Virus record (IMG/VR): IMGVR_UViG_3300046461_000319
Length of the DNA: 64,000 nucleotides
Direction: 5' to 3' (one strand)
Source of the DNA: a virus
How positions within the stretch are numbered: position 1 is the stretch's first letter; each line of letters starts with the position of its first letter. The position numbers and the translations under genes are program-made. A model generated the notes under the pieces. It saw only the letters and a list, made by a program, of their open reading frames with translations, did not search any database and had not been told where the DNA came from. Positions 1 to 64,000 of the stretch are shown one piece after another.

Positions 1-1
1 G

Positions 2-1846
2 TTGCCGCGGCATCTCGTTCCGGCATGGGGCGAAATTCATGTGCCGATGTTGGCGATCGAGACTGCCACCTTTCCGACGGGGATCAACTACATGGTCCGG
101 ACCAGCACTCTGGACACTCCCCCAGAGGGGGAAGCCAACTATGTAGCCTACCACGGCAGTGGTGGTTCAAACGAATACTCGGTGTTTAGTCAGAAGACGC
201 CCGCGACAGTCTCGTCTACGTCGATCCCGATCACCTATAACAAGGCAGAACTCGGCAATGAAGGTAGTCAGTGGGCCGGTATTCGCTTCTTCAATGACCC
301 TCGTGGTCTCGGTCGTCAAGGGCTGGAGTTCCCCCCATTCTATGGCATAGCGCGGATCTTTGGCGTCTATCAGGTTGTGGACTACAGCGTGAATGGCAGT
401 CCGTTCACGAACGCACGCCAGAGTGGCGGCACTGGCACAGCGGTCAATTTGCTACGGAAATCGATGGGGCCACAAGACGGTCCTCCGATGTGGATTGAGA
501 CCGATGCGGACGGCGACTCGACGTTCATCCTGAACGCCAAGGCCATCGATATCTCGAAGGCTCCGGCTCCCCTCGCTAACTTTGCGGATGGGTCTTACGT
601 GGTTGAGGCTGTGGTGTTCGGCTTTGATCGCGGGTCATTCGACTTGACTAAGGAGTTCCGCCTTGTCTTGACGAGGCCTCTTAACACCAACGGCTGGGCT
701 AATGTCGGGGGTGCTGGGGTAAACACGACCCCCGCAGGGCGCGCGAGCAACATCAACAAATGGGTAGAAGGCCTCGCGGGCCTCTTGCCAGGGCCAGCGC
801 AGCAAAGCGACCAGATCCTAGTGAACTACTCGCGGACCCCGTATCAGGGGGACGCATGGGGCTCACAAACCAACAACACGGACATCCCTTACGCGCCTGG
901 GCCGTTGCGGTCTGAGACCGCCTACCAACTGAGCCACACGAAGCTCAACACCTCCGGTCTTACTCGTCCGAACCAGAAGGTCCTTGAGGTTTTGGCGGCG
1001 ACCAGCTTCTCGACCGACCTGGGCACGGGGCGCTATTCGGGAGACGCCGTCGTAGATCCGTTGGACTTCAAGAATGTTGGTTTTGAAGACCAGAGCGCCT
1101 ACCCACCGGACATTGCTACCGCGGATCGCCCAAAGGTCATGGCGGCCAATTTCGCCGCGGCTGGAACGGATATAACGAGCATCGGTTCCGAGTATCTCGG
1201 GTGCACGGAGCGTTTGCCGCTCGGCGCTTTGTTTCGTGACAAGGACTTCCGTGGTCAGGCTTTTACTACCCACTCGTTAGCGCCGCTCGTCTATGCGGAT
1301 GTCGTAGGTGACGGACCCGCAGTCGGTTTGGCATCACCGAACAATACGGAGCAGAACGAGATCCCGCTCAACACGGCCAACTCCGGCGTGGGCTCACCGG
1401 GCGATATCTTGGTGCACGTCGACGGCGAGCAGTTCAGCACCTCGCTTTTGACGAACTATCGCGTTACTCGCGGCGGGTCCGTGTTCACGGCCAGTGGGAC
1501 ATGTCTGGGCGGCGCGCTCTCCATGCAAAACATATCGGCATTTCCCCAGACCAATCATGTGAACGCTGTGCATGGGCGCGCGATGTTGGTGCGAAATGCC
1601 GTCACTAATGTCGGGCTCAACGAGGTTTCGGCGGGTGATGAGCTCATGATGCTCATCGTAACCAGCGTCCAGCACCGCCCGCCCCAACTCAATCTGGCCC
1701 CGTCCAACATCACCATCGGTACGAACGGCACGGGTGAAGGATATTCAGCGGCTGACCTCTATCGTATCGAGGGGCACCCGCTTGTGCGGAACAACGTTCA
1801 TATGCAAGTGGACCCAGCGTCGATCGTATTGGCGCGAGGGGGCTGA
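2..1846 (+). CDS. 5'-truncated large protein, possibly virion structural (tail/baseplate-type)
   Basis: Open frame of 614 aa from the window edge; G/T/N/P-rich, beta-type composition; no enzyme motif recognised. Confidence 0.4.
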   Translation: MPRHLVPAWGEIHVPMLAIETATFPTGINYMVRTSTLDTPPEGEANYVAYHGSGGSNEYSVFSQKTPATVSSTSIPITYNKAELGNEGSQWAGIRFFNDPRGLGRQGLEFPPFYGIARIFGVYQVVDYSVNGSPFTNARQSGGTGTAVNLLRKSMGPQDGPPMWIETDADGDSTFILNAKAIDISKAPAPLANFADGSYVVEAVVFGFDRGSFDLTKEFRLVLTRPLNTNGWANVGGAGVNTTPAGRASNINKWVEGLAGLLPGPAQQSDQILVNYSRTPYQGDAWGSQTNNTDIPYAPGPLRSETAYQLSHTKLNTSGLTRPNQKVLEVLAATSFSTDLGTGRYSGDAVVDPLDFKNVGFEDQSAYPPDIATADRPKVMAANFAAAGTDITSIGSEYLGCTERLPLGALFRDKDFRGQAFTTHSLAPLVYADVVGDGPAVGLASPNNTEQNEIPLNTANSGVGSPGDILVHVDGEQFSTSLLTNYRVTRGGSVFTASGTCLGGALSMQNISAFPQTNHVNAVHGRAMLVRNAVTNVGLNEVSAGDELMMLIVTSVQHRPPQLNLAPSNITIGTNGTGEGYSAADLYRIEGHPLVRNNVHMQVDPASIVLARGG

Positions 1847-1855
1847 TGGGTTGGT

Positions 1856-1861
1856 GGTGTA
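1856..1861 (+). promoter_or_regulatory. GGTGTA promoter-like element (class A, representative copy)
   Basis: GGTGTA lies 9-10 nt before start codons at 1872, 11262, 14290, 17520, 19418, 22849, 30374, 48496, 55613, 56623 (+) and 28348, 29027, 32197 (-). Confidence 0.7.
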
Positions 1862-1871
1862 GCTGCCCACG

Positions 1872-3644
1872 ATGGCAGCCTCTGAAGACACCACCTCCAA
1901 GCACGCCAAGGTCTATGAAACCCTCAAAAAGGTCCGCGCTAGCAAAGACGTAACGCTCAAGCCAATCGGGATGCTGCGCCAGGAGATCCAAGTCCTGGAT
2001 GGCACGCTGCAGCCACTCTCGATCAGGTATTACCAGGTCCAGGCAATCTTCCACCTGCTGAGTATGAAGCGGATGGTGCTCGGCGATGCTACGGGCACAG
2101 GCAAGACTCTCGTCTTGATCGCATCCCTTTGTTACACGTGGGAAAAAGAGCCCGACAACAAGGTCATTGTGGTGTGCCCGAAGTCGGCACTTCGCCAGTG
2201 GTGTTCCGAGATCGAGAAGTTCACCACGGGCATCACCACATACGTTGTCGACGGGACGCCAAACGAACGCAAGCAAACGTATCTAGAGTTCGCCCTGCAC
2301 AAGGGACCCACGAAGCCGGTGATGCTGATGGGGTACGCGCCCCTTGTGCGAGACTGGCATCAAGGGGCAAAGCCCTCACCTTTGATCAAAGGCAAGCCAG
2401 ACCCGAAGGTGCCACCTGTCCGTGGGACCCTCGACGGGATCACGGCTCGCATCCCGCACCTCACCATTGCCTTCGATGAAGCGACGGCATTCAAGAGCGA
2501 CCGCACCAAGACATGGCAGGTCTGCAAAGAGCTGTCCGACCGAGCGAGTCGTTGTTATGGGCTAACCGCCACGCTGCTGAAGAACAACCTGATCGAAGGG
2601 TTCTCGATCTACAAGGTGATCTACTCGCAGGTCTTCACGACCAAGTCGGCCTTCCTTCGCGAGTACTGCGTCACGAGACTGCAGAGCGTAGCCGGGTCAC
2701 GGAAGATCCCGATCGTCGTAGGCTACAAGAACCTGCAGGCCTTCCGCGACCGGATTGATCCATTCTTCTTGGGCCGACCCAAGCACGAGATCTCGAGCGA
2801 GCTGCCGACGCTCATCACTCGGGAGGTCGCGTGCGAGCTCTCGGCCGCTGAGGACGCCAAGTACAGCGAGGCCTTGTCCGGCATGCTCGCCTTGGGCGAC
2901 GGCAATCTCAAGGACTACTCTGACAACAAGACCCTTGTCGCGCTGATTTACTGTCAAAAGACCGTCGATTCGATGTCTCTGCTCAAGTACGACGCGGGGG
3001 ACTTGATCGAGCTCGACGTTGTCAGCGGCGAGGAAACGGAAGTCCGCGCCTTGGGCGCCAAGGAGCAAGCCTTGCTCGACTTGCTGACTGAAGAGTTCAG
3101 CGATGAGAAAGTCATCGTCTACTGCCGCTTCACGTCTCTGATCACTCGCCTGCGCGACATCTGCAAAAAGGCCGGGATCGAGAGTGTAGAGGTGAGCGGC
3201 AAGGTCACGGATACGAAGAGCAACCCGGCGCGCAAAAAAGCACAGGATGCGTTTCAGGACCTGAAATCCAGTGTACGGGTGATCTTCATCTCCGACGCAG
3301 GCTCGGAGGCGATCAACCTCCAGGCGGCGTCAGCCATGATCTTCTACAACGCCCCGTGGAGTTGGGGCAACTACGTGCAGCTGCTTGGCCGGCCAATTCG
3401 TATCGGCTCGCCGCACCAACACGTGATCGCGCTGCACCTTGTAGCCGAGCGCCCACGCAGCACGGAGAAGCAGCGCAAAACCATCGACCACTACACGCTC
3501 GAGATTCTTCAGAAGAAAAAGGACCTCATAGACAAGGTCCTTGGTGAGTCTGCGGTCGGAGCCTTGGACTTTGACCGCAGCTCGAACTTCACGGTTGACC
3601 TAGCCAACAGCCTTAGGAGCCGAGCCAATGACTCAAGTCAATAG
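1872..3644 (+). CDS. SNF2/SWI2-family (SF2) helicase/ATPase
   Basis: LGDATGTGKT (motif I), VVCPKS, FDEAT (II), LTATL (III), INLQAAS/PWS, QLLGRPIRIG (VI). Confidence 0.9.
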   Translation: MAASEDTTSKHAKVYETLKKVRASKDVTLKPIGMLRQEIQVLDGTLQPLSIRYYQVQAIFHLLSMKRMVLGDATGTGKTLVLIASLCYTWEKEPDNKVIVVCPKSALRQWCSEIEKFTTGITTYVVDGTPNERKQTYLEFALHKGPTKPVMLMGYAPLVRDWHQGAKPSPLIKGKPDPKVPPVRGTLDGITARIPHLTIAFDEATAFKSDRTKTWQVCKELSDRASRCYGLTATLLKNNLIEGFSIYKVIYSQVFTTKSAFLREYCVTRLQSVAGSRKIPIVVGYKNLQAFRDRIDPFFLGRPKHEISSELPTLITREVACELSAAEDAKYSEALSGMLALGDGNLKDYSDNKTLVALIYCQKTVDSMSLLKYDAGDLIELDVVSGEETEVRALGAKEQALLDLLTEEFSDEKVIVYCRFTSLITRLRDICKKAGIESVEVSGKVTDTKSNPARKKAQDAFQDLKSSVRVIFISDAGSEAINLQAASAMIFYNAPWSWGNYVQLLGRPIRIGSPHQHVIALHLVAERPRSTEKQRKTIDHYTLEILQKKKDLIDKVLGESAVGALDFDRSSNFTVDLANSLRSRANDSSQ

Positions 3645-4503
3645 TCCTCCGGTATGCCGTCTCTGCAACGGTGAGCAGTGGCGTGAAGAGGTTCGGGATG
3701 GTGAGATCGCATCCTGGCCCTGTCTCTGTCTTCGGCGCGAGATGATGCTCCAGTTCCTGGGGTCGGAGCTCGCGAGAGCCAAGCACCACAAGAGCGAGCT
3801 CTTCATGCCGGAGCTCGACCCCGAGACCAATCAGGTCATCGGGGACCGCACTCTAGACAACCTTTTCATCAAGGGCGTGTGGTCTGAAGCTGCGGCGCAT
3901 CTTAGGTGGGCACTGTCCGGGAAAAAGTCGGTGTTGCCGGGCTTCTCCTTTCGGATGGTGAACGATGAAAAGCTCTTGCGCGTGTGGTTGGGCCAGTTCT
4001 CGTACAGTAACCGGTCGAAGAAGGTCCGGGATGACCTTGCCACGTTCAACAACCTCAGCGACTTGATCTCCGATTGCTCTCTGCTGATCGTCAGACTAGG
4101 GCAACTCGGCTACAAGAACGTGGCGGCGGGCGACGTTCTTCAAGAGGCTCTCAATATCAGGGCGACCGAATCCAAGCCAACCTGGCTCATCGAGGGCGAG
4201 GAGTACTTTGGCGATGGGCACAAGTTTTACAACGATACGGTAGGGACATACATCACGAACAACTTTGAAGTCGTCGATGTAGGAGGCGACGTCAAGGCGG
4301 CCCGTGAGCTCCGCGCTAGCATGCAGGCCCTCGGGGAGACCGTGGCGATGGGCCTCGATATCGAGCCCGTGGTTGGTTCAATCGAGACCAAGGAGGCCTT
4401 CACGGCGGAGCCCGGCGCTCTGCAGAACAGGGGTCGCTCCAAGTTAAAGAAGTGGGGTCGCGGGGGACGTAACAATTCAGGTGGGGGGCTTCCAGGACTA
4501 TGA
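3628..4503 (+). CDS. Putative helicase loader / DnaC-like replication protein with N-terminal Zn finger
   Basis: CRLC...CLC N-terminus; directly upstream of and coupled to DnaB; no intact Walker A seen. Confidence 0.45.
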   Translation: MTQVNSPPVCRLCNGEQWREEVRDGEIASWPCLCLRREMMLQFLGSELARAKHHKSELFMPELDPETNQVIGDRTLDNLFIKGVWSEAAAHLRWALSGKKSVLPGFSFRMVNDEKLLRVWLGQFSYSNRSKKVRDDLATFNNLSDLISDCSLLIVRLGQLGYKNVAAGDVLQEALNIRATESKPTWLIEGEEYFGDGHKFYNDTVGTYITNNFEVVDVGGDVKAARELRASMQALGETVAMGLDIEPVVGSIETKEAFTAEPGALQNRGRSKLKKWGRGGRNNSGGGLPGL

Positions 4504-5987
4504 CTAAGCGTCTACTGCGGTCTGTCATTGAGTACGATCAAGAAGTGTCGTCGGCCAATCTGGTTCGCAACTTTCAGCATCTGCGCAAGGCTGTCGACTC
4601 GGGGACGATCACTTGGGGTCGGCCTGATGATGAGAGCATCTACCGCTTCATCCAGGGCTTCTTTACCCAATACTTTGAGATGCCAGCCTCGACCACGGTC
4701 TCAGACTATTTCAATAGTGTGGAGCGATCTGACTTCGCACTGCGGGTCGCCGAGATCGGGATTGAGCGTGCCTATGCACGCACTAACTACATAGCGTTGC
4801 TGCGCGCGTTGCAGGACGAGGTGGTCAGGGGAAAGGCCCACAACATCATCAAGGAGGCCAACGAGATCCTGATGAAAGGCAAGACCGACGAAAAGACAGG
4901 GGAGATCACGAAGGGGCTGGAGCCGGCGTTCGTGTATCTCAGTTCCAACCTGCAGGAGCTCCGCGTCACTGAGAACAATGCGCAGATTCACGGTGATATC
5001 CGCACCGACGGTGCCGTGATTCGCGAGGAGTACCAGCGAGCAGAGAACGACCGCGGCAAGGCCCTTGGGGCCATCTCAGGGCTCCGTGAAATGGACGAGG
5101 CGTGCAAGGGCGCCAAGAAGGGCGAGCTCTGGATACACGCCGCGTTTCCGGGTGAGCTCAAGACAATGCTCGCCTGCAACTGGGCTTACAACACGGTGAC
5201 TCGCTTCAAGAAGAACGTTGTCTACGTCTCGTTCGAGATGCCGCGCGAGCAGATCCGCAGAAACATCTTGGTCCAACACTCAGCCAACGCCCGTTTTCGG
5301 CAAATGGGTTTTCAGCCACTCGACTACGGCAAGATCAGGGACGGCGAGCTCACGCCCGAGGAGAGAGACTTCTACCTCAACCATGTCGTAACGGACTTTG
5401 AGAGCAACCCGACGTACACGACGTTCGAGGTTGTCACCCCGGACCGTGAGTGGACCACGGCGGACATCAAGACCGAGCTCGAGATGTTGCACCGGGAGTT
5501 CGAGGTGGGGCTGGTGATATTCGATCACGGGCAGTGGATCGAGGCACGCAAAGCACGCAAGAACAAGGACTACACGATCGAGATCAACTCGGTGATCAAT
5601 GACTGCAAGCGGCTGGCTCTGACGTTCGACAACAATGCCGGAATCCCCGTCATCATGCTGTTTCAGATCAATCGCAACGGCAAGACCGAGGCTGACAAGA
5701 ACGACGGCATTTACAAGATGAATGCCCTTACGTACGCAAACAACTGCGAGAAGACCGCGGACGTCATCACGACCTCGTACCTCAATGAAGAGCTGCGCAA
5801 AATGGGCGCGACTAAGTTCACGAATCTAAAGAACCGAGACAACCGGCTCTTTGACCCGTTCACGGCCCGTGTGCAGTTCGCCTGTCGCAGGATCACGTCG
5901 GCGGCAAGGGAGGGCGGTGAGGGGTTCGTGGTCGACGATCACGACGCGATGATGACCGGCGGCGGCGGTATTGACGTGCAGCTCTAG
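4500..5987 (+). CDS. dnaB: DnaB-like replicative helicase
   Basis: KKGELWIHAAFPGELKT (variant Walker A), YVSFEM, LVIFDH, MLFQINR, KTADVI, KNRD. Confidence 0.88.
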   Translation: MTKRLLRSVIEYDQEVSSANLVRNFQHLRKAVDSGTITWGRPDDESIYRFIQGFFTQYFEMPASTTVSDYFNSVERSDFALRVAEIGIERAYARTNYIALLRALQDEVVRGKAHNIIKEANEILMKGKTDEKTGEITKGLEPAFVYLSSNLQELRVTENNAQIHGDIRTDGAVIREEYQRAENDRGKALGAISGLREMDEACKGAKKGELWIHAAFPGELKTMLACNWAYNTVTRFKKNVVYVSFEMPREQIRRNILVQHSANARFRQMGFQPLDYGKIRDGELTPEERDFYLNHVVTDFESNPTYTTFEVVTPDREWTTADIKTELEMLHREFEVGLVIFDHGQWIEARKARKNKDYTIEINSVINDCKRLALTFDNNAGIPVIMLFQINRNGKTEADKNDGIYKMNALTYANNCEKTADVITTSYLNEELRKMGATKFTNLKNRDNRLFDPFTARVQFACRRITSAAREGGEGFVVDDHDAMMTGGGGIDVQL

Positions 5988-5995
5988 GGGGGACA

Positions 5996-6631
5996 ATGCC
6001 CAGGCAAAGTCACGAGCTCGACAGCTACGAGTCTCGCTTCCGCGACTGGTATAAGCTAAGGGCTGCCAACATCCGCAGCCATGTCTCCGCAGCTGATGTC
6101 CTGAGTCGTAACGGGGTCACGCTGCGGAGACATGGCTCCGCTGCCGAACAGATCTCATGCCCATTCCACGGCACGGACAGTCACCCGAGCGCAAAGTATT
6201 TTCCAGAGGAAGGCGATAGCCAATCCCATGTCTGGTGCTTCGTGTGCCACGAAAACTGGGATGCAATCGGTCTGTGGAAAAAGTTCACGGGGACTGAGCG
6301 CTTCACGGATATCTTACGTCAGATAGAGCGCGACTTCGGGTTGACCGTCCCGGACCCCCCACTCACTAGAGGCGAGGACGAAAGACGCGTTGAGGACCCA
6401 TTGGCCGTGGAGGTGGAACGCTTGCTTGACAGCTGCGAGCGGCTACTGCGGGAACACCGTGACTCCTTTGAGTTGACGCGCCATCTCAAGCTGGGGTCAA
6501 TCCTTGACCTCACGCGCCATCACTTGGAGCGTGGCCGGATCGATATGCAGACCGGAAAACAACGGTTGAGTCAGATCGCGAACCGCATTCTATCAGAGGC
6601 AAGCCGTGCCAAGGCGTCTGCAGCTACCTAG
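5996..6631 (+). CDS. CHC2 zinc-finger protein (primase Zn-binding domain without TOPRIM domain)
   Basis: SCPFHGTDSHPS...WCFVC...WDAIGL; helical C-terminus; no TOPRIM acidic motifs. Confidence 0.8.
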   Translation: MPRQSHELDSYESRFRDWYKLRAANIRSHVSAADVLSRNGVTLRRHGSAAEQISCPFHGTDSHPSAKYFPEEGDSQSHVWCFVCHENWDAIGLWKKFTGTERFTDILRQIERDFGLTVPDPPLTRGEDERRVEDPLAVEVERLLDSCERLLREHRDSFELTRHLKLGSILDLTRHHLERGRIDMQTGKQRLSQIANRILSEASRAKASAAT

Positions 6632-7019
6632 CCGGGAGATGGGCACCTTACAGCTGTATCTCATCTACTGCTACGGGGACAAGTGGGAAGAAGAGTGGCT
6701 GCCTATGCAAGGAGTGCTCGACCTTCCTAGCGTGAGCAAAGAGGTGATGGATCACGCTCTGCGTGGTTGGACTAGGCCTTTGGTGGATTCGCTTGGTCCG
6801 CCTCCGAAGGGCAAGCTCTTGCTGCTGCCTCGTTCTGCCCGCACTTGTGCGAACAAGGGGACGTGCCCTTCGTTCGATGCAAAACAGTGCGGGCTCCTGC
6901 TCAAAAAAATGCCGTGGTGTTTCGAGTCGGAGGGGCTGGAACCGCGGCTTTTAGTCGCTGAGGTCATCAAGCTTTGGAGAGAGGAGGTGTACGTGGTCGT
7001 TGTTAGGGAGGATGCATGA
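6606..7019 (+). CDS. Hypothetical protein with Cys cluster
   Basis: Coupled between primase ZBD and polymerase; C-x5-C-x6-C-x9-C. Confidence 0.6.
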   Translation: MPRRLQLPSREMGTLQLYLIYCYGDKWEEEWLPMQGVLDLPSVSKEVMDHALRGWTRPLVDSLGPPPKGKLLLLPRSARTCANKGTCPSFDAKQCGLLLKKMPWCFESEGLEPRLLVAEVIKLWREEVYVVVVREDA

Positions 7020-9970
7020 GCCAAATCGATGATGATCTAGACTTCGAAGCGTTGCTCGTGGACAAACAACAAGAGGCCCCGCCGACGGTGAAAGAAGCAG
7101 CACCCGTCGCGGCCCCTGCAGAGGAGGAGGAGGATCAACCAGACTGGATGGCTGATGAACTAGCCACCATTGAGAAAGCGGCACCCCTTCAACGGAAGCT
7201 TCTCGTAGAGGTGGAGGGCGATGACCCGCTCGATTTCCTTTCGAGCTCCGGGATCAAACCTGATCGCACGGTGCCCGACCTAAAAGAACCGTGGATGAAT
7301 CACCACAAGTTCACCCTGGTGACTTCGGTTGAACAGGTGAATCAGATCGTGGACGAGTGCATCCGGGCCGGTTCGTGTTCGCTGGACCTCGAGACTGAGG
7401 GGCTGGACAACCGGATTCAGTATCGAGCCGACAACTCACCTGAGACCGTGCACAAGATCGTGGGGTTCTGCATCTCGCACGATGGCAAGGAGGGGTTTTA
7501 CATTCCTGTTAGGCACACCCCTACTGACGGTGGGCCGGATCTGAATGTTAGACCCATCGAGCAGGTTGAGGCTGCTATTTCGCGGCTGTGCCACGCGGCC
7601 ATCCCGGAGGGCACGCCAGAGGACAAGGCGGCGGACCCGCTGTCTTACAAGTGCTCGCCGCCCAAGCTGGTCATCTATTTTTGGAATGCGCAGTTCGATC
7701 AAGAGTTTCTGTATCCAGTGACCGGGATCGATTGGTGGCATCCATCATCGTTTGAGGATGGCATGCTCGCGTCTTTTTGCATCTACGCGGGCGATAAGCA
7801 GCTGGGCCTCAAGCCCAAGGCTAAAGAGTTCCTTCGGGACCCCGATGGCAATCCGTACACGATGATCAAGCTGAAGGACCTGTTCTTCGGTCGAGCGAAG
7901 GACATTCGCTTCGCGCTCTTAGCGCCGGATGAGCCGGGTGTCTTGAGGTACGCCGGCTCGGATGCAATCTGCACTTACCTGCTCTGCAAGCTGCCGCGGA
8001 TCGTGCCGCTATGCCATGAGCGGCACGGGAACATCTACCGCATCGAAAAGCAAACCTCATGCGCGCTTCGTCCCATGGAGCGAGCTCGCATCCGCATCAA
8101 CCGGGAGCATGTTCGCGGGCTCCTTCTGGAGCAGGAGGCCATTAAGGCGGAGCTCGTAGAGAAGATCCGCCGATTCTCCATCGAAGCACGTGGCATGGAG
8201 GTCGACCCAAACTCCCCGAAGCAGCTGTCTGAGTTCTTGTTTGGGGAAAAGCCCGGTGGGCTCGACATCACGCCGAAGCCAGAGAAGAACGCCGCGAGCG
8301 GCCAGTACAAGACTGACGGCGAGACGCTCGAGCTGTTGGCCAAGGCGCCGAAAGCACCTACCATTCTGAAGGACATTGTTAGGTATCGAGAAGTCGATAA
8401 GTTCATCGGGACCTACCTATTAGGGCTCACCAACAACCCTGACGAGAACGATGAGATCCGTGTCTCATTCAAGCAGACCGGCGCCGCATCAGGACGATTT
8501 AGCGCACCGGCGGGTGAAGCCGACCAGGGGTACTCCGGGATACCCGTTCACGGGATCCCGAAGGACTCGGACCTCCGACGTGATTTCGTCGGGCGCCTGG
8601 GGTTCGCAGTACTCAAGGCAGATTATGCCGGACAAGAGCTACGCATCGGAACTAACGTGGCGGTCGAGAAGGCCTGGATCGAGGAGTTTTTGAAGGGATC
8701 CGGTGATCTTCACACGCTCACGGCTCGAGCGTTCTTCGGTAAGGAGGATGTTAGTAAAGAGGAACGAGGCATGGGGAAAGCGGCGAACTTCGCGCTTCTC
8801 TATGGTGGCGGGACCAAGGCGCTCATGGCTGCCACGGGCTGCGATGAAATGGAGGCCAAGCGGCGCAAGCATGCGTTCGACAAGGCTCTGCCGAATTTCG
8901 CCGCCTGGGTGAAAAAGCAACACCAGAAGGTGAAGGACCAGCTCGGGGTGACGACGGCGTTCGGGCGCTGGCTCTCTTTGCCGGACGCGAGGCACGAAGA
9001 CCGTGCGGTGCAGGCGGCAGTAGAGCGGCATGCGGTCAACTATCAGATCCAGGGTGCCGGCGCCGACATCATGAAGATTAGTCTCATCCTGCTCACCAAG
9101 AAGTTCCACAAGGAGGGCTGGCTCAAGAACGGGGGTGATGACTCTGTGCGAATGCTTCTAACCGTGCACGATGAAATTGTTTTCGAGGTGAGGTATGACC
9201 GCGTCGCGGAGGTGCTCCCCATCATTGTAGATCTGATGGAGTCCCCTTGGCGGTTGCCTAACAATCCGCGGTGGGTCGTACCTTTGATCGTTGAGCCACT
9301 CGTCGGGTTCAACTGGAAGTCGGGCTTTGCCGTCGAGCGAGCCAAGAAGGAGCGAGACATCAAGGAGAGCGAGATCGACCGTTACGAGAACGAGATCCCA
9401 CTCCGCAAGCATGAGGTCTTGATGAACGGGTTTGTGTACAGCACGACCCGCAAGGCTGAAAAGGACAAGGCCACGAAACAGGTGACCGAGGCCCCTGACC
9501 AGCAAGAGGTGCTCGAAGGGGATGTATTCAGGATCATCGATGCACCATGGCTCGTTGGCAAGGCGTTGCCGCCGACGCCGGGTCCAGGCTCTGGCGGGGC
9601 ACCGCCCGAGCCGAAGCCGGAAGCTCCAAAAGCTGTCTACGCAGAGCCGGTGCCTATTCGGGCGGCGGCCCAGCCAGTTCGAGCGGTCTCGCCGATTGGA
9701 GCCCCGCCGCCATGGCTCAAACGCGGGGAGCTCAAGCTGCGGATCGAAAAGCTCACCCTGCAGACGGCTGACCAAGTTTGCGATGTCATCGTCAGCACGA
9801 CTGACAGAGATGACGGGCTAGACCTTCATCTCACCGACGTGAGCGGGACCGTCAGTCTCTTCGGCCCCTGGATCTGCCCCGTCAACAAGAAACGCTTCAT
9901 GGATTGCCTTGGGAGGCTGAATCTTCTGTGCGAGGCGGAGAACGAATATGGCGCCCAAGAAGCGAGTTGA
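7016..9970 (+). CDS. polA: Family A DNA polymerase (3'-5' exonuclease + polymerase, no 5' nuclease)
   Basis: ExoI SLDLETEGL, ExoII FWNAQFD, ExoIII YAGSDA; motif A KADYAGQELRI, motif B RGMGKAANFALLYGGG, motif C LTVHDEIV. Confidence 0.95.
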   Translation: MSQIDDDLDFEALLVDKQQEAPPTVKEAAPVAAPAEEEEDQPDWMADELATIEKAAPLQRKLLVEVEGDDPLDFLSSSGIKPDRTVPDLKEPWMNHHKFTLVTSVEQVNQIVDECIRAGSCSLDLETEGLDNRIQYRADNSPETVHKIVGFCISHDGKEGFYIPVRHTPTDGGPDLNVRPIEQVEAAISRLCHAAIPEGTPEDKAADPLSYKCSPPKLVIYFWNAQFDQEFLYPVTGIDWWHPSSFEDGMLASFCIYAGDKQLGLKPKAKEFLRDPDGNPYTMIKLKDLFFGRAKDIRFALLAPDEPGVLRYAGSDAICTYLLCKLPRIVPLCHERHGNIYRIEKQTSCALRPMERARIRINREHVRGLLLEQEAIKAELVEKIRRFSIEARGMEVDPNSPKQLSEFLFGEKPGGLDITPKPEKNAASGQYKTDGETLELLAKAPKAPTILKDIVRYREVDKFIGTYLLGLTNNPDENDEIRVSFKQTGAASGRFSAPAGEADQGYSGIPVHGIPKDSDLRRDFVGRLGFAVLKADYAGQELRIGTNVAVEKAWIEEFLKGSGDLHTLTARAFFGKEDVSKEERGMGKAANFALLYGGGTKALMAATGCDEMEAKRRKHAFDKALPNFAAWVKKQHQKVKDQLGVTTAFGRWLSLPDARHEDRAVQAAVERHAVNYQIQGAGADIMKISLILLTKKFHKEGWLKNGGDDSVRMLLTVHDEIVFEVRYDRVAEVLPIIVDLMESPWRLPNNPRWVVPLIVEPLVGFNWKSGFAVERAKKERDIKESEIDRYENEIPLRKHEVLMNGFVYSTTRKAEKDKATKQVTEAPDQQEVLEGDVFRIIDAPWLVGKALPPTPGPGSGGAPPEPKPEAPKAVYAEPVPIRAAAQPVRAVSPIGAPPPWLKRGELKLRIEKLTLQTADQVCDVIVSTTDRDDGLDLHLTDVSGTVSLFGPWICPVNKKRFMDCLGRLNLLCEAENEYGAQEAS

Positions 9971-10583
9971 CCTGTATGCGGAGTGCAACATAGAGCCGCG
10001 AGCTCCACTGGATGTGTTCACAGCGGAGTGTTGCGTGCGTTGCGTCAACCCTGATTGCAGCCGCAGCCGTTTCGGCGACTCAAAGTTCGAGGACAGGGTT
10101 TCTAACTGGTACGAGAGGCTGTTCTCTGAAGTGCCTAGAATGCTTCCCAACGATGAGCGATTTGGGTCAATCGCTGGTCAGAAGTTTCTGTTGATCGACC
10201 CCGCGCGACCGGCACAGCCGGCGAACTGGGTTGACCCGAGAGACCTGGAAGTCACGAGAGTCACTGTCCCCTCACCAGCACCTGTTGCCAAGGCGCCGGT
10301 CACTCCTGAACCGATAGTAACCCCCGAGCCCGAGCCTGAGCCAGCTCCTACCGTGGAGCCGCCGCCTGTGGCTGAGGCGACCCCATTGCCCACGGAGCCC
10401 AAGACTCCCACGGCTCCCGCGAGACCCGACCTGGCGTTTACGAATACGCCAGCGAAACCCGGTCAGATGATTGGGAATAGACAGAAGCCCACACCGTCAG
10501 AGTGGCCCGCATCGCCGCCAGTTGAGGCACCGCCAGATGCTCTGATCGTGAAGACCGGAGCGAAAGTGAGGATAGGCGCGTGA
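9948..10583 (+). CDS. Hypothetical protein, Cys-rich N-terminus and Pro-rich linker
   Basis: ECCVRCVNPDC motif; overlaps the polA stop. Confidence 0.65.
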   Translation: MAPKKRVDLYAECNIEPRAPLDVFTAECCVRCVNPDCSRSRFGDSKFEDRVSNWYERLFSEVPRMLPNDERFGSIAGQKFLLIDPARPAQPANWVDPRDLEVTRVTVPSPAPVAKAPVTPEPIVTPEPEPEPAPTVEPPPVAEATPLPTEPKTPTAPARPDLAFTNTPAKPGQMIGNRQKPTPSEWPASPPVEAPPDALIVKTGAKVRIGA

Positions 10584-10639
10584 GCCGTTGGTGTAGCTGA
10601 TGCCGTCCGCACCAGATCCATCACCTAGGGAAGCGCCTC

Positions 10640-10816
10640 ATGAAGGGTAAGACCACTATTATGAGAGACGGCACGATAGTCACAGAGGTCCTCGACCGCG
10701 AGGGCAGTGACTGCAAGGAAGTCTACAAGTTGACAGAGCGTCTCGGTCAGACGACCGGAGAGGAAGTCACAGGCCCGGACTGCGACACGACCATCGAGAC
10801 TACCTCCGACGCTTGA
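10640..10816 (+). CDS. DUF2997-like small protein (58 aa, not in ORF track)
   Basis: Hand translation MKGKTTIMRDGTIVTEVLDREGSDCKEVYKLTERLG...; resembles DUF2997; context with DUF1257 and AAA. Confidence 0.6.
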   Translation: MKGKTTIMRDGTIVTEVLDREGSDCKEVYKLTERLGQTTGEEVTGPDCDTTIETTSDA

Positions 10817-10854
10817 GCCCAAGAACACCGGAACCAAGAAGAAGAGGTATTTTC

Positions 10855-11181
10855 ATGTCGAGAAAGATCACGAACAAACTCAACATCACGGACGCGGACC
10901 TTGCGAAGGACTGTCTGCACCTGGCTGGTCTAGATTTCCAAGAGCATGGTAAGACGCTGTTGATCACGTCGGGCGAGCTTCATCATGCGAGGCTCGACCT
11001 AGAGACTGGGATCATCTCTGGGGACTCTGATCATGGGCACTCAGCCGCTAAGTTTGGCATGCTCCGCCAATACTACGCTGAGGCGCAACTGCGCCAAGAG
11101 TACGCGAAAAACGGCACTACGGTCGACGAAAGACAGAGCGATCTAGACGGCAACATCGTGCTCATGTGGCACATGGCCTGA
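10855..11181 (+). CDS. DUF1257 / Ycf35-like protein
   Basis: MSRKITNKLNITDADLAKDCL...IISGDSD...LRQYYAEA...GNIVL; DUF2997/AAA neighbourhood. Confidence 0.55.
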   Translation: MSRKITNKLNITDADLAKDCLHLAGLDFQEHGKTLLITSGELHHARLDLETGIISGDSDHGHSAAKFGMLRQYYAEAQLRQEYAKNGTTVDERQSDLDGNIVLMWHMA

Positions 11182-11200
11182 GCTCTGGCTGGCTGATTTA

Positions 11201-11238
11201 CCAAAGGCTCTGCTGGCGACCCCCAGCAGGGCCTTTGG
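11201..11238 (+). terminator. Stem-loop, probable terminator
   Basis: ccaaaggctctgctgg-cgaccc-ccagcagggcctttgg, 16-bp stem with one G:U, followed by tgtttct. Confidence 0.6.
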
Positions 11239-11261
11239 TGTTTCTGGTGTAATTGGCCGGC

Positions 11262-12812
11262 ATGCTCCCGGAGTTCAGCTTCTATCTCCACTGCATCACA
11301 CGGTTGATTTACGTCGTCACCGATGAAGAGGACAGGTTTCTCAATCAACTCAAGGAAGGGCTGCGTCGAGACAACAAGGTCGCTAATGTCCGCGTCTACA
11401 ACGCTGCTTTCGGTCTCATCCCGCTGCTCGATCTGATCGACGATTGGAAGCGCAAGGAACACAAGATCGACAAGGACACCATCAACATCCAGGACGCGCT
11501 GACTGCAATCTACAAGGACGAGGCGAGCCCACAGCGCAAGTACTACGTGATCACCGACCCAGAGCGCTGGCTACAGGATCAGCACGTGCAGCGTCGGCTT
11601 CTGAACATCTTGCACCAAGTGCACAACGACAGCGGCACGGCGAAGATCATCATTTGTGTTGGTAGCCGCCGCTACATCCCGGAGAAGCTACAGCGGTACA
11701 CAGAAGTGGTGCATGACACGGGGCTCACGGCAGATGAGATCCTCAAGGTCGTCTCCGATACGTGCGGCGAGCTCGAGGTGCCGTTGCCAGAGAATCCCGA
11801 GGGGATATTTCGAGGCCTGACATCCTTCGAGGTGCAGTCAGCGCTCATCCAAGGATACAAGCGTGACTCGCTCAGGGACCGGGACGAGCTCGCACGGTAC
11901 AAGTTTCGGCAGCTGCGCAAGACTGACCTGGTTCACTACGTCGACACCTCCAAGTACTCGTTCGAGCAAGTAGGGGGAGTCGCCCGCTTCAAGAAGTGGG
12001 TGCAGATGGCGAAAGCGACCTGGACCCCAGAAGGGCAAGCCTTTGGACTTGAGCCGCCCAAGGGTGTTCTGGCCGTGGGTGTCTGGGGCACTGGCAAGTC
12101 TCTGAGCATAAAGGCGTTGGGTAACGCGTGGGGGCTGCCTGTGATTCAGCTCGAGATGGGGAAGCTACGGACCGCCGAAGTCGGGGGCTCGGAAGCCAAC
12201 ATGTATCGTGCGCTTCGCATCATTGAGTCTATGGCGCCTTGCATCGTCTGGGTGGATGAAGCCGAGAAGAGTTTCGCCGGCAGTCACTCTTCTTCGCAGA
12301 CCGACGCTGGCACTACGAGTCGATCGATTGGTATCCTGTCGACATGGTTGCAGGAGACCAAGGCTCCCGTGTGCTTGGCAATGACTGCCAACTCGCTCAA
12401 GACCTTGCCAGTTGAATTCGTGAACCGCACCGATGACAGGTGGTTTTTTGACCTCCCGTCCGTTGAGGACCGCGTCGATATTCTCAAGATTCATCTCGCT
12501 AAGCGGGGCCAAGATACGAGGGGGTTCGACCTCGCGGCACTGGCGGACAAAGCCAAGCTGATGGTCGGTCGAGAGATCGAGCAAGCCATCAAGTCAGCTT
12601 TGACGGCGAGCTTTGACGCTAGGAAGCGCGGCTTGGATGAGGGCATCTTGCTTAGGGAGCTCGGCCGTAAGCCGCGCATTGTGAAGACCATGGTTACGGA
12701 GATCAACGAGACGCTCGACTGGATCGGCTTCGACCCCGAGATAGATGACGGCATTAGAGCTCGCTTCGCAGCAGACCCCAGTGGCAATGATCGCAAATTC
12801 TCAGTCACGTGA
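11262..12812 (+). CDS. Ycf46-like AAA+ ATPase
   Basis: Walker A GVWGTGKS, Walker B VWVDEAEK, MTANS; inactive N-terminal AAA-like region; start set by GGTGTA 10 nt upstream. Confidence 0.85.
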   Translation: MLPEFSFYLHCITRLIYVVTDEEDRFLNQLKEGLRRDNKVANVRVYNAAFGLIPLLDLIDDWKRKEHKIDKDTINIQDALTAIYKDEASPQRKYYVITDPERWLQDQHVQRRLLNILHQVHNDSGTAKIIICVGSRRYIPEKLQRYTEVVHDTGLTADEILKVVSDTCGELEVPLPENPEGIFRGLTSFEVQSALIQGYKRDSLRDRDELARYKFRQLRKTDLVHYVDTSKYSFEQVGGVARFKKWVQMAKATWTPEGQAFGLEPPKGVLAVGVWGTGKSLSIKALGNAWGLPVIQLEMGKLRTAEVGGSEANMYRALRIIESMAPCIVWVDEAEKSFAGSHSSSQTDAGTTSRSIGILSTWLQETKAPVCLAMTANSLKTLPVEFVNRTDDRWFFDLPSVEDRVDILKIHLAKRGQDTRGFDLAALADKAKLMVGREIEQAIKSALTASFDARKRGLDEGILLRELGRKPRIVKTMVTEINETLDWIGFDPEIDDGIRARFAADPSGNDRKFSVT

Positions 12813-12819
12813 GGTGCAA

Positions 12820-13944
12820 GTGTCGAATCTAGTTAAGCTTGAAGGTCTCGAGGCATTGACGGCCCCGCCAAGGGCTGACCTCCTTTTGGCTCGCCGTGCG
12901 ATTCACGCAAGTCCGGAGCTCCAGCAGCTGTTCGATGATGCTGCTACTCAAGGATGGGAGGTTGATCGCTTGGCGAGTGCCATAGATGATGGGCTGCGGC
13001 GGGCCTTGGGCACATCGATCGGGGCTGCGACCGCGTTATTCTTGGCGGAAGAGTTCGAGGCCCGCGACAAACAGCAGACCCTATTGGTGTCCGCGGACAC
13101 AGGGCTTGCTGTTGCCCAAGTCCCTCCGGACGCTCTCTATCAACCAGACCCGGTTGCTCGTGAAGGAACGGACCAGCTGGCGACCCCGCTCATGCGGCTG
13201 AAGCCGGAGGTGGAAGCAGCGATTGTGCAGCACCACTATCGGCGTGCCGAAGATCGGAGCCTGACCGCCAAGCTACAGCAACGGGCGCGCAGCAGTGAGC
13301 TTCAAAAAGCAGAGGGTGACGCCAGATTTCGGATCGCAACTCGGAGCGGTCGCACAAGCCTTGCGGAGCAGCTACGCGGCGAGCTCCCCACGCTGCTCAG
13401 TGATCATCGCGGCGCGAGCGGTCGCCTATTGCGGCTGTGCAGGCTGAATGAGCCGGTTCCGAGCTCGCACAGCCTGACGCTCGAGTGGACCCTGTTCAGC
13501 CAGGTCTCAATGCTAGTCGCGGATGGGCTCGCCAACAATCTCCGGCATGACTCGTACGGGTCGGCCCGGGGCCGGATTCGCGCTGGGTGGACCCGAAGCC
13601 TAGCGAAGGCTATCGCGACTTTGGCGCATCTCAAGTGCGCGAAAGTCCACGTGAGGACCCGTGAGTTGGGGCCGGAGGGGCTACTGATCGCCGAGCCCAA
13701 TGCGGTTGCGATGGGCTTACATGCGAAGTCCTTGTTTACCGTGGAGGCACCGTCGGTGCTTCTCAACAGCGATGTTTACCTTACTTTCAGATCCGACTAC
13801 CGACTAGACGCCTACGAATCCCAGGCGCGCTGGAACCTAGATGCATCGATTGACGTGTGTATGCATCTTGACCCGGAAGCCGTCAGTGCTGTCATTTTTA
13901 CAGACGTGGTGGAATCTGGCGTTTCTGTTGAGGTTCTTCCGTGA
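12820..13944 (+). CDS. Hypothetical protein (possible divergent capsid-fold protein)
   Basis: GTG start after gaggtg; long open frame; see finding. Confidence 0.55.
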   Translation: MSNLVKLEGLEALTAPPRADLLLARRAIHASPELQQLFDDAATQGWEVDRLASAIDDGLRRALGTSIGAATALFLAEEFEARDKQQTLLVSADTGLAVAQVPPDALYQPDPVAREGTDQLATPLMRLKPEVEAAIVQHHYRRAEDRSLTAKLQQRARSSELQKAEGDARFRIATRSGRTSLAEQLRGELPTLLSDHRGASGRLLRLCRLNEPVPSSHSLTLEWTLFSQVSMLVADGLANNLRHDSYGSARGRIRAGWTRSLAKAIATLAHLKCAKVHVRTRELGPEGLLIAEPNAVAMGLHAKSLFTVEAPSVLLNSDVYLTFRSDYRLDAYESQARWNLDASIDVCMHLDPEAVSAVIFTDVVESGVSVEVLP

Positions 13945-13978
13945 ATTCCCTTGTGGTTGGGCGCAATAGAGGCACTCG

Positions 13979-14272
13979 TTGGCAGATTCGAGAGATGCAA
14001 CCTCCGAGGAGCGGGCTCTACGGTCCTTACTCCAGTACCTACGGCAGGAACCTGCCAAGATGCATTGCGTTGGACCCATCTCTTTGTGGCTGTGTGGGGG
14101 CTATCCGATTCATTGGGTCGAGAAGTTGATGGAAGACCTCGTGCTAGCCAAGATACTGCGCCCAGCTACGCCGCAAGAGCTGGCAGAGCACGATTGTCGT
14201 CATGGGTACTTCGTGACCCCCGAGGGGCTGGTTGCCTTGCCAGCTGAGGATCGATCATACGGGGCTACCTAG
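13979..14272 (+). CDS. Hypothetical small protein (winged-helix-like)
   Basis: ORF fills the gap; ends GYFVTPEG. Confidence 0.5.
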   Translation: MADSRDATSEERALRSLLQYLRQEPAKMHCVGPISLWLCGGYPIHWVEKLMEDLVLAKILRPATPQELAEHDCRHGYFVTPEGLVALPAEDRSYGAT

Positions 14273-14289
14273 CGGTGTAGAGCCGGCGC

Positions 14290-14847
14290 GTGAAAGCCAA
14301 ACGCGTATTGGTTGATGTAGACCAGGTACTCTGTGATTTCGCCACCCCCGCAATTCAGTATGTGCGGGAGCAGTTCGGAGTGGACCTGGAACTATCTAGG
14401 CTGAGGCATTGGGACATGTTCCTGACGCTGTCGGCAGAACAGTTCCGGGCATTTGAAGAGGATTTCTTTGTAGAAGGCCGCTGTGCTTCGCTCGAGCTGT
14501 ACCCCGGCGTAGTGGAGGCCGTCGAGGCCATCCGTAGGCACGCAGAGGTCGTAGCGGTCACGAGTCCGCCTCGTTACAGCCGCCACTGGGTCCACGAACG
14601 CACGGAGTGGTTGAGCTCTAGGCTAGGGTTCGACCACAACTCGATTATTCACACTAGGGCCAAGCACATGATTGTTGGGGACATGCTGGTCGACGATTCG
14701 CCAATCAATGTGATCAAGTGGCAACAGCATCACCCTCAAGGCGTTGGTCTCTTGTGGGCTTTGCCGAATACAGAACACCTTACAGAGTGTGAGGGCTTCC
14801 GTGTGCGAACCTGGGATCAGGTCCTAGGGCGCGTTAAAGCTTTGTAG
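14290..14847 (+). CDS. 5'(3')-deoxyribonucleotidase (HAD, NT5C family)
   Basis: LVDVDQV (DxD), VTSP, DMLVDD. Confidence 0.85.
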   Translation: MKAKRVLVDVDQVLCDFATPAIQYVREQFGVDLELSRLRHWDMFLTLSAEQFRAFEEDFFVEGRCASLELYPGVVEAVEAIRRHAEVVAVTSPPRYSRHWVHERTEWLSSRLGFDHNSIIHTRAKHMIVGDMLVDDSPINVIKWQQHHPQGVGLLWALPNTEHLTECEGFRVRTWDQVLGRVKAL

Positions 14848-14886
14848 AGATCACAGTCACCACGCTCAACTAGGATTGGATCGATT

Positions 14887-15564
14887 GTGTTAACAGACAA
14901 GCAACGGCAGAAGATCGTCGGCAAGCTGGCCTCGGAGCCATCTGACTCTAAGCTCGCGGACAAGTTCGGGACTAGCCGTACGACCGTTTGGCGACTCCGG
15001 CAAGAAGAGACAGCGAAGCAGGCAAAGCTAAAGAGAGCAAAGGCACGCATGAAAGCCAAAGAAAAGATCAAGCCAGCGGTGAAGACGGTTCGAGCTCCTG
15101 TGCCGATGCCAGTAGCACCAGTGGCGCCCGTCGAGGCAAAGCCAGCAGCGGTAGACCCAACACCGAAGGTTGACGTTGAGCCGAGCGTTCTGGGCACCTA
15201 TTTCGCCGTGCAGCTCCTGCGGTGCGAGCACATCAAAGAGGTCGCCAATGCCGTTATGCAAGCGGCAGAGACGCGCGGGGCTCTGTTCCGTAAGCTGCAG
15301 GTGATGGACCTCGTGTCTGTCGGAACGGTGACCTTCGTTCGGTTTCGTTCTGATCTGGCCAATCCCGGCGCGGTACTCACGAACCTAAACCGTGGGTTTA
15401 TCTCCTTCTTGGATGGCAACTACCGGATCACGTTCGCGGACGGGCGGCAAGGGGTGAAGTTCCCAACCACGATCATGTGCTCGGTCCAGAAGGTCGGGTT
15501 CGGGCAGACCTTCGCTGGCCCCAAGATCAAGCGCTGGGCACAGCAGTTCGCTAGCGCCAGCTAA
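14887..15564 (+). CDS. HTH-containing putative DNA-binding protein
   Basis: N-terminal KLADKFGTSRTTVWRL helix-turn-helix; Lys/Ala/Pro-rich linker. Confidence 0.6.
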   Translation: MLTDKQRQKIVGKLASEPSDSKLADKFGTSRTTVWRLRQEETAKQAKLKRAKARMKAKEKIKPAVKTVRAPVPMPVAPVAPVEAKPAAVDPTPKVDVEPSVLGTYFAVQLLRCEHIKEVANAVMQAAETRGALFRKLQVMDLVSVGTVTFVRFRSDLANPGAVLTNLNRGFISFLDGNYRITFADGRQGVKFPTTIMCSVQKVGFGQTFAGPKIKRWAQQFASAS

Positions 15565-15587
15565 TCCTCCTTTGCTCGCGCTGAGAT

Positions 15588-16340
15588 ATGCGTGTCGCGA
15601 CTGTGCAGACCTGCCCTGTGTTCATGGACCGGGCCGGCAACATCAAACGTTTGAGAGAGCTGGTGGTCCGTGCCGCCACAAACGGCGCGAAGCTTGTCGT
15701 GCTGCCAGAACTGGCGACCACTGGCTACTCGTTTATGAGCCGGGCTGACGCGGAGCTCAACGCCGAGATCCTGCAGTACCCGTCGGAGGCTCCGCACAGC
15801 AGTTTCAGCGTGTTCCGAGCTCTGGCGCGCAAGCACAATGTCTACATCGCATGGGGCTTGGTCGAAAAGTCGGCGGGCACTGGCAACCTATTCAACAGCC
15901 AAGTTCTCATGTGCCCCGACGGCGGTTTTGAGTCGTATCAGAAGTGCAACCTATTTGGCAATGACTGGCTATGGGCGAGCGAGGGGCGAAGCAATCCCCC
16001 CGTGCGCCGAATCGTGGTCGACGGCAAGGCCTATAAAGTTGGGCTGCTGATCTGCCGTGACGTGCGGGACAAGGCCGATAACCGCGACAATCTCTATGAG
16101 CCGGGGGACGCTGACGTGGTTGTGTATTCGGCGAACTGGGGCGACGGCGGATTCCCAGCAACGGCATGGATCAACTTCGCCAAGAACAACCGTACGTCGC
16201 TCGTGGTCTCGAATCGCTACGGCCATGAAGCCAACAACAACTTCGGGGAGGGCGGGGTGTGCATCATCCGCCCCGACCGATCTGTGACGTGTGAGGGGCT
16301 GGTCTGGAGCGAGGACTGCATCGTTTACGGGGATGTCTAA
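15588..16340 (+). CDS. Carbon-nitrogen hydrolase (nitrilase superfamily)
   Basis: Catalytic triad E (LPELATTGY), K (YQKCNL), C (LLICRD). Confidence 0.9.
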   Translation: MRVATVQTCPVFMDRAGNIKRLRELVVRAATNGAKLVVLPELATTGYSFMSRADAELNAEILQYPSEAPHSSFSVFRALARKHNVYIAWGLVEKSAGTGNLFNSQVLMCPDGGFESYQKCNLFGNDWLWASEGRSNPPVRRIVVDGKAYKVGLLICRDVRDKADNRDNLYEPGDADVVVYSANWGDGGFPATAWINFAKNNRTSLVVSNRYGHEANNNFGEGGVCIIRPDRSVTCEGLVWSEDCIVYGDV

Positions 16341-17500
16341 TGATAGGTGAATCTAGGGTGACCTCTGATGTTTCGGTAGCCGGTCGAGTGCTGGCTCGTT
16401 ACCTCCACGCAAAAGCGAAAGGGGTCTCGCTGGTCCCCGAGTACAAGGAGGCGCTGGAGAAGTTAGGGCAAGGTGATGCTGATCCGGCAGTGAGCTTCGC
16501 AAGGCGGGTAGTGGACCTCATTCTGCCCGGTGGCGATCGCGCGCCCTGGTTGGCGGGCCTCAGCGTTCAGAAAATGAACGCGGTCAACTCGCTCTATAAA
16601 GATGCGAGCCGGCTGCTCGATCAGGACGTTGCCATCCTGGCGCAGCGCAAAGGGGACGATGAGAAGCGGCTGGAGTGGATGAAGTACATGGCCTTTAACA
16701 TGGCCAAGTGGGCGAAGGACGTCCGCACGCTTGAGATCGCGTCGGCGCTTGGTGATGCGGAGAGCGAGATCCCGCATGGCCCATTCACGGTTATCCCCAT
16801 TCCGGGACTCACGAAAAAGCAAGTCGAGGAGGCGCTGGCGGCTTTTGACGCCGCCGCGGACAAGGTCCGGCAGAAGTTCCCCAAGGTTCTCTACGGCAAG
16901 GTTTTCCTCAGCAAGCACCTGAAGAAGGGCACGGCCGCTTGGTACGAGGCGGGTACCGACACCCTGGCGCTAAACGTCCTTGCCAAGAAGCGGTTCGACG
17001 ACGTCTATACGATCGTCCATGAATTGGGGCATCGGCACGACGCCAAGTTCGCGAGCGTAGAGGGCAAGCGAGAGTATTTTAGGCTCTCTACACAGAAGGT
17101 CTACGAGACCGTGCCCTTTGACGCCAAGCTACGTGAACAGCTGGCCGATGAGTGTGTAGAGATGGTCAAGAAGAAGGCTTTGGGCCAGCCTATGCCTCCG
17201 ATGTCTGCCAATCTTGTGATGTGGCTCAAGAGTCCGCACCCTCATCATAAGGGGGACGTGCGCGCTCTCACGACGTCATATTTACAGGGTAAGCTTGATG
17301 AGAAGGAGCTGCACGCGGCCATCAAGGGTAAGGAAGACGTCAGTCTTTCGACCGGTCAGGTCCTGCACGGACCTTTGGCGGTCACTCCATATGGAGCGAC
17401 GCATCCGAGGGAGAATTACGCGGAAGGCTTCGCACACTTTGTCTTGGGCATGGACATGCCGCCCGAGCTCGCCGCGATCATCGCTGCGGAAAGCAAGTGA
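16340..17500 (+). CDS. Zincin-like metallopeptidase-domain protein with RVLARY leader
   Basis: VHELGHRH and distal ENYAEGFAH; N-terminal VAGRVLARYLHAKA. Confidence 0.7.
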   Translation: MIGESRVTSDVSVAGRVLARYLHAKAKGVSLVPEYKEALEKLGQGDADPAVSFARRVVDLILPGGDRAPWLAGLSVQKMNAVNSLYKDASRLLDQDVAILAQRKGDDEKRLEWMKYMAFNMAKWAKDVRTLEIASALGDAESEIPHGPFTVIPIPGLTKKQVEEALAAFDAAADKVRQKFPKVLYGKVFLSKHLKKGTAAWYEAGTDTLALNVLAKKRFDDVYTIVHELGHRHDAKFASVEGKREYFRLSTQKVYETVPFDAKLREQLADECVEMVKKKALGQPMPPMSANLVMWLKSPHPHHKGDVRALTTSYLQGKLDEKELHAAIKGKEDVSLSTGQVLHGPLAVTPYGATHPRENYAEGFAHFVLGMDMPPELAAIIAAESK

Positions 17501-17519
17501 GCTCGGTGTAGCTAGGGCT

Positions 17520-18776
17520 ATGCCGGCTCGTTCAGAGAAACGCTGCAATTTCTGCAATCGCCCGCGCAACGAGGTTAAGAAGCTCATCTCTGCGGACGCT
17601 GACAGCGCCTGCATTTGCGATCGGTGCGTCGCCAATATCGGCGATGTCTTATCGAAGTCCATCGCGGCCGACAAAGTTGACGACAAGCCTCTCAAGAAGC
17701 CCCGCGAGATAGCGGCCTGCATCTCAGAGACCGTGATCAGCCAGGACGCTGCCAAGCAGGAAGTGGCGATTGCCGTCTATGAGCACTATCGGCGGCGAGA
17801 GATCCTACGGGCGGGCGGCTCTCTCATGATTGACGGTGAGCCCGTGGAGGTAGAGAAAAGCAACATTCTGATGCTGGGTCCATCGGGCTCGGGAAAGACA
17901 GCGATCGCACGCGCGGTCGCCAAGATGATTGACGTCCCGTTCTACGTCGGCGATGCGACCCGGCTAACCCAGGCGGGCTACGTCGGGGATGATGTCGAGT
18001 CCTTGCTCCAGGGGTTGATGGCGGCTGCGGGCAATGATGTTGAGCGCGCTCAGTGGGGGATCATCTTCATCGACGAAATTGACAAGCTGGCTCGCAAGTC
18101 GGGTCGCAACGCTTCTGGCTATCGTGATGTCTCCGGCGAAGGGGTGCAGCAGTCCCTCTTGAAGCTGATCGAGGGCTCGGTGGTCCCGATTCCGCGAGGG
18201 CGCGCTCCCAACTCCGGCGCCCGCGAGAGGGATATGATCGACACCACGAACATCCTCTTCATCTGCGCCGGCTCTTTTGCAGGGATCGAGGATGTGATCG
18301 CGCAGCGACTCAACAAGGGCGCCCGTCTTGGGTTTGGCAACGAGCTGCGGGCCGAATACAGCAAGACCGAGCTCTACCGTGAGGTGACGGTCGAGGATGT
18401 CCAAGAGTTCGGACTCATCCCCGAGTTAGTTGGGCGGCTTCCGGTGTTGACATCTACGCTAGAGCTCACGGAGGAAGAGCTGATCGAGATCCTCACGACC
18501 CCGCGGAGCTCGTTCTGTAAGCAGTTCCGAGCGCTGTACCTCTTGGATGGCATTGATCTCAGATTCGAGCCTGATGCGCTACGCGAGCTCGCCCGTCTTG
18601 CAAAGTTGCAATCCACGGGTGCACGGGCGCTGCGGACCATCCTCAAACGGGTACTTAAGCCCTATTCCTACGAAGCCCCCAATGACTCGGATATCATGGA
18701 GATCCACATCACAGCGGAAGCGGTTCAAACGCCCGGCAGTGGTATCGTAGTGCGCAGTCCCATCGCGACGGTATGA
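17520..18776 (+). CDS. clpX: ClpX-like AAA+ unfoldase
   Basis: Zn finger CNFC...CDRC, GPSGSGKT, DATRLTQAGYVGDDVE, DEIDK, RDVSGEGVQQSLLK, LGF loop, PELVGRLP. Confidence 0.95.
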   Translation: MPARSEKRCNFCNRPRNEVKKLISADADSACICDRCVANIGDVLSKSIAADKVDDKPLKKPREIAACISETVISQDAAKQEVAIAVYEHYRRREILRAGGSLMIDGEPVEVEKSNILMLGPSGSGKTAIARAVAKMIDVPFYVGDATRLTQAGYVGDDVESLLQGLMAAAGNDVERAQWGIIFIDEIDKLARKSGRNASGYRDVSGEGVQQSLLKLIEGSVVPIPRGRAPNSGARERDMIDTTNILFICAGSFAGIEDVIAQRLNKGARLGFGNELRAEYSKTELYREVTVEDVQEFGLIPELVGRLPVLTSTLELTEEELIEILTTPRSSFCKQFRALYLLDGIDLRFEPDALRELARLAKLQSTGARALRTILKRVLKPYSYEAPNDSDIMEIHITAEAVQTPGSGIVVRSPIATV

Positions 18777-18806
18777 CGCCTAGCCCTTTTATCTGCTGCT
18801 CTGGGT

Positions 18807-19385
18807 ATGAGCGTGCTGTCCGACCGAGTGCTGCGTCGATTTCTTGAAGCCGGGCGTGCGAAGTCGGCTCCCGCGAAAGTGGAGCCGTATTTCAAGAAAG
18901 TGAAGAAGCAGAACCCTGACTATTCTGACTCTCAAGCGTGGGCGACGGCCTGGTCCATCTACTGCAAGCACAAGAAACCAAGCGACCCATCGTGCCACCA
19001 GGATGATTACTTAGAGGGTCGATCCAAGAAGGCCAGCCCCGCGTATGACAAGAAACGCATGAGTTTGCTCTTGGTGTCCGACGGCCCGCTGCCGATGGCG
19101 GTCAACCGTGAGATTGCTCGCGAGCATATCACGATTCAGAATCTGGCCCCCTATGAAGAGGCTGACATCCCTCTGAAGATCTTGGGTACGGAGAGTCACG
19201 CACCGGCGGAAGCCGAGATGAGTGAAACGCGGCTCGATCTTGAGTATCCCGTCGGCAATGGGGATTCTCCCGCCGATGTGGCTAGCCTAGTGCGTCTAGC
19301 GCTGGACAATGTTGCTCGCAAGCATGGCATTAGAGTGGAGCCATGTGCGTCTAGCTACCATCCGAGACCACGTTTGGCCAAGTAG
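18807..19385 (+). CDS. Hypothetical two-module protein with RVLRRF leader
   Basis: LSDRVLRRFLEA leader; small QAWATAWSIYCK domain; KKAS junction; second domain. Confidence 0.65.
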   Translation: MSVLSDRVLRRFLEAGRAKSAPAKVEPYFKKVKKQNPDYSDSQAWATAWSIYCKHKKPSDPSCHQDDYLEGRSKKASPAYDKKRMSLLLVSDGPLPMAVNREIAREHITIQNLAPYEEADIPLKILGTESHAPAEAEMSETRLDLEYPVGNGDSPADVASLVRLALDNVARKHGIRVEPCASSYHPRPRLAK

Positions 19386-19417
19386 CTCCGGTCATTGCTT
19401 CCGGTGTAGAAGGTCCC

Positions 19418-20251
19418 ATGTCGAAACCTCCTAGGAGCGGCGTTGTAGAGACGGTCCCTTACAGCCTCTCTCGTTATACGGATCTTCCTGCGGCGAAGTG
19501 GAGTTGGTTTGAGAGCTGCCTAGCCGCTGAGCAGATGATAGCGTTCGATTCGAAGACTGGCGCCCCTAGCGTCTGGTCCCTTGCCCCCGAGGAAACCCTG
19601 GCGCTTGTCTTCTGGACGAAAAACCCGACCAACCTGATCGCTAGTCAACTCAGGCTGAAGGGATACAACGTTGTGATTCACATGACAGCGACTGGTTGGC
19701 GCGAGGTCGAAAAGGGGACGCCCACGATCAATGAAGCTGGGCGGCTGCTGGTTGAGGCCGTGAAGGCCTTCGGTAACGTCCACTGGCGATTCAGCCCGAT
19801 CCCGCTGCTGTCTACCCAGATGGTTCTCGAGCGGTTCAGGTACCTACTGGAGTACGCCCACCGGGCCGGTCGCCGCGAGGTCTTTGTCTCATTTCTTCAG
19901 CCGAACGATTCAATCCCAGAGACGCGCAGTTGCTCCGAGCGCTTCGAGCTCCTGAATCGTCTGGCAGAGATTGCGGCGCCGGCTGGCATTCAGGTGATGT
20001 TGTGCAAGGACGACCGATCTTTTGATGATTGGCAGGGGGCGCAGTTTCTCCTTGCCCCATGTGTGCCGGCTTCTGATTTCTCACGTGGCGGCCTAGCGCT
20101 TGAGTCGTGCGAGTGTGTCGCGATGGTCGACCCCTTCACGTTGAACGAGTCCTGCCTCTATGGTTGCCAGTACTGCTATGCCGGCGACAAGTCTCTGGCA
20201 CCTAAGAAGCGGAACACAAATCGCGGGTTGACCGTGATTCGGGGACATTGA
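19418..20251 (+). CDS. DUF1848-like (radical-SAM-related) protein
   Basis: SRYTDLPA, VFWTKNP, HWRFSPI, C-terminal CLYGCQYCYA. Confidence 0.7.
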   Translation: MSKPPRSGVVETVPYSLSRYTDLPAAKWSWFESCLAAEQMIAFDSKTGAPSVWSLAPEETLALVFWTKNPTNLIASQLRLKGYNVVIHMTATGWREVEKGTPTINEAGRLLVEAVKAFGNVHWRFSPIPLLSTQMVLERFRYLLEYAHRAGRREVFVSFLQPNDSIPETRSCSERFELLNRLAEIAAPAGIQVMLCKDDRSFDDWQGAQFLLAPCVPASDFSRGGLALESCECVAMVDPFTLNESCLYGCQYCYAGDKSLAPKKRNTNRGLTVIRGH

Positions 20252-20462
20252 CCGCTCACTTTGTTTTATGGCCGTGCGGCAGTAGAAGGCAGTGATCGAA
20301 TCTTGGCCAGTATTTCGGAACCCAGACGGGGGCCGATTGGCGATGACGATGACTAGCCAAACAATAACGTAGCCATAGTGGCGCCGTTGGGATCACTGGC
20401 AACGCTGTTGCCTTGCTTGATGCCGCGTGCAAAGACACTGGCGTTCTTGGAGTAGTGTTGCT

Positions 20463-20744
20463 ATGAAACTAGACCTTGACCTTGACAATCTCCGGAGTGA
20501 CTCCATAGATTTTACCCAAGCAGAGGCAGAAGAAGCTATCTCTGTCAAATCTGCCTCTGCCATGATTGACCATCTTAAGACTCTGCATTGTCGCGAGTGT
20601 GGGGATGCCATCTTTCCGGCTTCCCACGAGCAGCGCCGACTTGCAGGGGTCCTGTATTGCCGAATGCGCCTTGCCTGTGAAGGTATGCACGAGACCCGGA
20701 TCGTCTTTCTGGTCTCGGACCTCCAGAACAAGGCTGTTGAGTAA
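20463..20744 (+). CDS. Hypothetical small Cys-containing protein
   Basis: ATG at 20463; CREC...C...C. Confidence 0.5.
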   Translation: MKLDLDLDNLRSDSIDFTQAEAEEAISVKSASAMIDHLKTLHCRECGDAIFPASHEQRRLAGVLYCRMRLACEGMHETRIVFLVSDLQNKAVE

Positions 20745-20749
20745 TCCTC

Positions 20750-21187
20750 TTGAGTTTTGACGTAGGTATGTCTTGCGGATGCCAAAATACACCCTGTGCT
20801 TGTGGTCCTTGTGGTCCTAACGCGGGGTTTCCTCCGGGGACCGGGCTTGGTACCGGGACCCGTTGCGATCGTTACCAGCCGGGGCTGAGGAATGTGTGGG
20901 TTGAGCGCGGCTGTACGCCCAACGATGTCACAGCACCCGGGGTCTGCCTGCTGGATACGATGAGCGATGCGCAGATCATCCACTCGTTGGAGAGAGATGA
21001 TCAAGCTAGGGAGGACCTCTTAACGGTCACCTCTGACCCCGCTTTGTTGGAACTGGCAAGGACAGTCCCTCGTCTGCCGACTGTCGAGGAGGCGGACGTT
21101 GAGCAAGCCTTGCTCAATCAGCCAAACAACTCCGGCTCCATCCCGTTCTACTCGCTCTTTCGCGGACAGCCGCCGTTTGCTCAATGA
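20750..21187 (+). CDS. Hypothetical protein, Cys/Gly-rich N-terminus
   Basis: MSCGCQNTPCACGPCG. Confidence 0.55.
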   Translation: MSFDVGMSCGCQNTPCACGPCGPNAGFPPGTGLGTGTRCDRYQPGLRNVWVERGCTPNDVTAPGVCLLDTMSDAQIIHSLERDDQAREDLLTVTSDPALLELARTVPRLPTVEEADVEQALLNQPNNSGSIPFYSLFRGQPPFAQ

Positions 21188-21203
21188 CCCTCTGGAGAGC
21201 TCA

Positions 21204-21605
21204 ATGAATCGTCACGCGCGGCGTGCCGCGAAAAGCAAAACGCCACACGCCGAAGTCTCAAAGACGCTTGAAGGGATTCGCGAGTTCGCCAGCATCGCGG
21301 AAGAGTTCAAGCCCTACCTTGCCCAGATCGGTGCACTGCAGGCTCAACTCGAGAGTGCCACGCAAATCCTGCGTGAACTGGAAAACATCCCGCAAGATTT
21401 GCGCGCGCTTCAAGACGAGAACCGAGCTCTGCGGGGCGAGCTCAAATTCCATGCGGCAGTGTTCAGGCGAATGTTTGCCCGCGGGATGGATGTGCCCCTG
21501 GACACGATCGTTTCAATGGAGACCGAAATTCATAATGCCCTCAAGACCGTTCAATCCGCCCCCGAAGGCTCAACGGAAGATTCAGGCGCCCGTACGCAAC
21601 CTTGA
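21204..21605 (+). CDS. Hypothetical coiled-coil protein
   Basis: ATG after ggagag; MNRHARRA (SEC-C-tail-like) start; heptad pattern. Confidence 0.6.
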   Translation: MNRHARRAAKSKTPHAEVSKTLEGIREFASIAEEFKPYLAQIGALQAQLESATQILRELENIPQDLRALQDENRALRGELKFHAAVFRRMFARGMDVPLDTIVSMETEIHNALKTVQSAPEGSTEDSGARTQP

Positions 21606-21618
21606 TTGGTACCGACTC

Positions 21619-21792
21619 ATGCAGTTGGTGATTCGGCGCGCTGAAGAACTCCAAGATCGGCAGTTGCCCGGCCTTCGCAGGGCGCTTGCGGAGGGGAAGG
21701 CCGAACAAGCCCTACGCCGGCTCGGCATAATTCATGTAGGGGACATTGAGCGTGAGTTCCCCCTTTCCACAGGTCCGTCAAGCCGAGCCTGA
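21619..21792 (+). CDS. Possible small hypothetical protein
   Basis: MQLVIRRAEELQDRQLPGLRRAL..., fills the gap. Confidence 0.3.
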   Translation: MQLVIRRAEELQDRQLPGLRRALAEGKAEQALRRLGIIHVGDIEREFPLSTGPSSRA

Positions 21793-21999
21793 TCACGTCA
21801 ATAGTGAGTCGATCTTCGTAGAAGTCATTCCTCAACAACAACCCGTGCACGTTGCTGGGTTACATTGATCGTGTTAATCTCGGCTAGGATAAGTCGAGTA
21901 AATAAGTAGGACCAAACCCCACCTTGTCACTCGTGCTTATCCAGTGCCCTACCGTTGAAGGTCTTCGTCTGGAAAACACGCAAATGGAGATGCGTACCA

Positions 22000-22755
22000 A
22001 TGTCAGAAAGTGTCCCGTCACCGAACATCTCTGAGGAGATCACTCGTCTTCGAACCCTGCTATCGAAACAGCTGAATGACGCCAAGGCGCGTCTCAGTGT
22101 GGCTCAGGCAGGATTGTCCGCAGCGCAAACGGAGCTGGAGGCGGCTACCGTTGACGCGGACATGGCTGAAAAGCAGTTCGCGGATTACAACGTTCTGTTT
22201 CAAAAGCAGCCCGCGGCTGCCGCGAAGGGCAACGCCAAGCCCGGCCCCGTCGCCAAGTCCGGAGCTAATGCGACGCCTGCAAAGGCTGCAAAGGTTGTCG
22301 TTCAGAACAAGCCGAAAGGTGCGCCAGGTCGCCCGAAGCAGGCGGCTGGTGGATCCATTGCTGGAACCGTTCCTGAGCGCCTCGCGTATGTCATGGGCCG
22401 GCGGATCTGGACAGCTCCGGAGCTGGAGGCAGCCTTAGAGACAGCCGGTGTCCATCTGAAGTCCGGCAACGTGAAGAGCTACATTTCGACCACGCTGAAT
22501 TCCAGCATGAAGAACGCAAAGGGGCCGGATGGCACCGAGCTCAAGGGTACCAATGGGAAGCCCATCAAGGTCCACGTGTTCAAGAACGTAGATCGCGGGC
22601 ACTACCGTGTGGCGACGGCAGAGGATACCCAGATCGAGCTGGCGGAGATTCGCGTGCGTGAAGCGGCCGGCGACGATGAAGGCGAGACTCCGGCTGACGA
22701 ATTGTTCGCCAAGAGGGGCATCGATGTTCGTGGGGCTATGGCCGCGAACCACTGA
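22000..22755 (+). CDS. Coiled-coil, Lys/Ala-rich, probable winged-helix DNA-binding protein
   Basis: SD ggag; WTAPELEAAL...YISTTL...FKNVDRGHYRV. Confidence 0.6.
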   Translation: MSESVPSPNISEEITRLRTLLSKQLNDAKARLSVAQAGLSAAQTELEAATVDADMAEKQFADYNVLFQKQPAAAAKGNAKPGPVAKSGANATPAKAAKVVVQNKPKGAPGRPKQAAGGSIAGTVPERLAYVMGRRIWTAPELEAALETAGVHLKSGNVKSYISTTLNSSMKNAKGPDGTELKGTNGKPIKVHVFKNVDRGHYRVATAEDTQIELAEIRVREAAGDDEGETPADELFAKRGIDVRGAMAANH

Positions 22756-22761
22756 GAGCGA

Positions 22762-22825
22762 AGAACGAGGGGTTTGAGAGGTTTTGGAGGGGACCGGTAG
22801 TTATCGGCCCCCTCGTTCTGTTTTT
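22762..22825 (+). terminator. Intrinsic terminator with two alternative 5' arms
   Basis: gaggggaccg/cggccccctc inner stem, or agaacgagggg/cccctcgttct outer stem, then gttttt. Confidence 0.6.
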
Positions 22826-22848
22826 GTGGCCGCGGTGTATTGGGGACC

Positions 22849-23373
22849 GTGGATGCAGGAGACCTCATTCAGTGGCGCGGGCTACTCTGGCTGGTCCGCA
22901 AGGTAGACCGCGAGCTCGTGACCGCCGTTGTCGAGTCGGCGGATCGCCGCACCGAGGTACTGCCGTCGGACGCTGACCAGACCGGCGCCTGTGAGGTCTG
23001 GTGCAGCCCCCCGCGAGAGTGGCCGTCGGCTGCATTGCCATTTTGTAGTCTCACGCGTCTTGGCCACGTCTGGCGAGCCAGAACGGAACTGACGCGGCTG
23101 CAAGACTGGGTGAAGCTGGACGATTTTCAGATCGGTGGCGCGCTCTACCTCAACCCCGAGCTGCGTCTGGGGTACGGGGACCGCCTCACGGTCGTGTATC
23201 TGGGCTCGCGAGATAGGCGGACCGCTCGCTCTGTGGAGATCCCACGGCACTTTAGCCCGCTGCCGACAAGGCACCCGACCGCTGGGGCGCCGACCGCTGG
23301 GGCGCCGAGCGGTGCTGCACTTGCCGCACCAAAGAGCTCGACCTTGTTTCGATTGCTCAAGGATCCTGAATGA
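22849..23373 (+). CDS. Hypothetical protein
   Basis: GTG 9 nt after GGTGTA; coupled to the next gene. Confidence 0.6.
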   Translation: MDAGDLIQWRGLLWLVRKVDRELVTAVVESADRRTEVLPSDADQTGACEVWCSPPREWPSAALPFCSLTRLGHVWRARTELTRLQDWVKLDDFQIGGALYLNPELRLGYGDRLTVVYLGSRDRRTARSVEIPRHFSPLPTRHPTAGAPTAGAPSGAALAAPKSSTLFRLLKDPE

Positions 23374-23996
23374 AGCGGCATCTTCCTATTCTTGCGGAGC
23401 GGGCGGTTGGGCACATCAAGGCCCTCCAGATAAAGACCGGCCATGAGCACGAGCTGCAGATGCGCCTCAATGAGCCGTTCACGTCATGCCGGAAAGGTTG
23501 CGCATCGTGTTGCAGCCACCCGTTTTTGATAACGATCGCCGAAGGGCTCATCTTGTACCGTTGGCTACACGAGAACAAAAAGTGGACACCTCGTGTGCGC
23601 CGTGAAGTAGAGGAAGCGAGAGGCCAGACGCTTGGGCTCCCATTTGAGATCTGGCTTCTAAGTAACATCCGTTGCCCGATCTTAGATGCGGAGGGGGCTT
23701 GCTCTGCTTACGAAGCGAGACCCTTGAGGTGTCGTCTCACGTTCTCAACGGGCGACCCGCGGCAATGTCGCCCAAATGAGCTCGGAGCTCAGACGCCGAT
23801 TGTCCCGTACGCAGACACCATGGTTGCGTTCACTCGCGCGAGTCTCGAGATTTTGCAGAAAGCCAACGCGAGAAGCAGTCTTATGCCTCTCGCGGAAGCA
23901 GTGCTTCTGGCTGAAGCGATCGAGACGGGCAAGCTGGACATTAGAGACACTGAATTACAGCACGTAAAGGACTTGATGGATGGCCAGCCCCAGTAA
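23370..23996 (+). CDS. YkgJ/FliB-like cysteine-cluster (Fe-S/Zn) protein
   Basis: CRKGCASCC, CPIL...CSAYEARPLRCR. Confidence 0.8.
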   Translation: MKRHLPILAERAVGHIKALQIKTGHEHELQMRLNEPFTSCRKGCASCCSHPFLITIAEGLILYRWLHENKKWTPRVRREVEEARGQTLGLPFEIWLLSNIRCPILDAEGACSAYEARPLRCRLTFSTGDPRQCRPNELGAQTPIVPYADTMVAFTRASLEILQKANARSSLMPLAEAVLLAEAIETGKLDIRDTELQHVKDLMDGQPQ

Positions 23997-24264
23997 CTGC
24001 TGCATGTGCGGAGAGATGTTCATTTTTGGCGAGGTGCTCTACCTTACCAATGAAGAGGTGGCAACGATTGGCCACGATACCCAGCGAGAGGTTCCCTACT
24101 GTCGAGACTGTCTAAAGTCTATGCGCAACCTTCATCAAGGGGCCAACATCTTGGCCGGCGTTTTCGAGCGCAAGCTGAGAGCTGCTGGTGTAATTGGAGC
24201 GGACGCGGTAGCCGACAAATTCAAAGAGAGGCTTGTGGCAGCGGCCACACGAAAGCTCCAATGA
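23980..24264 (+). CDS. Hypothetical Zn-finger protein
   Basis: CCMC...YCRDC. Confidence 0.55.
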   Translation: MASPSNCCMCGEMFIFGEVLYLTNEEVATIGHDTQREVPYCRDCLKSMRNLHQGANILAGVFERKLRAAGVIGADAVADKFKERLVAAATRKLQ

Positions 24265-24920
24265 CCATCACAGTCGAAGAACATCTGGCGGCATTTGTGG
24301 AGTATGGAGAAGAGCATTGGCGGGGAGAGGTGCAACGCCTCATTGTCGACGCCCTTCGCACTGGCTCTGCTAAGCACGAGGCCTTCTGGCGGGACTTCAC
24401 CAAGGACTTCGATTGGTTGGATTGGGACCTGCTCAAGCAGCAAGCCCAGCCCACAGCACCCCGGACCGAGCAGTTGGTCGCGGAGGCGTTCAAATCACAG
24501 ATGCCTGGGATCAAATCACAGGCGCAGTACGACGCAGCGGTCGGAGCTCTTGAAGCCACGCGGCTCGTGATCAACTCCCTCTTGAATGTCGACCGGAGAG
24601 GCGAGCTCGATGCCCAGCGGGCGCTTGAGCTCGCTTTCGATGCGGTGCGTAAGGCGACCGAGCTGACGCGCAAGCTTGAAGAGGCACCAGAGGCTGCAAC
24701 CAGCGACGCCGCGAAGCAATTCAAGGACGCTCCGGCGCAGTACCAGGAAGTCGAGATTCATAGTCAGCTTACGCTAGAGCTGCAGTTGATCCGATCGGTC
24801 GGCGCGCTCAACGATTGGTATGCCTCGACCAGGGACCGGCGCGACAAAATCGTGACCCAGAGCATGCGGAACGAATTGCTTGACGCGATTCGGGCGAAGC
24901 GCAACGCTTTGGCAGGCTGA
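24261..24920 (+). CDS. Hypothetical alpha-helical protein
   Basis: Coupled ORF in operon. Confidence 0.6.
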   Translation: MTITVEEHLAAFVEYGEEHWRGEVQRLIVDALRTGSAKHEAFWRDFTKDFDWLDWDLLKQQAQPTAPRTEQLVAEAFKSQMPGIKSQAQYDAAVGALEATRLVINSLLNVDRRGELDAQRALELAFDAVRKATELTRKLEEAPEAATSDAAKQFKDAPAQYQEVEIHSQLTLELQLIRSVGALNDWYASTRDRRDKIVTQSMRNELLDAIRAKRNALAG

Positions 24921-25402
24921 TGATCGTCTCATTCACGGGCCATCGCCCCCAAAAGTTTGGCGGCTTCAAGCCATGTGCCACGCATGATCGGGTCCGAGCT
25001 CGCGTGCGTGAAAAGCTCTTGGAGCTCAAGCCCACAGAAGCTGTTTCGGGGATGGCTCTTGGTTTTGACCAATGGGCCACGGAGGTCTGTCTAGAGCTCG
25101 GGATCCCGTTCACTGCTGCGGTGCCCTTTCCGGGGCAGGAGCTCGAGTGGCCATGGCCCGCGCAACAGCTCTATTACACGCTTATCAAGAAGGCGGCGCG
25201 GGTTCATGTGGTCGACCAGGTGGCTCCGGAAGCGCGTTGGGAGGCCATAAAGAAACTTCACGCCCGCAACCACTGGATGGTCGATAACTCTGACGCTCTG
25301 GTCGCCGCCTGGGATGGGAGTAGGGCCGGCGGCACCGCGGCGTGCGTCAGGTACGCTCAAAAGGTCGGGCGCGTGGTTCACCGGATCGGTGATTGGTCAT
25401 GA
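24920..25402 (+). CDS. SLOG-superfamily protein (YspA/DUF1273-like)
   Basis: FTGHRP, SGMALGFDQWA, RNHWMVDNSD, WDG..GGTA. Confidence 0.8.
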   Translation: MIVSFTGHRPQKFGGFKPCATHDRVRARVREKLLELKPTEAVSGMALGFDQWATEVCLELGIPFTAAVPFPGQELEWPWPAQQLYYTLIKKAARVHVVDQVAPEARWEAIKKLHARNHWMVDNSDALVAAWDGSRAGGTAACVRYAQKVGRVVHRIGDWS

Positions 25403-25872
25403 TCAACTACGCCCAGGGCGACGCAACCGTCCCGCGGCTGGCTCGATGCGAGACCGGGATGATCGTTCATGTCTGCAACGACCGCGGCGGCTGGGGCCGC
25501 GGCTTCGTCCTAGCTATCTCCAAGCGTTGGCCTCAACCCGAGGCTCAATACCGGCGCTGGCATCGCACGAACAGCAACGAGCAGATGGAGCCGTTCGAGC
25601 TCGGCAACATCCAGTATGTGCGGGTCGAGCCCAGCATCTACGTGGTCAATATGATTGCGCAGGCCGGCTACGGTACGATCAGGCGCCCGCTCCGGCTCGA
25701 AGCGCTCGAACATTGTCTCGAGAAGGTCGCGCAACTAGCGCTGGAGTTGAAAGCCTCTGTTCACATGCCGCGTATCGGCACTGGGTTAGGGGGAGCATTT
25801 TGGGAAGCTGTGGAGCCGATCGTGGCTCGGCAGCTCCAGGAACTTCCAGTGACAGTCTACGACTTTGCCTGA
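25399..25872 (+). CDS. Macrodomain (TARG1/DarG-like ADP-ribosyl hydrolase)
   Basis: IVHVCND.GGWGRGFVLAI, VVNMIAQ, VHMPRIGTGLGG. Confidence 0.85.
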   Translation: MINYAQGDATVPRLARCETGMIVHVCNDRGGWGRGFVLAISKRWPQPEAQYRRWHRTNSNEQMEPFELGNIQYVRVEPSIYVVNMIAQAGYGTIRRPLRLEALEHCLEKVAQLALELKASVHMPRIGTGLGGAFWEAVEPIVARQLQELPVTVYDFA

Positions 25873-25904
25873 TCGGTGTAGGGGCTCCGAAAGGAGGCCT
25901 CTAC

Positions 25905-26873
25905 GTGTTAGATCTAGATGCCCTGACTCAAGTCACTGATATCGTATGTCACGACAACTGTGCTGACGGCACTGTCTCGGCGATGCTGCTGCACGATGCA
26001 TTACCGCTCGCGAATATACAGTTTTGCCAGTACGGAGCTGCTCAAGAGAAACTTGAGGTCAAACCGAACACGCTGTTCTGTGACTTCTCTCCGCATGAAT
26101 CGCGCTATCAGGAGTTCGTGGATGCGGGGGCCATCATCCTCGACCACCATAAGAGCGCTAAGCCCATTGTTGAGGCATTCGGAGAGCGTGGTGTGTTCGG
26201 GGATGAAGTGACTGAACCAGGGGTGTGCGGAGCGGTTCTGGCTTTCCGCCACGTCTGGCTTCCAATGACGAATCTAAAATCCACGCATGACGATGAAGTC
26301 CGGTTCGCTGCAGAGATTGCCCGGTTGAGTGGGATTCGAGACACCTGGCAGAAGCACGACCCGGACTGGCCCAAAGCATGCGAGCTAGCGGAAGGTATCC
26401 GGTTCTTCTCACAGGAGAGCTGGTTAGTTTACGCCCCGTTCTCAGCGGCTCGCAAACCTTGGTGGGATGCTCGGCGGTCGGTGGGCCAGCGGCTGGTAGA
26501 ACAGCACCATGGGACCATTCTCAAGGCTCTCGATGGCGCCTACCACTTCACGAGCCCCGGCGGAACACGGGTAGTCATGTTCCAGGGGACGAAACTTACT
26601 AGCGATGCCTGTGAAGTAGTGAAGGATGGAGCCGATCTCGTTGTAGGGTTTGATTATTTTGCCATAGTGGATGGACAAGCCCCCCTTGGGTACTCTCTCA
26701 GATCCAACCACTCCGCGTTCGACTGCGCGGCCTTCTGTAAGAGCATGGGTGGAGGAGGTCATACCAAGGCTGCTGGGTTTTCCGTGCGTTTCGATCCAGC
26801 ACTTGGGGCTAGCGATCCGTACTCACTTTTTCAAAGCAAAGTCAGCAAGTATGAAGCCGCGACAGGGGTTTAA
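25905..26873 (+). CDS. DHH/DHHA1 phosphoesterase
   Basis: CHDNCADG, ILDHHKS, GGGGHTKAAGF; GTG start with ggagg SD. Confidence 0.78.
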   Translation: MLDLDALTQVTDIVCHDNCADGTVSAMLLHDALPLANIQFCQYGAAQEKLEVKPNTLFCDFSPHESRYQEFVDAGAIILDHHKSAKPIVEAFGERGVFGDEVTEPGVCGAVLAFRHVWLPMTNLKSTHDDEVRFAAEIARLSGIRDTWQKHDPDWPKACELAEGIRFFSQESWLVYAPFSAARKPWWDARRSVGQRLVEQHHGTILKALDGAYHFTSPGGTRVVMFQGTKLTSDACEVVKDGADLVVGFDYFAIVDGQAPLGYSLRSNHSAFDCAAFCKSMGGGGHTKAAGFSVRFDPALGASDPYSLFQSKVSKYEAATGV

Positions 26874-27198
26874 TGTTCGTCCATATCGGCCGCAATGGGT
26901 CCGAGCTCTTGGCGGACCTTTGGGTGGCCGAATCCCTCGACGCTGGCTCGAGCGGCGTGACCAGGCGGGCAACCACAACATCTGGGTCATCCACACCGAC
27001 TCAACCAAGGAGTGCCCCGGGATGTACTTGGTCCGGCACTGGCAAGTGTCACCCCGCGGGAAAATCCGTAAGGCCATCTTTCCACGCCTCGCCGCGACAA
27101 GCCTCTTAGAAGCTAGGGCTCTCATACCCTACGACTCTCAGTGCACAGACGGCTGCGATGGGGCCGCCATGCACAAGGTTCTCGAGATCTGGTATTAG
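26671..27198 (+). CDS. Hypothetical protein (true start uncertain; only the last ~80 aa look protein-like)
   Basis: IWVIHTD...YLVRHW...LLEARALIP...VLEIWY resembles small phage proteins. Confidence 0.4.
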   Translation: MDKPPLGTLSDPTTPRSTARPSVRAWVEEVIPRLLGFPCVSIQHLGLAIRTHFFKAKSASMKPRQGFNVRPYRPQWVRALGGPLGGRIPRRWLERRDQAGNHNIWVIHTDSTKECPGMYLVRHWQVSPRGKIRKAIFPRLAATSLLEARALIPYDSQCTDGCDGAAMHKVLEIWY

Positions 27199-27250
27199 GG
27201 ATCGGCCAGCCCAGAGATCAGCGTTGCGATCGCTGTTTCTCTGGGCTCGT

Positions 27251-28348
27251 CTACCCCATTCGCTCTATGATGGTCAGGCACAGTTCGTCGAGCTTCTTTC
27301 GGTCAGGCTGCCTAGGGAGCTTGGAAGACTTCACGAGCTCGCCGAGCTCGGCATCCTGGCGGTCGGAGTATTCCAGCAGTTGCTCGTATGTCCAGCAGCC
27401 ATCGCGAATCTCGAGTAGCTCCTGGGCGTCGGGGCGACGCACGCGGACCACACCTTCGGTCAAGAGCTCCCGGCACATCTTGGTTAGCCGAACGAGGTGC
27501 ATCGCGTGTTTCGAGTCGTACCCGTACTTCTCTTCAAGGGCGGCGCGGGCAGGGTTCCGGTTCGTTTTCCAGTCCTGGTACTGCTGCCACTCTTTCAATC
27601 GGCCCGTGTACTGGCGCTCGAGGTCTAGCAGCCGGATGAAATTCTCATCGAGCCCAATCGCGCGACTCGCGGCTAGCCAAACCTTGGCGTCGAGCTCATC
27701 CCAGCTCCACTGGGTGATCTCGGTGAGCCGGCGCATGAATTCGTCCTGGACCGCCTGCCTTGTGGCGGGGTCCAGGTGCTCCATTTCATGCCAGCTCCAC
27801 TGATCGACTTGCTTGGTAACAGCGGCTTGAGCTGCCGCGAGTTGATCGGCGGGGATCACGGTGCGTTCAGGGAGCCCAAACTCCTGCCGCGTTGGCGCCG
27901 CCTTTGGCGGGGACTTCAGCCATCTGTGGTGGCCTTGTATCCGGCGCAGCTGCGCCCTCGCGTAACCGCTGAAGGTGTGCTTGGCCTTCTGGCTAAGGAA
28001 CGCATCGCGATTTTCGAGCAGAACCTCCATCACCGGGTGCACCACGAGATGGTCGCTCGGGTCGGTGAAAAGGATCTCGAGGGCGTTGGGATTGGCGTCG
28101 GCCGCGAGCTTGACGAACTTTCGTAGGTCGAAAATAGTGAGGTCTACCGGCTCGTTTTGTACCGCCTGCTCGAACGTCTCGCTGATCCCGAGGTAATAGT
28201 GAATCGGAGCGACGGTGATCCCCCGGAGGTCCAGGTCGCTTGTTGGCAACGAGGTGCCGTAAGCGTGCGACCCGTGCCGCGTCAGATAGATGGTCCGCTC
28301 CGGGAGCCACTTGAGTTGCCCCGTGTATTGATTCCAATCGAAATTCAC
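27251..28348 (-). CDS. DNA polymerase beta-superfamily nucleotidyltransferase (RlaP/YcgL-like)
   Basis: GSHAYGTSLPTSDLDLRG, NPNALEILF, YDSKHAMHLVRL. Confidence 0.85.
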   Translation of the reverse strand: MNFDWNQYTGQLKWLPERTIYLTRHGSHAYGTSLPTSDLDLRGITVAPIHYYLGISETFEQAVQNEPVDLTIFDLRKFVKLAADANPNALEILFTDPSDHLVVHPVMEVLLENRDAFLSQKAKHTFSGYARAQLRRIQGHHRWLKSPPKAAPTRQEFGLPERTVIPADQLAAAQAAVTKQVDQWSWHEMEHLDPATRQAVQDEFMRRLTEITQWSWDELDAKVWLAASRAIGLDENFIRLLDLERQYTGRLKEWQQYQDWKTNRNPARAALEEKYGYDSKHAMHLVRLTKMCRELLTEGVVRVRRPDAQELLEIRDGCWTYEQLLEYSDRQDAELGELVKSSKLPRQPDRKKLDELCLTIIERMG

Positions 28349-28373
28349 TCACGGGGCTACACCATGGGGTCGG

Positions 28374-29027
28374 CTACGAGCTCGCCAAGATCTTCGTGAT
28401 GTTTCTGCGGGCCTGATCTTCGAGCCTGGTTCGGAAGAACTCCGACAGGAAGATCGACTTTTTTGCTAGCAAGCCACCAAGGAAAGCTTTGCGTCCCAGC
28501 GCCACTTGCTCGGGCGTGTACTTGAGACGCAGCTCGGCGACCACATTCATGTTGTTGTACACGACCGTTTCCCAGTGATATTGCCCAAGGCTCGCGATGT
28601 CGGCGTCGAGAAGGACGCAGCCTGCCAGTGGCGCGTCACCGGCGCCAAGTTTGCCGTGCTGCGCGGTGAGCATGATGAGCTGGCCAATCTGGGCCAACGA
28701 TTCCTCGGAAACTACCCCCTTCAACTCGTTGCGCATGAGCTCGCAGCTCTGCTGTTCGTTGCTAGGGCTCCCCGCGGCTGTGTAGACCACATCATGGAAG
28801 AGCGCCGCGAGGCGGAGCTCTTGATGCGTGAATGGGTGGAGGGCCTCTTCTGTGTAGTCCTCACAAGCCCGGTTGATCCAGCTCACTACCTCGACCGCGT
28901 GATCGAAGTCGTGATAATAGCGACCATCCCCCTCGTAGTGTTGACGTACGTTTTCTAGGGATTCTGGGCGTACGATTCCGTCCAACGTCCCCAAGGCCAA
29001 GTCGGTTTCTAATTGGGTGTAGAGCAT
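28374..29027 (-). CDS. HD-superfamily metal-dependent phosphohydrolase
   Basis: RYYHDFDH, AALFHDVVY, NEQQS, LLDADIASL. Confidence 0.82.
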   Translation of the reverse strand: MLYTQLETDLALGTLDGIVRPESLENVRQHYEGDGRYYHDFDHAVEVVSWINRACEDYTEEALHPFTHQELRLAALFHDVVYTAAGSPSNEQQSCELMRNELKGVVSEESLAQIGQLIMLTAQHGKLGAGDAPLAGCVLLDADIASLGQYHWETVVYNNMNVVAELRLKYTPEQVALGRKAFLGGLLAKKSIFLSEFFRTRLEDQARRNITKILASS

Positions 29028-29084
29028 GCCGGATCATACACCAGCGCTCAGATCCTTTGAGCGGGGCTCTGCGGTGTCCGGCGT

Positions 29085-29112
29085 GATAGGCAGGGTCCAT
29101 TCCCTGCCTATC
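29085..29112. repeat. Palindromic element copy 1 (GATA[AG]GCAGGG-TCCAT[TC]-CCCTGCCTATC)
   Basis: gataggcaggg-tccatt-ccctgcctatc, perfect 11-bp inverted repeat. Confidence 0.9.
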
Positions 29113-29203
29113 TGGTTCCTTCCCCCTGGGAAATTCTTGGTGATGTCGAATTGTTGGTCGTGAACCTCGAAGTCGCGGTGTGTTAACCAGACAGGAGGTC
29201 ACG

Positions 29204-29638
29204 ATGAAAGCGACACGGTATAGCCAATCCAAGGGCTTTGAGGACGTGGAGATCGATGACAAGTTCTACTTCGATATGTGGGACCGATCGGAGACTTGCA
29301 AGAGTTGGGGCCAAATCGACGGGGTCTGTGACTACCCCGGAAGCAATCGCGCCATCCACTGCTGGCTTACGGGCGATAAGGAATGGCCGGAGATCGTAAC
29401 GATTTCCTCGGTCGGCTGCGAGGTCGTGGTGTTTAGCAGCAGCGCCGATCGCGTGGCCTACATGCATCAATTCGCGACGCCGATGCAGACAGAGCAGCTC
29501 GACAGACTACAGCTGATTACCGGGAAGATGTTTCGCGCCATGCACGGGCACAGCACAGATACAATTTGTCAGAGCTGCGACCCGGAAGGTTGGCGCCACA
29601 TGCAAAATCGCCTTCAGCGTGCAGCCAATGCAAGCTGA
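29204..29638 (+). CDS. Hypothetical protein
   Basis: SD aggagg before ATG 29204; lies between palindrome copies 1 and 2. Confidence 0.65.
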   Translation: MKATRYSQSKGFEDVEIDDKFYFDMWDRSETCKSWGQIDGVCDYPGSNRAIHCWLTGDKEWPEIVTISSVGCEVVVFSSSADRVAYMHQFATPMQTEQLDRLQLITGKMFRAMHGHSTDTICQSCDPEGWRHMQNRLQRAANAS

Positions 29639-29661
29639 CAGGAGTTAGACCCAGACTTTCA

Positions 29662-29715
29662 GGGGAAGCAACCGGATAAGCAGGGTCCATCCCCTGCCTA
29701 TCTGGTTCCTTCTCC
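29662..29715. repeat. Palindromic element copy 2 (extended stem)
   Basis: ggggaagcaaccggataagcaggg-tccatc-ccctgcctatctggttccttctcc; core 29675-29702. Confidence 0.9.
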
Positions 29716-29757
29716 CTGAGCTTGCTGGCAAATTTCCTTGTGATAAAAGATGCTTGT

Positions 29758-29931
29758 ATGAAGCGCCATCCCTGCAAGACCCGATGCAGCTGCGACGATC
29801 CACGCTGCGAGCGCCGATGCAACTCTCTGCATCGGGACGCCAAGCGTGATCCCCTAGACGGCCGTGGGACGAGATATGGCCAGGGTGCCTGGAGCCAAGA
29901 ACGGGCGCGCCCTAATGATCATGATGACTGA
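29758..29931 (+). CDS. Small Cys/Arg-rich hypothetical protein
   Basis: MKRHPCKTRCSCDDPRCERRC; stop overlaps the next ATG. Confidence 0.4.
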   Translation: MKRHPCKTRCSCDDPRCERRCNSLHRDAKRDPLDGRGTRYGQGAWSQERARPNDHDD

Positions 29932-30268
29932 AATCGAGCTACTTGAGGCCGCTAAGGCGGAAGCCTTTCAACGCTATGCCGAGACGTCTACTCGACTGCA
30001 CGACGCCTATTGGGAGCGCCTGCAAGCCCACCTGCCGGAGATTACCGCCAAGCTGACAGAGCAGTACCCGCACGCGACCGTGTCCACTAAGCGCACCCAG
30101 TGGACCAACGAAGGCGAGTTCTTCTTCGACCATTGGGTGCACATCAACTTACACTCGCCCCTTTCGTTCGAAGATGAGCCGGCGGTCTACGATTGGATTT
30201 ATGCCAACATCCCGTTAATCGCGAACAACGGCGTCTGCTTAGGGATCGAGGGGGAAGGAACCGGATAA
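29921..30268 (+). CDS. Hypothetical protein
   Basis: Stop codon TAA lies inside palindrome copy 3. Confidence 0.6.
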   Translation: MMTEIELLEAAKAEAFQRYAETSTRLHDAYWERLQAHLPEITAKLTEQYPHATVSTKRTQWTNEGEFFFDHWVHINLHSPLSFEDEPAVYDWIYANIPLIANNGVCLGIEGEGTG

Positions 30269-30296
30269 GCAGGGTCCATTCCCTGCCTATCCGGTT
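30259..30296. repeat. Palindromic element copy 3
   Basis: aaccggataagcaggg-tccatt-ccctgcctatccggtt. Confidence 0.9.
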
Positions 30297-30373
30297 AGCT
30301 GCCAATCGGCGTCGTGCGCCCCGGTCAATTCCGAGGGCTTTTACGTGGAGCTGAGCCGGTGTAGAACGAGCTC

Positions 30374-30577
30374 ATGCCAATAGACATCGCGACGGCCCTA
30401 CTCATTGTCGACGACGACCTCCCTGACGGGGCATATTTCGCGATGCTCGGTGAATTGACCGGGTTACCACCTGACGCAGTGGCAGAGGCTTTGGTGGAGC
30501 GTGCCGAACGGATGGAGTCGCTTGCGCCTACGCCGCAAGCGAAGAAGCGCAAGCGTTCGAAGAAGCGCAAGCGATGA
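30374..30577 (+). CDS. Small hypothetical protein with basic tail
   Basis: ATG 10 nt after GGTGTA; ends KKRKRSKKRKR. Confidence 0.6.
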   Translation: MPIDIATALLIVDDDLPDGAYFAMLGELTGLPPDAVAEALVERAERMESLAPTPQAKKRKRSKKRKR

Positions 30578-30608
30578 CATCTTGGATAGGCAGGCCGTCG
30601 AGCAACCA

Positions 30609-30678
30609 CTTATCGAGCGCGCCTTGTGAAGGCACGGCGTTGAGGTCCGGCCTCCCACTCTAGAAAGGTGCCAGACCA
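30609..30678 (+). promoter_or_regulatory. Class C promoter-like motif plus conserved 5' leader of MRKIA genes (representative copy)
   Basis: YTT[AG]T[CG]-N7-CTCTGT-like box, then ggcacggc...gtccgg(g)cctc...aagg...gacc-ATG; related copies at 31645-31708(-), 32256-32326, 38388-38454, 40022-40086, 40871-40898. Confidence 0.7.
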
Positions 30679-31035
30679 ATGCGTAAGATTGCCGATGCCG
30701 ATGAACTTGAGATCGAGCTGCGCCGCCTCCTTGCCTACGCGCAGACCGATAAACCATCCCGTTCTCGGCTCGCCAGCGAGCTGGAGTCTCTCCGCGCCCG
30801 TGTTGCCGGCGAGCACACTCGACTCGCGGCTGAGCTGACTGACGAGGGACGCATGGTCGCCAGTATTGAAGGGCCAATAGAACAAGTGAAGAGGGTCGCC
30901 CGCGGACTGATGGGGAGTCGCGGACTCAGCGCTGACACAAAAATTGCCGTGCGGAAATTCGCAACTGTTGTCACCGAACTGGACGATGTCTTCGGAAAAT
31001 TGATCTGGTTGATCACAGCAGACACAGGCAACTGA
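30679..31035 (+). CDS. MRKIA-leader protein 1
   Basis: 43-aa conserved leader plus unrelated helical C-terminus. Confidence 0.75.
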   Translation: MRKIADADELEIELRRLLAYAQTDKPSRSRLASELESLRARVAGEHTRLAAELTDEGRMVASIEGPIEQVKRVARGLMGSRGLSADTKIAVRKFATVVTELDDVFGKLIWLITADTGN

Positions 31036-31043
31036 TACAGACG

Positions 31044-31071
31044 GATAAGCAGGGTCCATTCCCTGCCTATC
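31044..31071. repeat. Palindromic element copy 4
   Basis: gataagcaggg-tccatt-ccctgcctatc between convergent genes. Confidence 0.9.
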
Positions 31072-31098
31072 CGGTTAGCGTCGCGCTGCAGAGCGACG

Positions 31099-31644
31099 TC
31101 AACGGCCGCTTTGAATCTGCTTCGAGATCCACAGTGACACGGCCATCATCGCCTTGGCCATAGGCTCGCGGTCCTTGATAGGGAAGCTTTCGCGTTTCTG
31201 TTTCCCGATCAGGTCGGTCAGGTCAATGGCGTCGAGGTCGGGCAATCCGCCTGCACCCTTGGGCGTATCCTTAGGCTCTGACACATTGAAATAGACATGG
31301 ACTGCCTGCTCGCCTTCGCCCATCTCGATATAGATGTTGCTACTCCACCCAAGGGGGCTCTCTAGATTGACAGTGCTTCCAGAGTTTGTGCGGTGCATGT
31401 CGATGTTGATGTGGTGGTCTCGCCAGCCGCCGACGCCGCTGAATCGTGCTTTCATGAGCTCACCGAGCTCCACCGCCCACTCGACCTTGGCGTCCAGGAG
31501 CGGGCCTCCACTAGAAGCGAGCCGAGTTGAAAGGGTCTTCAGTTCTAGAGCAATGCGTTCTCTAGACGGCCTATTGCTCCCTGTGTAAGCGATGAGCTTC
31601 CGCAGCTCGTCCTGTAGCTCGTGGGTGTTGGCGATCTTACGCAT
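31099..31644 (-). CDS. MRKIA-leader protein 2
   Basis: MRKIANTHELQDELRKLIAY...PSR leader plus alpha/beta cargo. Confidence 0.75.
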   Translation of the reverse strand: MRKIANTHELQDELRKLIAYTGSNRPSRERIALELKTLSTRLASSGGPLLDAKVEWAVELGELMKARFSGVGGWRDHHINIDMHRTNSGSTVNLESPLGWSSNIYIEMGEGEQAVHVYFNVSEPKDTPKGAGGLPDLDAIDLTDLIGKQKRESFPIKDREPMAKAMMAVSLWISKQIQSGR

Positions 31645-31720
31645 CGGTCAGGCTCCCTTGGGTTGAGGCCGGACCTCAGCCGTGCCTTCACAGAGCGCAG
31701 CAGATAAGAGCTTTCTTGGC

Positions 31721-32197
31721 TCAAGGGCCTGTGTAACCCGCTGGGCGGTTACGACTCGCCTCATCAAGGGGCATCCAATGATAGGCCCCGGCGTCGCACG
31801 GAAGCGCCTCAAGATCGCCGAGAGAGGCCCAAGTCGCCCACGCAAATCGACCCGCGGCCCACATCTCTTGACTCCCATCAAAGTCCGGTTCGCGCAGCCG
31901 TAGCATCAGATACCCGGTCGTCATCGTAGGGGGTTGCGCGGGAGGCGGCTCGCACCCGGATTTTTGGGTCGGCCCTCCGCAACCACAGCCAGGTCCCGCG
32001 GCTGTTTGATAGACCAGGCCGGCATTGTCTAGCTTCTCTAGGGCAGCGTTGACTCGCGCTTGCGTTTGGTGGTCGGCCCCGCAATCAAACGGCCCGACGG
32101 GCAGCCTTGGGTCCAGGCAATCTACCCAGAAGCTCCAGTTGCATCCTGGGTAAGCGCATCTAACTTCTACGGACCCGAGCGGCCGAATGTCATCCAT
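31721..32197 (-). CDS. Hypothetical Cys-containing protein
   Basis: ATG 9 nt after GGTGTA on the minus strand (MDDIRPLG...). Confidence 0.6.
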   Translation of the reverse strand: MDDIRPLGSVEVRCAYPGCNWSFWVDCLDPRLPVGPFDCGADHQTQARVNAALEKLDNAGLVYQTAAGPGCGCGGPTQKSGCEPPPAQPPTMTTGYLMLRLREPDFDGSQEMWAAGRFAWATWASLGDLEALPCDAGAYHWMPLDEASRNRPAGYTGP

Positions 32198-32326
32198 GTG
32201 GGTTGTTACACCGCTGGGGGCAACGCTAGCGTCGTTGTTTCTGCGCAGTAAAGCACTTGTGGTTCGAGCTCTGTAACAAGGGCACGGCGCACAAGTCCGA
32301 GCCTCTCGAAAGGATCGCCCAGACCC

Positions 32327-32425
32327 ATGCGCAAGATCGCCAATACGAGTGAACTGGAGCTCGAGCTGCAGCTCAGAACACTTGGAACAGCGGCACAAGG
32401 CACCAGTGCCCTGCTGCGAGGCTGA
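32327..32425 (+). pseudogene. Truncated MRKIA-leader ORF (32 aa)
   Basis: MRKIANTSELELELQLRTLGTAAQGTSALLRG*; full upstream cassette, but similarity is lost after about residue 14. Confidence 0.6.
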
Positions 32426-32470
32426 CAGTGCGCGACTAGCACCGACACCAGACTTGGCGGCGAGCAATAC

Positions 32471-32905
32471 ATGGACGATTTGGCGACGCGCATCACGAGG
32501 CGATTCCTATTCGCGATGGCGCACAATCGGGCGCTTTACAAAGCGGGCCTGGCCAAGCATCTGAAAGGCGGACTACGGGAGTATTACAAGGCTTGCCTAG
32601 GTCGGAAGACTGGGTACATGGCTTCGGTTCCGGCATGGGACACCGAGGTCAAAAAACTGTTGACAGCGTTCTCTAACGCGATGGAGCACGCCATCCAAGG
32701 ATTCAGCGATCGAGGTAAGGCCGTCCAGGAGACAATTGCCGATGTGAAGAGCGCGGATGAGCGAATTCGTCGCAAGGCAGTCAGCGAGTTCATTAAAAAG
32801 GTCCCGGATATCAACAAGTTACGTGTGACGTTGGACGACCAAGACACCGCAGGTTTCTGGACGCGCGTCGATGAGACCATGGCCGCTGAACGTGCTATCC
32901 CATAG
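32471..32905 (+). CDS. Hypothetical protein with RITRRF leader
   Basis: MDDLATRITRRFLFAMA. Confidence 0.65.
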   Translation: MDDLATRITRRFLFAMAHNRALYKAGLAKHLKGGLREYYKACLGRKTGYMASVPAWDTEVKKLLTAFSNAMEHAIQGFSDRGKAVQETIADVKSADERIRRKAVSEFIKKVPDINKLRVTLDDQDTAGFWTRVDETMAAERAIP

Positions 32906-32908
32906 GTC

Positions 32909-33301
32909 ATGAGGGTTGCACTTGCGAAGCCACTGCCAGAAGCACAGAACGCGCTGGAAAACGAACTAGAGTCCAGCCTCGCAAATGCGTTTAGCATGTT
33001 CTGCCTACAGCGCCTGGCTCACAAGAATGGGCTCACGCTGGAGACCCAACTTCATGAGAAGAGCTTCGCGCAGAAGTTGCGGAAGTTTCGGAAGGCTTGC
33101 CGCGGAGCGGGAGAGCAGGTGCCGGGTGCACCTGTAGTGGTGGCGCGGATCATTGCCGTGGTGGCGTCACGCATTCCCAAATCGCGTAGAACGTCTGAGC
33201 GCATCATGGACACTGCGCCCACAGGCAAGCTCCAGCACCACCTCGACGACAACGATGTCGCAGATTTCTGGTCAACCATCTACAAAGCGTTGAGCACCTA
33301 G
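32909..33301 (+). CDS. Hypothetical protein
   Basis: Follows the previous gene by 3 nt. Confidence 0.55.
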   Translation: MRVALAKPLPEAQNALENELESSLANAFSMFCLQRLAHKNGLTLETQLHEKSFAQKLRKFRKACRGAGEQVPGAPVVVARIIAVVASRIPKSRRTSERIMDTAPTGKLQHHLDDNDVADFWSTIYKALST

Positions 33302-33334
33302 CCTGCTCTCAGGTAGGACTTCTCCAGGATTCTA

Positions 33335-33378
33335 GGCTAGGCAGCGCTCGCGAACGAGCCGCCAGTCCCTGCCTATCC
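33335..33378. repeat. Degenerate palindromic element copy 5
   Basis: ggctaggcag...ccctgcctatcc with enlarged loop, between convergent genes. Confidence 0.65.
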
Positions 33379-33394
33379 GGGCACCAGCCGGTGA

Positions 33395-33841
33395 CTATCT
33401 CCCGGGGACGTGGTCAGCGCCGAGCTTGAGCAGCGCGGCCCTGTGGTCGGCCCAGCTCCGCAGGTAGATGACCGTGCCGTCCTCGACGATGATTGTCGGG
33501 TCAGTCACTTCACGCATCACGACCCAGTCAATGTCATGCGTGACGCTGCCGATGGTTAGGGTGGTCCCCGTAACTTCTCCATGTAGGAGATCGGCTGCTA
33601 CTTCCGCCTTGCGCGCCCCGGTCGTACCGCCAGTCAAGAGCGCATGCAGGTCGGCTAGGATTTGCCCGAAGCGCGGCGCGGGGTCCGGCAGGCCGGCGTC
33701 TTCAGCCACACAGCGGGCTCTCCGATCAATCCTGTTGATTGCGTCGGCCAGGGCGTCGCCAAGACGGTCCAGGCTAAGCCTCTCTCCCCGAACATAGCCA
33801 CCTGGCACAAGCCCCCTGAGATTCTTCAAGCTCTTGCTCAC
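33395..33841 (-). CDS. Hypothetical protein
   Basis: GTG 9 nt after the class B promoter motif. Confidence 0.6.
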   Translation of the reverse strand: MSKSLKNLRGLVPGGYVRGERLSLDRLGDALADAINRIDRRARCVAEDAGLPDPAPRFGQILADLHALLTGGTTGARKAEVAADLLHGEVTGTTLTIGSVTHDIDWVVMREVTDPTIIVEDGTVIYLRSWADHRAALLKLGADHVPGR

Positions 33842-33901
33842 CCGTGAGAGACAATCGACAACGGTCGAACTTCAAGGCAAGCACTGAGCTCCGCGCATGC
33901 T

Positions 33902-34114
33902 CTAGGCCGTTTTGCGGACGTGCGGATCGACGATGCTCGCTCGCTTGACTAGATGCATGAGGGCGGTGTTCTTGGTCGAACTATCCTTGCCGTGACGCGC
34001 GAGGTCGCCGAGCTCATCCGCAGTCAAGACCTCCCAGTCGATTGGCTTGCGTCTCGGCGGGACGTTTTCCTCGATAAGGAGCGGCTTGGTCGTACTAGCT
34101 CGAGAATCGTACAT
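33902..34114 (-). CDS. Small hypothetical protein
   Basis: MYDSRAS start resembles the MxYDxR class. Confidence 0.45.
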   Translation of the reverse strand: MYDSRASTTKPLLIEENVPPRRKPIDWEVLTADELGDLARHGKDSSTKNTALMHLVKRASIVDPHVRKTA

Positions 34115-34255
34115 TGTATAACTCTCGATACTTCCAAGACAGGAAGAATGTCAAGGTCTGGTGTAGGCGAGGCTCATGCCTACGGCTACACCAAGTGCGT
34201 CATTCACGAGGCAGTCCATCCCGACCAGCCTCTGCGAGCTTTCTGGGAAATCAGG

Positions 34256-34951
34256 TCACCCGATGCGCTTGATCTTGACGCCACCGCCGCCAATCCCGAG
34301 GTAAACGTGCTGTCCGACGCGGAGCCGACGCAACGCAGCAATGTCTTGGAGGTCCAGCGGTGCCACATCTGGGGCACTGTTGTCTGCAATGAACTGAGCG
34401 AGCGACACCGGCTCATGGTCACCAGTCAAATCGTACAGGTCCAACATGATCTCCCCATCGGAAGTCGCGACCGGTCGACCGGCAGCTGACAGGTTCATCA
34501 TGGTGCCGCCGAACGCCTTGCCACATTCGTCGCAGTAGAACACCTGATCGCGGCCCTTCTTCCCGTTGTCCTCGTGAGGACCGGGATTGCCGCATTTCGG
34601 ACACTTGCTGTTGCGAGTGAATGAGGACTTTGGCGCTGCTTCACCCGGTAGCTCGTGGCCGTTGCCGCCGAGCGCCTTGTTGGCAGCTTCAAGAAGCACT
34701 TCGCGATCGGACTCATACACGTGGTGCTCTCCAGCCATCACTACCAGATCGTACAGAGCACGTGGCACCGCGCCGGACGGACGCCGTGGCAGCTCATCAC
34801 CAGGCTCGACACCCAACGCACGCAGGCCGGCCTCAAGCTGAGGGCTCATACGGTTGCCATACCCTTGATCGTACTTGCCGCGGAGCCACAGGTAGAGATC
34901 CTTGAGTGCCTTCTTGGCGTCCGACGCCTCACGTCGAAAGTCGTAGGTCAT
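34256..34951 (-). CDS. MTYDFR-leader protein with Zn ribbon
   Basis: MTYDFRREAS start; CPKC...CDEC. Confidence 0.65.
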   Translation of the reverse strand: MTYDFRREASDAKKALKDLYLWLRGKYDQGYGNRMSPQLEAGLRALGVEPGDELPRRPSGAVPRALYDLVVMAGEHHVYESDREVLLEAANKALGGNGHELPGEAAPKSSFTRNSKCPKCGNPGPHEDNGKKGRDQVFYCDECGKAFGGTMMNLSAAGRPVATSDGEIMLDLYDLTGDHEPVSLAQFIADNSAPDVAPLDLQDIAALRRLRVGQHVYLGIGGGGVKIKRIG

Positions 34952-35051
34952 GGGTCTGTCTATTTCTACCACAGGATTGTTGGAGTGTCGTTCGTGCACA
35001 CATCGTAACCCGTTTCACATGATGTGTCATAAACGGTTTGCGACGAGCCCG

Positions 35052-35074
35052 TAAGCTGGGTCCATTCCGCCAGC
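35052..35074. repeat. Degenerate palindromic element copy 6
   Basis: taagctgggtccattccgccagct keeps the gggtccattcc core. Confidence 0.5.
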
Positions 35075-35094
35075 TCGACGACCAGCTGGTGCCC

Positions 35095-35119
35095 TTGAAG
35101 TTTGCCCCGTGTCGATTGT
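35095..35119 (+). promoter_or_regulatory. Class B promoter-like motif [TG]TGAAG-N13-[GA][AT]TTGT (representative copy)
   Basis: Same 25-nt architecture at 33851-33875, 37029-37053, 53516-53540, 54173-54197, 54529-54553, 54856-54880 (all minus strand); variant at 41456-41480. Confidence 0.75.
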
Positions 35120-35128
35120 CTTCAGGAC

Positions 35129-35344
35129 ATGCCGCGGCGTTATACCGTCACTCTCCGCAATATCACTTGGGGCGACTCCACCTGCGACCAGGCCGGTCCC
35201 ATCCATGCGGTGGATCTTCCCTCCAGGTTTCGGTGCGTCGCACTGGCGAGCTCGGAGGATGCGGCGGTAGATGCCGCAATGAGTGCCGCAATCGAGTCCA
35301 CCGGCTACGACATTCTTGAGGTTGGCGAATCTCTCGTTGACTAG
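35129..35344 (+). CDS. Small hypothetical protein
   Basis: ATG 9 nt after the class B motif. Confidence 0.55.
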   Translation: MPRRYTVTLRNITWGDSTCDQAGPIHAVDLPSRFRCVALASSEDAAVDAAMSAAIESTGYDILEVGESLVD

Positions 35345-35372
35345 CATTGCAGCGTACATTGAGGGACACGGT

Positions 35373-35687
35373 ATGACCAAGAAGCGCAAAAATCAGTCTC
35401 CGGGTGTCGGTATATTTAAAGAGGTGCTCAAGGCAACTCCTGCCTCCATGTCTGCATGGGTCAGTGTTGCACGCGCGCTTGGTTGGAAGTTACGCGGGGT
35501 AGGGAGTGACGACCCCTACGAAGCGCCCGAGGAGCTCACCTCTCCCGAAGGTCTATCCTTTGTGTTTAGACCGGCCACCACCTATTTAGCTGAGCCGGTG
35601 GACAGCTTTGAGACCAGCCGCCTCGATCGGTGGATGCGGGAGGAGACCGGCGTTCTGCAGCAGGTCAAGGAGCGACTAGGGGCATGA
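35373..35687 (+). CDS. Hypothetical protein
   Basis: gaggg SD before ATG. Confidence 0.55.
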   Translation: MTKKRKNQSPGVGIFKEVLKATPASMSAWVSVARALGWKLRGVGSDDPYEAPEELTSPEGLSFVFRPATTYLAEPVDSFETSRLDRWMREETGVLQQVKERLGA

Positions 35688-35728
35688 TGCCAACGGGGTC
35701 GGTAGAGGTTTTTTCAAGCTCCCTCTAC

Positions 35729-36550
35729 ATGTACTCCGTTGCTCACGCCGTGCTGGCGCGGTTTGTCGAATCGGCGCCCGTCACTGCCCCCTATCTGCAA
35801 AAGCTCATCGCGTTCATGGAGGCGGCGAATACCTCTGAAACGTCCGAGTGGCGCGGCGGCTGGACGTCGACGATTCGCCGTACGCAAAGCTGGTTGAAAC
35901 AGATTGCGGCGAATGACGTGTATGACGTCCCGAAGACCGTTGGCGAGATGTTCCAGTGGTTCGAGGGTTGGTCGGGCCTCGAACCGCCACAGGTCGCCGA
36001 GCTGAAAGACGTGGCAATGCCGCGAGCCCCGAAGAGCAAGCCGGAGGCCTCGTTCTACGACGCCCGCCGCGAGCTCGAGAAAGTCACCGGGAAGAACGTC
36101 ACCTACGAGGGCTCGCTCGAACACCGCAAGGACGCACCAGAGCTAATAGCGCTGTGGAGCCGAGCCTTCAAAAAGCTCAAGGCGCCCGCAAAACGCGCCA
36201 TGGGCGTCGTGAGCAAGATACTGCTGGCGAACAAGGCCCGCGGTTCAGAGGACGCCTCTTGGGATGGTCAAGGCACAATGCGCCTAGTGCTCCGAGAGGG
36301 GCACATGCCAAATATCGACGTTTTGGCGACCTACATCACTCACGAGCTGGGGCATGGTGTTGAGGAGCGGCACCACGTCGACCTCCACGCGCCGCCGTGG
36401 GGTCAGCCGCCTTTCATCTCTGACTATGCGGAGAGCAAGCCAAACATTGAAGACTTCGCAGAGTCCTTCGCGAGCTATGCACTGGAGCCCGGCCATCTTA
36501 AGGCCAAGGCTCCGGACAAGTTCACAGCCCTGAAGGCACTGCGACTGTGA
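35729..36550 (+). CDS. Zincin-like metallopeptidase-domain protein with VLARF leader
   Basis: THELGHGVE and EDFAESFASY; N-terminal MYSVAHAVLARFVESA. Confidence 0.7.
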   Translation: MYSVAHAVLARFVESAPVTAPYLQKLIAFMEAANTSETSEWRGGWTSTIRRTQSWLKQIAANDVYDVPKTVGEMFQWFEGWSGLEPPQVAELKDVAMPRAPKSKPEASFYDARRELEKVTGKNVTYEGSLEHRKDAPELIALWSRAFKKLKAPAKRAMGVVSKILLANKARGSEDASWDGQGTMRLVLREGHMPNIDVLATYITHELGHGVEERHHVDLHAPPWGQPPFISDYAESKPNIEDFAESFASYALEPGHLKAKAPDKFTALKALRL

Positions 36551-36551
36551 C

Positions 36552-37019
36552 CTAGTACATGGTGCCCACACCGCGGCCTTCATATCTGATCTTGCCTCCG
36601 CCGTCGTACATGGGGCCGTTGAGCGACGTGAATGTGGGTTGCCCTTTCAGCTCGGGGCGAAGGCGTGATGTCCTAGATGAGTAGCCAACATGTTTGATTC
36701 CCATGCCGGCCATTGCCGCGATCAACTCTGCCGAGCTCGAGAAGGTCAAGGTTTTGTCGCCTACTCCGTACACGTTGTAGACCGCTGATCTTGGCATAGA
36801 GGCCAGAATCGCCCCCAGTTGGTTCACGAGCTGCTTGATTTGCTCCCCGTTTGCTTCAGCCAACTCTTGATTGCCGTCGTGTGCCTCGACCCACGCCGCC
36901 ACTCCGTTTGGCAGGTAGTTCAGGAGGTCAATGGCTTTGCCAATGTTCTCAGCGGGTGTGGCATACGCCGTGCGCGGGGCCGGGGCAACGTCTGACTTGG
37001 TTGTGATTTGTTGGGTCAT
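36552..37019 (-). CDS. Hypothetical protein
   Basis: ATG 9 nt after the class B motif. Confidence 0.6.
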   Translation of the reverse strand: MTQQITTKSDVAPAPRTAYATPAENIGKAIDLLNYLPNGVAAWVEAHDGNQELAEANGEQIKQLVNQLGAILASMPRSAVYNVYGVGDKTLTFSSSAELIAAMAGMGIKHVGYSSRTSRLRPELKGQPTFTSLNGPMYDGGGKIRYEGRGVGTMY

Positions 37020-37127
37020 GCCCTCAAGACAATCGACAGGGGCTAAACTTCAAGCACACGGGCCGTCTTCACGAAGCCGCAGAGAATCGCCATAGGACTC
37101 GTGCGGCGATGTGCTCTTGAGCGTCCA

Positions 37128-38324
37128 TCAGGCCCTCAGCTCTACGTCTAGGATGTGCCGGAACAGGACCTTGTCCGCTATGCTCCAGCGATGATTGTTG
37201 AGCTCTTCTCGAAGCATATCGACGATACCGGCGCGTTTCGCCGGGTCCGTGGTCGCCTTGATGCGCTTACGCAACGCGACGAGCATTTTGGCGAACTTGA
37301 ATTCGTGGTCTCCGTCGGCTCGGTCGTAGGCCTCATACATGCGTTCACGTGCACGCGAGGTGGGTTCGGATGAGGGGCTCGATCGCGGCGTGCGTTTCTT
37401 GGTCGCTGGCTTACGCGCCTGCTTCACAATCGCGAGGATTTCTTTCGCGTCGTCCTCGGTCAAATCGTAGTAGTCCGCAAGCTCTCCTGGGAAGCGTGAG
37501 ATCCGATTCAACCCGAACGCATACCACTCGTCGTGTGTGAGCTTTAGACGTATGATCTGGTCGATCTGTTTCTTCGTGGCCGGTGGCTGTTTCGCCTTCG
37601 GCGGCGGTTCTTGATGCTGCTTTGACTTCGCAGCCGATGTGACGGCGGGGCGCAAAATACGCAGGACCTTCTCAGCCTGGTCCTGAGTCCAGCGCCTGAT
37701 ATCCATTTCTCCGCGGTTTGGATATGGGATGATCCGATAGAGCCCGAGGTCGTCCCATGTGGATGGGTTGACGTTGATGTACTGCTCGTACGAACGCAGG
37801 AGTTTCAAGGTTTCGTCGATTTGCGCGGGCGTCGCCAGTGGCTCGTTTGGAGCATCCTCTCGCCACTGTCTGAGAATCCTCAATATTGCGTATCCTTCGG
37901 CATCGGTCAGATGAGAGAAGGCGGATGCGTTGGTCTCAAACGGCACAATCCGATGCAAGCCCAGCTTCCTCCATTCCAAGGCATTCATGGCGAAGTGCCG
38001 GGCGTACGCCACGATCTCGCCTAGCTGGACTGGGGTGATCGGGCCGGCGCGCTTTGGCGTGGGAGGGGGCGGCGGCGGCGGGGGACGGTAATCATATGAC
38101 GGCGCCATCGCGGGTTTGGCCTTGCCCCGCAAGATGTCGTAGGCCTCATTCACATCTTGGATTTGCTTGATCGTCCCGCCCTTGTCAGGGTGCGCCGCTT
38201 GCGCCTTCTGCCGGTAGATCGCCTTGAGATCATCGGGAGACATGTAGCCGCCCGGCGGGACACCCAATACTCGCTTGGCATCGTCAAGGGTCAGGGTCGA
38301 ACGAGCCGCAAAAAGGTCAAACAT
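37128..38324 (-). CDS. DnaJ (J-domain) protein with three internal repeats
   Basis: LGV...YRQKAQAAHPDKGG; 3x T..Q...I...W..[LF]GL.RI...[LW]T...A/G..IL. Confidence 0.75.
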   Translation of the reverse strand: MFDLFAARSTLTLDDAKRVLGVPPGGYMSPDDLKAIYRQKAQAAHPDKGGTIKQIQDVNEAYDILRGKAKPAMAPSYDYRPPPPPPPPTPKRAGPITPVQLGEIVAYARHFAMNALEWRKLGLHRIVPFETNASAFSHLTDAEGYAILRILRQWREDAPNEPLATPAQIDETLKLLRSYEQYINVNPSTWDDLGLYRIIPYPNRGEMDIRRWTQDQAEKVLRILRPAVTSAAKSKQHQEPPPKAKQPPATKKQIDQIIRLKLTHDEWYAFGLNRISRFPGELADYYDLTEDDAKEILAIVKQARKPATKKRTPRSSPSSEPTSRARERMYEAYDRADGDHEFKFAKMLVALRKRIKATTDPAKRAGIVDMLREELNNHRWSIADKVLFRHILDVELRA

Positions 38325-38454
38325 ATCGCAGCGGATGTATAAAGCTTTCTGCCACGTTCCTAACGGGAGCAAGCAGGCAGTAAACCACTTGTGCGGCGAG
38401 CTCTGTGACAGGGCACGGCGCACAAGTCCGGGCCTCTTGAAAGGCACCGACCCC

Positions 38455-38892
38455 ATGCGCAAGATCGCTAACACGTCCGAACTACAATCCGAACTGCGCC
38501 GCCTCCTTGCTTACGCGCAGAGTGAACGGCCCTCACGGCGGCGCATTGCGTCTGCTCTTGAAGATCTCAGTCTCCGGCTCGCTAAGGTCACACCTAGCGA
38601 GACGATTGGTTGGAAGGAAGTCAAAGACGGCGTCTGGCTTGCGCGAGCGAAGTATGCTGACGGCGCCACACACTCGTTTGGCATCTACGAGGACGGCGAC
38701 ACGTTTGGCGTGGAGGTCGACACCCCTGACGGCACCTATCAGCGCAAGAAGCCGTTTGACTCATTTGAGAAGGCGCGAAAGTACGCGGCTAAGTTCATCG
38801 ATAAGGCAAATGGAAACGCTATGCTCGCCGATGTCTTGGACAAGGACTTCAAGCCCGTGCAGGGCCGCCCTCACGTGAGCCCGCTGAACTAA
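38455..38892 (+). CDS. MRKIA-leader protein 3
   Basis: MRKIANTSELQSELRRLLAY...PSR leader plus beta-rich cargo. Confidence 0.78.
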   Translation: MRKIANTSELQSELRRLLAYAQSERPSRRRIASALEDLSLRLAKVTPSETIGWKEVKDGVWLARAKYADGATHSFGIYEDGDTFGVEVDTPDGTYQRKKPFDSFEKARKYAAKFIDKANGNAMLADVLDKDFKPVQGRPHVSPLN

Positions 38893-38938
38893 GGCAGCTC
38901 CCCGAGGCCACTCAACAAGCCGGGATAGGGCCTTGCCT

Positions 38939-39640
38939 ATGACCTACGACTACCGCGACATACATATCGCCTCTGCCGACCTGCACGGCTTGGTAGCGAA
39001 GTACATGTCGATGTTGGGCCTGGACGTCGCGCCAGTCGTGAAGGTGAAGAATGCCATTGGTGCGAGGAACCTGGGCACCTGCAAGTGGACCCCCGGGCAG
39101 CCGACCAGCACGATAGAGGTTCAGAAGACTGTGACGGGTAACCTGGCCACACTCGAGCGGGTAGTGGCGCATGAGATGGCCCATCACGCGGCCTTTCTAG
39201 ATGCCATCAAGGCCATGCAGGCCATTGTGCTGGAGAGAGGCTCCGAAGCGGGGCCGTACGTGCGCGGGTACCTTCAAGATTTGCGCCGCAGCGATGGGCA
39301 TGGGGAGGAGTGGCTGCGGTACGTGAAGATCATCAACGCGCAGATGGGTAGCGATTTCGTCACCCAGAAGAGTGATGAGACCTACGTCCAGGATGCGGAG
39401 ACCAAGCCCTACTACGTCCTGATTGCCGCTTTGCCCAACGGCAAGTACGGGTATCAGATTGGGGTGAGCTTGTCGGCAAAAATGAAGCAAGTCATCGAAA
39501 GGGCGGGTCAGGCCTACGGAGCCAAGCTCATTAAAACGACGGACGCCAGATGGCAGCACGGGCCTAGGATTGGCAACCCGAGCTGGGCAACATCTGGCGA
39601 TAAGCAAGACGAGATGAAGCGTCTACACGGTGCGGTGTAG
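38939..39640 (+). CDS. SprT-like metallopeptidase with MTYDYR leader
   Basis: LGTCKW, VAHEMAHH, GHGEEW. Confidence 0.75.
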   Translation: MTYDYRDIHIASADLHGLVAKYMSMLGLDVAPVVKVKNAIGARNLGTCKWTPGQPTSTIEVQKTVTGNLATLERVVAHEMAHHAAFLDAIKAMQAIVLERGSEAGPYVRGYLQDLRRSDGHGEEWLRYVKIINAQMGSDFVTQKSDETYVQDAETKPYYVLIAALPNGKYGYQIGVSLSAKMKQVIERAGQAYGAKLIKTTDARWQHGPRIGNPSWATSGDKQDEMKRLHGAV

Positions 39641-39641
39641 A

Positions 39642-39668
39642 CATTGGGCGGCGTCTCCCCGCCCAATG
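39642..39668. terminator. Stem-loop between convergent genes
   Basis: cattgggcgg/ccgcccaatg, 10-bp perfect stem. Confidence 0.6.
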
Positions 39669-39680
39669 CTCCCAGGTTGG

Positions 39681-39977
39681 TCAAAACGCGCGGTAGAACT
39701 GGTCGAAATCCTTGGCGCTAAGCTCCTGCTTCGCGAACGCCATGAGCTGTTCGTATAGCCCGTGCCGGTAGTCGGACAGCTTTGAGGGTAAACAGCCCTC
39801 CAAGTCTACAAGCTGCCGCACCAGGTCGAGCTTCTTTGCGAGCTCCTTCGCCCCGAGAGCCTTGGCGCCGGCTACATAGGCGGCCGTGTGGTCGTTACGT
39901 GCAGTCATTTCCGAGATCTGGTGGATCGCGGTGCTGATGTCGATCTTCGGTGCAACCAGTTTCAACTTCGTTCCCAT
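39681..39977 (-). CDS. Hypothetical protein
   Basis: Clean ORF with ggag SD. Confidence 0.6.
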   Translation of the reverse strand: MGTKLKLVAPKIDISTAIHQISEMTARNDHTAAYVAGAKALGAKELAKKLDLVRQLVDLEGCLPSKLSDYRHGLYEQLMAFAKQELSAKDFDQFYRAF

Positions 39978-40086
39978 GCTCCAGATACAAACGAGGCCCC
40001 GGAAACTTCACGGCGTTTACTTTTATCAACCGTCCTCTGTAGCCGCGCCTTCAGGTCCGGCCTCAACGTGAAAGGGTGCCCGACCG

Positions 40087-40485
40087 ATGCGCAAAATCGC
40101 CAACACTGACGAGCTACAGGATGAGTTAAGAGAAGTGCTTGCCTACACGAGGACAGCTTACCCATCGCGCAGCAAGGTCGCTTCTAAGTTGCTGTCCATC
40201 AGCGAAAGGCTCGGGGCCGCGGCGGCGCCAAGTGAGGCGTCGAGGAAGAATAAGGCCAACAAGGCGCTAGACATCCTCTGCAGAAAGTACCACCAGTCCC
40301 TCCCGTTGACTGAGATCAAGGAGATCTTGAGTGCTAACGGCTTCAATGATGAAGCGGTCGACGGTATCTATACTGGTCGTGAGGGCAGATCACACGAGCA
40401 GGTCGGACCGAAGACCTGGATGATGATGACCTGGCACAAGATGGAGGAATCCGGGACCTGGGAAGTGGTCGCCTACTTGAGTTGA
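40087..40485 (+). CDS. MRKIA-leader protein 4
   Basis: MRKIANTDELQDELREVLAY...PSR leader. Confidence 0.78.
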   Translation: MRKIANTDELQDELREVLAYTRTAYPSRSKVASKLLSISERLGAAAAPSEASRKNKANKALDILCRKYHQSLPLTEIKEILSANGFNDEAVDGIYTGREGRSHEQVGPKTWMMMTWHKMEESGTWEVVAYLS

Positions 40486-40502
40486 TCCGGGCTCGTCCAG
40501 GT

Positions 40503-40850
40503 ATGACCTACGACTTCCGCATGGCTGCGTCGCCGCAGCGATATAACGGTAAGTGCAAATGTGGCCGCTTTCACACGGCACTCTTGCAGAAGGTTGACAA
40601 CGTCAAAACCCCCACGGGCTGGCACTACGGCTACCGTAGCGATACGGGTGAGACCCTCACCTCCGAGGGCATCAATAGTCTCGGCCCCGCCGTCACCTGT
40701 GACTGTGGACGCCGCGTGCCTCTTTTGCCGATCAAGGGTCGTTACAACCCCGAGATCAAGTGCACCGCGAAGTGCCTCAGCAGCAAGGGCTTTCAGTGCG
40801 AGTGCAGCTGTGGCGGCAAAAACCATGGCTCCGGTGGGATCAGCCACTGA
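40503..40850 (+). CDS. MTYDFR-leader Cys-rich (Zn-binding) protein
   Basis: MTYDFRMAAS; CKC, CDC, C..KC...CECSCGGKNHG. Confidence 0.65.
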   Translation: MTYDFRMAASPQRYNGKCKCGRFHTALLQKVDNVKTPTGWHYGYRSDTGETLTSEGINSLGPAVTCDCGRRVPLLPIKGRYNPEIKCTAKCLSSKGFQCECSCGGKNHGSGGISH

Positions 40851-40898
40851 TGCGGGACGCCGGTAAAGGATTTGTGCCTGGAGCTCTTGTGAGGATTG

Positions 40899-41453
40899 AT
40901 GCGAAAGATTGCCAGTACCAGTGAGCTGCAACACGAACTGCGCCGCCTACTCGAGTATGCGGCAGGCTTTCGGCCCTCACGCTCAGTGCTCGCCAGCAAG
41001 CTGCTGGGCTTGAGTCAGCGTGTCGCCACGGAGGTGGCGTCGGAGGCGGCGAAGGCAAAGCAGCGCTTTGACAAGAGCAAAAAGACGCTAGCCGCGCTCG
41101 AGGCTCTGGAAAAGAAGCTCCAGAACGGGGACGCGAGCGCCAAGAAGAAATTCAGCAAGGGTTACGATGACCTGTTTGCTTCTGGTGAAGCCGCCGCGAA
41201 GGCCGGCAAGAAGCTGCTGGAGAAGTACGAGGATTCTGCCGATGAGGACCTCATAGAGTGGCTCGACCACTGTTTGCGGCAGTGGGACTCAAACAAGATG
41301 CACCACTACTCCGCGGGCGCGGGGGTGAGCGAGAAAATGGACCAGGCCCGCAACACGTACGCGGCCGGTCAGCAAGTTGACGCCATTGTCAAGGCTTTCG
41401 ACAAACTACTGGAAGACCCGGACACCACGCTAGATGAGAGCTGGCGCAAGTAG
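40899..41453 (+). CDS. MRKIA-leader protein 5
   Basis: MRKIASTSELQHELRRLLEY...PSR leader plus helical cargo. Confidence 0.78.
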   Translation: MRKIASTSELQHELRRLLEYAAGFRPSRSVLASKLLGLSQRVATEVASEAAKAKQRFDKSKKTLAALEALEKKLQNGDASAKKKFSKGYDDLFASGEAAAKAGKKLLEKYEDSADEDLIEWLDHCLRQWDSNKMHHYSAGAGVSEKMDQARNTYAAGQQVDAIVKAFDKLLEDPDTTLDESWRK

Positions 41454-41513
41454 CCTTGAAGTTTGGCCCAGCTGGAGCGTGTAGAGGGTGCCACGCAGCC
41501 AAAGGATTCGCAG

Positions 41514-41747
41514 ATGTCGCACCCAAGTCTGAAGCAGCAGTACGAAGAGCACACCGCGCACCCGCCCCGCCTCGTAGCCGACCGGGGGTACTTCCTTGTT
41601 GAGGCCTATTCACCGGTCACGCACGGCTACATCCTGATGGCCGAGTGGATGACCAAGGAGCTGGCGGAGCTCGACCTGAAGAGCTGGCAGGAGTCCTGGA
41701 AACAGGAACAGGCCGGTTTCCAGACGGCGCTCGGCGTGACCGCATAA
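41514..41747 (+). CDS. Small hypothetical protein
   Basis: Follows the variant class B motif. Confidence 0.5.
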   Translation: MSHPSLKQQYEEHTAHPPRLVADRGYFLVEAYSPVTHGYILMAEWMTKELAELDLKSWQESWKQEQAGFQTALGVTA

Positions 41748-41788
41748 CTAACTTGTGCGGGCACTAATCAGAGAGGGCACGCAACACG

Positions 41789-42277
41789 ATGAGCTACGAC
41801 CACCGCTACGCTTCCGGAGAACCCAAGCCGATGTTTGCGCCCGGCGATGAGGTCAACGTCATGAGCGACAATCGCGTGTTGTTCACCGGCAAGATCTTCC
41901 GTCGCGTCCAATATGACGACTTCCAAGGGTGTTGGACGTACAAGGTGAAGGATAACAAGGGCGGTAGCGCTCGGACGTTCAACGAGACCAGCATACAGCC
42001 AGCTCAAGCCGCGCCTTCCGTGCCTCCGCCCAGGAATATTCTTGACGATCATGAGGGCATGGCGAAACGGCTCGCGGTGCGACTCGAGCAAGAGATGAAT
42101 AAGATCGTCCGCGGCGCTGGCAAGGTCACCGATGTCCAGACCGAAGGCCCAGGCTCCGGCTGGCTGGTCGTGTTCGACACCGAGTATGCGGCGCTCAAGG
42201 CCTACTACCACTACCGCCACAACAAGCCGAACTTCGGCAAGGCGAACGGCGGCGGCTGGTTCGTGTCTGTGCACTGA
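41789..42277 (+). CDS. MSYDHR-leader protein with SH3/Tudor-like N-terminal domain
   Basis: MSYDHRYAS; FAPGDEV...GKI...YKV. Confidence 0.65.
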   Translation: MSYDHRYASGEPKPMFAPGDEVNVMSDNRVLFTGKIFRRVQYDDFQGCWTYKVKDNKGGSARTFNETSIQPAQAAPSVPPPRNILDDHEGMAKRLAVRLEQEMNKIVRGAGKVTDVQTEGPGSGWLVVFDTEYAALKAYYHYRHNKPNFGKANGGGWFVSVH

Positions 42278-42281
42278 GCTC

Positions 42282-42325
42282 ATATGAAAGCTGTGCGCAC
42301 CACGCTGCGTGCATAGCTTTCATAT
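42282..42325. terminator. Long AT-rich stem-loop after the 41789 gene
   Basis: atatgaaagct...agctttcatat, 11-bp perfect outer stem plus further inner pairing. Confidence 0.5.
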
Positions 42326-42493
42326 CGTCCGGCGTCATATCGTTACACCGCACCCCTTCGAGGTAGGTGGCGGCAGCTTCGCAGCGACGCGGGACTAACA
42401 CAGACAGTAGTTGTCTCTTCCATAGGCTTGAAGATTGGCTCCCCCTAAATGGTATTATTTATGTGCCGGGGAGCGCCGGAGGGGAGAGTTGTT

Positions 42494-44509
42494 GTGCGAC
42501 ATCTGTTGTATGCGTGTCTTCTGGTTTCTGCCGCTGCGTGTACTGCAGCGCCTTCAGAGGAAGCGCCACCCAATGAACAGCATCGAGTAGAGGCTGGTGC
42601 ACCAGCGCCTATGAGTGGCGGTAGCCATAGCGATGCCACTGCCGGCAAAAGCGCAGCAACGACCGTAGCGGGCTCGGGCGGCGCTGGTGGTGCTGGGTCA
42701 GCAAGTAAAGCAGGGTCAGGCGGTGTGGGCGGAACCAAAGCTGGAGCTGGTGGCGTCAAGGCTGAGGCCGGGGGTACGAGCGGATCTGGCAAAGCGGGGT
42801 CCGGTGGATCTGAAGCAGGGGCTGGAGGCGCGCCGGTCATCATCGAAGATGCTGGCCAGGATGCAGAGGTCGATGCATCGACTGATGCAGCTCAAGACAC
42901 GCCAGAATGCGTGAACGGCGACGCGCACTGCGATTACCTTGATGTGGTCACGTGCTCCGCTGGTGCTTGGACGACTACCGAGACGTGCCCATACCTGTGC
43001 AACGACGGAGTCTGTAGCGGAAGCTGTATGCCAGGCGCGAAACAGTGCTCGGCCTTTGGCGCGCAGACATGCACCGCACAAGGAGCGTGGGTCACAGATC
43101 AAAGCAGCTGCACTCCGAACGCTCGTAAGTGCAATGGGACCGTCGCGCTCGAGTGCAACACTTGTGGGCAATGGGTGACGGCGGAGATCTGCGCTAACGT
43201 ATGCTCCGCCGGTTCATGCACCGGCACGTGTGTGCCTGAGTCGCTGCAGTGCTCCGGGCTCAACGCTCAGAGCTGCGACGATTCGGGCAACTGGCAGACG
43301 ACGGTGACGTGTCCGTACGTCTGCTCGAATGGCGGCTGCTTGGGCGTGTGCACGCCCGGCGCCACACGATGCTCGGGCGCGAACATCCAGACTTGCGGGC
43401 CGACTGGGCAGTGGCAGACGGCGCAAGCGTGCCCCTCGAAAGCCAACGCGACCGTGAGCTGCTCGATGAACCAGTGCACGTTCGCTTGCAACGCTGATTA
43501 CCAGGACTGCAACGGCGATGCGGGTGATGGATGCGAAGTCAGCCTGCAGACCGACTCCAATAACTGCAACGCCTGCGGTCGAACCTGCTGTGGCGGTGGA
43601 GCGTGTAGCGCTGGTACCTGCCAGCCTGCAACCGTAGTACCCGGCAACTGGACCTACTTCGAAATGGATGCCACCAACTACTACACCGTCAGCCCAACCG
43701 ACGTGGCAACCATCAAGAAGACACCGCGTGCGGGTGGGGCCACTACAGACTTTGTGCCCAGTACTGTCTCCAATGGTCGGGTATTGCAGCTCCTATTGAT
43801 CGGTACAGACCTTTACTGGACAGCTCAGAACCCCTCCACAAACAACATAGATATCTACGCTACCTCAGTCAGCGGTGGGGTTACGACCCCTGTGACAAGT
43901 TCCTCCAGCGTGTGGAACATGATTTTCGACGGCACGGACCTCATTTGGTCAAAGAACGGCAGCCAAGGAATTCAATGGAAAACCCTGGCCTCAAACGCTT
44001 CAGGCGTGACCCTCAACTCAGCGAATAGCTACTGGGTGGCGAGCGACGGTGAATATCTCTACTACGCGGAGTCTTCCATGATCTACAACTCCTGCGGAGG
44101 AAGCTCCCAGGTCGCGGCATACACATCAACCTTGAAGAAAGTCCCTGTCCATGGGGGCACACCCAGCCTGTTAGACGCGGGTTGCGGCGAATACACTGAC
44201 TTAGCAATCGTCGGCTCGAACCTATACTACGGTGTTACACGAAGATCTTCTGCGCTGGATGGCAGGTATACGGTGCCGTTAGCCGGGGGGGGTGCACCGA
44301 CCAAGATTGGCTATGGTGGTGTTTCACTTGTGAGCGACGAGGCGAATCTCTACTACTGCAACAGTGTATTGTTCAAAAAGCCAATCAGTGGTGGCACCGC
44401 CGTTTCACTCGTGCCCTCTCAGTACGGGTACTGCCGCGATCTGAAACTCGACGGGCAGTGTGTCTACTACAACAGCGGCCCGATAATGACCGTGAACAAA
44501 TCGCCGTAA
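42494..44509 (+). CDS. Myxobacterial-type lipoprotein: Gly-rich linker, Cys-rich repeats, C-terminal beta-propeller
   Basis: Lipobox SAAAC; AG/GS-rich linker; repeated C...W....C...C..G.C...C; CNGDAGDGCE..LQTDSNNCNACGRTC; D..N.Y[WY]-type propeller blades. Confidence 0.8.
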   Translation: MRHLLYACLLVSAAACTAAPSEEAPPNEQHRVEAGAPAPMSGGSHSDATAGKSAATTVAGSGGAGGAGSASKAGSGGVGGTKAGAGGVKAEAGGTSGSGKAGSGGSEAGAGGAPVIIEDAGQDAEVDASTDAAQDTPECVNGDAHCDYLDVVTCSAGAWTTTETCPYLCNDGVCSGSCMPGAKQCSAFGAQTCTAQGAWVTDQSSCTPNARKCNGTVALECNTCGQWVTAEICANVCSAGSCTGTCVPESLQCSGLNAQSCDDSGNWQTTVTCPYVCSNGGCLGVCTPGATRCSGANIQTCGPTGQWQTAQACPSKANATVSCSMNQCTFACNADYQDCNGDAGDGCEVSLQTDSNNCNACGRTCCGGGACSAGTCQPATVVPGNWTYFEMDATNYYTVSPTDVATIKKTPRAGGATTDFVPSTVSNGRVLQLLLIGTDLYWTAQNPSTNNIDIYATSVSGGVTTPVTSSSSVWNMIFDGTDLIWSKNGSQGIQWKTLASNASGVTLNSANSYWVASDGEYLYYAESSMIYNSCGGSSQVAAYTSTLKKVPVHGGTPSLLDAGCGEYTDLAIVGSNLYYGVTRRSSALDGRYTVPLAGGGAPTKIGYGGVSLVSDEANLYYCNSVLFKKPISGGTAVSLVPSQYGYCRDLKLDGQCVYYNSGPIMTVNKSP

Positions 44510-44516
44510 GCGGTCG

Positions 44517-47500
44517 CTAGATCGCAACGCTACGCGGAAAAGGCGGCAGGGCAGACCCAGTCGCCTTTTTTTCGTGCAGCTTATCGATGATGGTGCCGTC
44601 CTTGAGGTAGCTGTCCTCCATTGAAGGCGCGAGATACTGAGACTTGAGGGTGGAGGCTTCGTGCCCGAGCTCGTCACTCACGAGCTCGAGCGCCTCCTTG
44701 AACTCTTCTTTGAGCTGCTTCTCGCGCTCCGCCTTGTCCGTGGGAAGCGTGCCCTTGCGCACCTTCTTGAGTGCCTTCTGCATGAGCGAGTTCGCAGCCA
44801 GGCCGCGCAGATCCTTCGCCGTGATATCAAACGGCGCCAGGAACTCGTTGACTTTCTCGGCTGTGACCGTCGCGTCGTCACCTGAGAACAGGCAGCCGTC
44901 CTTGCCCTCCGCCTCTTTGTAGGCGCGCCGAAGGGCCTTCAACACGTAGGGAGTGCTGACGGTCTTCTCGTGCTTGACGCCGCTCTTGCCGACGTATTTG
45001 ATCGTCGCCGACCCGGAGCCGAACGACACGTGCTTCTTCTTCCAACCGGTCACGCCATAGTGCGGATCCCCCGAGTCGTTTCGATTGCCCTTGGCTGACT
45101 CCTCGTTGCCCACACGCTCATGGGTCTCATCGATGAGTGCGATCGCGAGGGCGACGAGCCGAGTCTCGCGATCCTCGGATCCGAGATTCGCCTTGACCTT
45201 GGACCGCAGCTTCTCGACCTTGCCCTTGAACTTCTCGAGACGCTTGGCCTTCTCTCTGTTCCGGGTTTCGACCTGCTTTTCCGAGTAGACGTAGACCTCG
45301 GTTGTCCCCTTGCCGTTGGCTTTGGGCACTTTTTTCTTCTCTTGGTAGCGTGCTGCAACCTTGACGGCCGGCAGCGTGTCGGGAGTCAGTGAGGTGTCAT
45401 CGTCCAGCAACGCGTCAGCCATCGAGTCGTTGTCGTCCCAGCTGAAAGCTTGGCCCTCTTGGGGCAAGTTGAGCTCAACCCCAAAGTCATCGGCCAGGTT
45501 CTGGATATCACCCAGGGTCACGGCAGCCCGTTGATAGCGAGCTGCGACCTTCAGAGCCGAAAGCGTGCTGTTATTGTTTGGTCCCATCAGTTCACCTCGT
45601 ATGCCACCGCTCGCCCGCCGTCGTGAGGCTATCTTGGCGCCACCCAGCTTGCAGATCTTGGCGAAGAACTCTCGTGTCCATGGCCCAACCGCGCGAGGCC
45701 CATGCAACACCCACGCTTTGAACACCTCAGCGAACGCCTCCACGGGGCTCGTGTTGGCATAGTCGGAGATCTCTTCGAGCTGAACTTTCTCTCCGAGATT
45801 GTTCCGTTCGAGGCGAGCCATGTACTCCGTCTCGACAAACGCTACCGAGCTTTCCCCAAATGCGATTAGCGGCGTTTCCGCAAGTACGCGAAACTTTGCA
45901 GCCTGACTTTCGTCACGTGCGTGAGACAAGACAAGCTTCAGTAGGTCCGGTCGGTCGATCGTCTTAGCTAAGCCCTTCGATGCAACCTGCTTAGAAACCA
46001 AGTCAAAGAACGTCTCGACATCCTCCTTGGTGATCTCGACAGATCGGCTACCCATTACCTCTTCCCACTCATTGCGAGCAGTCATCGGCAAGGCCTTGAA
46101 GTAGAAGCGGTGCCCGCACTCATGCGTGAACGTGCCGTGACCCGAGCCGGCACCAACGAGGCCAAGGGGGTACATGATGAGCTCGTCCCGCTCGACCATG
46201 AAGCGGCCCATGGTGTCCCACTCTGACTTCTTGACATCGAAGTCAACGGTAACGGTTAGACCACGCACGGCGGCTGCAAATCCCGCTCGTTTGACCTGAT
46301 CGACGTTAGACTTGAGCCGGCGCAGAAAGGCCTCTAAAGCCACTTCAGCTCCAGTCTCCCCGGAGCGGCCAGTGTTGTGAATCACAACCCCAACGCCGCT
46401 AACCTCAAAGTGCTCAACGGGCTCCCGCCTCTGGACCTTGCCCTCTGGCCTCGTATCCAGGTACTCGGTGATCGCTTTGAACGCCTTGTTGGCGGCGGCC
46501 TGGTAGCGTTTGATTGTGCGATCACGATCGGCCCTGAAACGACCCCAATCAGGGGTCCGACTGGGCCGTATCACCGGAAACAGCATACCGGCGTCCAACT
46601 CGTAACGGACGTCCCAAGCAAGCTTGGCGATCTGCTTCTCCATTGGGGACCACGGGTGATCGCTGGTCTCCTTGGGCAGCAGTTCTTTGTACGCCCACTC
46701 CTCGAAGTTCAGCCGGAAGCTTGTGAACAACTGTTGAGCCTGGTCCCAGCCGGTGCGATCGCCAGCATCTGAGTCAGATGTTGGGGGCTCGATGTCTTTG
46801 TAGATCTTGGTCATGACCTTGAGGTCACGTTTCCAACGATCCACGGCAGACTTGTCTATAGCAGAGTCGAAGCGAGCCAAGACTTGACGTGTGAGTGCCC
46901 GGTTGTCTGACTGATAGGCCAACTTGATCTCTCCCGGCAACACTACTTTCAACCACTCGCGGACTTGCGGATGAACGGCCTGTGGGCCGTACGCGACCAG
47001 GAGGGCAATCGCCTCTGCGAACGCCTCATCTGGGTTTTCGTTGGCGTAGGGGGTGATGGGCGTATGCATCATCCGGAGCTCAGAATCCCCGTGGGTCTCC
47101 AGGTATTTCTCAAGGCCCTCGCGCGTCCAATCATCCGCGTCGACAAATCCCTTGGGCATCCTGACGTAGCCGTCCAAGATGGCCTGTAGCTGCATGCCGA
47201 GCACAGGATCATCGTGGAGCGCCGCATTCAACCATTGGACAAACCCCGGAGTTGTCCGGGGCCACTTGGCGAGCAATTCACTCAGCTTGATCGGCTTCAT
47301 GTCTTGCTTGATGGCTGCGATCCAATACGCGCGAGCCGGATGCGACATCCAATCCATGCCGAAGTAGTGGCCGGTCTCGTGCGCGATCACATAGACGATC
47401 TTCTCCAGATCTTTCATCGCCTTGTGATAGAGCGTGATCTTGCCGTCGCCGTAGTGGCCCGAGGCATAGGTCACCCCGAACATCACATCCATCGGGAGCT

Positions 47501-48089
47501 TGTGCCGCAGCATCTGTGGCAGATAGCGCTTCGCCTTCTGCTGATAGGTCTTCAGCGCATCCGTGAGTGTGTTGAGAAAGGCCCTGTGGGTCGGGTCGGC
47601 CTCGTCATACTCATGAAAAATCATGTGGAAGCCGTCAATGCTGACGTTCTGCTCGGATGGTAGCGCCATCTCTGGCTTCAGATCGCGCTTCTTGTCTTTG
47701 TGGAGCTTGTCGAGCCACGCACCAACATCAGGCAAGCCATTGAGTGCCTTCGTGACCTCGTCCTTCCAACGTCGCTTCACGCGTGGCCACATCTCATAGT
47801 CGGTGCCCAGCGCGGTGATGTGAGTATCGAGCTCGAATAGCGGCCAGGCCTTTTTGCGAAAGACCTCCATTTGCCGGTCCACATCCTTGGCCGTGTACTC
47901 CACCCGGTCCCGCAGGTACCGCATGAGGTCTCGATAGCCGCCCTTTGCTAGATTGGCCTTGTACCAAGCGCCAACACTTTTGCGGAACTTCTCGTAGTCC
48001 GCTTCGCTGTTGACGCGATCGTAGTTGCCAAGGATCTGCTCAACATCTTGAGCAATCTCACGAATCCGAGTCGAATCGAGGGGGCGCAT
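44517..48089 (-). CDS. Polyprotein: zincin (HETGH) + zincin (HECGH) + DNA topoisomerase IB
   Basis: TopIB pentad ERVGN (R), VGKSG (K), DLRG (R), LGHE (H), SQYL (Y); zincins with EAFAE; VLARF/KVAARY at junctions. Confidence 0.85.
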   Translation of the reverse strand: MRPLDSTRIREIAQDVEQILGNYDRVNSEADYEKFRKSVGAWYKANLAKGGYRDLMRYLRDRVEYTAKDVDRQMEVFRKKAWPLFELDTHITALGTDYEMWPRVKRRWKDEVTKALNGLPDVGAWLDKLHKDKKRDLKPEMALPSEQNVSIDGFHMIFHEYDEADPTHRAFLNTLTDALKTYQQKAKRYLPQMLRHKLPMDVMFGVTYASGHYGDGKITLYHKAMKDLEKIVYVIAHETGHYFGMDWMSHPARAYWIAAIKQDMKPIKLSELLAKWPRTTPGFVQWLNAALHDDPVLGMQLQAILDGYVRMPKGFVDADDWTREGLEKYLETHGDSELRMMHTPITPYANENPDEAFAEAIALLVAYGPQAVHPQVREWLKVVLPGEIKLAYQSDNRALTRQVLARFDSAIDKSAVDRWKRDLKVMTKIYKDIEPPTSDSDAGDRTGWDQAQQLFTSFRLNFEEWAYKELLPKETSDHPWSPMEKQIAKLAWDVRYELDAGMLFPVIRPSRTPDWGRFRADRDRTIKRYQAAANKAFKAITEYLDTRPEGKVQRREPVEHFEVSGVGVVIHNTGRSGETGAEVALEAFLRRLKSNVDQVKRAGFAAAVRGLTVTVDFDVKKSEWDTMGRFMVERDELIMYPLGLVGAGSGHGTFTHECGHRFYFKALPMTARNEWEEVMGSRSVEITKEDVETFFDLVSKQVASKGLAKTIDRPDLLKLVLSHARDESQAAKFRVLAETPLIAFGESSVAFVETEYMARLERNNLGEKVQLEEISDYANTSPVEAFAEVFKAWVLHGPRAVGPWTREFFAKICKLGGAKIASRRRASGGIRGELMGPNNNSTLSALKVAARYQRAAVTLGDIQNLADDFGVELNLPQEGQAFSWDDNDSMADALLDDDTSLTPDTLPAVKVAARYQEKKKVPKANGKGTTEVYVYSEKQVETRNREKAKRLEKFKGKVEKLRSKVKANLGSEDRETRLVALAIALIDETHERVGNEESAKGNRNDSGDPHYGVTGWKKKHVSFGSGSATIKYVGKSGVKHEKTVSTPYVLKALRRAYKEAEGKDGCLFSGDDATVTAEKVNEFLAPFDITAKDLRGLAANSLMQKALKKVRKGTLPTDKAEREKQLKEEFKEALELVSDELGHEASTLKSQYLAPSMEDSYLKDGTIIDKLHEKKATGSALPPFPRSVAI
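44538..44572. terminator. Bidirectional intrinsic terminator
   Basis: aaaaggcg...cgccttttttt between convergent genes; overlaps the last codons of the polyprotein. Confidence 0.7.
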
Positions 48090-48096
48090 CGGCATA

Positions 48097-48417
48097 TCAA
48101 GGCACCCCGGACAGAGCTTCAAACCGTGCAGAGATCTTTAGGGCGAGTAGGGTGGCAGTCTTTTTCTTCTTGGCTTCTTCAGCCTCAAGCCGCTTGGCTT
48201 CGGTAATGCTCGCCGGGTCCATCAGCCGGACATTGAGCACCCCCATCTGACGGGCCTTTTTTCGGCCGCGAGGGATTGGGGAAATCTCAATCTTCACAGC
48301 TCCGGACTTCTCATCTTTCCAGAGCTGGGTGACACGACCCTTTTTGTTCTTGAACCGTCCGAAGTGAACGTAATCGCCAACTTTGGGTAACACGATCTGT
48401 ACTGGGGCGTCTGCCAT
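48097..48417 (-). CDS. KOW/SH3-like small protein
   Basis: KVGDYVHFGRFKNKKGRV; C-terminal LKISARF motif. Confidence 0.6.
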   Translation of the reverse strand: MADAPVQIVLPKVGDYVHFGRFKNKKGRVTQLWKDEKSGAVKIEISPIPRGRKKARQMGVLNVRLMDPASITEAKRLEAEEAKKKKTATLLALKISARFEALSGVP

Positions 48418-48495
48418 GCCTATCTCTCAGCAGTACCCGTTTGATAAGATCGCTAGCGAGAACGTACACCGACCGCCGCGGTGTAGCCCCGGGGC

Positions 48496-49155
48496 ATGGA
48501 CCACTCGATTCCTCCCGCCCTCCGGGCACAGATCGACGCAGCGGACTTCATTTGCGGCTCCGATGAGTGTGGGCTTGGCAGCTGGGCTGGGCCTCTCTCG
48601 GTATGCGCTGCCGTGGTGCCCCGTGGCTGGACTTGGCCAGGGGTTACCGATTCCAAGAAGCTGACTAGGCAGGCTCGCGAGCGCGTCTACCCCCAGCTGA
48701 TCGGGCAGATCACCTACTCCGTGGTCCATGTCAGCCCTCAGGAATTCGATGCTAAGGGCGCGGGACCTATTCTTATAGAAGCTCACGCGAGGGCAATCAG
48801 CGGCGCCCTCAAGGCCCACCAAGGGAAGGGCTACAGGGATACGCCTCTATGCATCATTGACGGTCTACGACCGGTTCTGGCGGCGACTCCGCTCCCCAAA
48901 GCTGACTTATTGATCCCAGCGGTCTCAGCCGCCTCGATCATCGCCAAGGTCCGGCACGACTGGGCCATGGGTGAGCTCGACCGGCAGTTACCGGGGTATG
49001 GGTTCTCTAAGAATGCGGGGTACGGGACCCCGCAGCACCGTGCCGCCCTTGCGCAACTCGGCGTGAGTAAGGCGCATCGCCGCAGCTATCAGCCTATGAG
49101 CGGGATGGTCTCGAGCGGCGACGATGTATTCACGATGCTCTGCGGGCTTGAGTGA
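48496..49155 (+). CDS. rnhB: Ribonuclease HII
   Basis: GSDECGLGSWAGP, DSKKL, IIDG, VSAASIIAKV, GYGTPQH, HRRSY. Confidence 0.9.
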   Translation: MDHSIPPALRAQIDAADFICGSDECGLGSWAGPLSVCAAVVPRGWTWPGVTDSKKLTRQARERVYPQLIGQITYSVVHVSPQEFDAKGAGPILIEAHARAISGALKAHQGKGYRDTPLCIIDGLRPVLAATPLPKADLLIPAVSAASIIAKVRHDWAMGELDRQLPGYGFSKNAGYGTPQHRAALAQLGVSKAHRRSYQPMSGMVSSGDDVFTMLCGLE

Positions 49156-49159
49156 TTCT

Positions 49160-49474
49160 ATGAACTCGACTTCGAGACGTGGGTTTCTCAAGAGTCTAGG
49201 TGCGGCATTGGCCACCGGTTTCGTAGCGGACCCGGTAACCAAGCTGCTGGTGCCTGAGCGCAAGATCTGGGCGGTCGGCGCTCAGTTGAGCTCAGAACGA
49301 GATCGCAGCAAGCCCGCCAACTTCTCTCAGCTGTATCAAGGTTTGCGACCGCGACCAGGCTATGCGGTCATAGCTCTCACAATGAACGGCCCCGAGATGC
49401 GCGTAGGGGCGTTGCTGGCGGATAGGCATGTGCCAATCCATTGGACGGAGCCCAAGTGGCCAAGCCGATCCTGA
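49160..49474 (+). CDS. Small protein with twin-arginine-like N-terminus
   Basis: SRRGFLKSLGAALA. Confidence 0.55.
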   Translation: MNSTSRRGFLKSLGAALATGFVADPVTKLLVPERKIWAVGAQLSSERDRSKPANFSQLYQGLRPRPGYAVIALTMNGPEMRVGALLADRHVPIHWTEPKWPSRS

Positions 49475-50325
49475 AATGGGCGGGCGGCAAGACTCAACTC
49501 CTACCAACGTTGACTCAGCTTATCCCGTGCACGAGCGGCACGTACTATGAGCCATTCATAGGGGGTGGGGCCGCCTTCTTTTTCTTCGCGGAGAAGGAAC
49601 GCTTCCAACGAGCGGTGATCAATGACTTCAACCCCGAGCTCACGAACCTCTACCTCGTGCTTAGGGATCGCCTAGATGAGCTGGTCCAGGGCTTGGAGGC
49701 TCTGCTTCGTACTTCCGAGTGGAACACCCAAGAGTACTTCCGCGAAGTGCGTGCCTCCGAGCCCGTGGACCCGATCGCGAAAGCGGTGCGGATGCTGTAC
49801 TTGAACAAGACAGGGTTCAACGGTCTCCACCGGGTCAACAAGGCCGGCAAGTTCAATGTGCCCTTTGGACGCTATGAGAACCCGCGCCTGTACGACCTGA
49901 TCAACCTGCACGATTGCCGCCAAGTGTTGCGCGCAGTGGAGATCCGCACGGGTGACTTTGAGGCAGCGGTGCATGACGCCAGCGCCGGTGACGTCGTGTA
50001 CCTCGACCCGCCGTATGTGCCTCTGTCGAGTACGTCATGCTTCACGGCCTATGCCGGCAAGTTCGGGCCAGACGAACAAGCACGTGTGGCAAAGTTGTTT
50101 CGCGATCTCGTTCGTCGCGGCGTCTACTGCGTTCAATCCAATAGCGACTCTCCGGTGACACGGGAGCTCTACGAGGGCTTCGAGATTCATAGCGTTCAAG
50201 CTCGGCGCTCGGTCAACTCGGATGCGACCAAGCGGGGGAAGATCAGCGAGCTCGTGATCGTGGGGCAGCCCGAGGGCTGGTCGTCTCAAGCCTTTGACGC
50301 ACTAGAAGGTGTCCGGATCCTCTAA
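49456..50325 (+). CDS. dam: DNA adenine methyltransferase (Dam/D12 class)
   Basis: LKWAGGK, EPFIGGGA, INDFN, YLDPPY. Confidence 0.9.
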   Translation: MAKPILKWAGGKTQLLPTLTQLIPCTSGTYYEPFIGGGAAFFFFAEKERFQRAVINDFNPELTNLYLVLRDRLDELVQGLEALLRTSEWNTQEYFREVRASEPVDPIAKAVRMLYLNKTGFNGLHRVNKAGKFNVPFGRYENPRLYDLINLHDCRQVLRAVEIRTGDFEAAVHDASAGDVVYLDPPYVPLSSTSCFTAYAGKFGPDEQARVAKLFRDLVRRGVYCVQSNSDSPVTRELYEGFEIHSVQARRSVNSDATKRGKISELVIVGQPEGWSSQAFDALEGVRIL

Positions 50326-50342
50326 TGCAGCCGCCCATTAAG

Positions 50343-51083
50343 ATGGACCGCATCGTTGAGAGAATCGTAACAAGGTACGCCCGAGCGATGGCTCGTGAGG
50401 CTGCACGAACGAATCCCAAGAAGCTGCTTCAGTGGCTGAGGCAGGCGCGTGAGTTTCTGGTGAGCAAGAGGAGCTCGAGCGAGGTCAGCTATTGGGTGAA
50501 CTTGCTCAAAGAGTTGGGATGGAAGACTGTCTTGCTCCTAACGGAGGGCGGCGGGTACAACAATCACAGGTACGTCCTGACGTCACCTGAAGGCAAGTCC
50601 ATCACGACCCTGTTGTACCCTGAAGGTGGCGGCTCTAAGGATGTGATGGACTGGCTTCTAAATGAGACCAAACTCCTCCAGCAGATTGATGCCAAGATCG
50701 AGCAGTACGAACCGCTGGTCGCAGAGCGAGAAGAAAAGAAGAAGGCCCCGAAAACTCCAGCGTCGTTTGGGATCCCGATGGAGGACGTGACGTTTGCGCT
50801 AGGCACAGGTGAGAAGTGGGGCACAGGTGAAAAGTACTTGATCGATTTCGGGGTCCTCGACGCGAGCGGGCGTCCCATGGGATATCAGATCGTTATCGGC
50901 CCACCGAGGGAGCCTGACGGCAAGTGGACCGTTACACCGCATCAGATGCGACGTGGTAAGACGTTCGGAGCTCTTCAGCGCGAGGTTGAGCTCGACAGTC
51001 GTGCTGAGTGTGTCATCTATGCCAAAAAGATCGTGGCGAAAGCGTACCAGTACGTTTTGAAAGTGCACCGCCAGGCACCGTAA
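50343..51083 (+). CDS. Hypothetical protein with RIVTRY leader
   Basis: MDRIVERIVTRYARAMAREAA. Confidence 0.65.
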   Translation: MDRIVERIVTRYARAMAREAARTNPKKLLQWLRQAREFLVSKRSSSEVSYWVNLLKELGWKTVLLLTEGGGYNNHRYVLTSPEGKSITTLLYPEGGGSKDVMDWLLNETKLLQQIDAKIEQYEPLVAEREEKKKAPKTPASFGIPMEDVTFALGTGEKWGTGEKYLIDFGVLDASGRPMGYQIVIGPPREPDGKWTVTPHQMRRGKTFGALQREVELDSRAECVIYAKKIVAKAYQYVLKVHRQAP

Positions 51084-51164
51084 GACATTCTCGCTGAGCG
51101 TGCCGTAATAGTTAAGATTGTCGCCTCCGCCACCCGTTTGTTTCGATAGGGTAGTGTTACTGAG

Positions 51165-51620
51165 GTGACTGCTATGCGGCGCACTGCTTGGTATTGCGCG
51201 TGGGGGTTCGGTCTATTCATTGGCGTGATTGCCACTCTCGTCCCCGCATGCGCTTCTCATGTGCTCTTACACCGGCGACCGGACGCAGAGACCGGAACGC
51301 TCGGACCACTTATACACTGTGAGGTGGGCGATAAGCCTTGCGAAGTGGACTCTCGCTACGACGGGTCCATATTCAACCTTTCAGGTACCACGAAATTCAG
51401 CCTCCCGAACTGCACATATGGCATTCGCGAGATTCTGATCCGAGATGTTGGGTCCTCTGGTACTGACGTCATCGTGCGTTGTGCTGCTCCAGCGCCGACG
51501 CCTGATGCAGGGCTGCCGACCACGGCGCCAGATGGAGGAACCTATTTCCCATCGGAGCCGGCGAGCCCAGCCCCAGCGGCGCGCCCTCACAGTCTGGACC
51601 CCACCCTGGATCATAGGTAG
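51165..51620 (+). CDS. Putative lipoprotein (myxobacterial style)
   Basis: Hydrophobic signal ending LVPAC; PDAG low-complexity tail. Confidence 0.55.
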   Translation: MTAMRRTAWYCAWGFGLFIGVIATLVPACASHVLLHRRPDAETGTLGPLIHCEVGDKPCEVDSRYDGSIFNLSGTTKFSLPNCTYGIREILIRDVGSSGTDVIVRCAAPAPTPDAGLPTTAPDGGTYFPSEPASPAPAARPHSLDPTLDHR

Positions 51621-51628
51621 GTCATGAA

Positions 51629-53212
51629 ATGCGTCCTCTGCCAAATTTACCAAACACTCAGATTTCCCACGTAGCGCAATGGGCAAATTTCCATCATACG
51701 ATTGTCAACAGATCGGTTCCGGTCTACCTCACGCCGGGAGCTAATGGGCTCCCCGCAGGGGTTAGTCAGGGGGCCGCGTTAACCCCGGACCTCAACGCGA
51801 TCTTGCGTTACTGCTTCGAGCCACCATCGCAGCGACTATGCGTGATCGGCTCGCGCTGGTCGCTGTCCAACATTCTCGACCCGGGGCGAGTCTTACTCGA
51901 CCCCGGGGCTTGGAATCAGATCACTCGAGTTGAACCGCAGTGGCTTACGTCTGACTACACACGCCAAGCAGCCGACCGCGGTGGTGTCCCTGTGATCGTG
52001 CAAGGCGGGGCAACCATCGGCACCTTGAACCGCGTGCTTGGTGAGGCGAATCTGGCGCTTCAAACATCGGGCGCCAACGACGGCCATCGCATCGCGGGTT
52101 GCATCGCAACCGGAACGCACGGATCGCATCTCAAGGTAGGCGCCGTGCATGACACGGTGTTGGCAGTGCTCCTGGTCACGGGGCCGGGACAAGCGGCGCT
52201 CGTACAGCCGACTTGCCGCCGCTTTACGGCAAAGCTGACGCAGTGGTTCCAGAACGAAACGACGCTGGCTGTCCATGACCTTGCTGACGACCGGCTGTTT
52301 GCTGCCGCTCAAGTCTCGCTCGGTGCCCTTGGCTTCGTGCATTCGGTGATCGTCGAGGCGGTGCCGCTCTACGAGATGTATGGGTTATCGGTGGGACGGC
52401 CGTTATTTGACGCCGATGTATGGCGTGCGATGGAGACGCTCAACACGACGGTGCTCGGCTCGGTCAACGAGCCCGATTTCTTTTCGCTCGTGTTCAGCCC
52501 GTTCGCGGGCGCTGGCGAGAACGGCAGCTTCGCGACCTGGCTGTGTAAGCAGCCTGCTTCACGACCGTACGCCGCGCCAGGTCCGAGGAACGCGCGCATC
52601 GCCTCAGACCTCTCGCAATTGCTTTCGCGGCTGATCCCGTTGTTTGACCACGGTATCGGCGCGGACCTGATCGGCGAGATCATCGCAGCGGAGACGGTTG
52701 GGCAGTATGGCGATGCAGTGATCGTCCCAACCTTCCCGGACAGCATGTTCGGTCCCACCCCACTACCAGAAGGCAACGGCCGAAGCGTCGAGGTCGTAGT
52801 AGACCATCTAGACACACGGCGCGCCGTGCTGACGGTGATCGAGGCGATACAGCAGGAGGGGCACGCCGGCAGGCATCTCTTGGGCGGCGTGGGTGTCCGC
52901 TTTGCGCCGCGTACGAGTGCCCTACTCGGGACGAACATTCACGCGATGAACACGTACATCGAGTTTCCGAGCCTTGGTAGCTCCGACACGACCCTGATCC
53001 ACCGGGCGGTGTGGCGAGCTCTCTGGAACGCCAAGATCCCGTTTACGTGCCACTGGGGCCAGGAATACGGCATGAACCCGGTGAGCGTCCGCAACTATTT
53101 CGGCAGCCGTGTCGGCCACTGGAAGACAGCGCGGCAAGTCTTGCTGCCTTCACTGGCTGCGCGGACGGTGTTCACCAACCCCCTGATCGAGCAGTTGGAC
53201 CTCGATTGCTGA
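51629..53212 (+). CDS. FAD-linked oxidoreductase (PCMH FAD-binding, ALO-like)
   Basis: VIGSRWS, VQGGATI, IAGCIATGTHGS, VSLGALG, C-terminal HWGQ. Confidence 0.85.
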   Translation: MRPLPNLPNTQISHVAQWANFHHTIVNRSVPVYLTPGANGLPAGVSQGAALTPDLNAILRYCFEPPSQRLCVIGSRWSLSNILDPGRVLLDPGAWNQITRVEPQWLTSDYTRQAADRGGVPVIVQGGATIGTLNRVLGEANLALQTSGANDGHRIAGCIATGTHGSHLKVGAVHDTVLAVLLVTGPGQAALVQPTCRRFTAKLTQWFQNETTLAVHDLADDRLFAAAQVSLGALGFVHSVIVEAVPLYEMYGLSVGRPLFDADVWRAMETLNTTVLGSVNEPDFFSLVFSPFAGAGENGSFATWLCKQPASRPYAAPGPRNARIASDLSQLLSRLIPLFDHGIGADLIGEIIAAETVGQYGDAVIVPTFPDSMFGPTPLPEGNGRSVEVVVDHLDTRRAVLTVIEAIQQEGHAGRHLLGGVGVRFAPRTSALLGTNIHAMNTYIEFPSLGSSDTTLIHRAVWRALWNAKIPFTCHWGQEYGMNPVSVRNYFGSRVGHWKTARQVLLPSLAARTVFTNPLIEQLDLDC

Positions 53213-53214
53213 GC

Positions 53215-53499
53215 TCAACAGCCTTCCCAATCCGGGTTCACTTCCAACTCACAGATTCCGCGGGCGTCGCGGTAGTGGTCACTGGTGCCGAGTCGCTTCT
53301 CGTCGGCGATGCGGAACACGCGGTATTCGGCGGCATTGAAGGTGCCATGGCCGCTCGACATCGAGTGTTTTTCGATGCGAAATAGGCCGCACTTGCTCGT
53401 GTAGACCGGCTCATCGTCAAACACGATTGTCTTACCGGTAACCTTGCTTACGATCTCGCGGTACGTCGGGCGGCCAAACTTTACTGTGAAAGTCGTCAT
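53215..53499 (-). CDS. Small hypothetical protein
   Basis: Downstream of the class B motif at 53516-53540. Confidence 0.6.
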   Translation of the reverse strand: MTTFTVKFGRPTYREIVSKVTGKTIVFDDEPVYTSKCGLFRIEKHSMSSGHGTFNAAEYRVFRIADEKRLGTSDHYRDARGICELEVNPDWEGC

Positions 53500-53552
53500 G
53501 GCTTGTGAATGAGATACAAACCAGCGGCAACAAACTTCACGGGCGCCCAAAC

Positions 53553-53578
53553 AAAAATGCCCGCCGGGAAGGGCGGGC
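53553..53578 (-). terminator. Intrinsic terminator
   Basis: gcccgcc-gggaa-gggcgggc with A-run (U-tract on minus strand); near-copy at 54206-54234. Confidence 0.7.
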
Positions 53579-53597
53579 TTGAAGGGCAGTGTGGGGG

Positions 53598-53888
53598 TTA
53601 CTTCCCGCGGCCGGGCTTCTTCATGATCCGGTCCGAGCCGGACCGCATGATTCTGCTAAACGTCGCCGCGTAGGAGTAGTTGCCTGGGAGCTTCTCCCAG
53701 CAGAGCATGACCGTCTCACACTGCGCGGCGCTCAACTTCGGGCCGGCCATCAGGGCGAGCATCATGTTGCCGCCCTTGTCCCGCTCGTTCCAGAGCTGCT
53801 TGGCGGCAGCCGCCGTGATGGGCTCGGGCGCGATGCCCTTGTGTCTCGGGTGTCCGCACAGGCAGGGTAGTTGGCTGGTGTTGGTCAT
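53598..53888 (-). CDS. Small hypothetical protein
   Basis: gagaggg SD; CLCGH motif. Confidence 0.55.
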   Translation of the reverse strand: MTNTSQLPCLCGHPRHKGIAPEPITAAAAKQLWNERDKGGNMMLALMAGPKLSAAQCETVMLCWEKLPGNYSYAATFSRIMRSGSDRIMKKPGRGK

Positions 53889-53924
53889 GTTACGGGGTCC
53901 CTCTCTTGAATCGTTGGCAGGTAA

Positions 53925-54140
53925 TCAGAACTCGTAGGGGTCGACCACGGGCTCGTAGGTCATCTCATCGGGCTCGCACTCATCACCCTCGTATTCGCAG
54001 TCATCCACCTCGAACTCGTCATCCTCGGGGCACTCGCCGTCTGCCTCCTCGATTGGCTCAAGTTCAGAGGGCTCTTGGTCGTCGAACTCGGTGTCGTACA
54101 TGTCGTAACCAAAGTCCGATTCGTACTCTTCGTGGTCCAT
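53925..54140 (-). CDS. Extremely acidic small protein (71 aa)
   Basis: 34 D/E and no K/R by hand count; own class B promoter. Confidence 0.6.
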   Translation of the reverse strand: MDHEEYESDFGYDMYDTEFDDQEPSELEPIEEADGECPEDDEFEVDDCEYEGDECEPDEMTYEPVVDPYEF

Positions 54141-54205
54141 CGCTTCTACCTTTCGACCGGGGCACCCTAGATACAATCGAGTCATGGGATTCTTCACGCT
54201 GCCTC

Positions 54206-54234
54206 AAAAAAAGAGCCCACCGGGAAGGGCGGGC
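54206..54234 (-). terminator. Intrinsic terminator
   Basis: aaaaaaa-gagcccacc-gggaa-gggcgggc. Confidence 0.7.
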
Positions 54235-54240
54235 CTTCGT

Positions 54241-54495
54241 TCAGAACGAGCCGATGTCAGCCAAGCGGCACTTGTGTTGCACCTTGCCGCGCTTGCCCTT
54301 CGTGTAGACGACGCCGCCGAGTGCCTCGATGTGTACAACCTTGATTGAGTCTCCCGTTCGCACGTGCTTCGCCTCGAAACCGAAGCCGCCGCGTTGGAAC
54401 CACTCCAGCAGGTCACAGCGGGCGCTGTCATAGGCTTCCCAATCTTTGCAACCGTGCCACTTCAACATCGCTTCAAAACAGGCTTTAGGGTCCAT
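54241..54495 (-). CDS. Small hypothetical protein
   Basis: gaggag SD and class B motif upstream. Confidence 0.6.
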   Translation of the reverse strand: MDPKACFEAMLKWHGCKDWEAYDSARCDLLEWFQRGGFGFEAKHVRTGDSIKVVHIEALGGVVYTKGKRGKVQHKCRLADIGSF

Positions 54496-54549
54496 CGTGC
54501 TCTCCTCTTCGTTTCGGGCAGTGTCGATACAATCGAGCCAGGCAGTTCT

Positions 54550-54846
54550 TCACGCCGCCTTGAACTTTGCGTGTTGCGCTTCCGAGTCAACCTCGTGATT
54601 GTGGAGAGCTAGCGCAGCCCGACGGCCGCGAACCTCAATCTTTGCAAGGGCTTCTTTGGTTGCGCCAGAGCGGCGGGCAAGGCGCCATTCTTGCCGGAGG
54701 TTGTTGAGCGCCTCGATCAGCTCCAACCGGATCCCAGGTAGGTCAAGCGCGGTGCCCCAGCAGCGGAAGCACACGCCGCCCTTGATGTGAGCGTAGCACT
54801 TGAGTTCGCCTTTCGCGGCGCAGCGGGGGCATGCATGGGTCGGCAT
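54550..54846 (-). CDS. Small Zn-finger protein
   Basis: CPRC...CFRC.G; ATG 9 nt after the class B motif. Confidence 0.6.
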   Translation of the reverse strand: MPTHACPRCAAKGELKCYAHIKGGVCFRCWGTALDLPGIRLELIEALNNLRQEWRLARRSGATKEALAKIEVRGRRAALALHNHEVDSEAQHAKFKAA

Positions 54847-54927
54847 GTCCTGAAGACAATTCAGAGGTCTGAATCTTCAAGGCCAGCGGCTGCGCCCGAC
54901 TGTTCTTATGTGTGGGCTTTTAGCGAC

Positions 54928-55398
54928 ATGCACAGGATCGCTAGTCCATCTCAACTTCAAGCAGAGCTTCGCGGCATGCTCCGCTATCTCGGGGCCGGGA
55001 GGCCATCCAGGGCACACATCGCCGCAGCTCTGCGGGGGCTCAGTGCTCGCTTGCACGAGGGGGCGCCGCGCAGCAATGAAGCGGAGATTGACCAGGCTGT
55101 TAGCACCGTGCTTTCGCGTATCTATCAGCTCATGACGTCGTTCAACCACACAATGAACGCGTCCACCTCTTGCTCGCAGGCGATCGACATCGCTTTTGAG
55201 AACGTCAAGATTCGCCCGGGGATCCGCAAAACGGTCATCAAACAAGTGTACCGAACCCTGAAATCGGAGTTGGCACTAGAGAAGGCCATGTCTCCGCGGG
55301 AGTGGGCAGAGAACTACACCGACCACGATGCCAGTGAAGAAGAGCTAGCTGAGGTGATCAAGCACATCGACTCATATCGAGACCTGAGCAAAATGTGA
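54928..55398 (+). CDS. MRKIA-leader protein 6 (divergent)
   Basis: MHRIASPSQLQAELRGMLRY...PSRAHIAAALRGLSARL aligns gap-free with the family. Confidence 0.7.
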   Translation: MHRIASPSQLQAELRGMLRYLGAGRPSRAHIAAALRGLSARLHEGAPRSNEAEIDQAVSTVLSRIYQLMTSFNHTMNASTSCSQAIDIAFENVKIRPGIRKTVIKQVYRTLKSELALEKAMSPREWAENYTDHDASEEELAEVIKHIDSYRDLSKM

Positions 55399-55477
55399 TG
55401 CGGCGAGCTCGCGCTGAAGCATCTATTTCCGGTCCTTGGTGTAAAGGGTGGTCGGGTTGATCACCAAGGAGGCGGAT

Positions 55478-55588
55478 ATGGCAAATTGGTATCGGTGGCT
55501 AACGTTAGCTGTAAACGTGTTGGATGCGCTTGAAGTGATAGTCGCTCTCGGAACGATTCTTACGCTTGCTATCTGGCCATCACTCTAG
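55478..55588 (+). CDS. 36-aa hydrophobic membrane peptide (not in ORF track)
   Basis: ggagg SD; MANWYRWLTLAVNVLDALEVIVALGTILTLAIWPSL. Confidence 0.45.
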   Translation: MANWYRWLTLAVNVLDALEVIVALGTILTLAIWPSL

Positions 55589-55612
55589 CGGCGGACGGTG
55601 TAGTCGCCGTTC

Positions 55613-56311
55613 ATGAAGAACACCGTTAGCCTGCTCGTTGGTATTCTAGGGATCTCGGGTGCAGGGAAGGACACCACTGCGGACCTTCTGGTTCAGGACC
55701 ACGGCTTCGTAAAGGTAAGCTTGGCGGACCCCGTGAAACAAATAGCTCGTCGAGTTTACGCATTCTCGGACGAGCAACTCTGGGGTCCGGGCCAAGCTAA
55801 AGTCGCACCCGACAAGCGTTATCCACGTCCCGACGGCTCATTCCTCACGCCCCGCGAAGCATTGCAGTCGCTCGGGACCGAATGGGGCCGCGGATGTTAT
55901 CCCAACACTTGGGTTGAGCTGGGCATCCGAACAGCCCATGAGCTGCTGCTGGATGGCGGCGTCTCTCTTCAGTACTCGCACCAGCTAGGGATACACAAAC
56001 GCCAGGATGGGCTCCGCGGGCGTACACGCTCCGTTATCGGGGTCGTGATCCCCGATGTCAGGTTCAAGAATGAGGTGGCCGCCATCAAAGAGTCAGGCGG
56101 CCTCCTAGTGAAAATCTCGAGACCAGGCGCTGGGCTCCCGGGGGCACTCGGGCTTCACTCATCAGAGACGGAGCAGGCCAGTATCCCTGATTCGGCGTTC
56201 GACAAAGTCCTGCAGAACACAGGTACGATCGAGGACTTACGCCTCATGGTCGACGCCTTCATGCGCCAGATCAGCGGCTGTCCGAGGCCTTTGCCTTGGG
56301 CTCAGGCCTGA
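55613..56311 (+). CDS. Deoxynucleoside monophosphate kinase (phage dNMP kinase)
   Basis: GISGAGKDT, SLADPVK, REALQSLGTEWGR, VIPDVRFKNE, HSSE. Confidence 0.85.
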   Translation: MKNTVSLLVGILGISGAGKDTTADLLVQDHGFVKVSLADPVKQIARRVYAFSDEQLWGPGQAKVAPDKRYPRPDGSFLTPREALQSLGTEWGRGCYPNTWVELGIRTAHELLLDGGVSLQYSHQLGIHKRQDGLRGRTRSVIGVVIPDVRFKNEVAAIKESGGLLVKISRPGAGLPGALGLHSSETEQASIPDSAFDKVLQNTGTIEDLRLMVDAFMRQISGCPRPLPWAQA

Positions 56312-56564
56312 CCACCATCTTTGGCGTATCTTTTGCCGTCGGCTTGCCGGCCATCTTCTGGGGTTTGGGCAGGTCGTAAACCCGGATGGCTTTTTCAACA
56401 AGAGCCAGCAGGTGGTCCACGGAGTGCTTGTAGCCCTCGAAGTCCACAGGGCCGGCTTGCTTCTCGAGCTCCGCGGCATAGTCGGCAGCTGCTGCGAACC
56501 GGTATTTGTAAACCTTCGCAGACCAAAGCCGGTCGCGGAGTTCGTGTAGTGCTGTCATGTCCAT
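56271..56564 (-). CDS. Small hypothetical protein
   Basis: ggagg SD; convergent with the kinase. Confidence 0.55.
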   Translation of the reverse strand: MDMTALHELRDRLWSAKVYKYRFAAAADYAAELEKQAGPVDFEGYKHSVDHLLALVEKAIRVYDLPKPQKMAGKPTAKDTPKMVVRPEPKAKASDSR

Positions 56565-56622
56565 GTGCTGTCGTCCTCCCTAGTGATTAACCCTGTGACC
56601 GTTGAGCGGTGTACTTGGGGCT

Positions 56623-57084
56623 ATGTCCATGCCTTTGGCAGAAGCGCATCAGCGCATCCTAGGCCGAGCCCCCCAAGAAGATCAGGAAAGGCTGTATACT
56701 AGATGGCCAAAGTTTAGAGGATTCTCGGATCGCAACGCCTGCCCTGTACGTGCCGAAGCTGTGATCATCACGGCCTTGATGTCAGGCAGGGATACCGAAC
56801 GGGTCCTCTTGCTGGTCCCGCACGGTCACGAGGCTTGGTTGCTTCAGCAGTGCGAGGCCACGGCCATGGCCACCTTCGAGGGGTGTAAGAAGTACCCCAA
56901 ACGAGCCAAGGAGTTAATCTATGGCTATACCGTCCTATTCAAGACACTCACGATGATGAGTCGCGTGCTTCAGTTGCAAAACGAGCCCGCCTATTGGGTG
57001 TCATTCGGCTTCGCTGCCGATGACCTCTTGCCGCCGTGGATGACCGATCGTCTGTTGCCCAATGTTGAAATAGGAGCCCCATAG
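56623..57084 (+). CDS. Hypothetical protein
   Basis: ATG 9 nt after GGTGTA. Confidence 0.55.
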   Translation: MSMPLAEAHQRILGRAPQEDQERLYTRWPKFRGFSDRNACPVRAEAVIITALMSGRDTERVLLLVPHGHEAWLLQQCEATAMATFEGCKKYPKRAKELIYGYTVLFKTLTMMSRVLQLQNEPAYWVSFGFAADDLLPPWMTDRLLPNVEIGAP

Positions 57085-57669
57085 ATGGCCGCGCTTATGT
57101 TTACTGTCCCAGAAGAAACCTCACGGGTACTCGGAGAACTCCCTGTGCCTGGTAAGCCAGAGCGCGCCCATCTTCATATCACCGTCGTGTATCTCGGGGA
57201 TGATACCCCCATCGAGCGCATCGGGCAGCTATTGCCGGTCCTCTATGAGGTGACGTCCAAGACCATGCCGTTTTCGGTCTCGACAGATCTGATCACCACC
57301 TTTCCAGCGGGTAAGGATGGTGTCCCCGTGATCGCAAAAGTGCGGTCCCCCGAGCTCCACGCTTTCCAACAGGCCCTCCGCCAAGCGATGGACGAGGCCG
57401 GGATCGAGTACAACAACAAGTTCCCCGTCTACAAACCGCACGTGACGCTCGCCTACGCGAAGGACCCAGACACCCTATTTGAGGCTGACATCCCGGAGAT
57501 TTCCTGGCCTGCGCATGAGCTCCTGCTGTGGGGGAGTAATCGGGGGGTTGGCCGCCTAGTTGTAAAGTTTCCGCTTAGCCTGCCTATGAGTAGGGTTGCG
57601 AGTGAGGGGGCTCTGCAGCGCGCCACGGTGCAACTGGCGCTGTGGGGTAAGCGGGATCGGTTCGTCTAG
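57085..57669 (+). CDS. 2H phosphoesterase (2'-5' RNA ligase / Acb1-like)
   Basis: Two HxT motifs: HLHITVV and KPHVTLAY. Confidence 0.85.
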   Translation: MAALMFTVPEETSRVLGELPVPGKPERAHLHITVVYLGDDTPIERIGQLLPVLYEVTSKTMPFSVSTDLITTFPAGKDGVPVIAKVRSPELHAFQQALRQAMDEAGIEYNNKFPVYKPHVTLAYAKDPDTLFEADIPEISWPAHELLLWGSNRGVGRLVVKFPLSLPMSRVASEGALQRATVQLALWGKRDRFV

Positions 57670-57723
57670 GGGATCACTTCTTCTTGTGGCCCGGGACATT
57701 AGAGGCTCCGACAGCAACACTCT

Positions 57724-58146
57724 ATGGCTCTGCCACTCTCGCCGTCCGAACGCTACCTAGCACACCAGATGCTCGGCATCACCACTCAAGAGTTGATTGA
57801 GATTGAGCGGGCGCCGGATGCAGAGGACCTGCTCAAGAAGTTCAAAGCAAGGACGCGGAAACGCTTTAGGGAGTTGGCGCTGGAATATCACCCGGACCAC
57901 AGCGGGGAGGGTTCGGACAAGGCGCAGATCTTCTCTCTATTGGTGAGAGCTATGAAGTGGCTCGATGCCCGGCAAGTCGGCGCTGGTCTTGAACCAGAGT
58001 TGCCCCAAGGCCCTAAGTACAGAGTCAATACAGTGACGGTCCCGGCTTCCGGGACCCAGCCATATACGCGAGCAAACACTAGACGTCCGCGAGGGCGGGG
58101 AGATTCGCGTGAGCAAGCGGCCAGGCTCGGCAAGATGAGGCCATGA
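57724..58146 (+). CDS. J-domain-like protein
   Basis: RKRFRELALEYHPDHSG (HPD). Confidence 0.7.
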   Translation: MALPLSPSERYLAHQMLGITTQELIEIERAPDAEDLLKKFKARTRKRFRELALEYHPDHSGEGSDKAQIFSLLVRAMKWLDARQVGAGLEPELPQGPKYRVNTVTVPASGTQPYTRANTRRPRGRGDSREQAARLGKMRP

Positions 58147-58170
58147 CTAGAAAGAGGACAAGTAGAGATA

Positions 58171-58518
58171 GTGGATTACCAGGACGAGGATAAGACCTGT
58201 CGCGACTGTAAGCGCGGGTTTTCATTTACAGCAGGTGAGCAGAAGTTCTTCGCAGAGCGCCAGTTCACACCCCCGGTTCGGTGCAAACAGTGCCGGGATA
58301 CTAGGAAGGCGAGCGCACCCTCACGGCAAGATCAGCAGCCCATCGTGCAGAGGGTCGCGGAGCGTTACAACCCAGCACCCCGCCAAGAAGAACGGCGAGC
58401 CTCCAAGTATGACGCGAGGCAGGAATGGCCGGATGCGCAGCCTACGAAGTTCGATCGCTACGCTAGTAAGCGGCGACGCTCACGGCATGAACGGGATGAT
58501 GACGATGGTGAGTGGTGA
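58171..58518 (+). CDS. Zinc-ribbon (zf-trcl-like) protein
   Basis: DKTCRDCKRGFSFTAGEQKFF...PVRCKQCR. Confidence 0.8.
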   Translation: MDYQDEDKTCRDCKRGFSFTAGEQKFFAERQFTPPVRCKQCRDTRKASAPSRQDQQPIVQRVAERYNPAPRQEERRASKYDARQEWPDAQPTKFDRYASKRRRSRHERDDDDGEW

Positions 58519-58623
58519 ACGAATGCTCCGCCTGGCCTAAGTGGTAGGCCGTTGGAGAGTCCTCGCTTGCTGCTCGAGCGTTGGCCCGTGTAGGATATCG
58601 GGCAAACATAAGTCGGAGGCGTC

Positions 58624-59880
58624 ATGAGTGAGGAACGGGCCATCCCTTGGCTAACGATGCCGGAACGGATCACTGGCTTGTATTCGCAGGCAGGCCACAC
58701 CCGCGAGAGTTTCGCCGCCGCGGCCCACATGTCGTCTGAGACCCTTGGGCACTTCGAGAATTTTTTGGATGTTCCGACGCTCATAGAGCTGGGTGAGCTA
58801 GCCAACGGGCTGCATGTCTCAAAACGCTTTCTGTGTTTTGGGGACGGTGAGCTCCAAGTGGGCAATCGCGGCGAGCCGGCACTCTCTGAGGATGGCGTTC
58901 GAGCGGTCTTCGCAGAGGTAAACGCTTCTGAGAGGGAAGCTAGTGTCTTTTACGACTATCGCCAACGGGTATCGGAGAAGAGCAGCTCGCGCACATTTGT
59001 GCTGATGTTTGTACGAGCGTTACGGGCAGCAATCGAGAGTGGCGCCGGTACTGATGCAGCTATGCCTCGTGCGATGGTGATCGCCACGCAGGCGCACGTC
59101 CTATCACTGGCGGTCGCTCAAGGGGCGCGTCCTGTACGGACGCACCTACTCACCAAGCCTCCCAAACACCTCAGCACGTCGGCTGTAGCGAAGTACATAG
59201 CGGCTGAGATTCATAAGCTCTCGGGGCTCAAGCCACCAATTGACGCCATGGTGCTCGCAGTGGTGATGGGCAGGCGGCTCGTGCCCACGATCGGGGATAG
59301 CGCGGCTTCTAAGGCCGAATCTGATCGACAGGACCAGATGGCCTGGAAGCCGATAGCTCACGTGGATAGGGATGGGGATGGGGATGCGCTAATCATCAAT
59401 GGGCGTTTGAAGGTGAAGAGCTGGGAACACTCCGGACCAAAACTCACTGATGAGGTCGTGCTGGAAGCAGCGCGGAACTTGCAGCCGGAACCAGATGAAC
59501 CCGCGGGCTTCGGGGGCGCTTTCCTGCAGGGCAAAGGGCAGTTTGCGTTTGCTACACCCACCGAACTCGGCAGGAAAGGCGACGATTGGGTTCGAACTGC
59601 TCTTCGAGATTTAGCTCGCCGGATGGACGCGACTGCTATTTACGTGATCAGCGACGAGCTCATTTCCGTGTGTGCGCCACGTGGTTCTGGCCAGCAGCGT
59701 CGCACAGTCATCGTTGATGTTGAAAACCCCCAAGCAGTCGCGTCGAGGCGTACGTACGTCGCGTCAACAGGAGATGAGGGGACGTTGGGGGATTGGTCTG
59801 AGGATAGTACTCGCGCTCGGTACAGAGACTTATTGCCAGTCCCTGACTTTGTGCGCTCAGATCTCTTGACAGGTGTATAG
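58624..59880 (+). CDS. XRE-like HTH-domain protein with large unknown C-terminus
   Basis: TRESFAAAAHMSSETLGHFEN...LGELANGL. Confidence 0.6.
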   Translation: MSEERAIPWLTMPERITGLYSQAGHTRESFAAAAHMSSETLGHFENFLDVPTLIELGELANGLHVSKRFLCFGDGELQVGNRGEPALSEDGVRAVFAEVNASEREASVFYDYRQRVSEKSSSRTFVLMFVRALRAAIESGAGTDAAMPRAMVIATQAHVLSLAVAQGARPVRTHLLTKPPKHLSTSAVAKYIAAEIHKLSGLKPPIDAMVLAVVMGRRLVPTIGDSAASKAESDRQDQMAWKPIAHVDRDGDGDALIINGRLKVKSWEHSGPKLTDEVVLEAARNLQPEPDEPAGFGGAFLQGKGQFAFATPTELGRKGDDWVRTALRDLARRMDATAIYVISDELISVCAPRGSGQQRRTVIVDVENPQAVASRRTYVASTGDEGTLGDWSEDSTRARYRDLLPVPDFVRSDLLTGV

Positions 59881-60002
59881 AGCTGGTTAGGTTCCTCAAC
59901 ATGCCGATAATCGGACACCTCTGGTAGATCTTCTATCCCCTCGCTCGTGGCCCCCCTGTGGCGGTGTAACTCGCAACACCCCAACGTCACAGGAGATATG
60001 TC

Positions 60003-60359
60003 ATGAGCAAGAAGAGTAGATACCCAGAACTGAAGCAAGAGATACGATCACGAGAGACGGCTAGCCGCGAAATCCGCAAGCGCATCCATGCGTCGAGTGG
60101 CATGGACCGCTGGCAAGCCTGGCAAGACAAGCGTGGAGAGGGCAACACCACCCGGTGCTTGCTGCTCATTTACGCGATGCTGCGCGGTGTCCCTCGGTTT
60201 GTGGTAGAGGCCAAGCACGATCCCAACCACGATTGGTGGATCTCGAACGGCATGTACCAGATGGCCGAGCAACGCGCTTTTGCGTTGACCAAAGATGCGA
60301 TCTCGAGCTGGCTGACAGCCAAGGCCCCCACCGTAGAGAAAACGGAGGTGGCCGCGTGA
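60003..60359 (+). CDS. Hypothetical protein
   Basis: aggag SD; GGTGTA at 59963. Confidence 0.65.
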   Translation: MSKKSRYPELKQEIRSRETASREIRKRIHASSGMDRWQAWQDKRGEGNTTRCLLLIYAMLRGVPRFVVEAKHDPNHDWWISNGMYQMAEQRAFALTKDAISSWLTAKAPTVEKTEVAA

Positions 60360-61459
60360 CCGACCTCGACTTTTTCACGCCTGAGAACGCCAATCTCAAA
60401 TGCCGCCGCGAGTACCTGTCGGACTCTGGCGAGTACAAGGTCGTGATCACGCCGTACGCGACCAAAGAAGGCAGCTGGAACTATACGCAGGGGCTCGTGT
60501 TCAAGGTCGGCTCGGACGTACCCATCGCTGACGTCCGGCGCAACTACAGCAGCTTCGAATACACGTTCATCGAGGACCATCCCAACGGTCACCACTACTT
60601 CGTTGGAGGCGAGGACTACCAGGGACAAACGGTGGTCGAGCTCGACACGGGAAAGCGGCGTGACTACCTGCCTGATGAAGCGGAGCAGGGATGGGGCTTT
60701 TGCTGGGTCGACCATCGGTTCGACGCTCAATCCCAGATCCTGATCGTAGACGGGTGCATCTGGGCCGCTCCGTTCGAATATCGGTTCTACGATTTTTCAG
60801 ACCCGATGGGAGGTTGGCCAGCGCTGGAGTTTGAAGGTGTGTTCGCGGAGGGCCGGTGGCCGGAGATCTCAAGCGACGGCTTGATTCGCTGCTACGAGCC
60901 CGAGCCTGAAGCAGAGGATGTCGACGAGCATACGCCCGCCGAGCAACGCAGTTGCGCCGCGATCCGCACGTACCGTCGACACGAAAGCGAGCTCCAGTTC
61001 GTATCCGTGTGGGTATCCGAGGCTGAGTGCGAGCGACGCGTCAAGCGAGCTGAGGGCAACCGCAAGTATGAGGCATGGCGCAAGGAGTTCCGGAAAACTG
61101 ACCCGCTGTACCTCGAATTCAAGCAGCAGCTGAAGGACCCGAGCTTCAGCCCGGAAGATAACGAGGGCGTTGGCGTCACGTTCAAGGGGTGGTGCCCGGA
61201 CTTCACCGGTGAGGAAAGTCGCTGGTGCCGTCGCATCATCAAGAAGGGCGAGCGCTTTACGGTCGACCTGGACTGGGGGGTCAACACGGGACCGGTCAAG
61301 TTGTCGATCTTCCTGAACGGCAAGACCCATGACGCGAAATTCTTCGAGCACTCGGTAGAGGGGATGCGAGAGGCATTCGAGTACGCGAAGTCACTGCTGA
61401 CACCGCCACTCCTGGCACAGATCACGCGGCCGTGGAGGGCGGAATGTCTGACGAACTGA
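60356..61459 (+). CDS. Hypothetical protein
   Basis: GTG overlapping the previous stop; protein-like composition. Confidence 0.65.
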   Translation: MTDLDFFTPENANLKCRREYLSDSGEYKVVITPYATKEGSWNYTQGLVFKVGSDVPIADVRRNYSSFEYTFIEDHPNGHHYFVGGEDYQGQTVVELDTGKRRDYLPDEAEQGWGFCWVDHRFDAQSQILIVDGCIWAAPFEYRFYDFSDPMGGWPALEFEGVFAEGRWPEISSDGLIRCYEPEPEAEDVDEHTPAEQRSCAAIRTYRRHESELQFVSVWVSEAECERRVKRAEGNRKYEAWRKEFRKTDPLYLEFKQQLKDPSFSPEDNEGVGVTFKGWCPDFTGEESRWCRRIIKKGERFTVDLDWGVNTGPVKLSIFLNGKTHDAKFFEHSVEGMREAFEYAKSLLTPPLLAQITRPWRAECLTN

Positions 61460-61776
61460 CCCGGCTGCGGGAAGAAAACCATCATTTGAAGCGCCTTGTG
61501 TTCGAATCGCAGCCGTTCAAGCGCAAAGGCATCTTTGGCCGACTTCTGTCTGCCGAGAAGCCAGGCGGTTTCGGCGGGGCGCCCGAGTACGAAGTCTGGT
61601 TGAGATCTTTGGAGGACCCAGAGCGCTTGGTCGACCTCTACACATCGGCAATCGATGCTCTCCGATATCGACGGCGTTTCGTGCGGCATGAGATCGAGCG
61701 GCGCTGCCTGCACTCTTCGTATGGGATCATTCCAGCCGAGTTTTTGTTCGAGGAAAAGCGCCATGACGTAGATTGA
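61444..61776 (+). CDS. Hypothetical protein
   Basis: ggagg SD before ATG 61444. Confidence 0.55.
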   Translation: MSDELTRLREENHHLKRLVFESQPFKRKGIFGRLLSAEKPGGFGGAPEYEVWLRSLEDPERLVDLYTSAIDALRYRRRFVRHEIERRCLHSSYGIIPAEFLFEEKRHDVD

Positions 61777-62338
61777 CCTCATTGAAGCCATGCGTGCCTG
61801 TCAGCAGAGCGAAGGGCAATCTGTCTACGCTCACGGTGAATCTGTCCGCGACCACATGCTTCAGCTCTTGGTTTACCTAGATACCGGGGAGCTTCACGGA
61901 GCGTGGGTCCTGCCCGATTGGCTTAGCGTGTACCGCATCCAACTCAAGACGTCGGTCATGCCCATCTCGGTCATCGCGGAATACACGCTGTTTCATGATT
62001 GCGGCAAACCTTACTGTGTGCCGGACGGGGTGCGGAAGTTCCCGGACCACGCAGAGATGTCGTGCAGGACTTGGTTGTCGGTCGGTGGCAGCCAGGAAGC
62101 TTCGAAGCTGATGCGCATGGATATGCTGGTTCACACGATGAAGGCAGATGAGGTGCCGGGGTTCTGCCTCAACCCTGAAGCGATCACCCTTTTGCTGGCC
62201 GGATTATCCGAGGTCCACTCGAACGCGCGGATGTTTGGTGGCCTAGATTCTGTCTCGTTCAAAATCAAATGGGGGCAGATCAACCGTCGAGGCAAGGCGA
62301 TTTGCCGCCATCTATTCGGAGAACCCAGCCATGGATAA
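61763..62338 (+). CDS. HD-like phosphohydrolase; SD-supported start has TAG at codon 3 (ORF track starts at 61790)
   Basis: HGESV, LFHDCGKP, FPDHAE; atg acg TAG att gac ctc att gaa gcc atg. Confidence 0.65.
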
Positions 62339-62657
62339 GCTCTACATCGTTACTCGCCAAGACTTGAGCCCCGGACAGCAGGCGGTCCAAAGCTGCCACG
62401 CTGCGATGGAGTTCGCGTTTCGCTTCTCGTAGATCGCCAGTGAATGGCACTCAAGCTCTAATACCGTGGCGTTGCTGTCTGTCCCGACCGAGGCCGAGCT
62501 CGAGAACCTCGCGTGTACCGCCGAGCGAAAATGGATCCAGGTTGCACGGTTTCGAGAGCCAGACCGGGGCAATGAGCTGACCGCGATCGCCATGGGTCCG
62601 CAGGGTAAGAACTTGGTTGCGCGACTTCCCCTCACTTTGCGAGACCACCGGGCCTGA
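62331..62657 (+). pseudogene. Pth2-like peptidyl-tRNA hydrolase interrupted by an in-frame TAG (62430-62432)
   Basis: MDKLYIVTRQDLSPGQQAVQSCHAAMEFAFRFS*IASEWHSSSN...FREPD...ELTAIA. Confidence 0.75.
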
Positions 62658-62698
62658 ATCGGAATGGCGTGAGCTCGGTGTAACTACCGCTACCCCTC

Positions 62699-63790
62699 AT
62701 GCCATTCCTTGTCCTTTTCATCATCCCGGCCCTGGTCGGGATGATCGCGTTTCGGTTTTCCTCTGGGATCACCCGTAAAGAGTTCGCTCTACAGATGGTC
62801 GCTCAGGCCGTGGTCGCCGGTTTATCCGTGTGGGCCATCTACAGCGCGAACACCTCCGACACCGAGATTCTCAACGGTGTGGTCCTCAGCAAGAAGCATG
62901 TACGGGTTCGCTGCCAACACTCGTACGACTGCAACTGCCACACCGTCTGCTCGGGCTCGGGTAAGAAACGCTCATGCCATAAGAAGTGCAGCACCTGTTA
63001 TCACCACCCGTTCGACTACGAATGGCAAGTCTACAGCTCGATCGAGCATACCTCGGTGATCAACAAGGTTGATTGGCAGGGCGTCGCTGAGCCAGAACGC
63101 TGGACCGTGGCTCGCGTCGGTGAACCGTATTCGGCCGAACACGAGTACACGAACTACATCAAGGCGGCGCCCGGGTCGCTTTTTCGACGGCAAGGGCTGA
63201 CCGACAAGTACGCCGGCAATCTGCCTGACTTCCCGGCAAAGGTAACGGACTACTACCGTTATCAGCCACTCGTGCTCGTCAATGGAGCTCGGGTCGACTC
63301 CATCGGTGCGTGGAACCTGGGGCTCGCAGAGATGAACGGCCGCCTCGGGGCGCGCAAGCAAGTCGACATCGTGCTGGTGCTAGTGCGCGACCTTCCGCAG
63401 GAATACTTCTACGCACTTGATCAGGCGTGGATTGGGGGCAAGCAAAACTCGGTCGTTTTGGTCATCGGCGTGAACGCTGCGCTCATGCCGCAATGGGCCG
63501 CGGTCATGAGCTGGACCACCAACGAGATGCTCAAGGTGTATCTGCGGGACGTGGTGATGGACATTCCGGTGCTCGATCGGGAGGTCCTGTTTCGCCGGCT
63601 AGAGCAATCAGTGCTCGCCTACTACGAGCGTAAGCCGATGTCGGACTTTGAATACCTGGCGTCGAGCATCGCTCCGACGCCGGCCCAATGGGCGACCAGC
63701 ATGGTCGTTGGGCTGCTGGTCTGTCTCGGACTCAGCTGGGTCATGCACAAGTACGACGTGTTCGGGGACGAAAACTTTGGCCGATTTTAG
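62699..63790 (+). CDS. Membrane protein (2 N-terminal + 1 C-terminal TM, Cys-rich periplasmic loop)
   Basis: Hydrophobic ends; CQHSYDCNCHTVC...CSTC. Confidence 0.7.
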   Translation: MPFLVLFIIPALVGMIAFRFSSGITRKEFALQMVAQAVVAGLSVWAIYSANTSDTEILNGVVLSKKHVRVRCQHSYDCNCHTVCSGSGKKRSCHKKCSTCYHHPFDYEWQVYSSIEHTSVINKVDWQGVAEPERWTVARVGEPYSAEHEYTNYIKAAPGSLFRRQGLTDKYAGNLPDFPAKVTDYYRYQPLVLVNGARVDSIGAWNLGLAEMNGRLGARKQVDIVLVLVRDLPQEYFYALDQAWIGGKQNSVVLVIGVNAALMPQWAAVMSWTTNEMLKVYLRDVVMDIPVLDREVLFRRLEQSVLAYYERKPMSDFEYLASSIAPTPAQWATSMVVGLLVCLGLSWVMHKYDVFGDENFGRF

Positions 63791-63813
63791 CTACCAGAAA
63801 GAAGGGTGATGCT

Positions 63814-64000
63814 GTGTCGAAAACACTGATAGTGCTCCTGGTCCTTTTCGTGATGCTCGGGGGCAGCTGCCTTCTTTCGCTTATGGGCGTCAGCAACTCG
63901 TGCGTTGCTCAGGAGAATGGGATCGATGCCCAGTACGAAAAGAACAAGGTCGCGCTCGCGGGTTACACGAACAAGATCCTGGATATGGTGCAAGTGCCCA
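63814..64000 (+). CDS. 3'-truncated membrane-anchored protein (LemA-like)
   Basis: Hand translation MSKTLIVLLVLFVMLGG...NSCVAQENGIDAQYEKNK. Confidence 0.5.
   Translation, partial: MSKTLIVLLVLFVMLGGSCLLSLMGVSNSCVAQENGIDAQYEKNKVALAGYTNKILDMVQVP

Follow-up and report, generated by a model that had tools for sequence, protein, structure and literature searches.

Why should several otherwise dissimilar phage proteins begin with the same 43 residues? The question is raised by a 64,000-nucleotide stretch of viral DNA (the window; IMG/VR record IMGVR_UViG_3300046461_000319), in which a sequence-only reading had noticed six open reading frames that share a gap-free N-terminal block, continue into unrelated C-terminal parts, and might thus load diverse effectors into the phage head. 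We find that one unannotated domain, termed the leader here, fronts more than 100 unrelated small accessory proteins in a clade of huge phages. The leader probably works as a common docking or address tag, with head loading as the leading guess for its purpose.

The leader block and its cassettes in the window

All six reading frames with the common N-terminal block were found at the positions and on the strands given for them (Table 1). MAFFT aligned residues 1–45 without gaps at a mean column identity of 69%, and the invariant residues are exactly those picked out earlier by hand: M1, I4, A5, L10, E13, L14, R15, Y20, P26, S27, R28, A32, L35 and R41. A profile HMM of the block, as the sequence-only reading had proposed, was built from the six sequences; in a six-frame translation of the window it scores each of the six copies at E=1e-24 to 1e-26, and the similarity among leaders is far above chance level. 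Next in rank within the window comes a degenerate seventh copy at 32328 (MRKIANTSELELEL...), and beyond the window the HMM revealed a wide spread among protein clusters. The six C-terminal parts are as unrelated as had been claimed, showing no mutual BLASTP similarity at E<1e-4. Invariant residues are encoded by two to five different codons among the six paralogs: Ser27 by four, and Arg28 by five, with both CGN and AGR in use. What is conserved is therefore the protein and not a DNA repeat, and selection on the leader, as read from the codons, acts at the protein level.

Five of the seven leader copies also show DNA conservation over about 70 nt 5′ of the ATG. A hairpin in the 5′UTR is strong in only two copies, and the upstream dyad is missing at 40899, at 54928 and from most of L011 and L013. 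The degenerate leader keeps the conserved upstream element and directly precedes the gene at 32471, which has an N-terminal motif other than MRKIA; it is likely the fossil of a cassette replacement. The palindrome that separates the convergent copies 1 and 2 is found again at 29085, 29675, 30264, 33362 and 35052, and is a 3′ bracket of leader cassettes. The cargo of copy 2 has an 80% identical orthologue in L004, where it occupies a different slot.

Table 1. Leader copies, their upstream elements and their cargos in the window
Feature	Position	Strand	Remarks
Upstream element, copy 1	30601..30678	+	CTTATC box, GGCACGGCG..GGTCCGGCC, SD AAAGG, GACCAATG
MRKIA leader, copy 1	30679..30807	+	43 codons
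Linker and cargo, copy 1	30808..31035	+	75 aa, helical; homologues P0003, P0080
Palindrome	31044..31071		GATAAGCAGGG..CCCTGCCTATC; conserved
Linker and cargo, copy 2	31099..31515	-	138 aa
MRKIA leader, copy 2	31516..31644	-	
Upstream element, copy 2	31645..31716	-	
Upstream element, degenerate copy	32245..32327	+	strong imperfect hairpin
Degenerate seventh leader	32328..32426	+	first 14 residues kept, stop after 32 codons
Upstream element, copy 3	38377..38454	+	strongest hairpin, -38 kcal/mol, z = -2.4
MRKIA leader, copy 3	38455..38583	+	
Linker and cargo, copy 3	38584..38892	+	disordered linker (residues 45-50), beta-rich cargo; AF2 pLDDT 80.7
Upstream element, copy 4	40020..40086	+	weaker
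MRKIA leader, copy 4	40087..40215	+	
Linker and cargo, copy 4	40216..40485	+	89 aa
MRKIA leader, copy 5	40899..41027	+	
Linker and cargo, copy 5	41028..41453	+	141 aa, helical, Lys/Glu-rich
MRKIA leader, copy 6	54928..55056	+	most divergent (MHRIA...)
Linker and cargo, copy 6	55057..55398	+	113 aa

Predicted fold, relatives and cargos

Modelled alone, the leader is a confident helical hairpin (AF2 pLDDT 92.5). Within the full protein its pLDDT is about 95, that of the linker falls below 50, and the cargo folds separately. In these models the short extended M-x-K-I-A segment would pack onto an antiparallel helical hairpin (helices 7–21 and 28–43) closed by the invariant Pro-Ser-Arg turn, and a predicted flexible linker rich in Gly, Ala, Ser, Thr and Pro would connect the leader to interchangeable small soluble accessory domains. 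We conclude that the leader, as modelled, is a newly recognised, self-folding 43-residue N-terminal domain.

The view that the leader is not a named domain held up in searches of Pfam, PHROGs, the PDB and 50,697 sequenced phages, none of which gave a significant match. Nor was there a match to a stand-alone DNA-binding or toxin–antitoxin domain, which would have spoken against the earlier reading; only sub-threshold hints of DUF1843 and EAD11 appeared. The former (PF08898) reached 13.6 bits (E=0.11) in one of 28 leaders, below its Pfam gathering cut-off of 23.3, its structure PDB 8t0b reached E=0.29, and the Pfam model did not match the leader copy of the relative G001. EAD11 matched one of 28 leaders weakly (E=0.031). 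A PHROG scaffold gave a single weak match (E=0.11), leader-only PHROG scans returned no scaffold family, and the ESM Atlas yielded one row, a viral cluster part-labelled phi29 Scaffolding_pro (TM 0.59). The closest structural analogues are the dimerisation domains of GLD-1 and CENP-B and the N-terminal hairpin of DnaB, generic matches with Z about 5.

The leader profile matched 614 protein clusters at E<1e-3, and 235 at E<1e-10. Among 150 relatives, the block begins at residue 1 in 143, P26-S27-R28 never varies, and conservation exceeds 90% at another 12 positions. The abrupt end that had been placed at about residue 43 is equally sharp here: position 43 carries 2.5 bits of information and position 44 carries 1.3, with 0.4 from 45 onward, a stepwise rather than gradual fall. 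The boundary reads R41 (89% of relatives)-[V62/L27]-A43 (70%)-[G28/A26], and positions 43 and 44 favour small residues. Contigs with enough flank all belong to one clade of huge phages (199–529 kb); as far as testable, the leader is confined to this clade of 0.2–0.5 Mb uncultured phages, whose leader-bearing genomes span 43–64% GC. Several paralogs per genome occur, in arrays of 4–7. The complete relative G001 (529 kb; PolA 58% identical) has only one clean leader copy.

The plug-and-play character of the leader extends well beyond the window, with 116 unrelated cargo groups among 153 tails. Cargos are soluble, without a transmembrane segment, have a median length of 91 aa, follow a linker enriched in small residues and differ in fold, some being helical and others beta-rich. 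Pfam returned isolated weak matches only for the 150 members (PIN_9, 8e-4; Death, 9e-4), and the neighbouring gene contexts held no toxin-like, immunity or secretion partner genes. Homologous cargos with 46–53% identity carry another N-terminus or none, the same cargo can bear a ~10-aa M-x-Y-D-x-R tag in place of the leader, and leader cassettes are rearranged between near-identical genomes. In the cultured phage GD1, a cargo homologue is untagged and lies among gyrase, methylase and anti-sigma genes of the early region. That the leader is a genetically portable tag is well supported by these sequence comparisons.

Probable docking, possible head loading and the alternatives

We consider it likely that the leader is a protein-docking module common to its cargos, and neither a nucleic-acid binder nor the outcome of simple paralogy. 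As an address or docking tag, it would take every cargo to one conserved, clade-encoded partner. By analogy with T4, that partner may, tentatively, be the assembling prohead core or scaffold, so that cargos would be packaged and injected with the DNA like T4 internal proteins; a ClpP-family head protease of the clade may then remove the tag by a cut in the linker behind R41-[VL]42-A43. The internal proteins of T-even phages are diverse anti-defence proteins whose sole common part is the capsid-targeting sequence (PMC3012670), and the ejection proteins of giant phages bear long propeptides whose conserved N-termini have been proposed to act in a similar way (PMC5694885). A ClpP-family protease ORF lies at 143.6 kb in G001, near a block with a tail-like gene. 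The window contains no virion gene, and leader genes show no linkage to head genes; they have a promoter-like element of their own and sit in regions of accessory or early appearance. No conserved Glu of a T4/phiKZ-type cleavage motif (x-E) occurs at positions 40–50, and a search for Peptidase_S77 (T4 gp21-type), being without power, matched nothing in G001 and nothing in the controls either. A highly conserved 43-aa folded domain exceeds the needs of known capsid-targeting peptides, which speaks against head loading, as do the single clean leader copy of G001 and the untagged cargo homologue of GD1. The strict N-terminal position could also be genetic, with promoter, UTR and leader serving as a 5′ recombination arm.

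Nearly as likely as a capsid-targeting propeptide, though itself doubtful, is a handle for oligomerisation or hub docking outside the virion: the hairpins would pair with themselves or with one another into four-helix bundles, or dock to a non-structural hub, making small binder domains multivalent or forming mixed paralog complexes in the infected cell. The AF2 models suggest that a two-helix hairpin of 43 aa has a core too small for stability by itself, the structures most like it are hairpins that dimerise or dock (generic as those matches are), several paralogs occur together in one genome, and elsewhere the homologues of cargos are early genes of an ordinary, cytoplasmic kind. DUF1843, which the leader resembles below threshold, has been proposed to self-assemble, although its protein is monomeric in vitro (PMC10994174). 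Such a handle, however, leaves unexplained both the near-invariant surface polar residues K3, E13, Y20, R28 and R41 across genomes of such different GC content and the substitution of a 10-aa tag for the whole domain on the same cargo. A tag for the phage's ClpX unfoldase, working with host ClpP or a phage ClpP-like protease, is improbable; it would either time the removal of early effectors, as a degron, or deliver bound host targets to the protease, as an adaptor. ClpX is indeed encoded in the window at full length (17520-18773; E=4e-102 to solved ClpX), with a zinc-binding domain, a GYVG pore loop and LGF at the position of the ClpP-docking loop. ClpX is conserved in G001 (54% identity), a genome that also has the ClpP-family ORF, the leader occupies the extreme N-terminus, and Iyer et al. 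suggested for the ClpX/ClpA of jumbo phages a role as translocases or in building the virion (PMC7824862). Yet no direct link was found, known N-terminal ClpX signals are short and unstructured whereas the leader is a stable folded domain in the models, and both genes flanking clpX bear an ...R-V-x-x-R-[YF] motif rather than MRKIA.

The general features of a targeting tag would serve equally for an address to some other phage-built destination, such as a nucleus-like or membrane-bound compartment; the huge genomes and the several interchangeable tag classes of the clade fit this, but no compartment gene was identified and phage-nucleus import is not known to use a linear N-terminal signal, and we regard this address as quite improbable. 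An autoregulator, in which an RHH-like or Arg-rich leader would bind the upstream dyad or 5′UTR hairpin and each cassette would limit its own expression, as in antitoxins, is very improbable. The order of short strand, helix, Ser-capped turn and helix within about 45 aa recalls RHH proteins, and a conserved imperfect dyad with 5′UTR accompanies five of seven copies. A ribbon-helix-helix DNA binder is nevertheless unlikely: no RHH or other DNA-binding Pfam family matched the 150 full-length proteins (E<=1e-3) or the 28 leader-only sequences (even at E<=10), and net charge is only about +2. The RHH strand alternates hydrophobic core residues; in M-x-K-I-A-x, I4 alone supplies a hydrophobic side chain to its face, and the residues at positions 2 and 6 vary and are polar. 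The predicted fold is an antiparallel hairpin. RHH proteins are not among its leading structural matches, and the best 50 matches of a VIA-align search with the monomer hairpin model include no RHH chain, which does not exclude a family outside those 50. The dyad is absent from many copies, the hairpin is strong in two only, and no toxin-like partner genes adjoin. An ordinary paralog family whose C-termini had diverged past recognition, with no modularity, is hardly credible. Local copies could come from duplication, but simple divergence of paralogs is contradicted by the stepwise boundary, by the differing cargo folds and by clear cargo homologues that carry other tags or are bare.

More speculatively, and with considerable doubt, the clade may run a protein-addressing code of three or more interchangeable N-terminal tags, by which over 100 families of small accessory proteins would be sent to a common destination (either a compartment built by the phage or the capsid, for co-injection). 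The tags would be removed by a clade-specific protease, and new cargo would be captured by recombination, with the promoter–UTR–tag unit and the 3′ palindromes as the arms. The three candidate tags are the 43-aa MRKIA hairpin, the ~10-aa M-x-Y-D-x-R..A-[ST] and the ...R-V-A-x-R-[YF] motif. The last also occurs at domain junctions of a zincin/TopoIB polyprotein.

Comparison with known tags and docking domains

Polymorphic conflict systems (LXG/WXG100 hairpins, MuF, effector-associated domains) resemble the leader in recombining an N-terminal helical module with many effector cassettes (PMC3482391, PMC8195603). The leader's cargos differ in being tiny and without known toxin domains, and its lytic-looking huge phages place no toxin, immunity or secretion genes beside it. 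The coat-binding domains of scaffold proteins (the C-terminus of P22 gp8, and phi29 gp7) are small amphipathic helical hairpins with conserved basic residues, which bind the capsid during its assembly and can bring fused cargo into it. Unlike the N-terminal leader, they lie at the C-terminal end of a single scaffold protein, and they show no significant sequence or structure match to it. DUF1843 (PF08898) is a helical mini-domain of ~50 aa with a long flexible linker, encoded by adjacent repeated operon paralogs and of unknown function (PMC10994174). It lines up with the most conserved leader positions (L..AYA...SR..IA..L..L), but is C-terminal and bacterial (Burkholderia, Chromobacterium), whereas the leader is N-terminal and found in phages.

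Propeptides of the phiKZ/SPN3US type belong to giant phages with many paralogous head proteins and are longer than those of T4; their N-termini are conserved between diverged paralogs and have been proposed to target the prohead (PMC5694885). They comprise 80–130 residues, are cut at S/A/G-x-E and precede homologous mature parts, in contrast to the unrelated cargos of the leader. The T4 capsid-targeting sequence, with no detectable homology to the leader, is a linear peptide of 10–20 residues that ends at a gp21 site after Glu (L/I-x-E), whereas the leader is predicted to be a 43-residue folded hairpin with two confident helices and ends in R-[VL]-A-[GA]. Like the leader, the T4 sequence (IPI/IPII/IPIII, Alt) is an N-terminal tag on unrelated, fast-evolving small accessory proteins with anti-defence roles, is portable to foreign cargo, and is encoded by genes outside the head-gene cluster (PMC3012670, PMC5694885). 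One feature of the T4 type, a place at the extreme N-terminus of unrelated proteins, is found for the leader in 143 of 150 relatives and across 116 cargo groups.

The MRKIA leader and its predicted fold

Six ORFs of the window had been described, in a sequence-only reading, as sharing a gap-free 43-residue N-terminal block, the MRKIA leader, followed by unrelated C-termini. All six are present as claimed. Residues 1–45 align gap-free with a mean column identity of 69%, and our alignment reproduces the earlier list of invariant positions exactly. BLASTP found no similarity among the six C-terminal parts (the cargos). Run against the six-frame translation, a block HMM recovered the six at E=1e-24 to 1e-26, together with a degenerate seventh copy at 32328 that keeps MRKIANTSELELEL, then diverges and reaches a stop after 32 codons. 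Among the window paralogs, the invariant residues are encoded by two to five different codons: Ser27 uses four and Arg28 five, among them both CGN and AGR codons. The leaders average only 55% identity at the nucleotide level. This shows that the leader is under selection at the protein level, as a peptide maintained by purifying selection and not as a DNA repeat.

Scoring a leader profile against 1.84 billion representative proteins gave matches in 614 clusters at E<=1e-3, 235 of them also at E<=1e-10, with proteins of 45–280 aa. The block begins at residue 1 in 143 of the 150 best matches; at least P0001 among the exceptions is a gene of the window itself, called from a TTG further upstream. 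Across the best 150 relatives, P26-S27-R28 is invariant and M1, K3, I4, A5, L10, E13, L14, Y20, A32, L35, L38 and R41 are more than 90% conserved. The abrupt end of similarity noted earlier is borne out by the information content, which is 2.5 bits for residue 43 and 1.3 for residue 44, and is down to 0.4 from residue 45. The boundary follows the consensus R-[VL]-A-[GA], small residues being preferred there, and G, A, S, T and P are enriched in the first ten residues past it. The 153 cargo tails fall into 116 unrelated BLAST components; they have a median length of 91 aa, mixed pI and rare Cys, none contains a TM-like segment, and Pfam recognises essentially none of them.

The leader does not correspond to a named domain, as had been suspected: neither Pfam nor PHROGs gave a significant match for the six proteins, 150 relatives or 28 leader-only sequences, and a PDB sequence-profile search with the leader gave none either. 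DUF1843, EAD11 and TilS appeared only as sub-threshold sequence hints, and the DUF1843 Pfam model detected no leader in G001, a complete IMG/VR relative of the window. A literature search found no description of the family.

An AlphaFold2 model of the 38455 protein, built from a 150-row alignment, places residues 1–6 in an extended conformation, followed by helices at 7–21 and 28–42 (pLDDT ~95), a disordered linker at 45–50 (pLDDT <50) and a cargo that forms a separate beta-rich domain. The leader alone reached a pLDDT of 92.5. The models show it as an N-terminal mini-domain predicted to fold by itself on a flexible linker. Its predicted fold is a generic antiparallel helical hairpin, and the structural matches are not specific. 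In a wide VIA-align search, the best representative PDB chains had Z of about 5 (top 5.5) and included dimerisation and docking hairpins (GLD-1, CENP-B), while ESM Atlas matches included, among others, the DnaB N-terminal hairpin and one viral cluster part-labelled phi29 scaffolding protein. Foldseek found no match for the full model in PDB and BFVD at E<=1e-3, and a feature-based search of a protein atlas gave no usable match. Predicting a leader dimer (two copies of residues 1–46, own alignment) gave 0.41 against a mark of 0.42, a score that favours neither binding nor its absence. Four points contradict a ribbon-helix-helix identity: the sequence models, the strand pattern, the charge and a dyad missing from many copies.

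A portable leader in one clade of huge phages

The leader is genetically portable. The cargo of one leader-profile relative, P0026, is 53% identical to a protein of contig L014 that begins MAYSYDRR... instead of with the leader; the C-terminal domains of another, P0127, and of the window 41789 gene, which begins MSYDHR..., are 49% identical; and the untagged window gene 39684(-) shares 46% identity with the cargo of a third, P0121. The member on contig L008 has a cargo of phrog_37844, an untagged homologue of which is gp122 of the cultured Paraglaciecola phage GD1, where it neighbours genes for gyrase, methylase and anti-sigma. In L004, which is closely related to the window, the 31099(-) orthologue (80%) lies directly upstream of the 40899 orthologue (91%), a slot that holds a different gene in the window. 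The degenerate 32328 leader retains a conserved upstream element and the next gene has a different N-terminal motif; the locus looks like a replaced cassette. In G001 (394125-396016(-)), a small gene begins with a degenerate leader (MPLKIASKNF...AKPNK...), and its cargo (QANSREEVMKGFKESNP...) recurs within an upstream 525-aa ORF directly behind a half-leader (LRELAASVETRTNPSRIEIAKSL), so a larger protein can contain a leader–cargo unit.

The window encodes PolA, a DnaB-like helicase, an SNF2 helicase, RNase HII, dNMP kinase, Dam, an Acb1-like protein, two J-domain proteins and a full-length ClpX. It is rich in PHROG matches, and no virion genes were recognised in its 64 kb. The window has no near kin among sequenced phages: its PolA is ~27% identical to the nearest of theirs, and 5.7 kb of its sequence gave no megablast match to them. 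A tblastn search with one leader protein found no match in 50,697 phage records either. Leader cluster members were found on contigs of 198,669 bp and 433,843 bp. G001 (528,957 bp, 64% GC, complete according to CheckV, rpoB absent) has a PolA 58% identical to that of the window and ~30 further genes in common with it. Every leader contig with usable flanks (L001, L002, L005, L007, L008, L014-L017; 43–64% GC) likewise has other genes in common with G001. This makes the leader a hallmark of a single huge-phage clade, outside which no contig with usable flanks carried it. One narrow peptide pattern found no leader in GTDB species genomes, which is weak evidence of absence.

The leader copies of the window sit within ~29–57 kb, a region poorly conserved with G001 and bordered on either side by conserved blocks. 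L016 (ENA k119_1382821), a huge-phage relative carrying P0088, has a defence/TA-rich island at 4122-18394 with a ParE-like toxin, two IS1595-type transposase ORFs, an AbiEi/AbiEii pair, a DEAD helicase with DUF4325, and Thg1.

Elements, tags and proteases around the leader genes

About 70 nt of upstream DNA is common to five of the seven window copies and to many relatives, and is absent from copies 40899 and 54928. It comprises a CTTATC box, GGCNCGGCG..GGTCCGGCC and an SD within a GGUC...GACC stem; as a conserved RNA structure the hairpin was rejected, being strong in only two of seven copies. Conserved palindromes flank several cassettes 3', one lying exactly between the convergent copies at 30679 and 31644. 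The palindrome GATAAGCAGGG-TCCATT-CCCTGCCTATC is repeated between small genes at a spacing of ~590-780 bp. Together with a second repeated element, AGACAATCGACA..AACTTCAAG, it could represent terminators or cassette-recombination sites.

Unrelated proteins also carry a second kind of N-terminal tag, the short M-[TSA]-Y-(S-Y)-D-x-R..A-[ST], which is conserved throughout the clade. Genes bearing it often lie directly 3' of an MRKIA gene, and the tag replaces the leader on homologous cargos. A third motif, h-x-x-[RK]-[VIL]-x-x-R-[YF], occurs five times against 0.9 expected and in G001 reads ...SRVAHR[YF], once in tandem; the motif is a candidate processing site. Its R-V-A core is identical to the final conserved residues of the leader. 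The likeness of the leader end to ...RVAxR[YF] is only partial.

HExxH zincin-like modules occur twice in a 1192-aa window protein (44520-48095(-)), at residues 248 and 667, and its C-terminal part is a eukaryotic-type topoisomerase IB domain that G001 also conserves; the protein is reminiscent of the polyvalent proteins that phages have been described as injecting (PMC7824862). The window ClpX (17520-18773(+); E=4e-102 to solved ClpX) has a zinc-binding domain, a GYVG pore loop and LGF at the ClpP-docking loop position, and both genes flanking it bear the third motif. The ClpP-family protease ORF of the clade lies near a block with a tail-like gene; in G001 the ClpP-family domain is within a 452-aa ORF. 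A Peptidase_S77 search of G001 gave no match, its control being equally silent. The two J-domain (DnaJ) proteins are at 37131-38423(-) and 57769-58143(+); the former has a weak GemA-like region, is divergent from the 38455 leader gene and overlaps that gene's upstream element.

Positions and copy numbers of leaders, tags, motifs and repeated elements
Feature	Sequence	Positions	Leader copies
MRKIA leader	window	30679(+), 31644(-), 38455(+), 40087(+), 40899(+), 54928(+)	6 + 1 degenerate
MRKIA leader	L007, 6.6 kb		5
MRKIA leader	L013, 17.7 kb		6
MRKIA leader	G001, whole		1 clean copy
Short-tag genes	window	33902-34114(-), 34256-34951(-), 38939-39640(+), 40503-40850(+), 41789-42277(+)	
Short-tag genes	L008	397	
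Short-tag genes	L014	14324-14623(-)	
Short-tag genes	G001	89775(-), 125262(+), 434542(+)	
Third motif, N-termini	window	16340, 18807, 32471, 35684	
Third motif, domain junctions of 1192-aa protein	window	44520-48095(-), residues about 417, 862, 925	
Third motif	G001	54131, 163024, 299120	
ClpX	G001	54558-55898	
ClpP-family domain	G001	143590-144006	
First palindrome	window	29085-29127, 29662-29707, 30251-30296, 31031-31076, 33362-33389, 35052-35068	
Second repeated element	window	33849, 35093, 37027, 41455	

Candidate roles of the leader

Near-invariant surface polar residues across very different genomes, and the replacement of the domain by a short unrelated tag on the same cargo, suggest that the leader would act via a protein–protein contact with one conserved partner. 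Capsid loading, with the T4 capsid-targeting sequence (CTS) as best precedent, is a possible role that we favour tentatively and by analogy. T-even internal proteins are diverse, counter defence and have only the CTS in common (PMC3012670), and giant-phage ejection proteins have longer propeptides and conserved N-termini (PMC5694885). The ClpP-family ORF near a tail-like block and the small residues at the leader boundary are consistent with loading into the head. However, the boundary lacks a Glu-type cleavage site, leader genes are not linked to head genes and their neighbours resemble early genes, cargo homologues elsewhere are untagged, and G001 has a single copy. A handle for oligomerisation or hub docking outside the virion is only slightly less likely than capsid loading. 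A tag directing cargos to ClpX is improbable, a tag for another compartment slightly less probable still, and an autoregulator binding nucleic acid the least probable of these.

If the leader is an address label, the effector repertoire of a whole uncultured 0.2–0.5 Mb phage clade would be defined in one step: ORFs beginning MxKIA…PSR would all become candidates for accessory proteins that are delivered or co-assembled, and the clusters found so far, almost all of unassigned function, would form a natural catalogue of probable host-takeover or anti-defence domains. The T4 capsid-targeting principle would then cover a folded portable domain as well as a short peptide, which would be of practical interest for loading foreign proteins into large capsids. 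Even as a mere oligomerisation handle, this sharply bounded family would be worth a Pfam entry, and it illustrates clearly how huge phages shuffle genes as cassettes.

The arrangement, one conserved N-terminal module joined to polymorphic cargo, is familiar from the T4 CTS, giant-phage propeptides and polymorphic toxins. The leader family has no detectable homology to any of these; unlike peptide tags, it is a predicted folded domain, and it constitutes a very large (614 clusters), unannotated family.

Follow-up and report, generated by a model that had tools for sequence, protein, structure and literature searches.

The closest described frame for the locus analysed here is that of the polyvalent phage proteins of Iyer, Burroughs, Anand, de Souza, and Aravind (2017; PMC5512222). 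In the parts of that survey drawn on here, several unrelated enzymatic domains share one polypeptide, zincin-like metallopeptidases are a recurrent hub, at times in multiple copies, and the partner domains overlap with those reported below (Nudix, 2H/LigT, ParB, and InPase). The same parts read a position within the head gene block as a sign of packaging, a reasoning also followed elsewhere (PMC9503650). Short N-terminal leaders that are trimmed by a protease have in turn been described on enzymes destined for the head, as for the T4 capsid targeting sequence and the SPN3US/phiKZ-like ejection proteins (PMC9026906, PMC7411985).

Here, we describe a protein with two zincins and a type IB topoisomerase (TopIB) encoded in a 64-kb stretch of phage DNA (the window, at its full length). 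The first-pass annotation of this DNA had taken polyvalent proteins as the comparison, which is the right frame: at least two disparate activities, peptidase (twice) and topoisomerase, are joined in one phage polypeptide, and the proximity of many relatives to head genes matches the packaging and injection proposed in the consulted parts of the survey (PMC5512222). On the other hand, the window protein lacks a MuF or ArdC-N anchor, its zincin is a ~400-aa two-part module without a Pfam model, and its gene lies outside the head block. Moreover, the conserved short tag that bounds its modules was not found in the passages of PMC5512222 consulted, which do not discuss TopIB either, the word occurring in the reference list only. 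The tag also differs from the T4/phiKZ-like leaders in its motif, in occurring C-terminally and at internal junctions as well, and in its candidate protease, which is a zincin instead of the prohead serine protease. Those leader systems cut after Glu.

Results

The main open reading frame extends over 44517..48122 on the minus strand and would encode 1201 aa if begun at its first possible start, TTG 48122. Translation likely starts at ATG 48095, since a 95%-identical protein found on a 434-kb contig (P0002) has the same length and start. The whole gene thus spans 44517..48095 (−), with 1192 aa plus the stop codon, and residues are numbered from this ATG throughout. A single open frame of ~1190 aa had been correctly recognized in the first-pass annotation, but its beginning at 48089 corresponds to the second Met codon. 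The annotation had also proposed confirming the frame with reads and searching databases for the architecture. Independent soil contigs from three runs of other studies carry substitutions and leave the frame of the gene unbroken, without frameshift, and the architecture is conserved in four relatives (P0002, P0003, P0005, and P0007). Together with the ~20-fold excess of tags reported below, these observations exclude chance. The gene is intact and, judging from genomic context and relatives, belongs to an uncultured huge soil phage. Its ATG lies one base from the stop of a co-oriented upstream gene of 106 aa (48097..48417, −), which carries a tag at its C-terminus (about 48112-48144). A further ORF at 48427-48822 (−) was taken as spurious because it overlaps the RNase HII gene, which has Pfam support.

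The two HExGH metallopeptidase-like domains noted around 47370 and 46115 proved to be paralogous ~400-aa zincins, both with an intact HExxH and a downstream Y-x6-E. Zincin module 1 (46911..48095, −; aa 1-395) consists of a helical bundle (aa 1-138) followed by a predicted lethal-factor/PPEP-like catalytic domain, whose HExxH falls at aa 239-243 (nt 47367-47381) and whose Y350/E357 pair falls at nt 47025-47048. In its paralogue, module 2 (45615..46868, −; aa 410-827), HExxH occupies aa 658-662 (nt 46110-46124) and Y779/E786 nt 45738-45761. The C-terminal parts of the two modules match each other in BLASTP (E 5e-8), and module 2 matches positions 6-412 of a local HMM, for which 50 family members that stand alone were used, with an i-E of 7e-26. 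A profile search retrieved 527 cluster representatives of this zincin family, matched over the full ~400 aa, and H239, E240, H243, Y350, and E357 are invariant across 50 members. TopIB accompanies the zincin in 22 of 146 family representatives, the majority standing alone or having other partners.

AlphaFold models of each domain had been suggested as a check. For zincin module 1, AF2 yielded a model with pLDDT 93.5 from a 50-sequence alignment, which was used instead of an earlier run with 4 sequences that was too poor (pLDDT 59.6). The best structural match of this model is lethal factor (1yqy_A, Z 10.4), only ~1 Z unit above generic helical-bundle rows, which reach 9.3; several M34-type chains score at Z 8-9, and PPEP-3 (Z 8.8), PPEP-2 (8.7), LFn, EF-N, and Certhrax-N are also among the matches. 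Foldseek against the PDB gave no match to the model at E <= 0.001, the best (E 0.015) being to other gluzincins, and a look-up in the ESM Atlas returned unnamed clusters only. Pfam has no peptidase model above threshold for the zincin family, with sub-threshold matches only. Specifically, PF07737 (ATLF) matched neither the 1192-aa protein nor any of the 50 family members scanned, its sole signal being a sub-threshold one in a relative (P0023, E 2e-4). The phage modules share with lethal factor and the PPEPs (MEROPS M34) the HExxH and the Tyr and Glu spaced as Y-x6-E, and the top-ranked fold matches of the module 1 model (1yqy_A, PPEP-3, and PPEP-2) are of this type, but the modules differ in sequence (about 14-16% identity), in the ~110 residues between HExxH and Glu, which accommodate an inserted subdomain, in an N-terminal helical bundle of their own, and in the lack of a toxin context. 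Both modules are predicted to be active-looking lethal-factor/PPEP-like zinc endopeptidases.

The C-terminal region (44520..45338, −; aa 920-1192) is a minimal TopIB with its catalytic Tyr1154 at 44634-44636. It matches Pfam PF01028 over aa 943-1159 (E 2.8e-24; 86.2 bits against a cut-off of 23.7) and the D. radiodurans TopIB in the PDB (2f4q, E 3e-8). Residues R994, K1037, R1097, H1145, and Y1154 align with R137, K174, R239, N280, and Y289 of 2f4q, which we take to be the catalytic residues of TopIB, so the complete R-K-R-H-Y pentad described for this domain is borne out. The phage enzyme shares the catalytic core and five catalytic residues with bacterial and poxvirus TopIB (2f4q; vaccinia/variola 2h7f and 1a41). 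In contrast, the N-terminal DNA-binding domain of the bacterial/poxvirus type is absent from the 2f4q alignment, which begins at residue 77 of that chain; it is shrunk to the ~25 residues between tag 3, with its Lys-rich stretch, and the first conserved strand. The phage TopIB is further distinguished by being embedded in multi-domain proteins. The TopIB of the cultured jumbo phage PaBG is only distantly related (30% identity over 64% of the query, E 0.01). Five related huge-phage genomes carry one copy each of such a TopIB, and the one encoded in the window is probably the sole enzyme of its family in this phage.

The ARY/ARF motif previously seen to separate the domains turned out to be part of a tag with a consensus of about [RK]-V-A-A-R-[YF], present at every module junction. 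Tag 1 (46869..46895, −; aa 401-409) lies in the linker joining the two zincin modules, where residues 392-405, before and into the tag, have a pLDDT of 45-61 in the AF2 model. Tag 2 (45528..45554, −; aa 848-856) and tag 3 (45339..45365, −; aa 911-919) follow, the latter continued by a Lys-rich stretch; the two together make up a conserved lead-in at the N-terminus of this TopIB family, and 35 of 56 proteins have a tag-like motif ahead of the TopIB core. Overall, 117 tags were observed versus 5.4 expected by shuffling, and only 2 fall inside domain cores, though these make up 51% of residues. Protein N-termini hold 35 tags and C-termini 11, and some single proteins are tagged at both ends (L021, L025, and L041). 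Within head-block loci, tags are confined to the cargo-slot genes; terminase, portal, and protease lack them throughout. A role as general capsid address was considered for the genome LR745208.1 and dropped, because only a handful of its proteins are tagged and its genome-wide strict count (9 vs 6.7 in shuffles) was judged no higher than chance.

Tags 2 and 3 flank the short acidic module of the first-pass annotation (45372..45527, −; aa 857-908), a spacer of ~52 aa with 13 D/E and no K/R. This module is optional: it is missing in P0007, and in one soil contig a net in-frame deletion of 126 nt takes out the spacer alone. Upstream of tag 2, an internal ribosome-binding site and start (45585..45598, −) place GAGGTGA (45592-45598) 4 nt ahead of ATG 45585-45587 (aa 837), the sole SD-preceded codon among 31 in-frame ATGs. 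The earlier suggestion of a start at this ATG gains weight from a relative (L001) in which a zincin-zincin-X gene is followed by a separate 340-aa TopIB gene that begins at the homologous codon, preceded by AAGGTGA.

Further rearrangements occur among the relatives. In P0004, the upstream small gene forms an in-frame fusion with a zincin; its homologue in L001 is followed by another domain, and TopIB lies beside zincin ORFs in other gene orders in L017 and L021. When a fusion is split, the tag remains on the upstream or on the downstream piece. Partner domains in relatives comprise Nudix, LigT, CCA-type NTase, PAP2, HAD, and ParB; extra domains of P0005, P0006, and P0065 had been taken by eye as ADP-ribosyltransferases, for which Pfam gave no confirmation. 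Sequence comparison marks the fusion as one permutation within a conserved tagged gene set whose members are separate, neighbouring, or reordered in related phages. The first-pass statement that TopIB had not been seen in such an architecture holds for the searchable literature, where we found no paper describing zincin-zincin-TopIB, but not for sequence databases, in which family members are numerous. The 1192-aa protein is one arrangement within this large and undescribed family of shuffled, tag-joined phage enzyme modules, mostly among head-assembly genes.

In 16 of 21 distinct IMG/VR loci, head genes (terminase, portal, or prohead protease) occur no more than 10 kb from TopIB and on its strand. 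At least seven distinct loci (L015, L019, L026, L029, L042, L044, and kin) have terminase, TopIB directly behind it, and then portal; L003 shows the order terminase-portal-LigT-TopIB protein and LR745208.1 terminase-portal-HAD+TopIB-protease. Stand-alone TopIB genes of the head block bear the tag at residues 5-12. Among the ORFs scanned in the window there is no head gene, and the neighbours of the main gene encode RNase HII, Dam, a DnaJ-like protein, PolA, DnaB, and a ClpX-like ATPase, a replication-type setting that recurs in the subclade to which the window belongs. Some 145-170 kb separate TopIB from the portal gene in three genomes of this subclade, of which one is complete, and TopIB adjoins zincins of the present family throughout it, fused or neighbouring. 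Pfam, PHROGs, and NCBIfam scans of the 1192-aa protein revealed no MuF or other known head-anchoring domain, PHROGs and NCBIfam returning nothing useful. The TopIB of the main gene is the counterpart of that encoded inside the head-assembly block of most relatives.

Discussion

The main protein is modular and of polyvalent type, with flexible tag-bearing linkers joining its modules. Our best explanation, on which we would place an even bet, is that this two-zincin TopIB protein is gathered by its tags, loaded into the head, and cut by its zincins, and that the freed TopIB relaxes phage DNA. The whole protein, or the TopIB part made from the internal start, would be gathered with other tagged proteins via the tag and loaded into or onto the head. 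The zincin modules would then cut near the tags, releasing a TopIB that could relax supercoils of the phage DNA without ATP, in ejection or early infection. We infer the loading and the cleavage as well as when and where the protein would act. Virion delivery of the main protein is plausible, the support residing at the level of the family, in the head-block TopIB of relatives.

Cleavage at the tags is likewise plausible. Lethal factor takes a basic residue at P1 and an aromatic or aliphatic one at P1', a preference that fits a cut between R and Y/F of the tag. A reading that we rate somewhat lower, yet still as a strong contender, makes the tag a docking or assembly helix and lets the protein work uncut as a multi-enzyme unit; tagged proteins would be held together or on a hypothetical common receptor, and module fusion and fission would be equivalent. 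Tags are also found at either terminus of stand-alone proteins, where cutting would gain little. This suits a docking or address peptide no less than a cleavage site, and a pure cleavage site would not lead one to expect tags at extreme C-termini or on proteins that stand alone. Proteins tagged at both ends and the retention of the tag on either piece of a split fusion point the same way, and the small-residue core and amphipathic pattern of the tag would suit helix packing. The N-terminal zincin bundle is consistent with this too, its generic, non-significant matches including peptide-binding helical bundles. However, lethal-factor-like zincins are sequence-specific endopeptidases, and tag 1 falls in a low-confidence linker of the AF2 model. 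Docking and cleavage may also coexist, as in the T4 capsid-targeting leader, which does both. A broader and rather unlikely version sees in the tag a portable address code shared across a large huge-phage clade. Every enzyme bearing it, terminally or between fused modules, would join one kit (TopIB, lethal-factor-like proteases, RNA-repair-type enzymes, and small unknown proteins) that would be head-loaded and later released by its own zincins. This would amount to a cargo-loading system apart from those of T4 and phiKZ, equipped with a targeting peptide and a maturation protease of its own; in the window's subclade, the kit would have left the head block for a place beside a phage ClpX-like ATPase that may handle it.

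Other readings dispense with packaging or with cargo. It is also rather unlikely that the protein stays in the infected cell, with TopIB as a replication/transcription swivel for a genome of >400 kb and zincins acting in the cytoplasm on host or phage proteins. The replication and nucleotide-metabolism neighbourhood in the window, the remoteness from the portal gene in the subclade, and a single copy per genome would suit such housekeeping, and TopIB has been reported as a DNA-topology enzyme of cultured jumbo phages (PMC7824862). Nonetheless, a swivel leaves unexplained why most relatives keep the same single-copy TopIB within the head block and why it is fused there to effector-type and repair-type domains. 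The terminase, TopIB, portal order of at least seven loci could instead denote a packaging helper that releases twist of a very long genome at the terminase-portal motor, its presence in the head being a by-product. We deem this improbable, as Nudix, LigT, CCA-type NTase, HAD, and zincin fusions have no obvious part in packaging and the gene is displaced from the motor genes in the window's subclade. In eukaryotes, the proteases SPRTN and Wss1 remove trapped Top1-DNA complexes, and the constant company of TopIB and zincins in that subclade could reflect a similar self-repair pair. This is highly improbable: TopIB occurs on just 22 of 146 zincin family representatives, 13 of 21 distinct loci with a resolvable ORF in a TopIB-only search have no fused zincin-family module, and a zincin adjoins TopIB in only 2 of the 21. 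Furthermore, Pfam and structural searches made no DNA-binding element evident in the zincin module, whose predicted fold is of the lethal-factor/PPEP and not of the SprT type.

The ~400-aa zincin, with 527 cluster representatives and no Pfam model, and the minimal TopIB, covered by a generic one, constitute sizeable, experimentally unstudied families. As a simple and testable handle, the tag may help to learn how huge phages select what to load or assemble, and it could also be used as a portable peptide to direct foreign proteins. Should the family prove to be head cargo, huge phages would deliver an ATP-independent DNA-relaxing enzyme of their own, together with sequence-specific proteases, into the cell, a class of activity that would be new among the known injected proteins.

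An unbroken gene for two zincin modules and a minimal TopIB

The main gene occupies a single open frame on the minus strand (44517-48122), and its first ATG, at 48095, opens a 1192-aa product comprising two zincin modules, an acidic spacer and a topoisomerase IB (TopIB), with a short recurring peptide, hereafter the tag, at the borders. A database protein encoded on a 433,843-bp contig (P0002) shares 95% identity with it and has identical start and length. One base upstream of the ATG ends a co-oriented 106-aa gene. Sampled words of the main gene were recovered at 79%, 58% and 33% in contigs of three soil or rhizosphere runs from other studies, which over the covered parts revealed substitutions only, with no frameshift or stop. 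As far as these contigs tell, the frame is therefore not split by reads, the outcome that the first-pass annotation had named as refuting it.

Further upstream, a 131-aa ORF (48427-48822, minus strand) overlaps RNase HII (48496-49155, plus strand), a gene that Pfam supports, and is itself probably no real gene; this would set the beginning of the operon of small tagged gene and TopIB protein at 48417, divergent from RNase HII. On the left lies a convergent 686-aa gene without family match (42449-44509, plus strand). In two independent sequencing runs (X3 and X4), one contig each leaves the window sequence one base past the TopIB-gene stop (from 44516 leftwards), and both continue into the same alternative sequence; the convergent gene is therefore variable between strains.

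Neither N-terminal region of the protein scored above threshold in Pfam. With aa 1-405 as a profile, 527 cluster representatives were retrieved (287 with E <= 1e-30), and nearly all among the best 150 matched over the full ~400-aa span. Some of these relatives stand alone at 400-440 aa, and in others the module is part of a longer polypeptide, reaching 3182 aa. H239, E240, H243, Y350 and E357 are invariant across 50 stand-alone members, composing HExxH plus Y-x6-E, the spacing of lethal factor and PPEP-1. The AF2 model of module 1 built from this 50-member alignment (pLDDT 93.5; low confidence in the linker that follows) ranked anthrax lethal factor first in an exhaustive structural search (Z 10.4), followed at Z 7.6-8.8 over residues ~150-390 by PPEP-3, PPEP-2, the lethal-factor and edema-factor N-domains and Certhrax. 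Foldseek matches were weak and all gluzincins, and residues 1-138 form a helical bundle with generic structural matches only. Module 2 (aa 404-827) was covered end to end by an HMM from stand-alone members (i-E 7e-26) and carries the catalytic residues found in module 1. Two paralogous zincin modules, both apparently active, are therefore present in the protein.

The C-terminal 270 aa matched Pfam Topoisom_I well above threshold, with D. radiodurans TopIB as the nearest solved structure. Alignment to the latter places R994, K1037, R1097, H1145 and Y1154 on the five catalytic positions, bearing out the complete R-K-R-H-Y pentad noted initially. This alignment begins only at residue 77 of the D. 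radiodurans enzyme; because a tag, a Lys-rich stretch and one hairpin stand in place of the usual N-terminal DNA-binding domain, we regard the enzyme as a minimal TopIB. A survey of jumbo phages notes a stand-alone TopIB for a small number of cultured members (PMC7824862), and cultured-phage TopIBs are only distantly related to that of the window (PaBG, E 0.01). A complete 398-kb viral genome also has a TopIB match (G003:C1:142352-143125), whose reported span includes one in-frame TGA.

A tag marks the borders of exchangeable modules

The junction motif recognized in the first-pass annotation, approximately h-x-x-[RK]-[VI]-A-[AS]-R-[YF], recurs at every module border of the main protein. Across 208 related proteins, whose counts are thus not independent events, we scored 117 tags versus 5.4 +/- 2.4 in shuffles. 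Thirty-five lie within 25 residues of the N-terminus, 11 within 25 residues of the C-terminus and 37 shortly before a zincin or TopIB core, with only two inside these cores, though cores make up 51% of residues. Of 100 zincin modules placed N-terminally, eight in stand-alone relatives of module 1 (P0067, P0071, P0072, P0074, P0082, P0087, P0116 and P0118) open instead with another short leader, ~M-[TS]-Y-[SD]-Y-D-R, a class also noted on other genes of the window; leaders therefore look interchangeable.

Related loci exhibit fused and split versions of the same modules. In L001, on a 453-kb contig, the TopIB part forms a gene of its own (340 aa; tag, acidic spacer, tag, TopIB) downstream of a zincin-zincin-X gene, and this gene begins, after a similar SD, at the codon homologous to window Met837. 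Since Met837 is the sole SD-preceded ATG among the 31 in-frame ATGs of the main gene, it is reasonable that this internal start may also yield a separate TopIB product, as first suspected. Likewise, the tag-ending 106-aa upstream gene continues in frame into a zincin in P0004 and into another domain in the split relative L001. As an optional module, the acidic spacer is missing from P0007, and in one contig from soil run X4 (depth 2.5) 3 bases replace the 129 at 45367-45495; this net in-frame 126-nt deletion eliminates the spacer precisely, with both tags preserved.

TopIB genes in head blocks and away from them

Among phage records, a close TopIB occurs only in LR745208.1 (uncultured, 485 kb), which is ordered as terminase, transposase, portal, HAD_SAK_1-tag-TopIB and, further on, prohead protease; the transposase gene lies at 1511-2794 of this locus, and a homing endonuclease (8220-9080) sits between the TopIB and protease genes. 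A 203-kb contig runs terminase (with intein), portal, LigT and a 1749-aa CCA-type NTase-TopIB protein. Intein or Hint-type insertions were noted there (locus L003) in the terminase large subunit (3722-6961) and in a 1755-aa head-block protein (16851-22118).

With the TopIB part as sole query, IMG/VR yielded 30 loci, 21 of them distinct. Sixteen of the 21 have terminase, portal or prohead protease homologues within 10 kb on the same strand and five do not; in two of these five (L017 and L021/L022), TopIB adjoins ORFs of the lethal-factor-like zincin family. Tags in these loci fall on cargo-slot genes and small neighbours, never on terminase, portal or protease. Each of five genomes holds exactly one TopIB of this family, and in three remote-type genomes, one a complete 398-kb genome, it lies ~145-170 kb from the portal gene.

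Genes within the window include SNF2, DnaB-like, PolA, AAA, ClpX-like, DHH, RNase HII and Dam, and no head gene was found among the ORFs scanned. The ClpX-like ATPase gene (zinc finger plus AAA, ~17520-18776) is flanked by two genes with tagged N-termini (16340-17500 and 18807-19385). In each of the four remote-type genomes that were searched, such a gene lies 10-19 kb from TopIB; in the window the distance is 26 kb, and none was found in LR745208.1. The window thus belongs to a subclade whose single TopIB has moved out of the head block and keeps company with the zincins. The ClpX-like ATPase might be a reader of the tag.

Proposed function and competing explanations

The identity and anatomy of the main protein were read directly, and from them and the relatives we infer function. 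The counterpart gene sits in the head block in most relatives, and its fusion partners are of effector and repair types. Together with the published logic on polyvalent proteins and head-linked enzymes (PMC5512222; PMC9503650), this argues for a head-associated role, most likely as cargo. Were the protein head cargo, the zincin modules would be processing enzymes, as the polyvalent-protein paper proposes for polyvalent proteins in general (PMC5512222). Against cargo and cleavage, the main gene is remote from head genes in the window phage, its product is without any head-anchoring domain, and tags also occur at protein ends, where cutting would be pointless. A cut between the tag Arg and Tyr/Phe would suit lethal-factor specificity. 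For the tag, docking or assembly is about as likely a role as cleavage, and both can coexist. Besides head cargo, we consider that TopIB may act as a cytoplasmic replication swivel or a packaging-motor helper, or that zincins and TopIB form a self-repair protease pair.

Literature searches returned nothing on this protein family or the tag; the huge-phage paper does not mention topoisomerase, and TopIB is not among the domains in the polyvalent-protein paper (PMC5512222). The main interest resides in the tag system and the head-linked, single-copy TopIB, more than in the particular fusion of the window.
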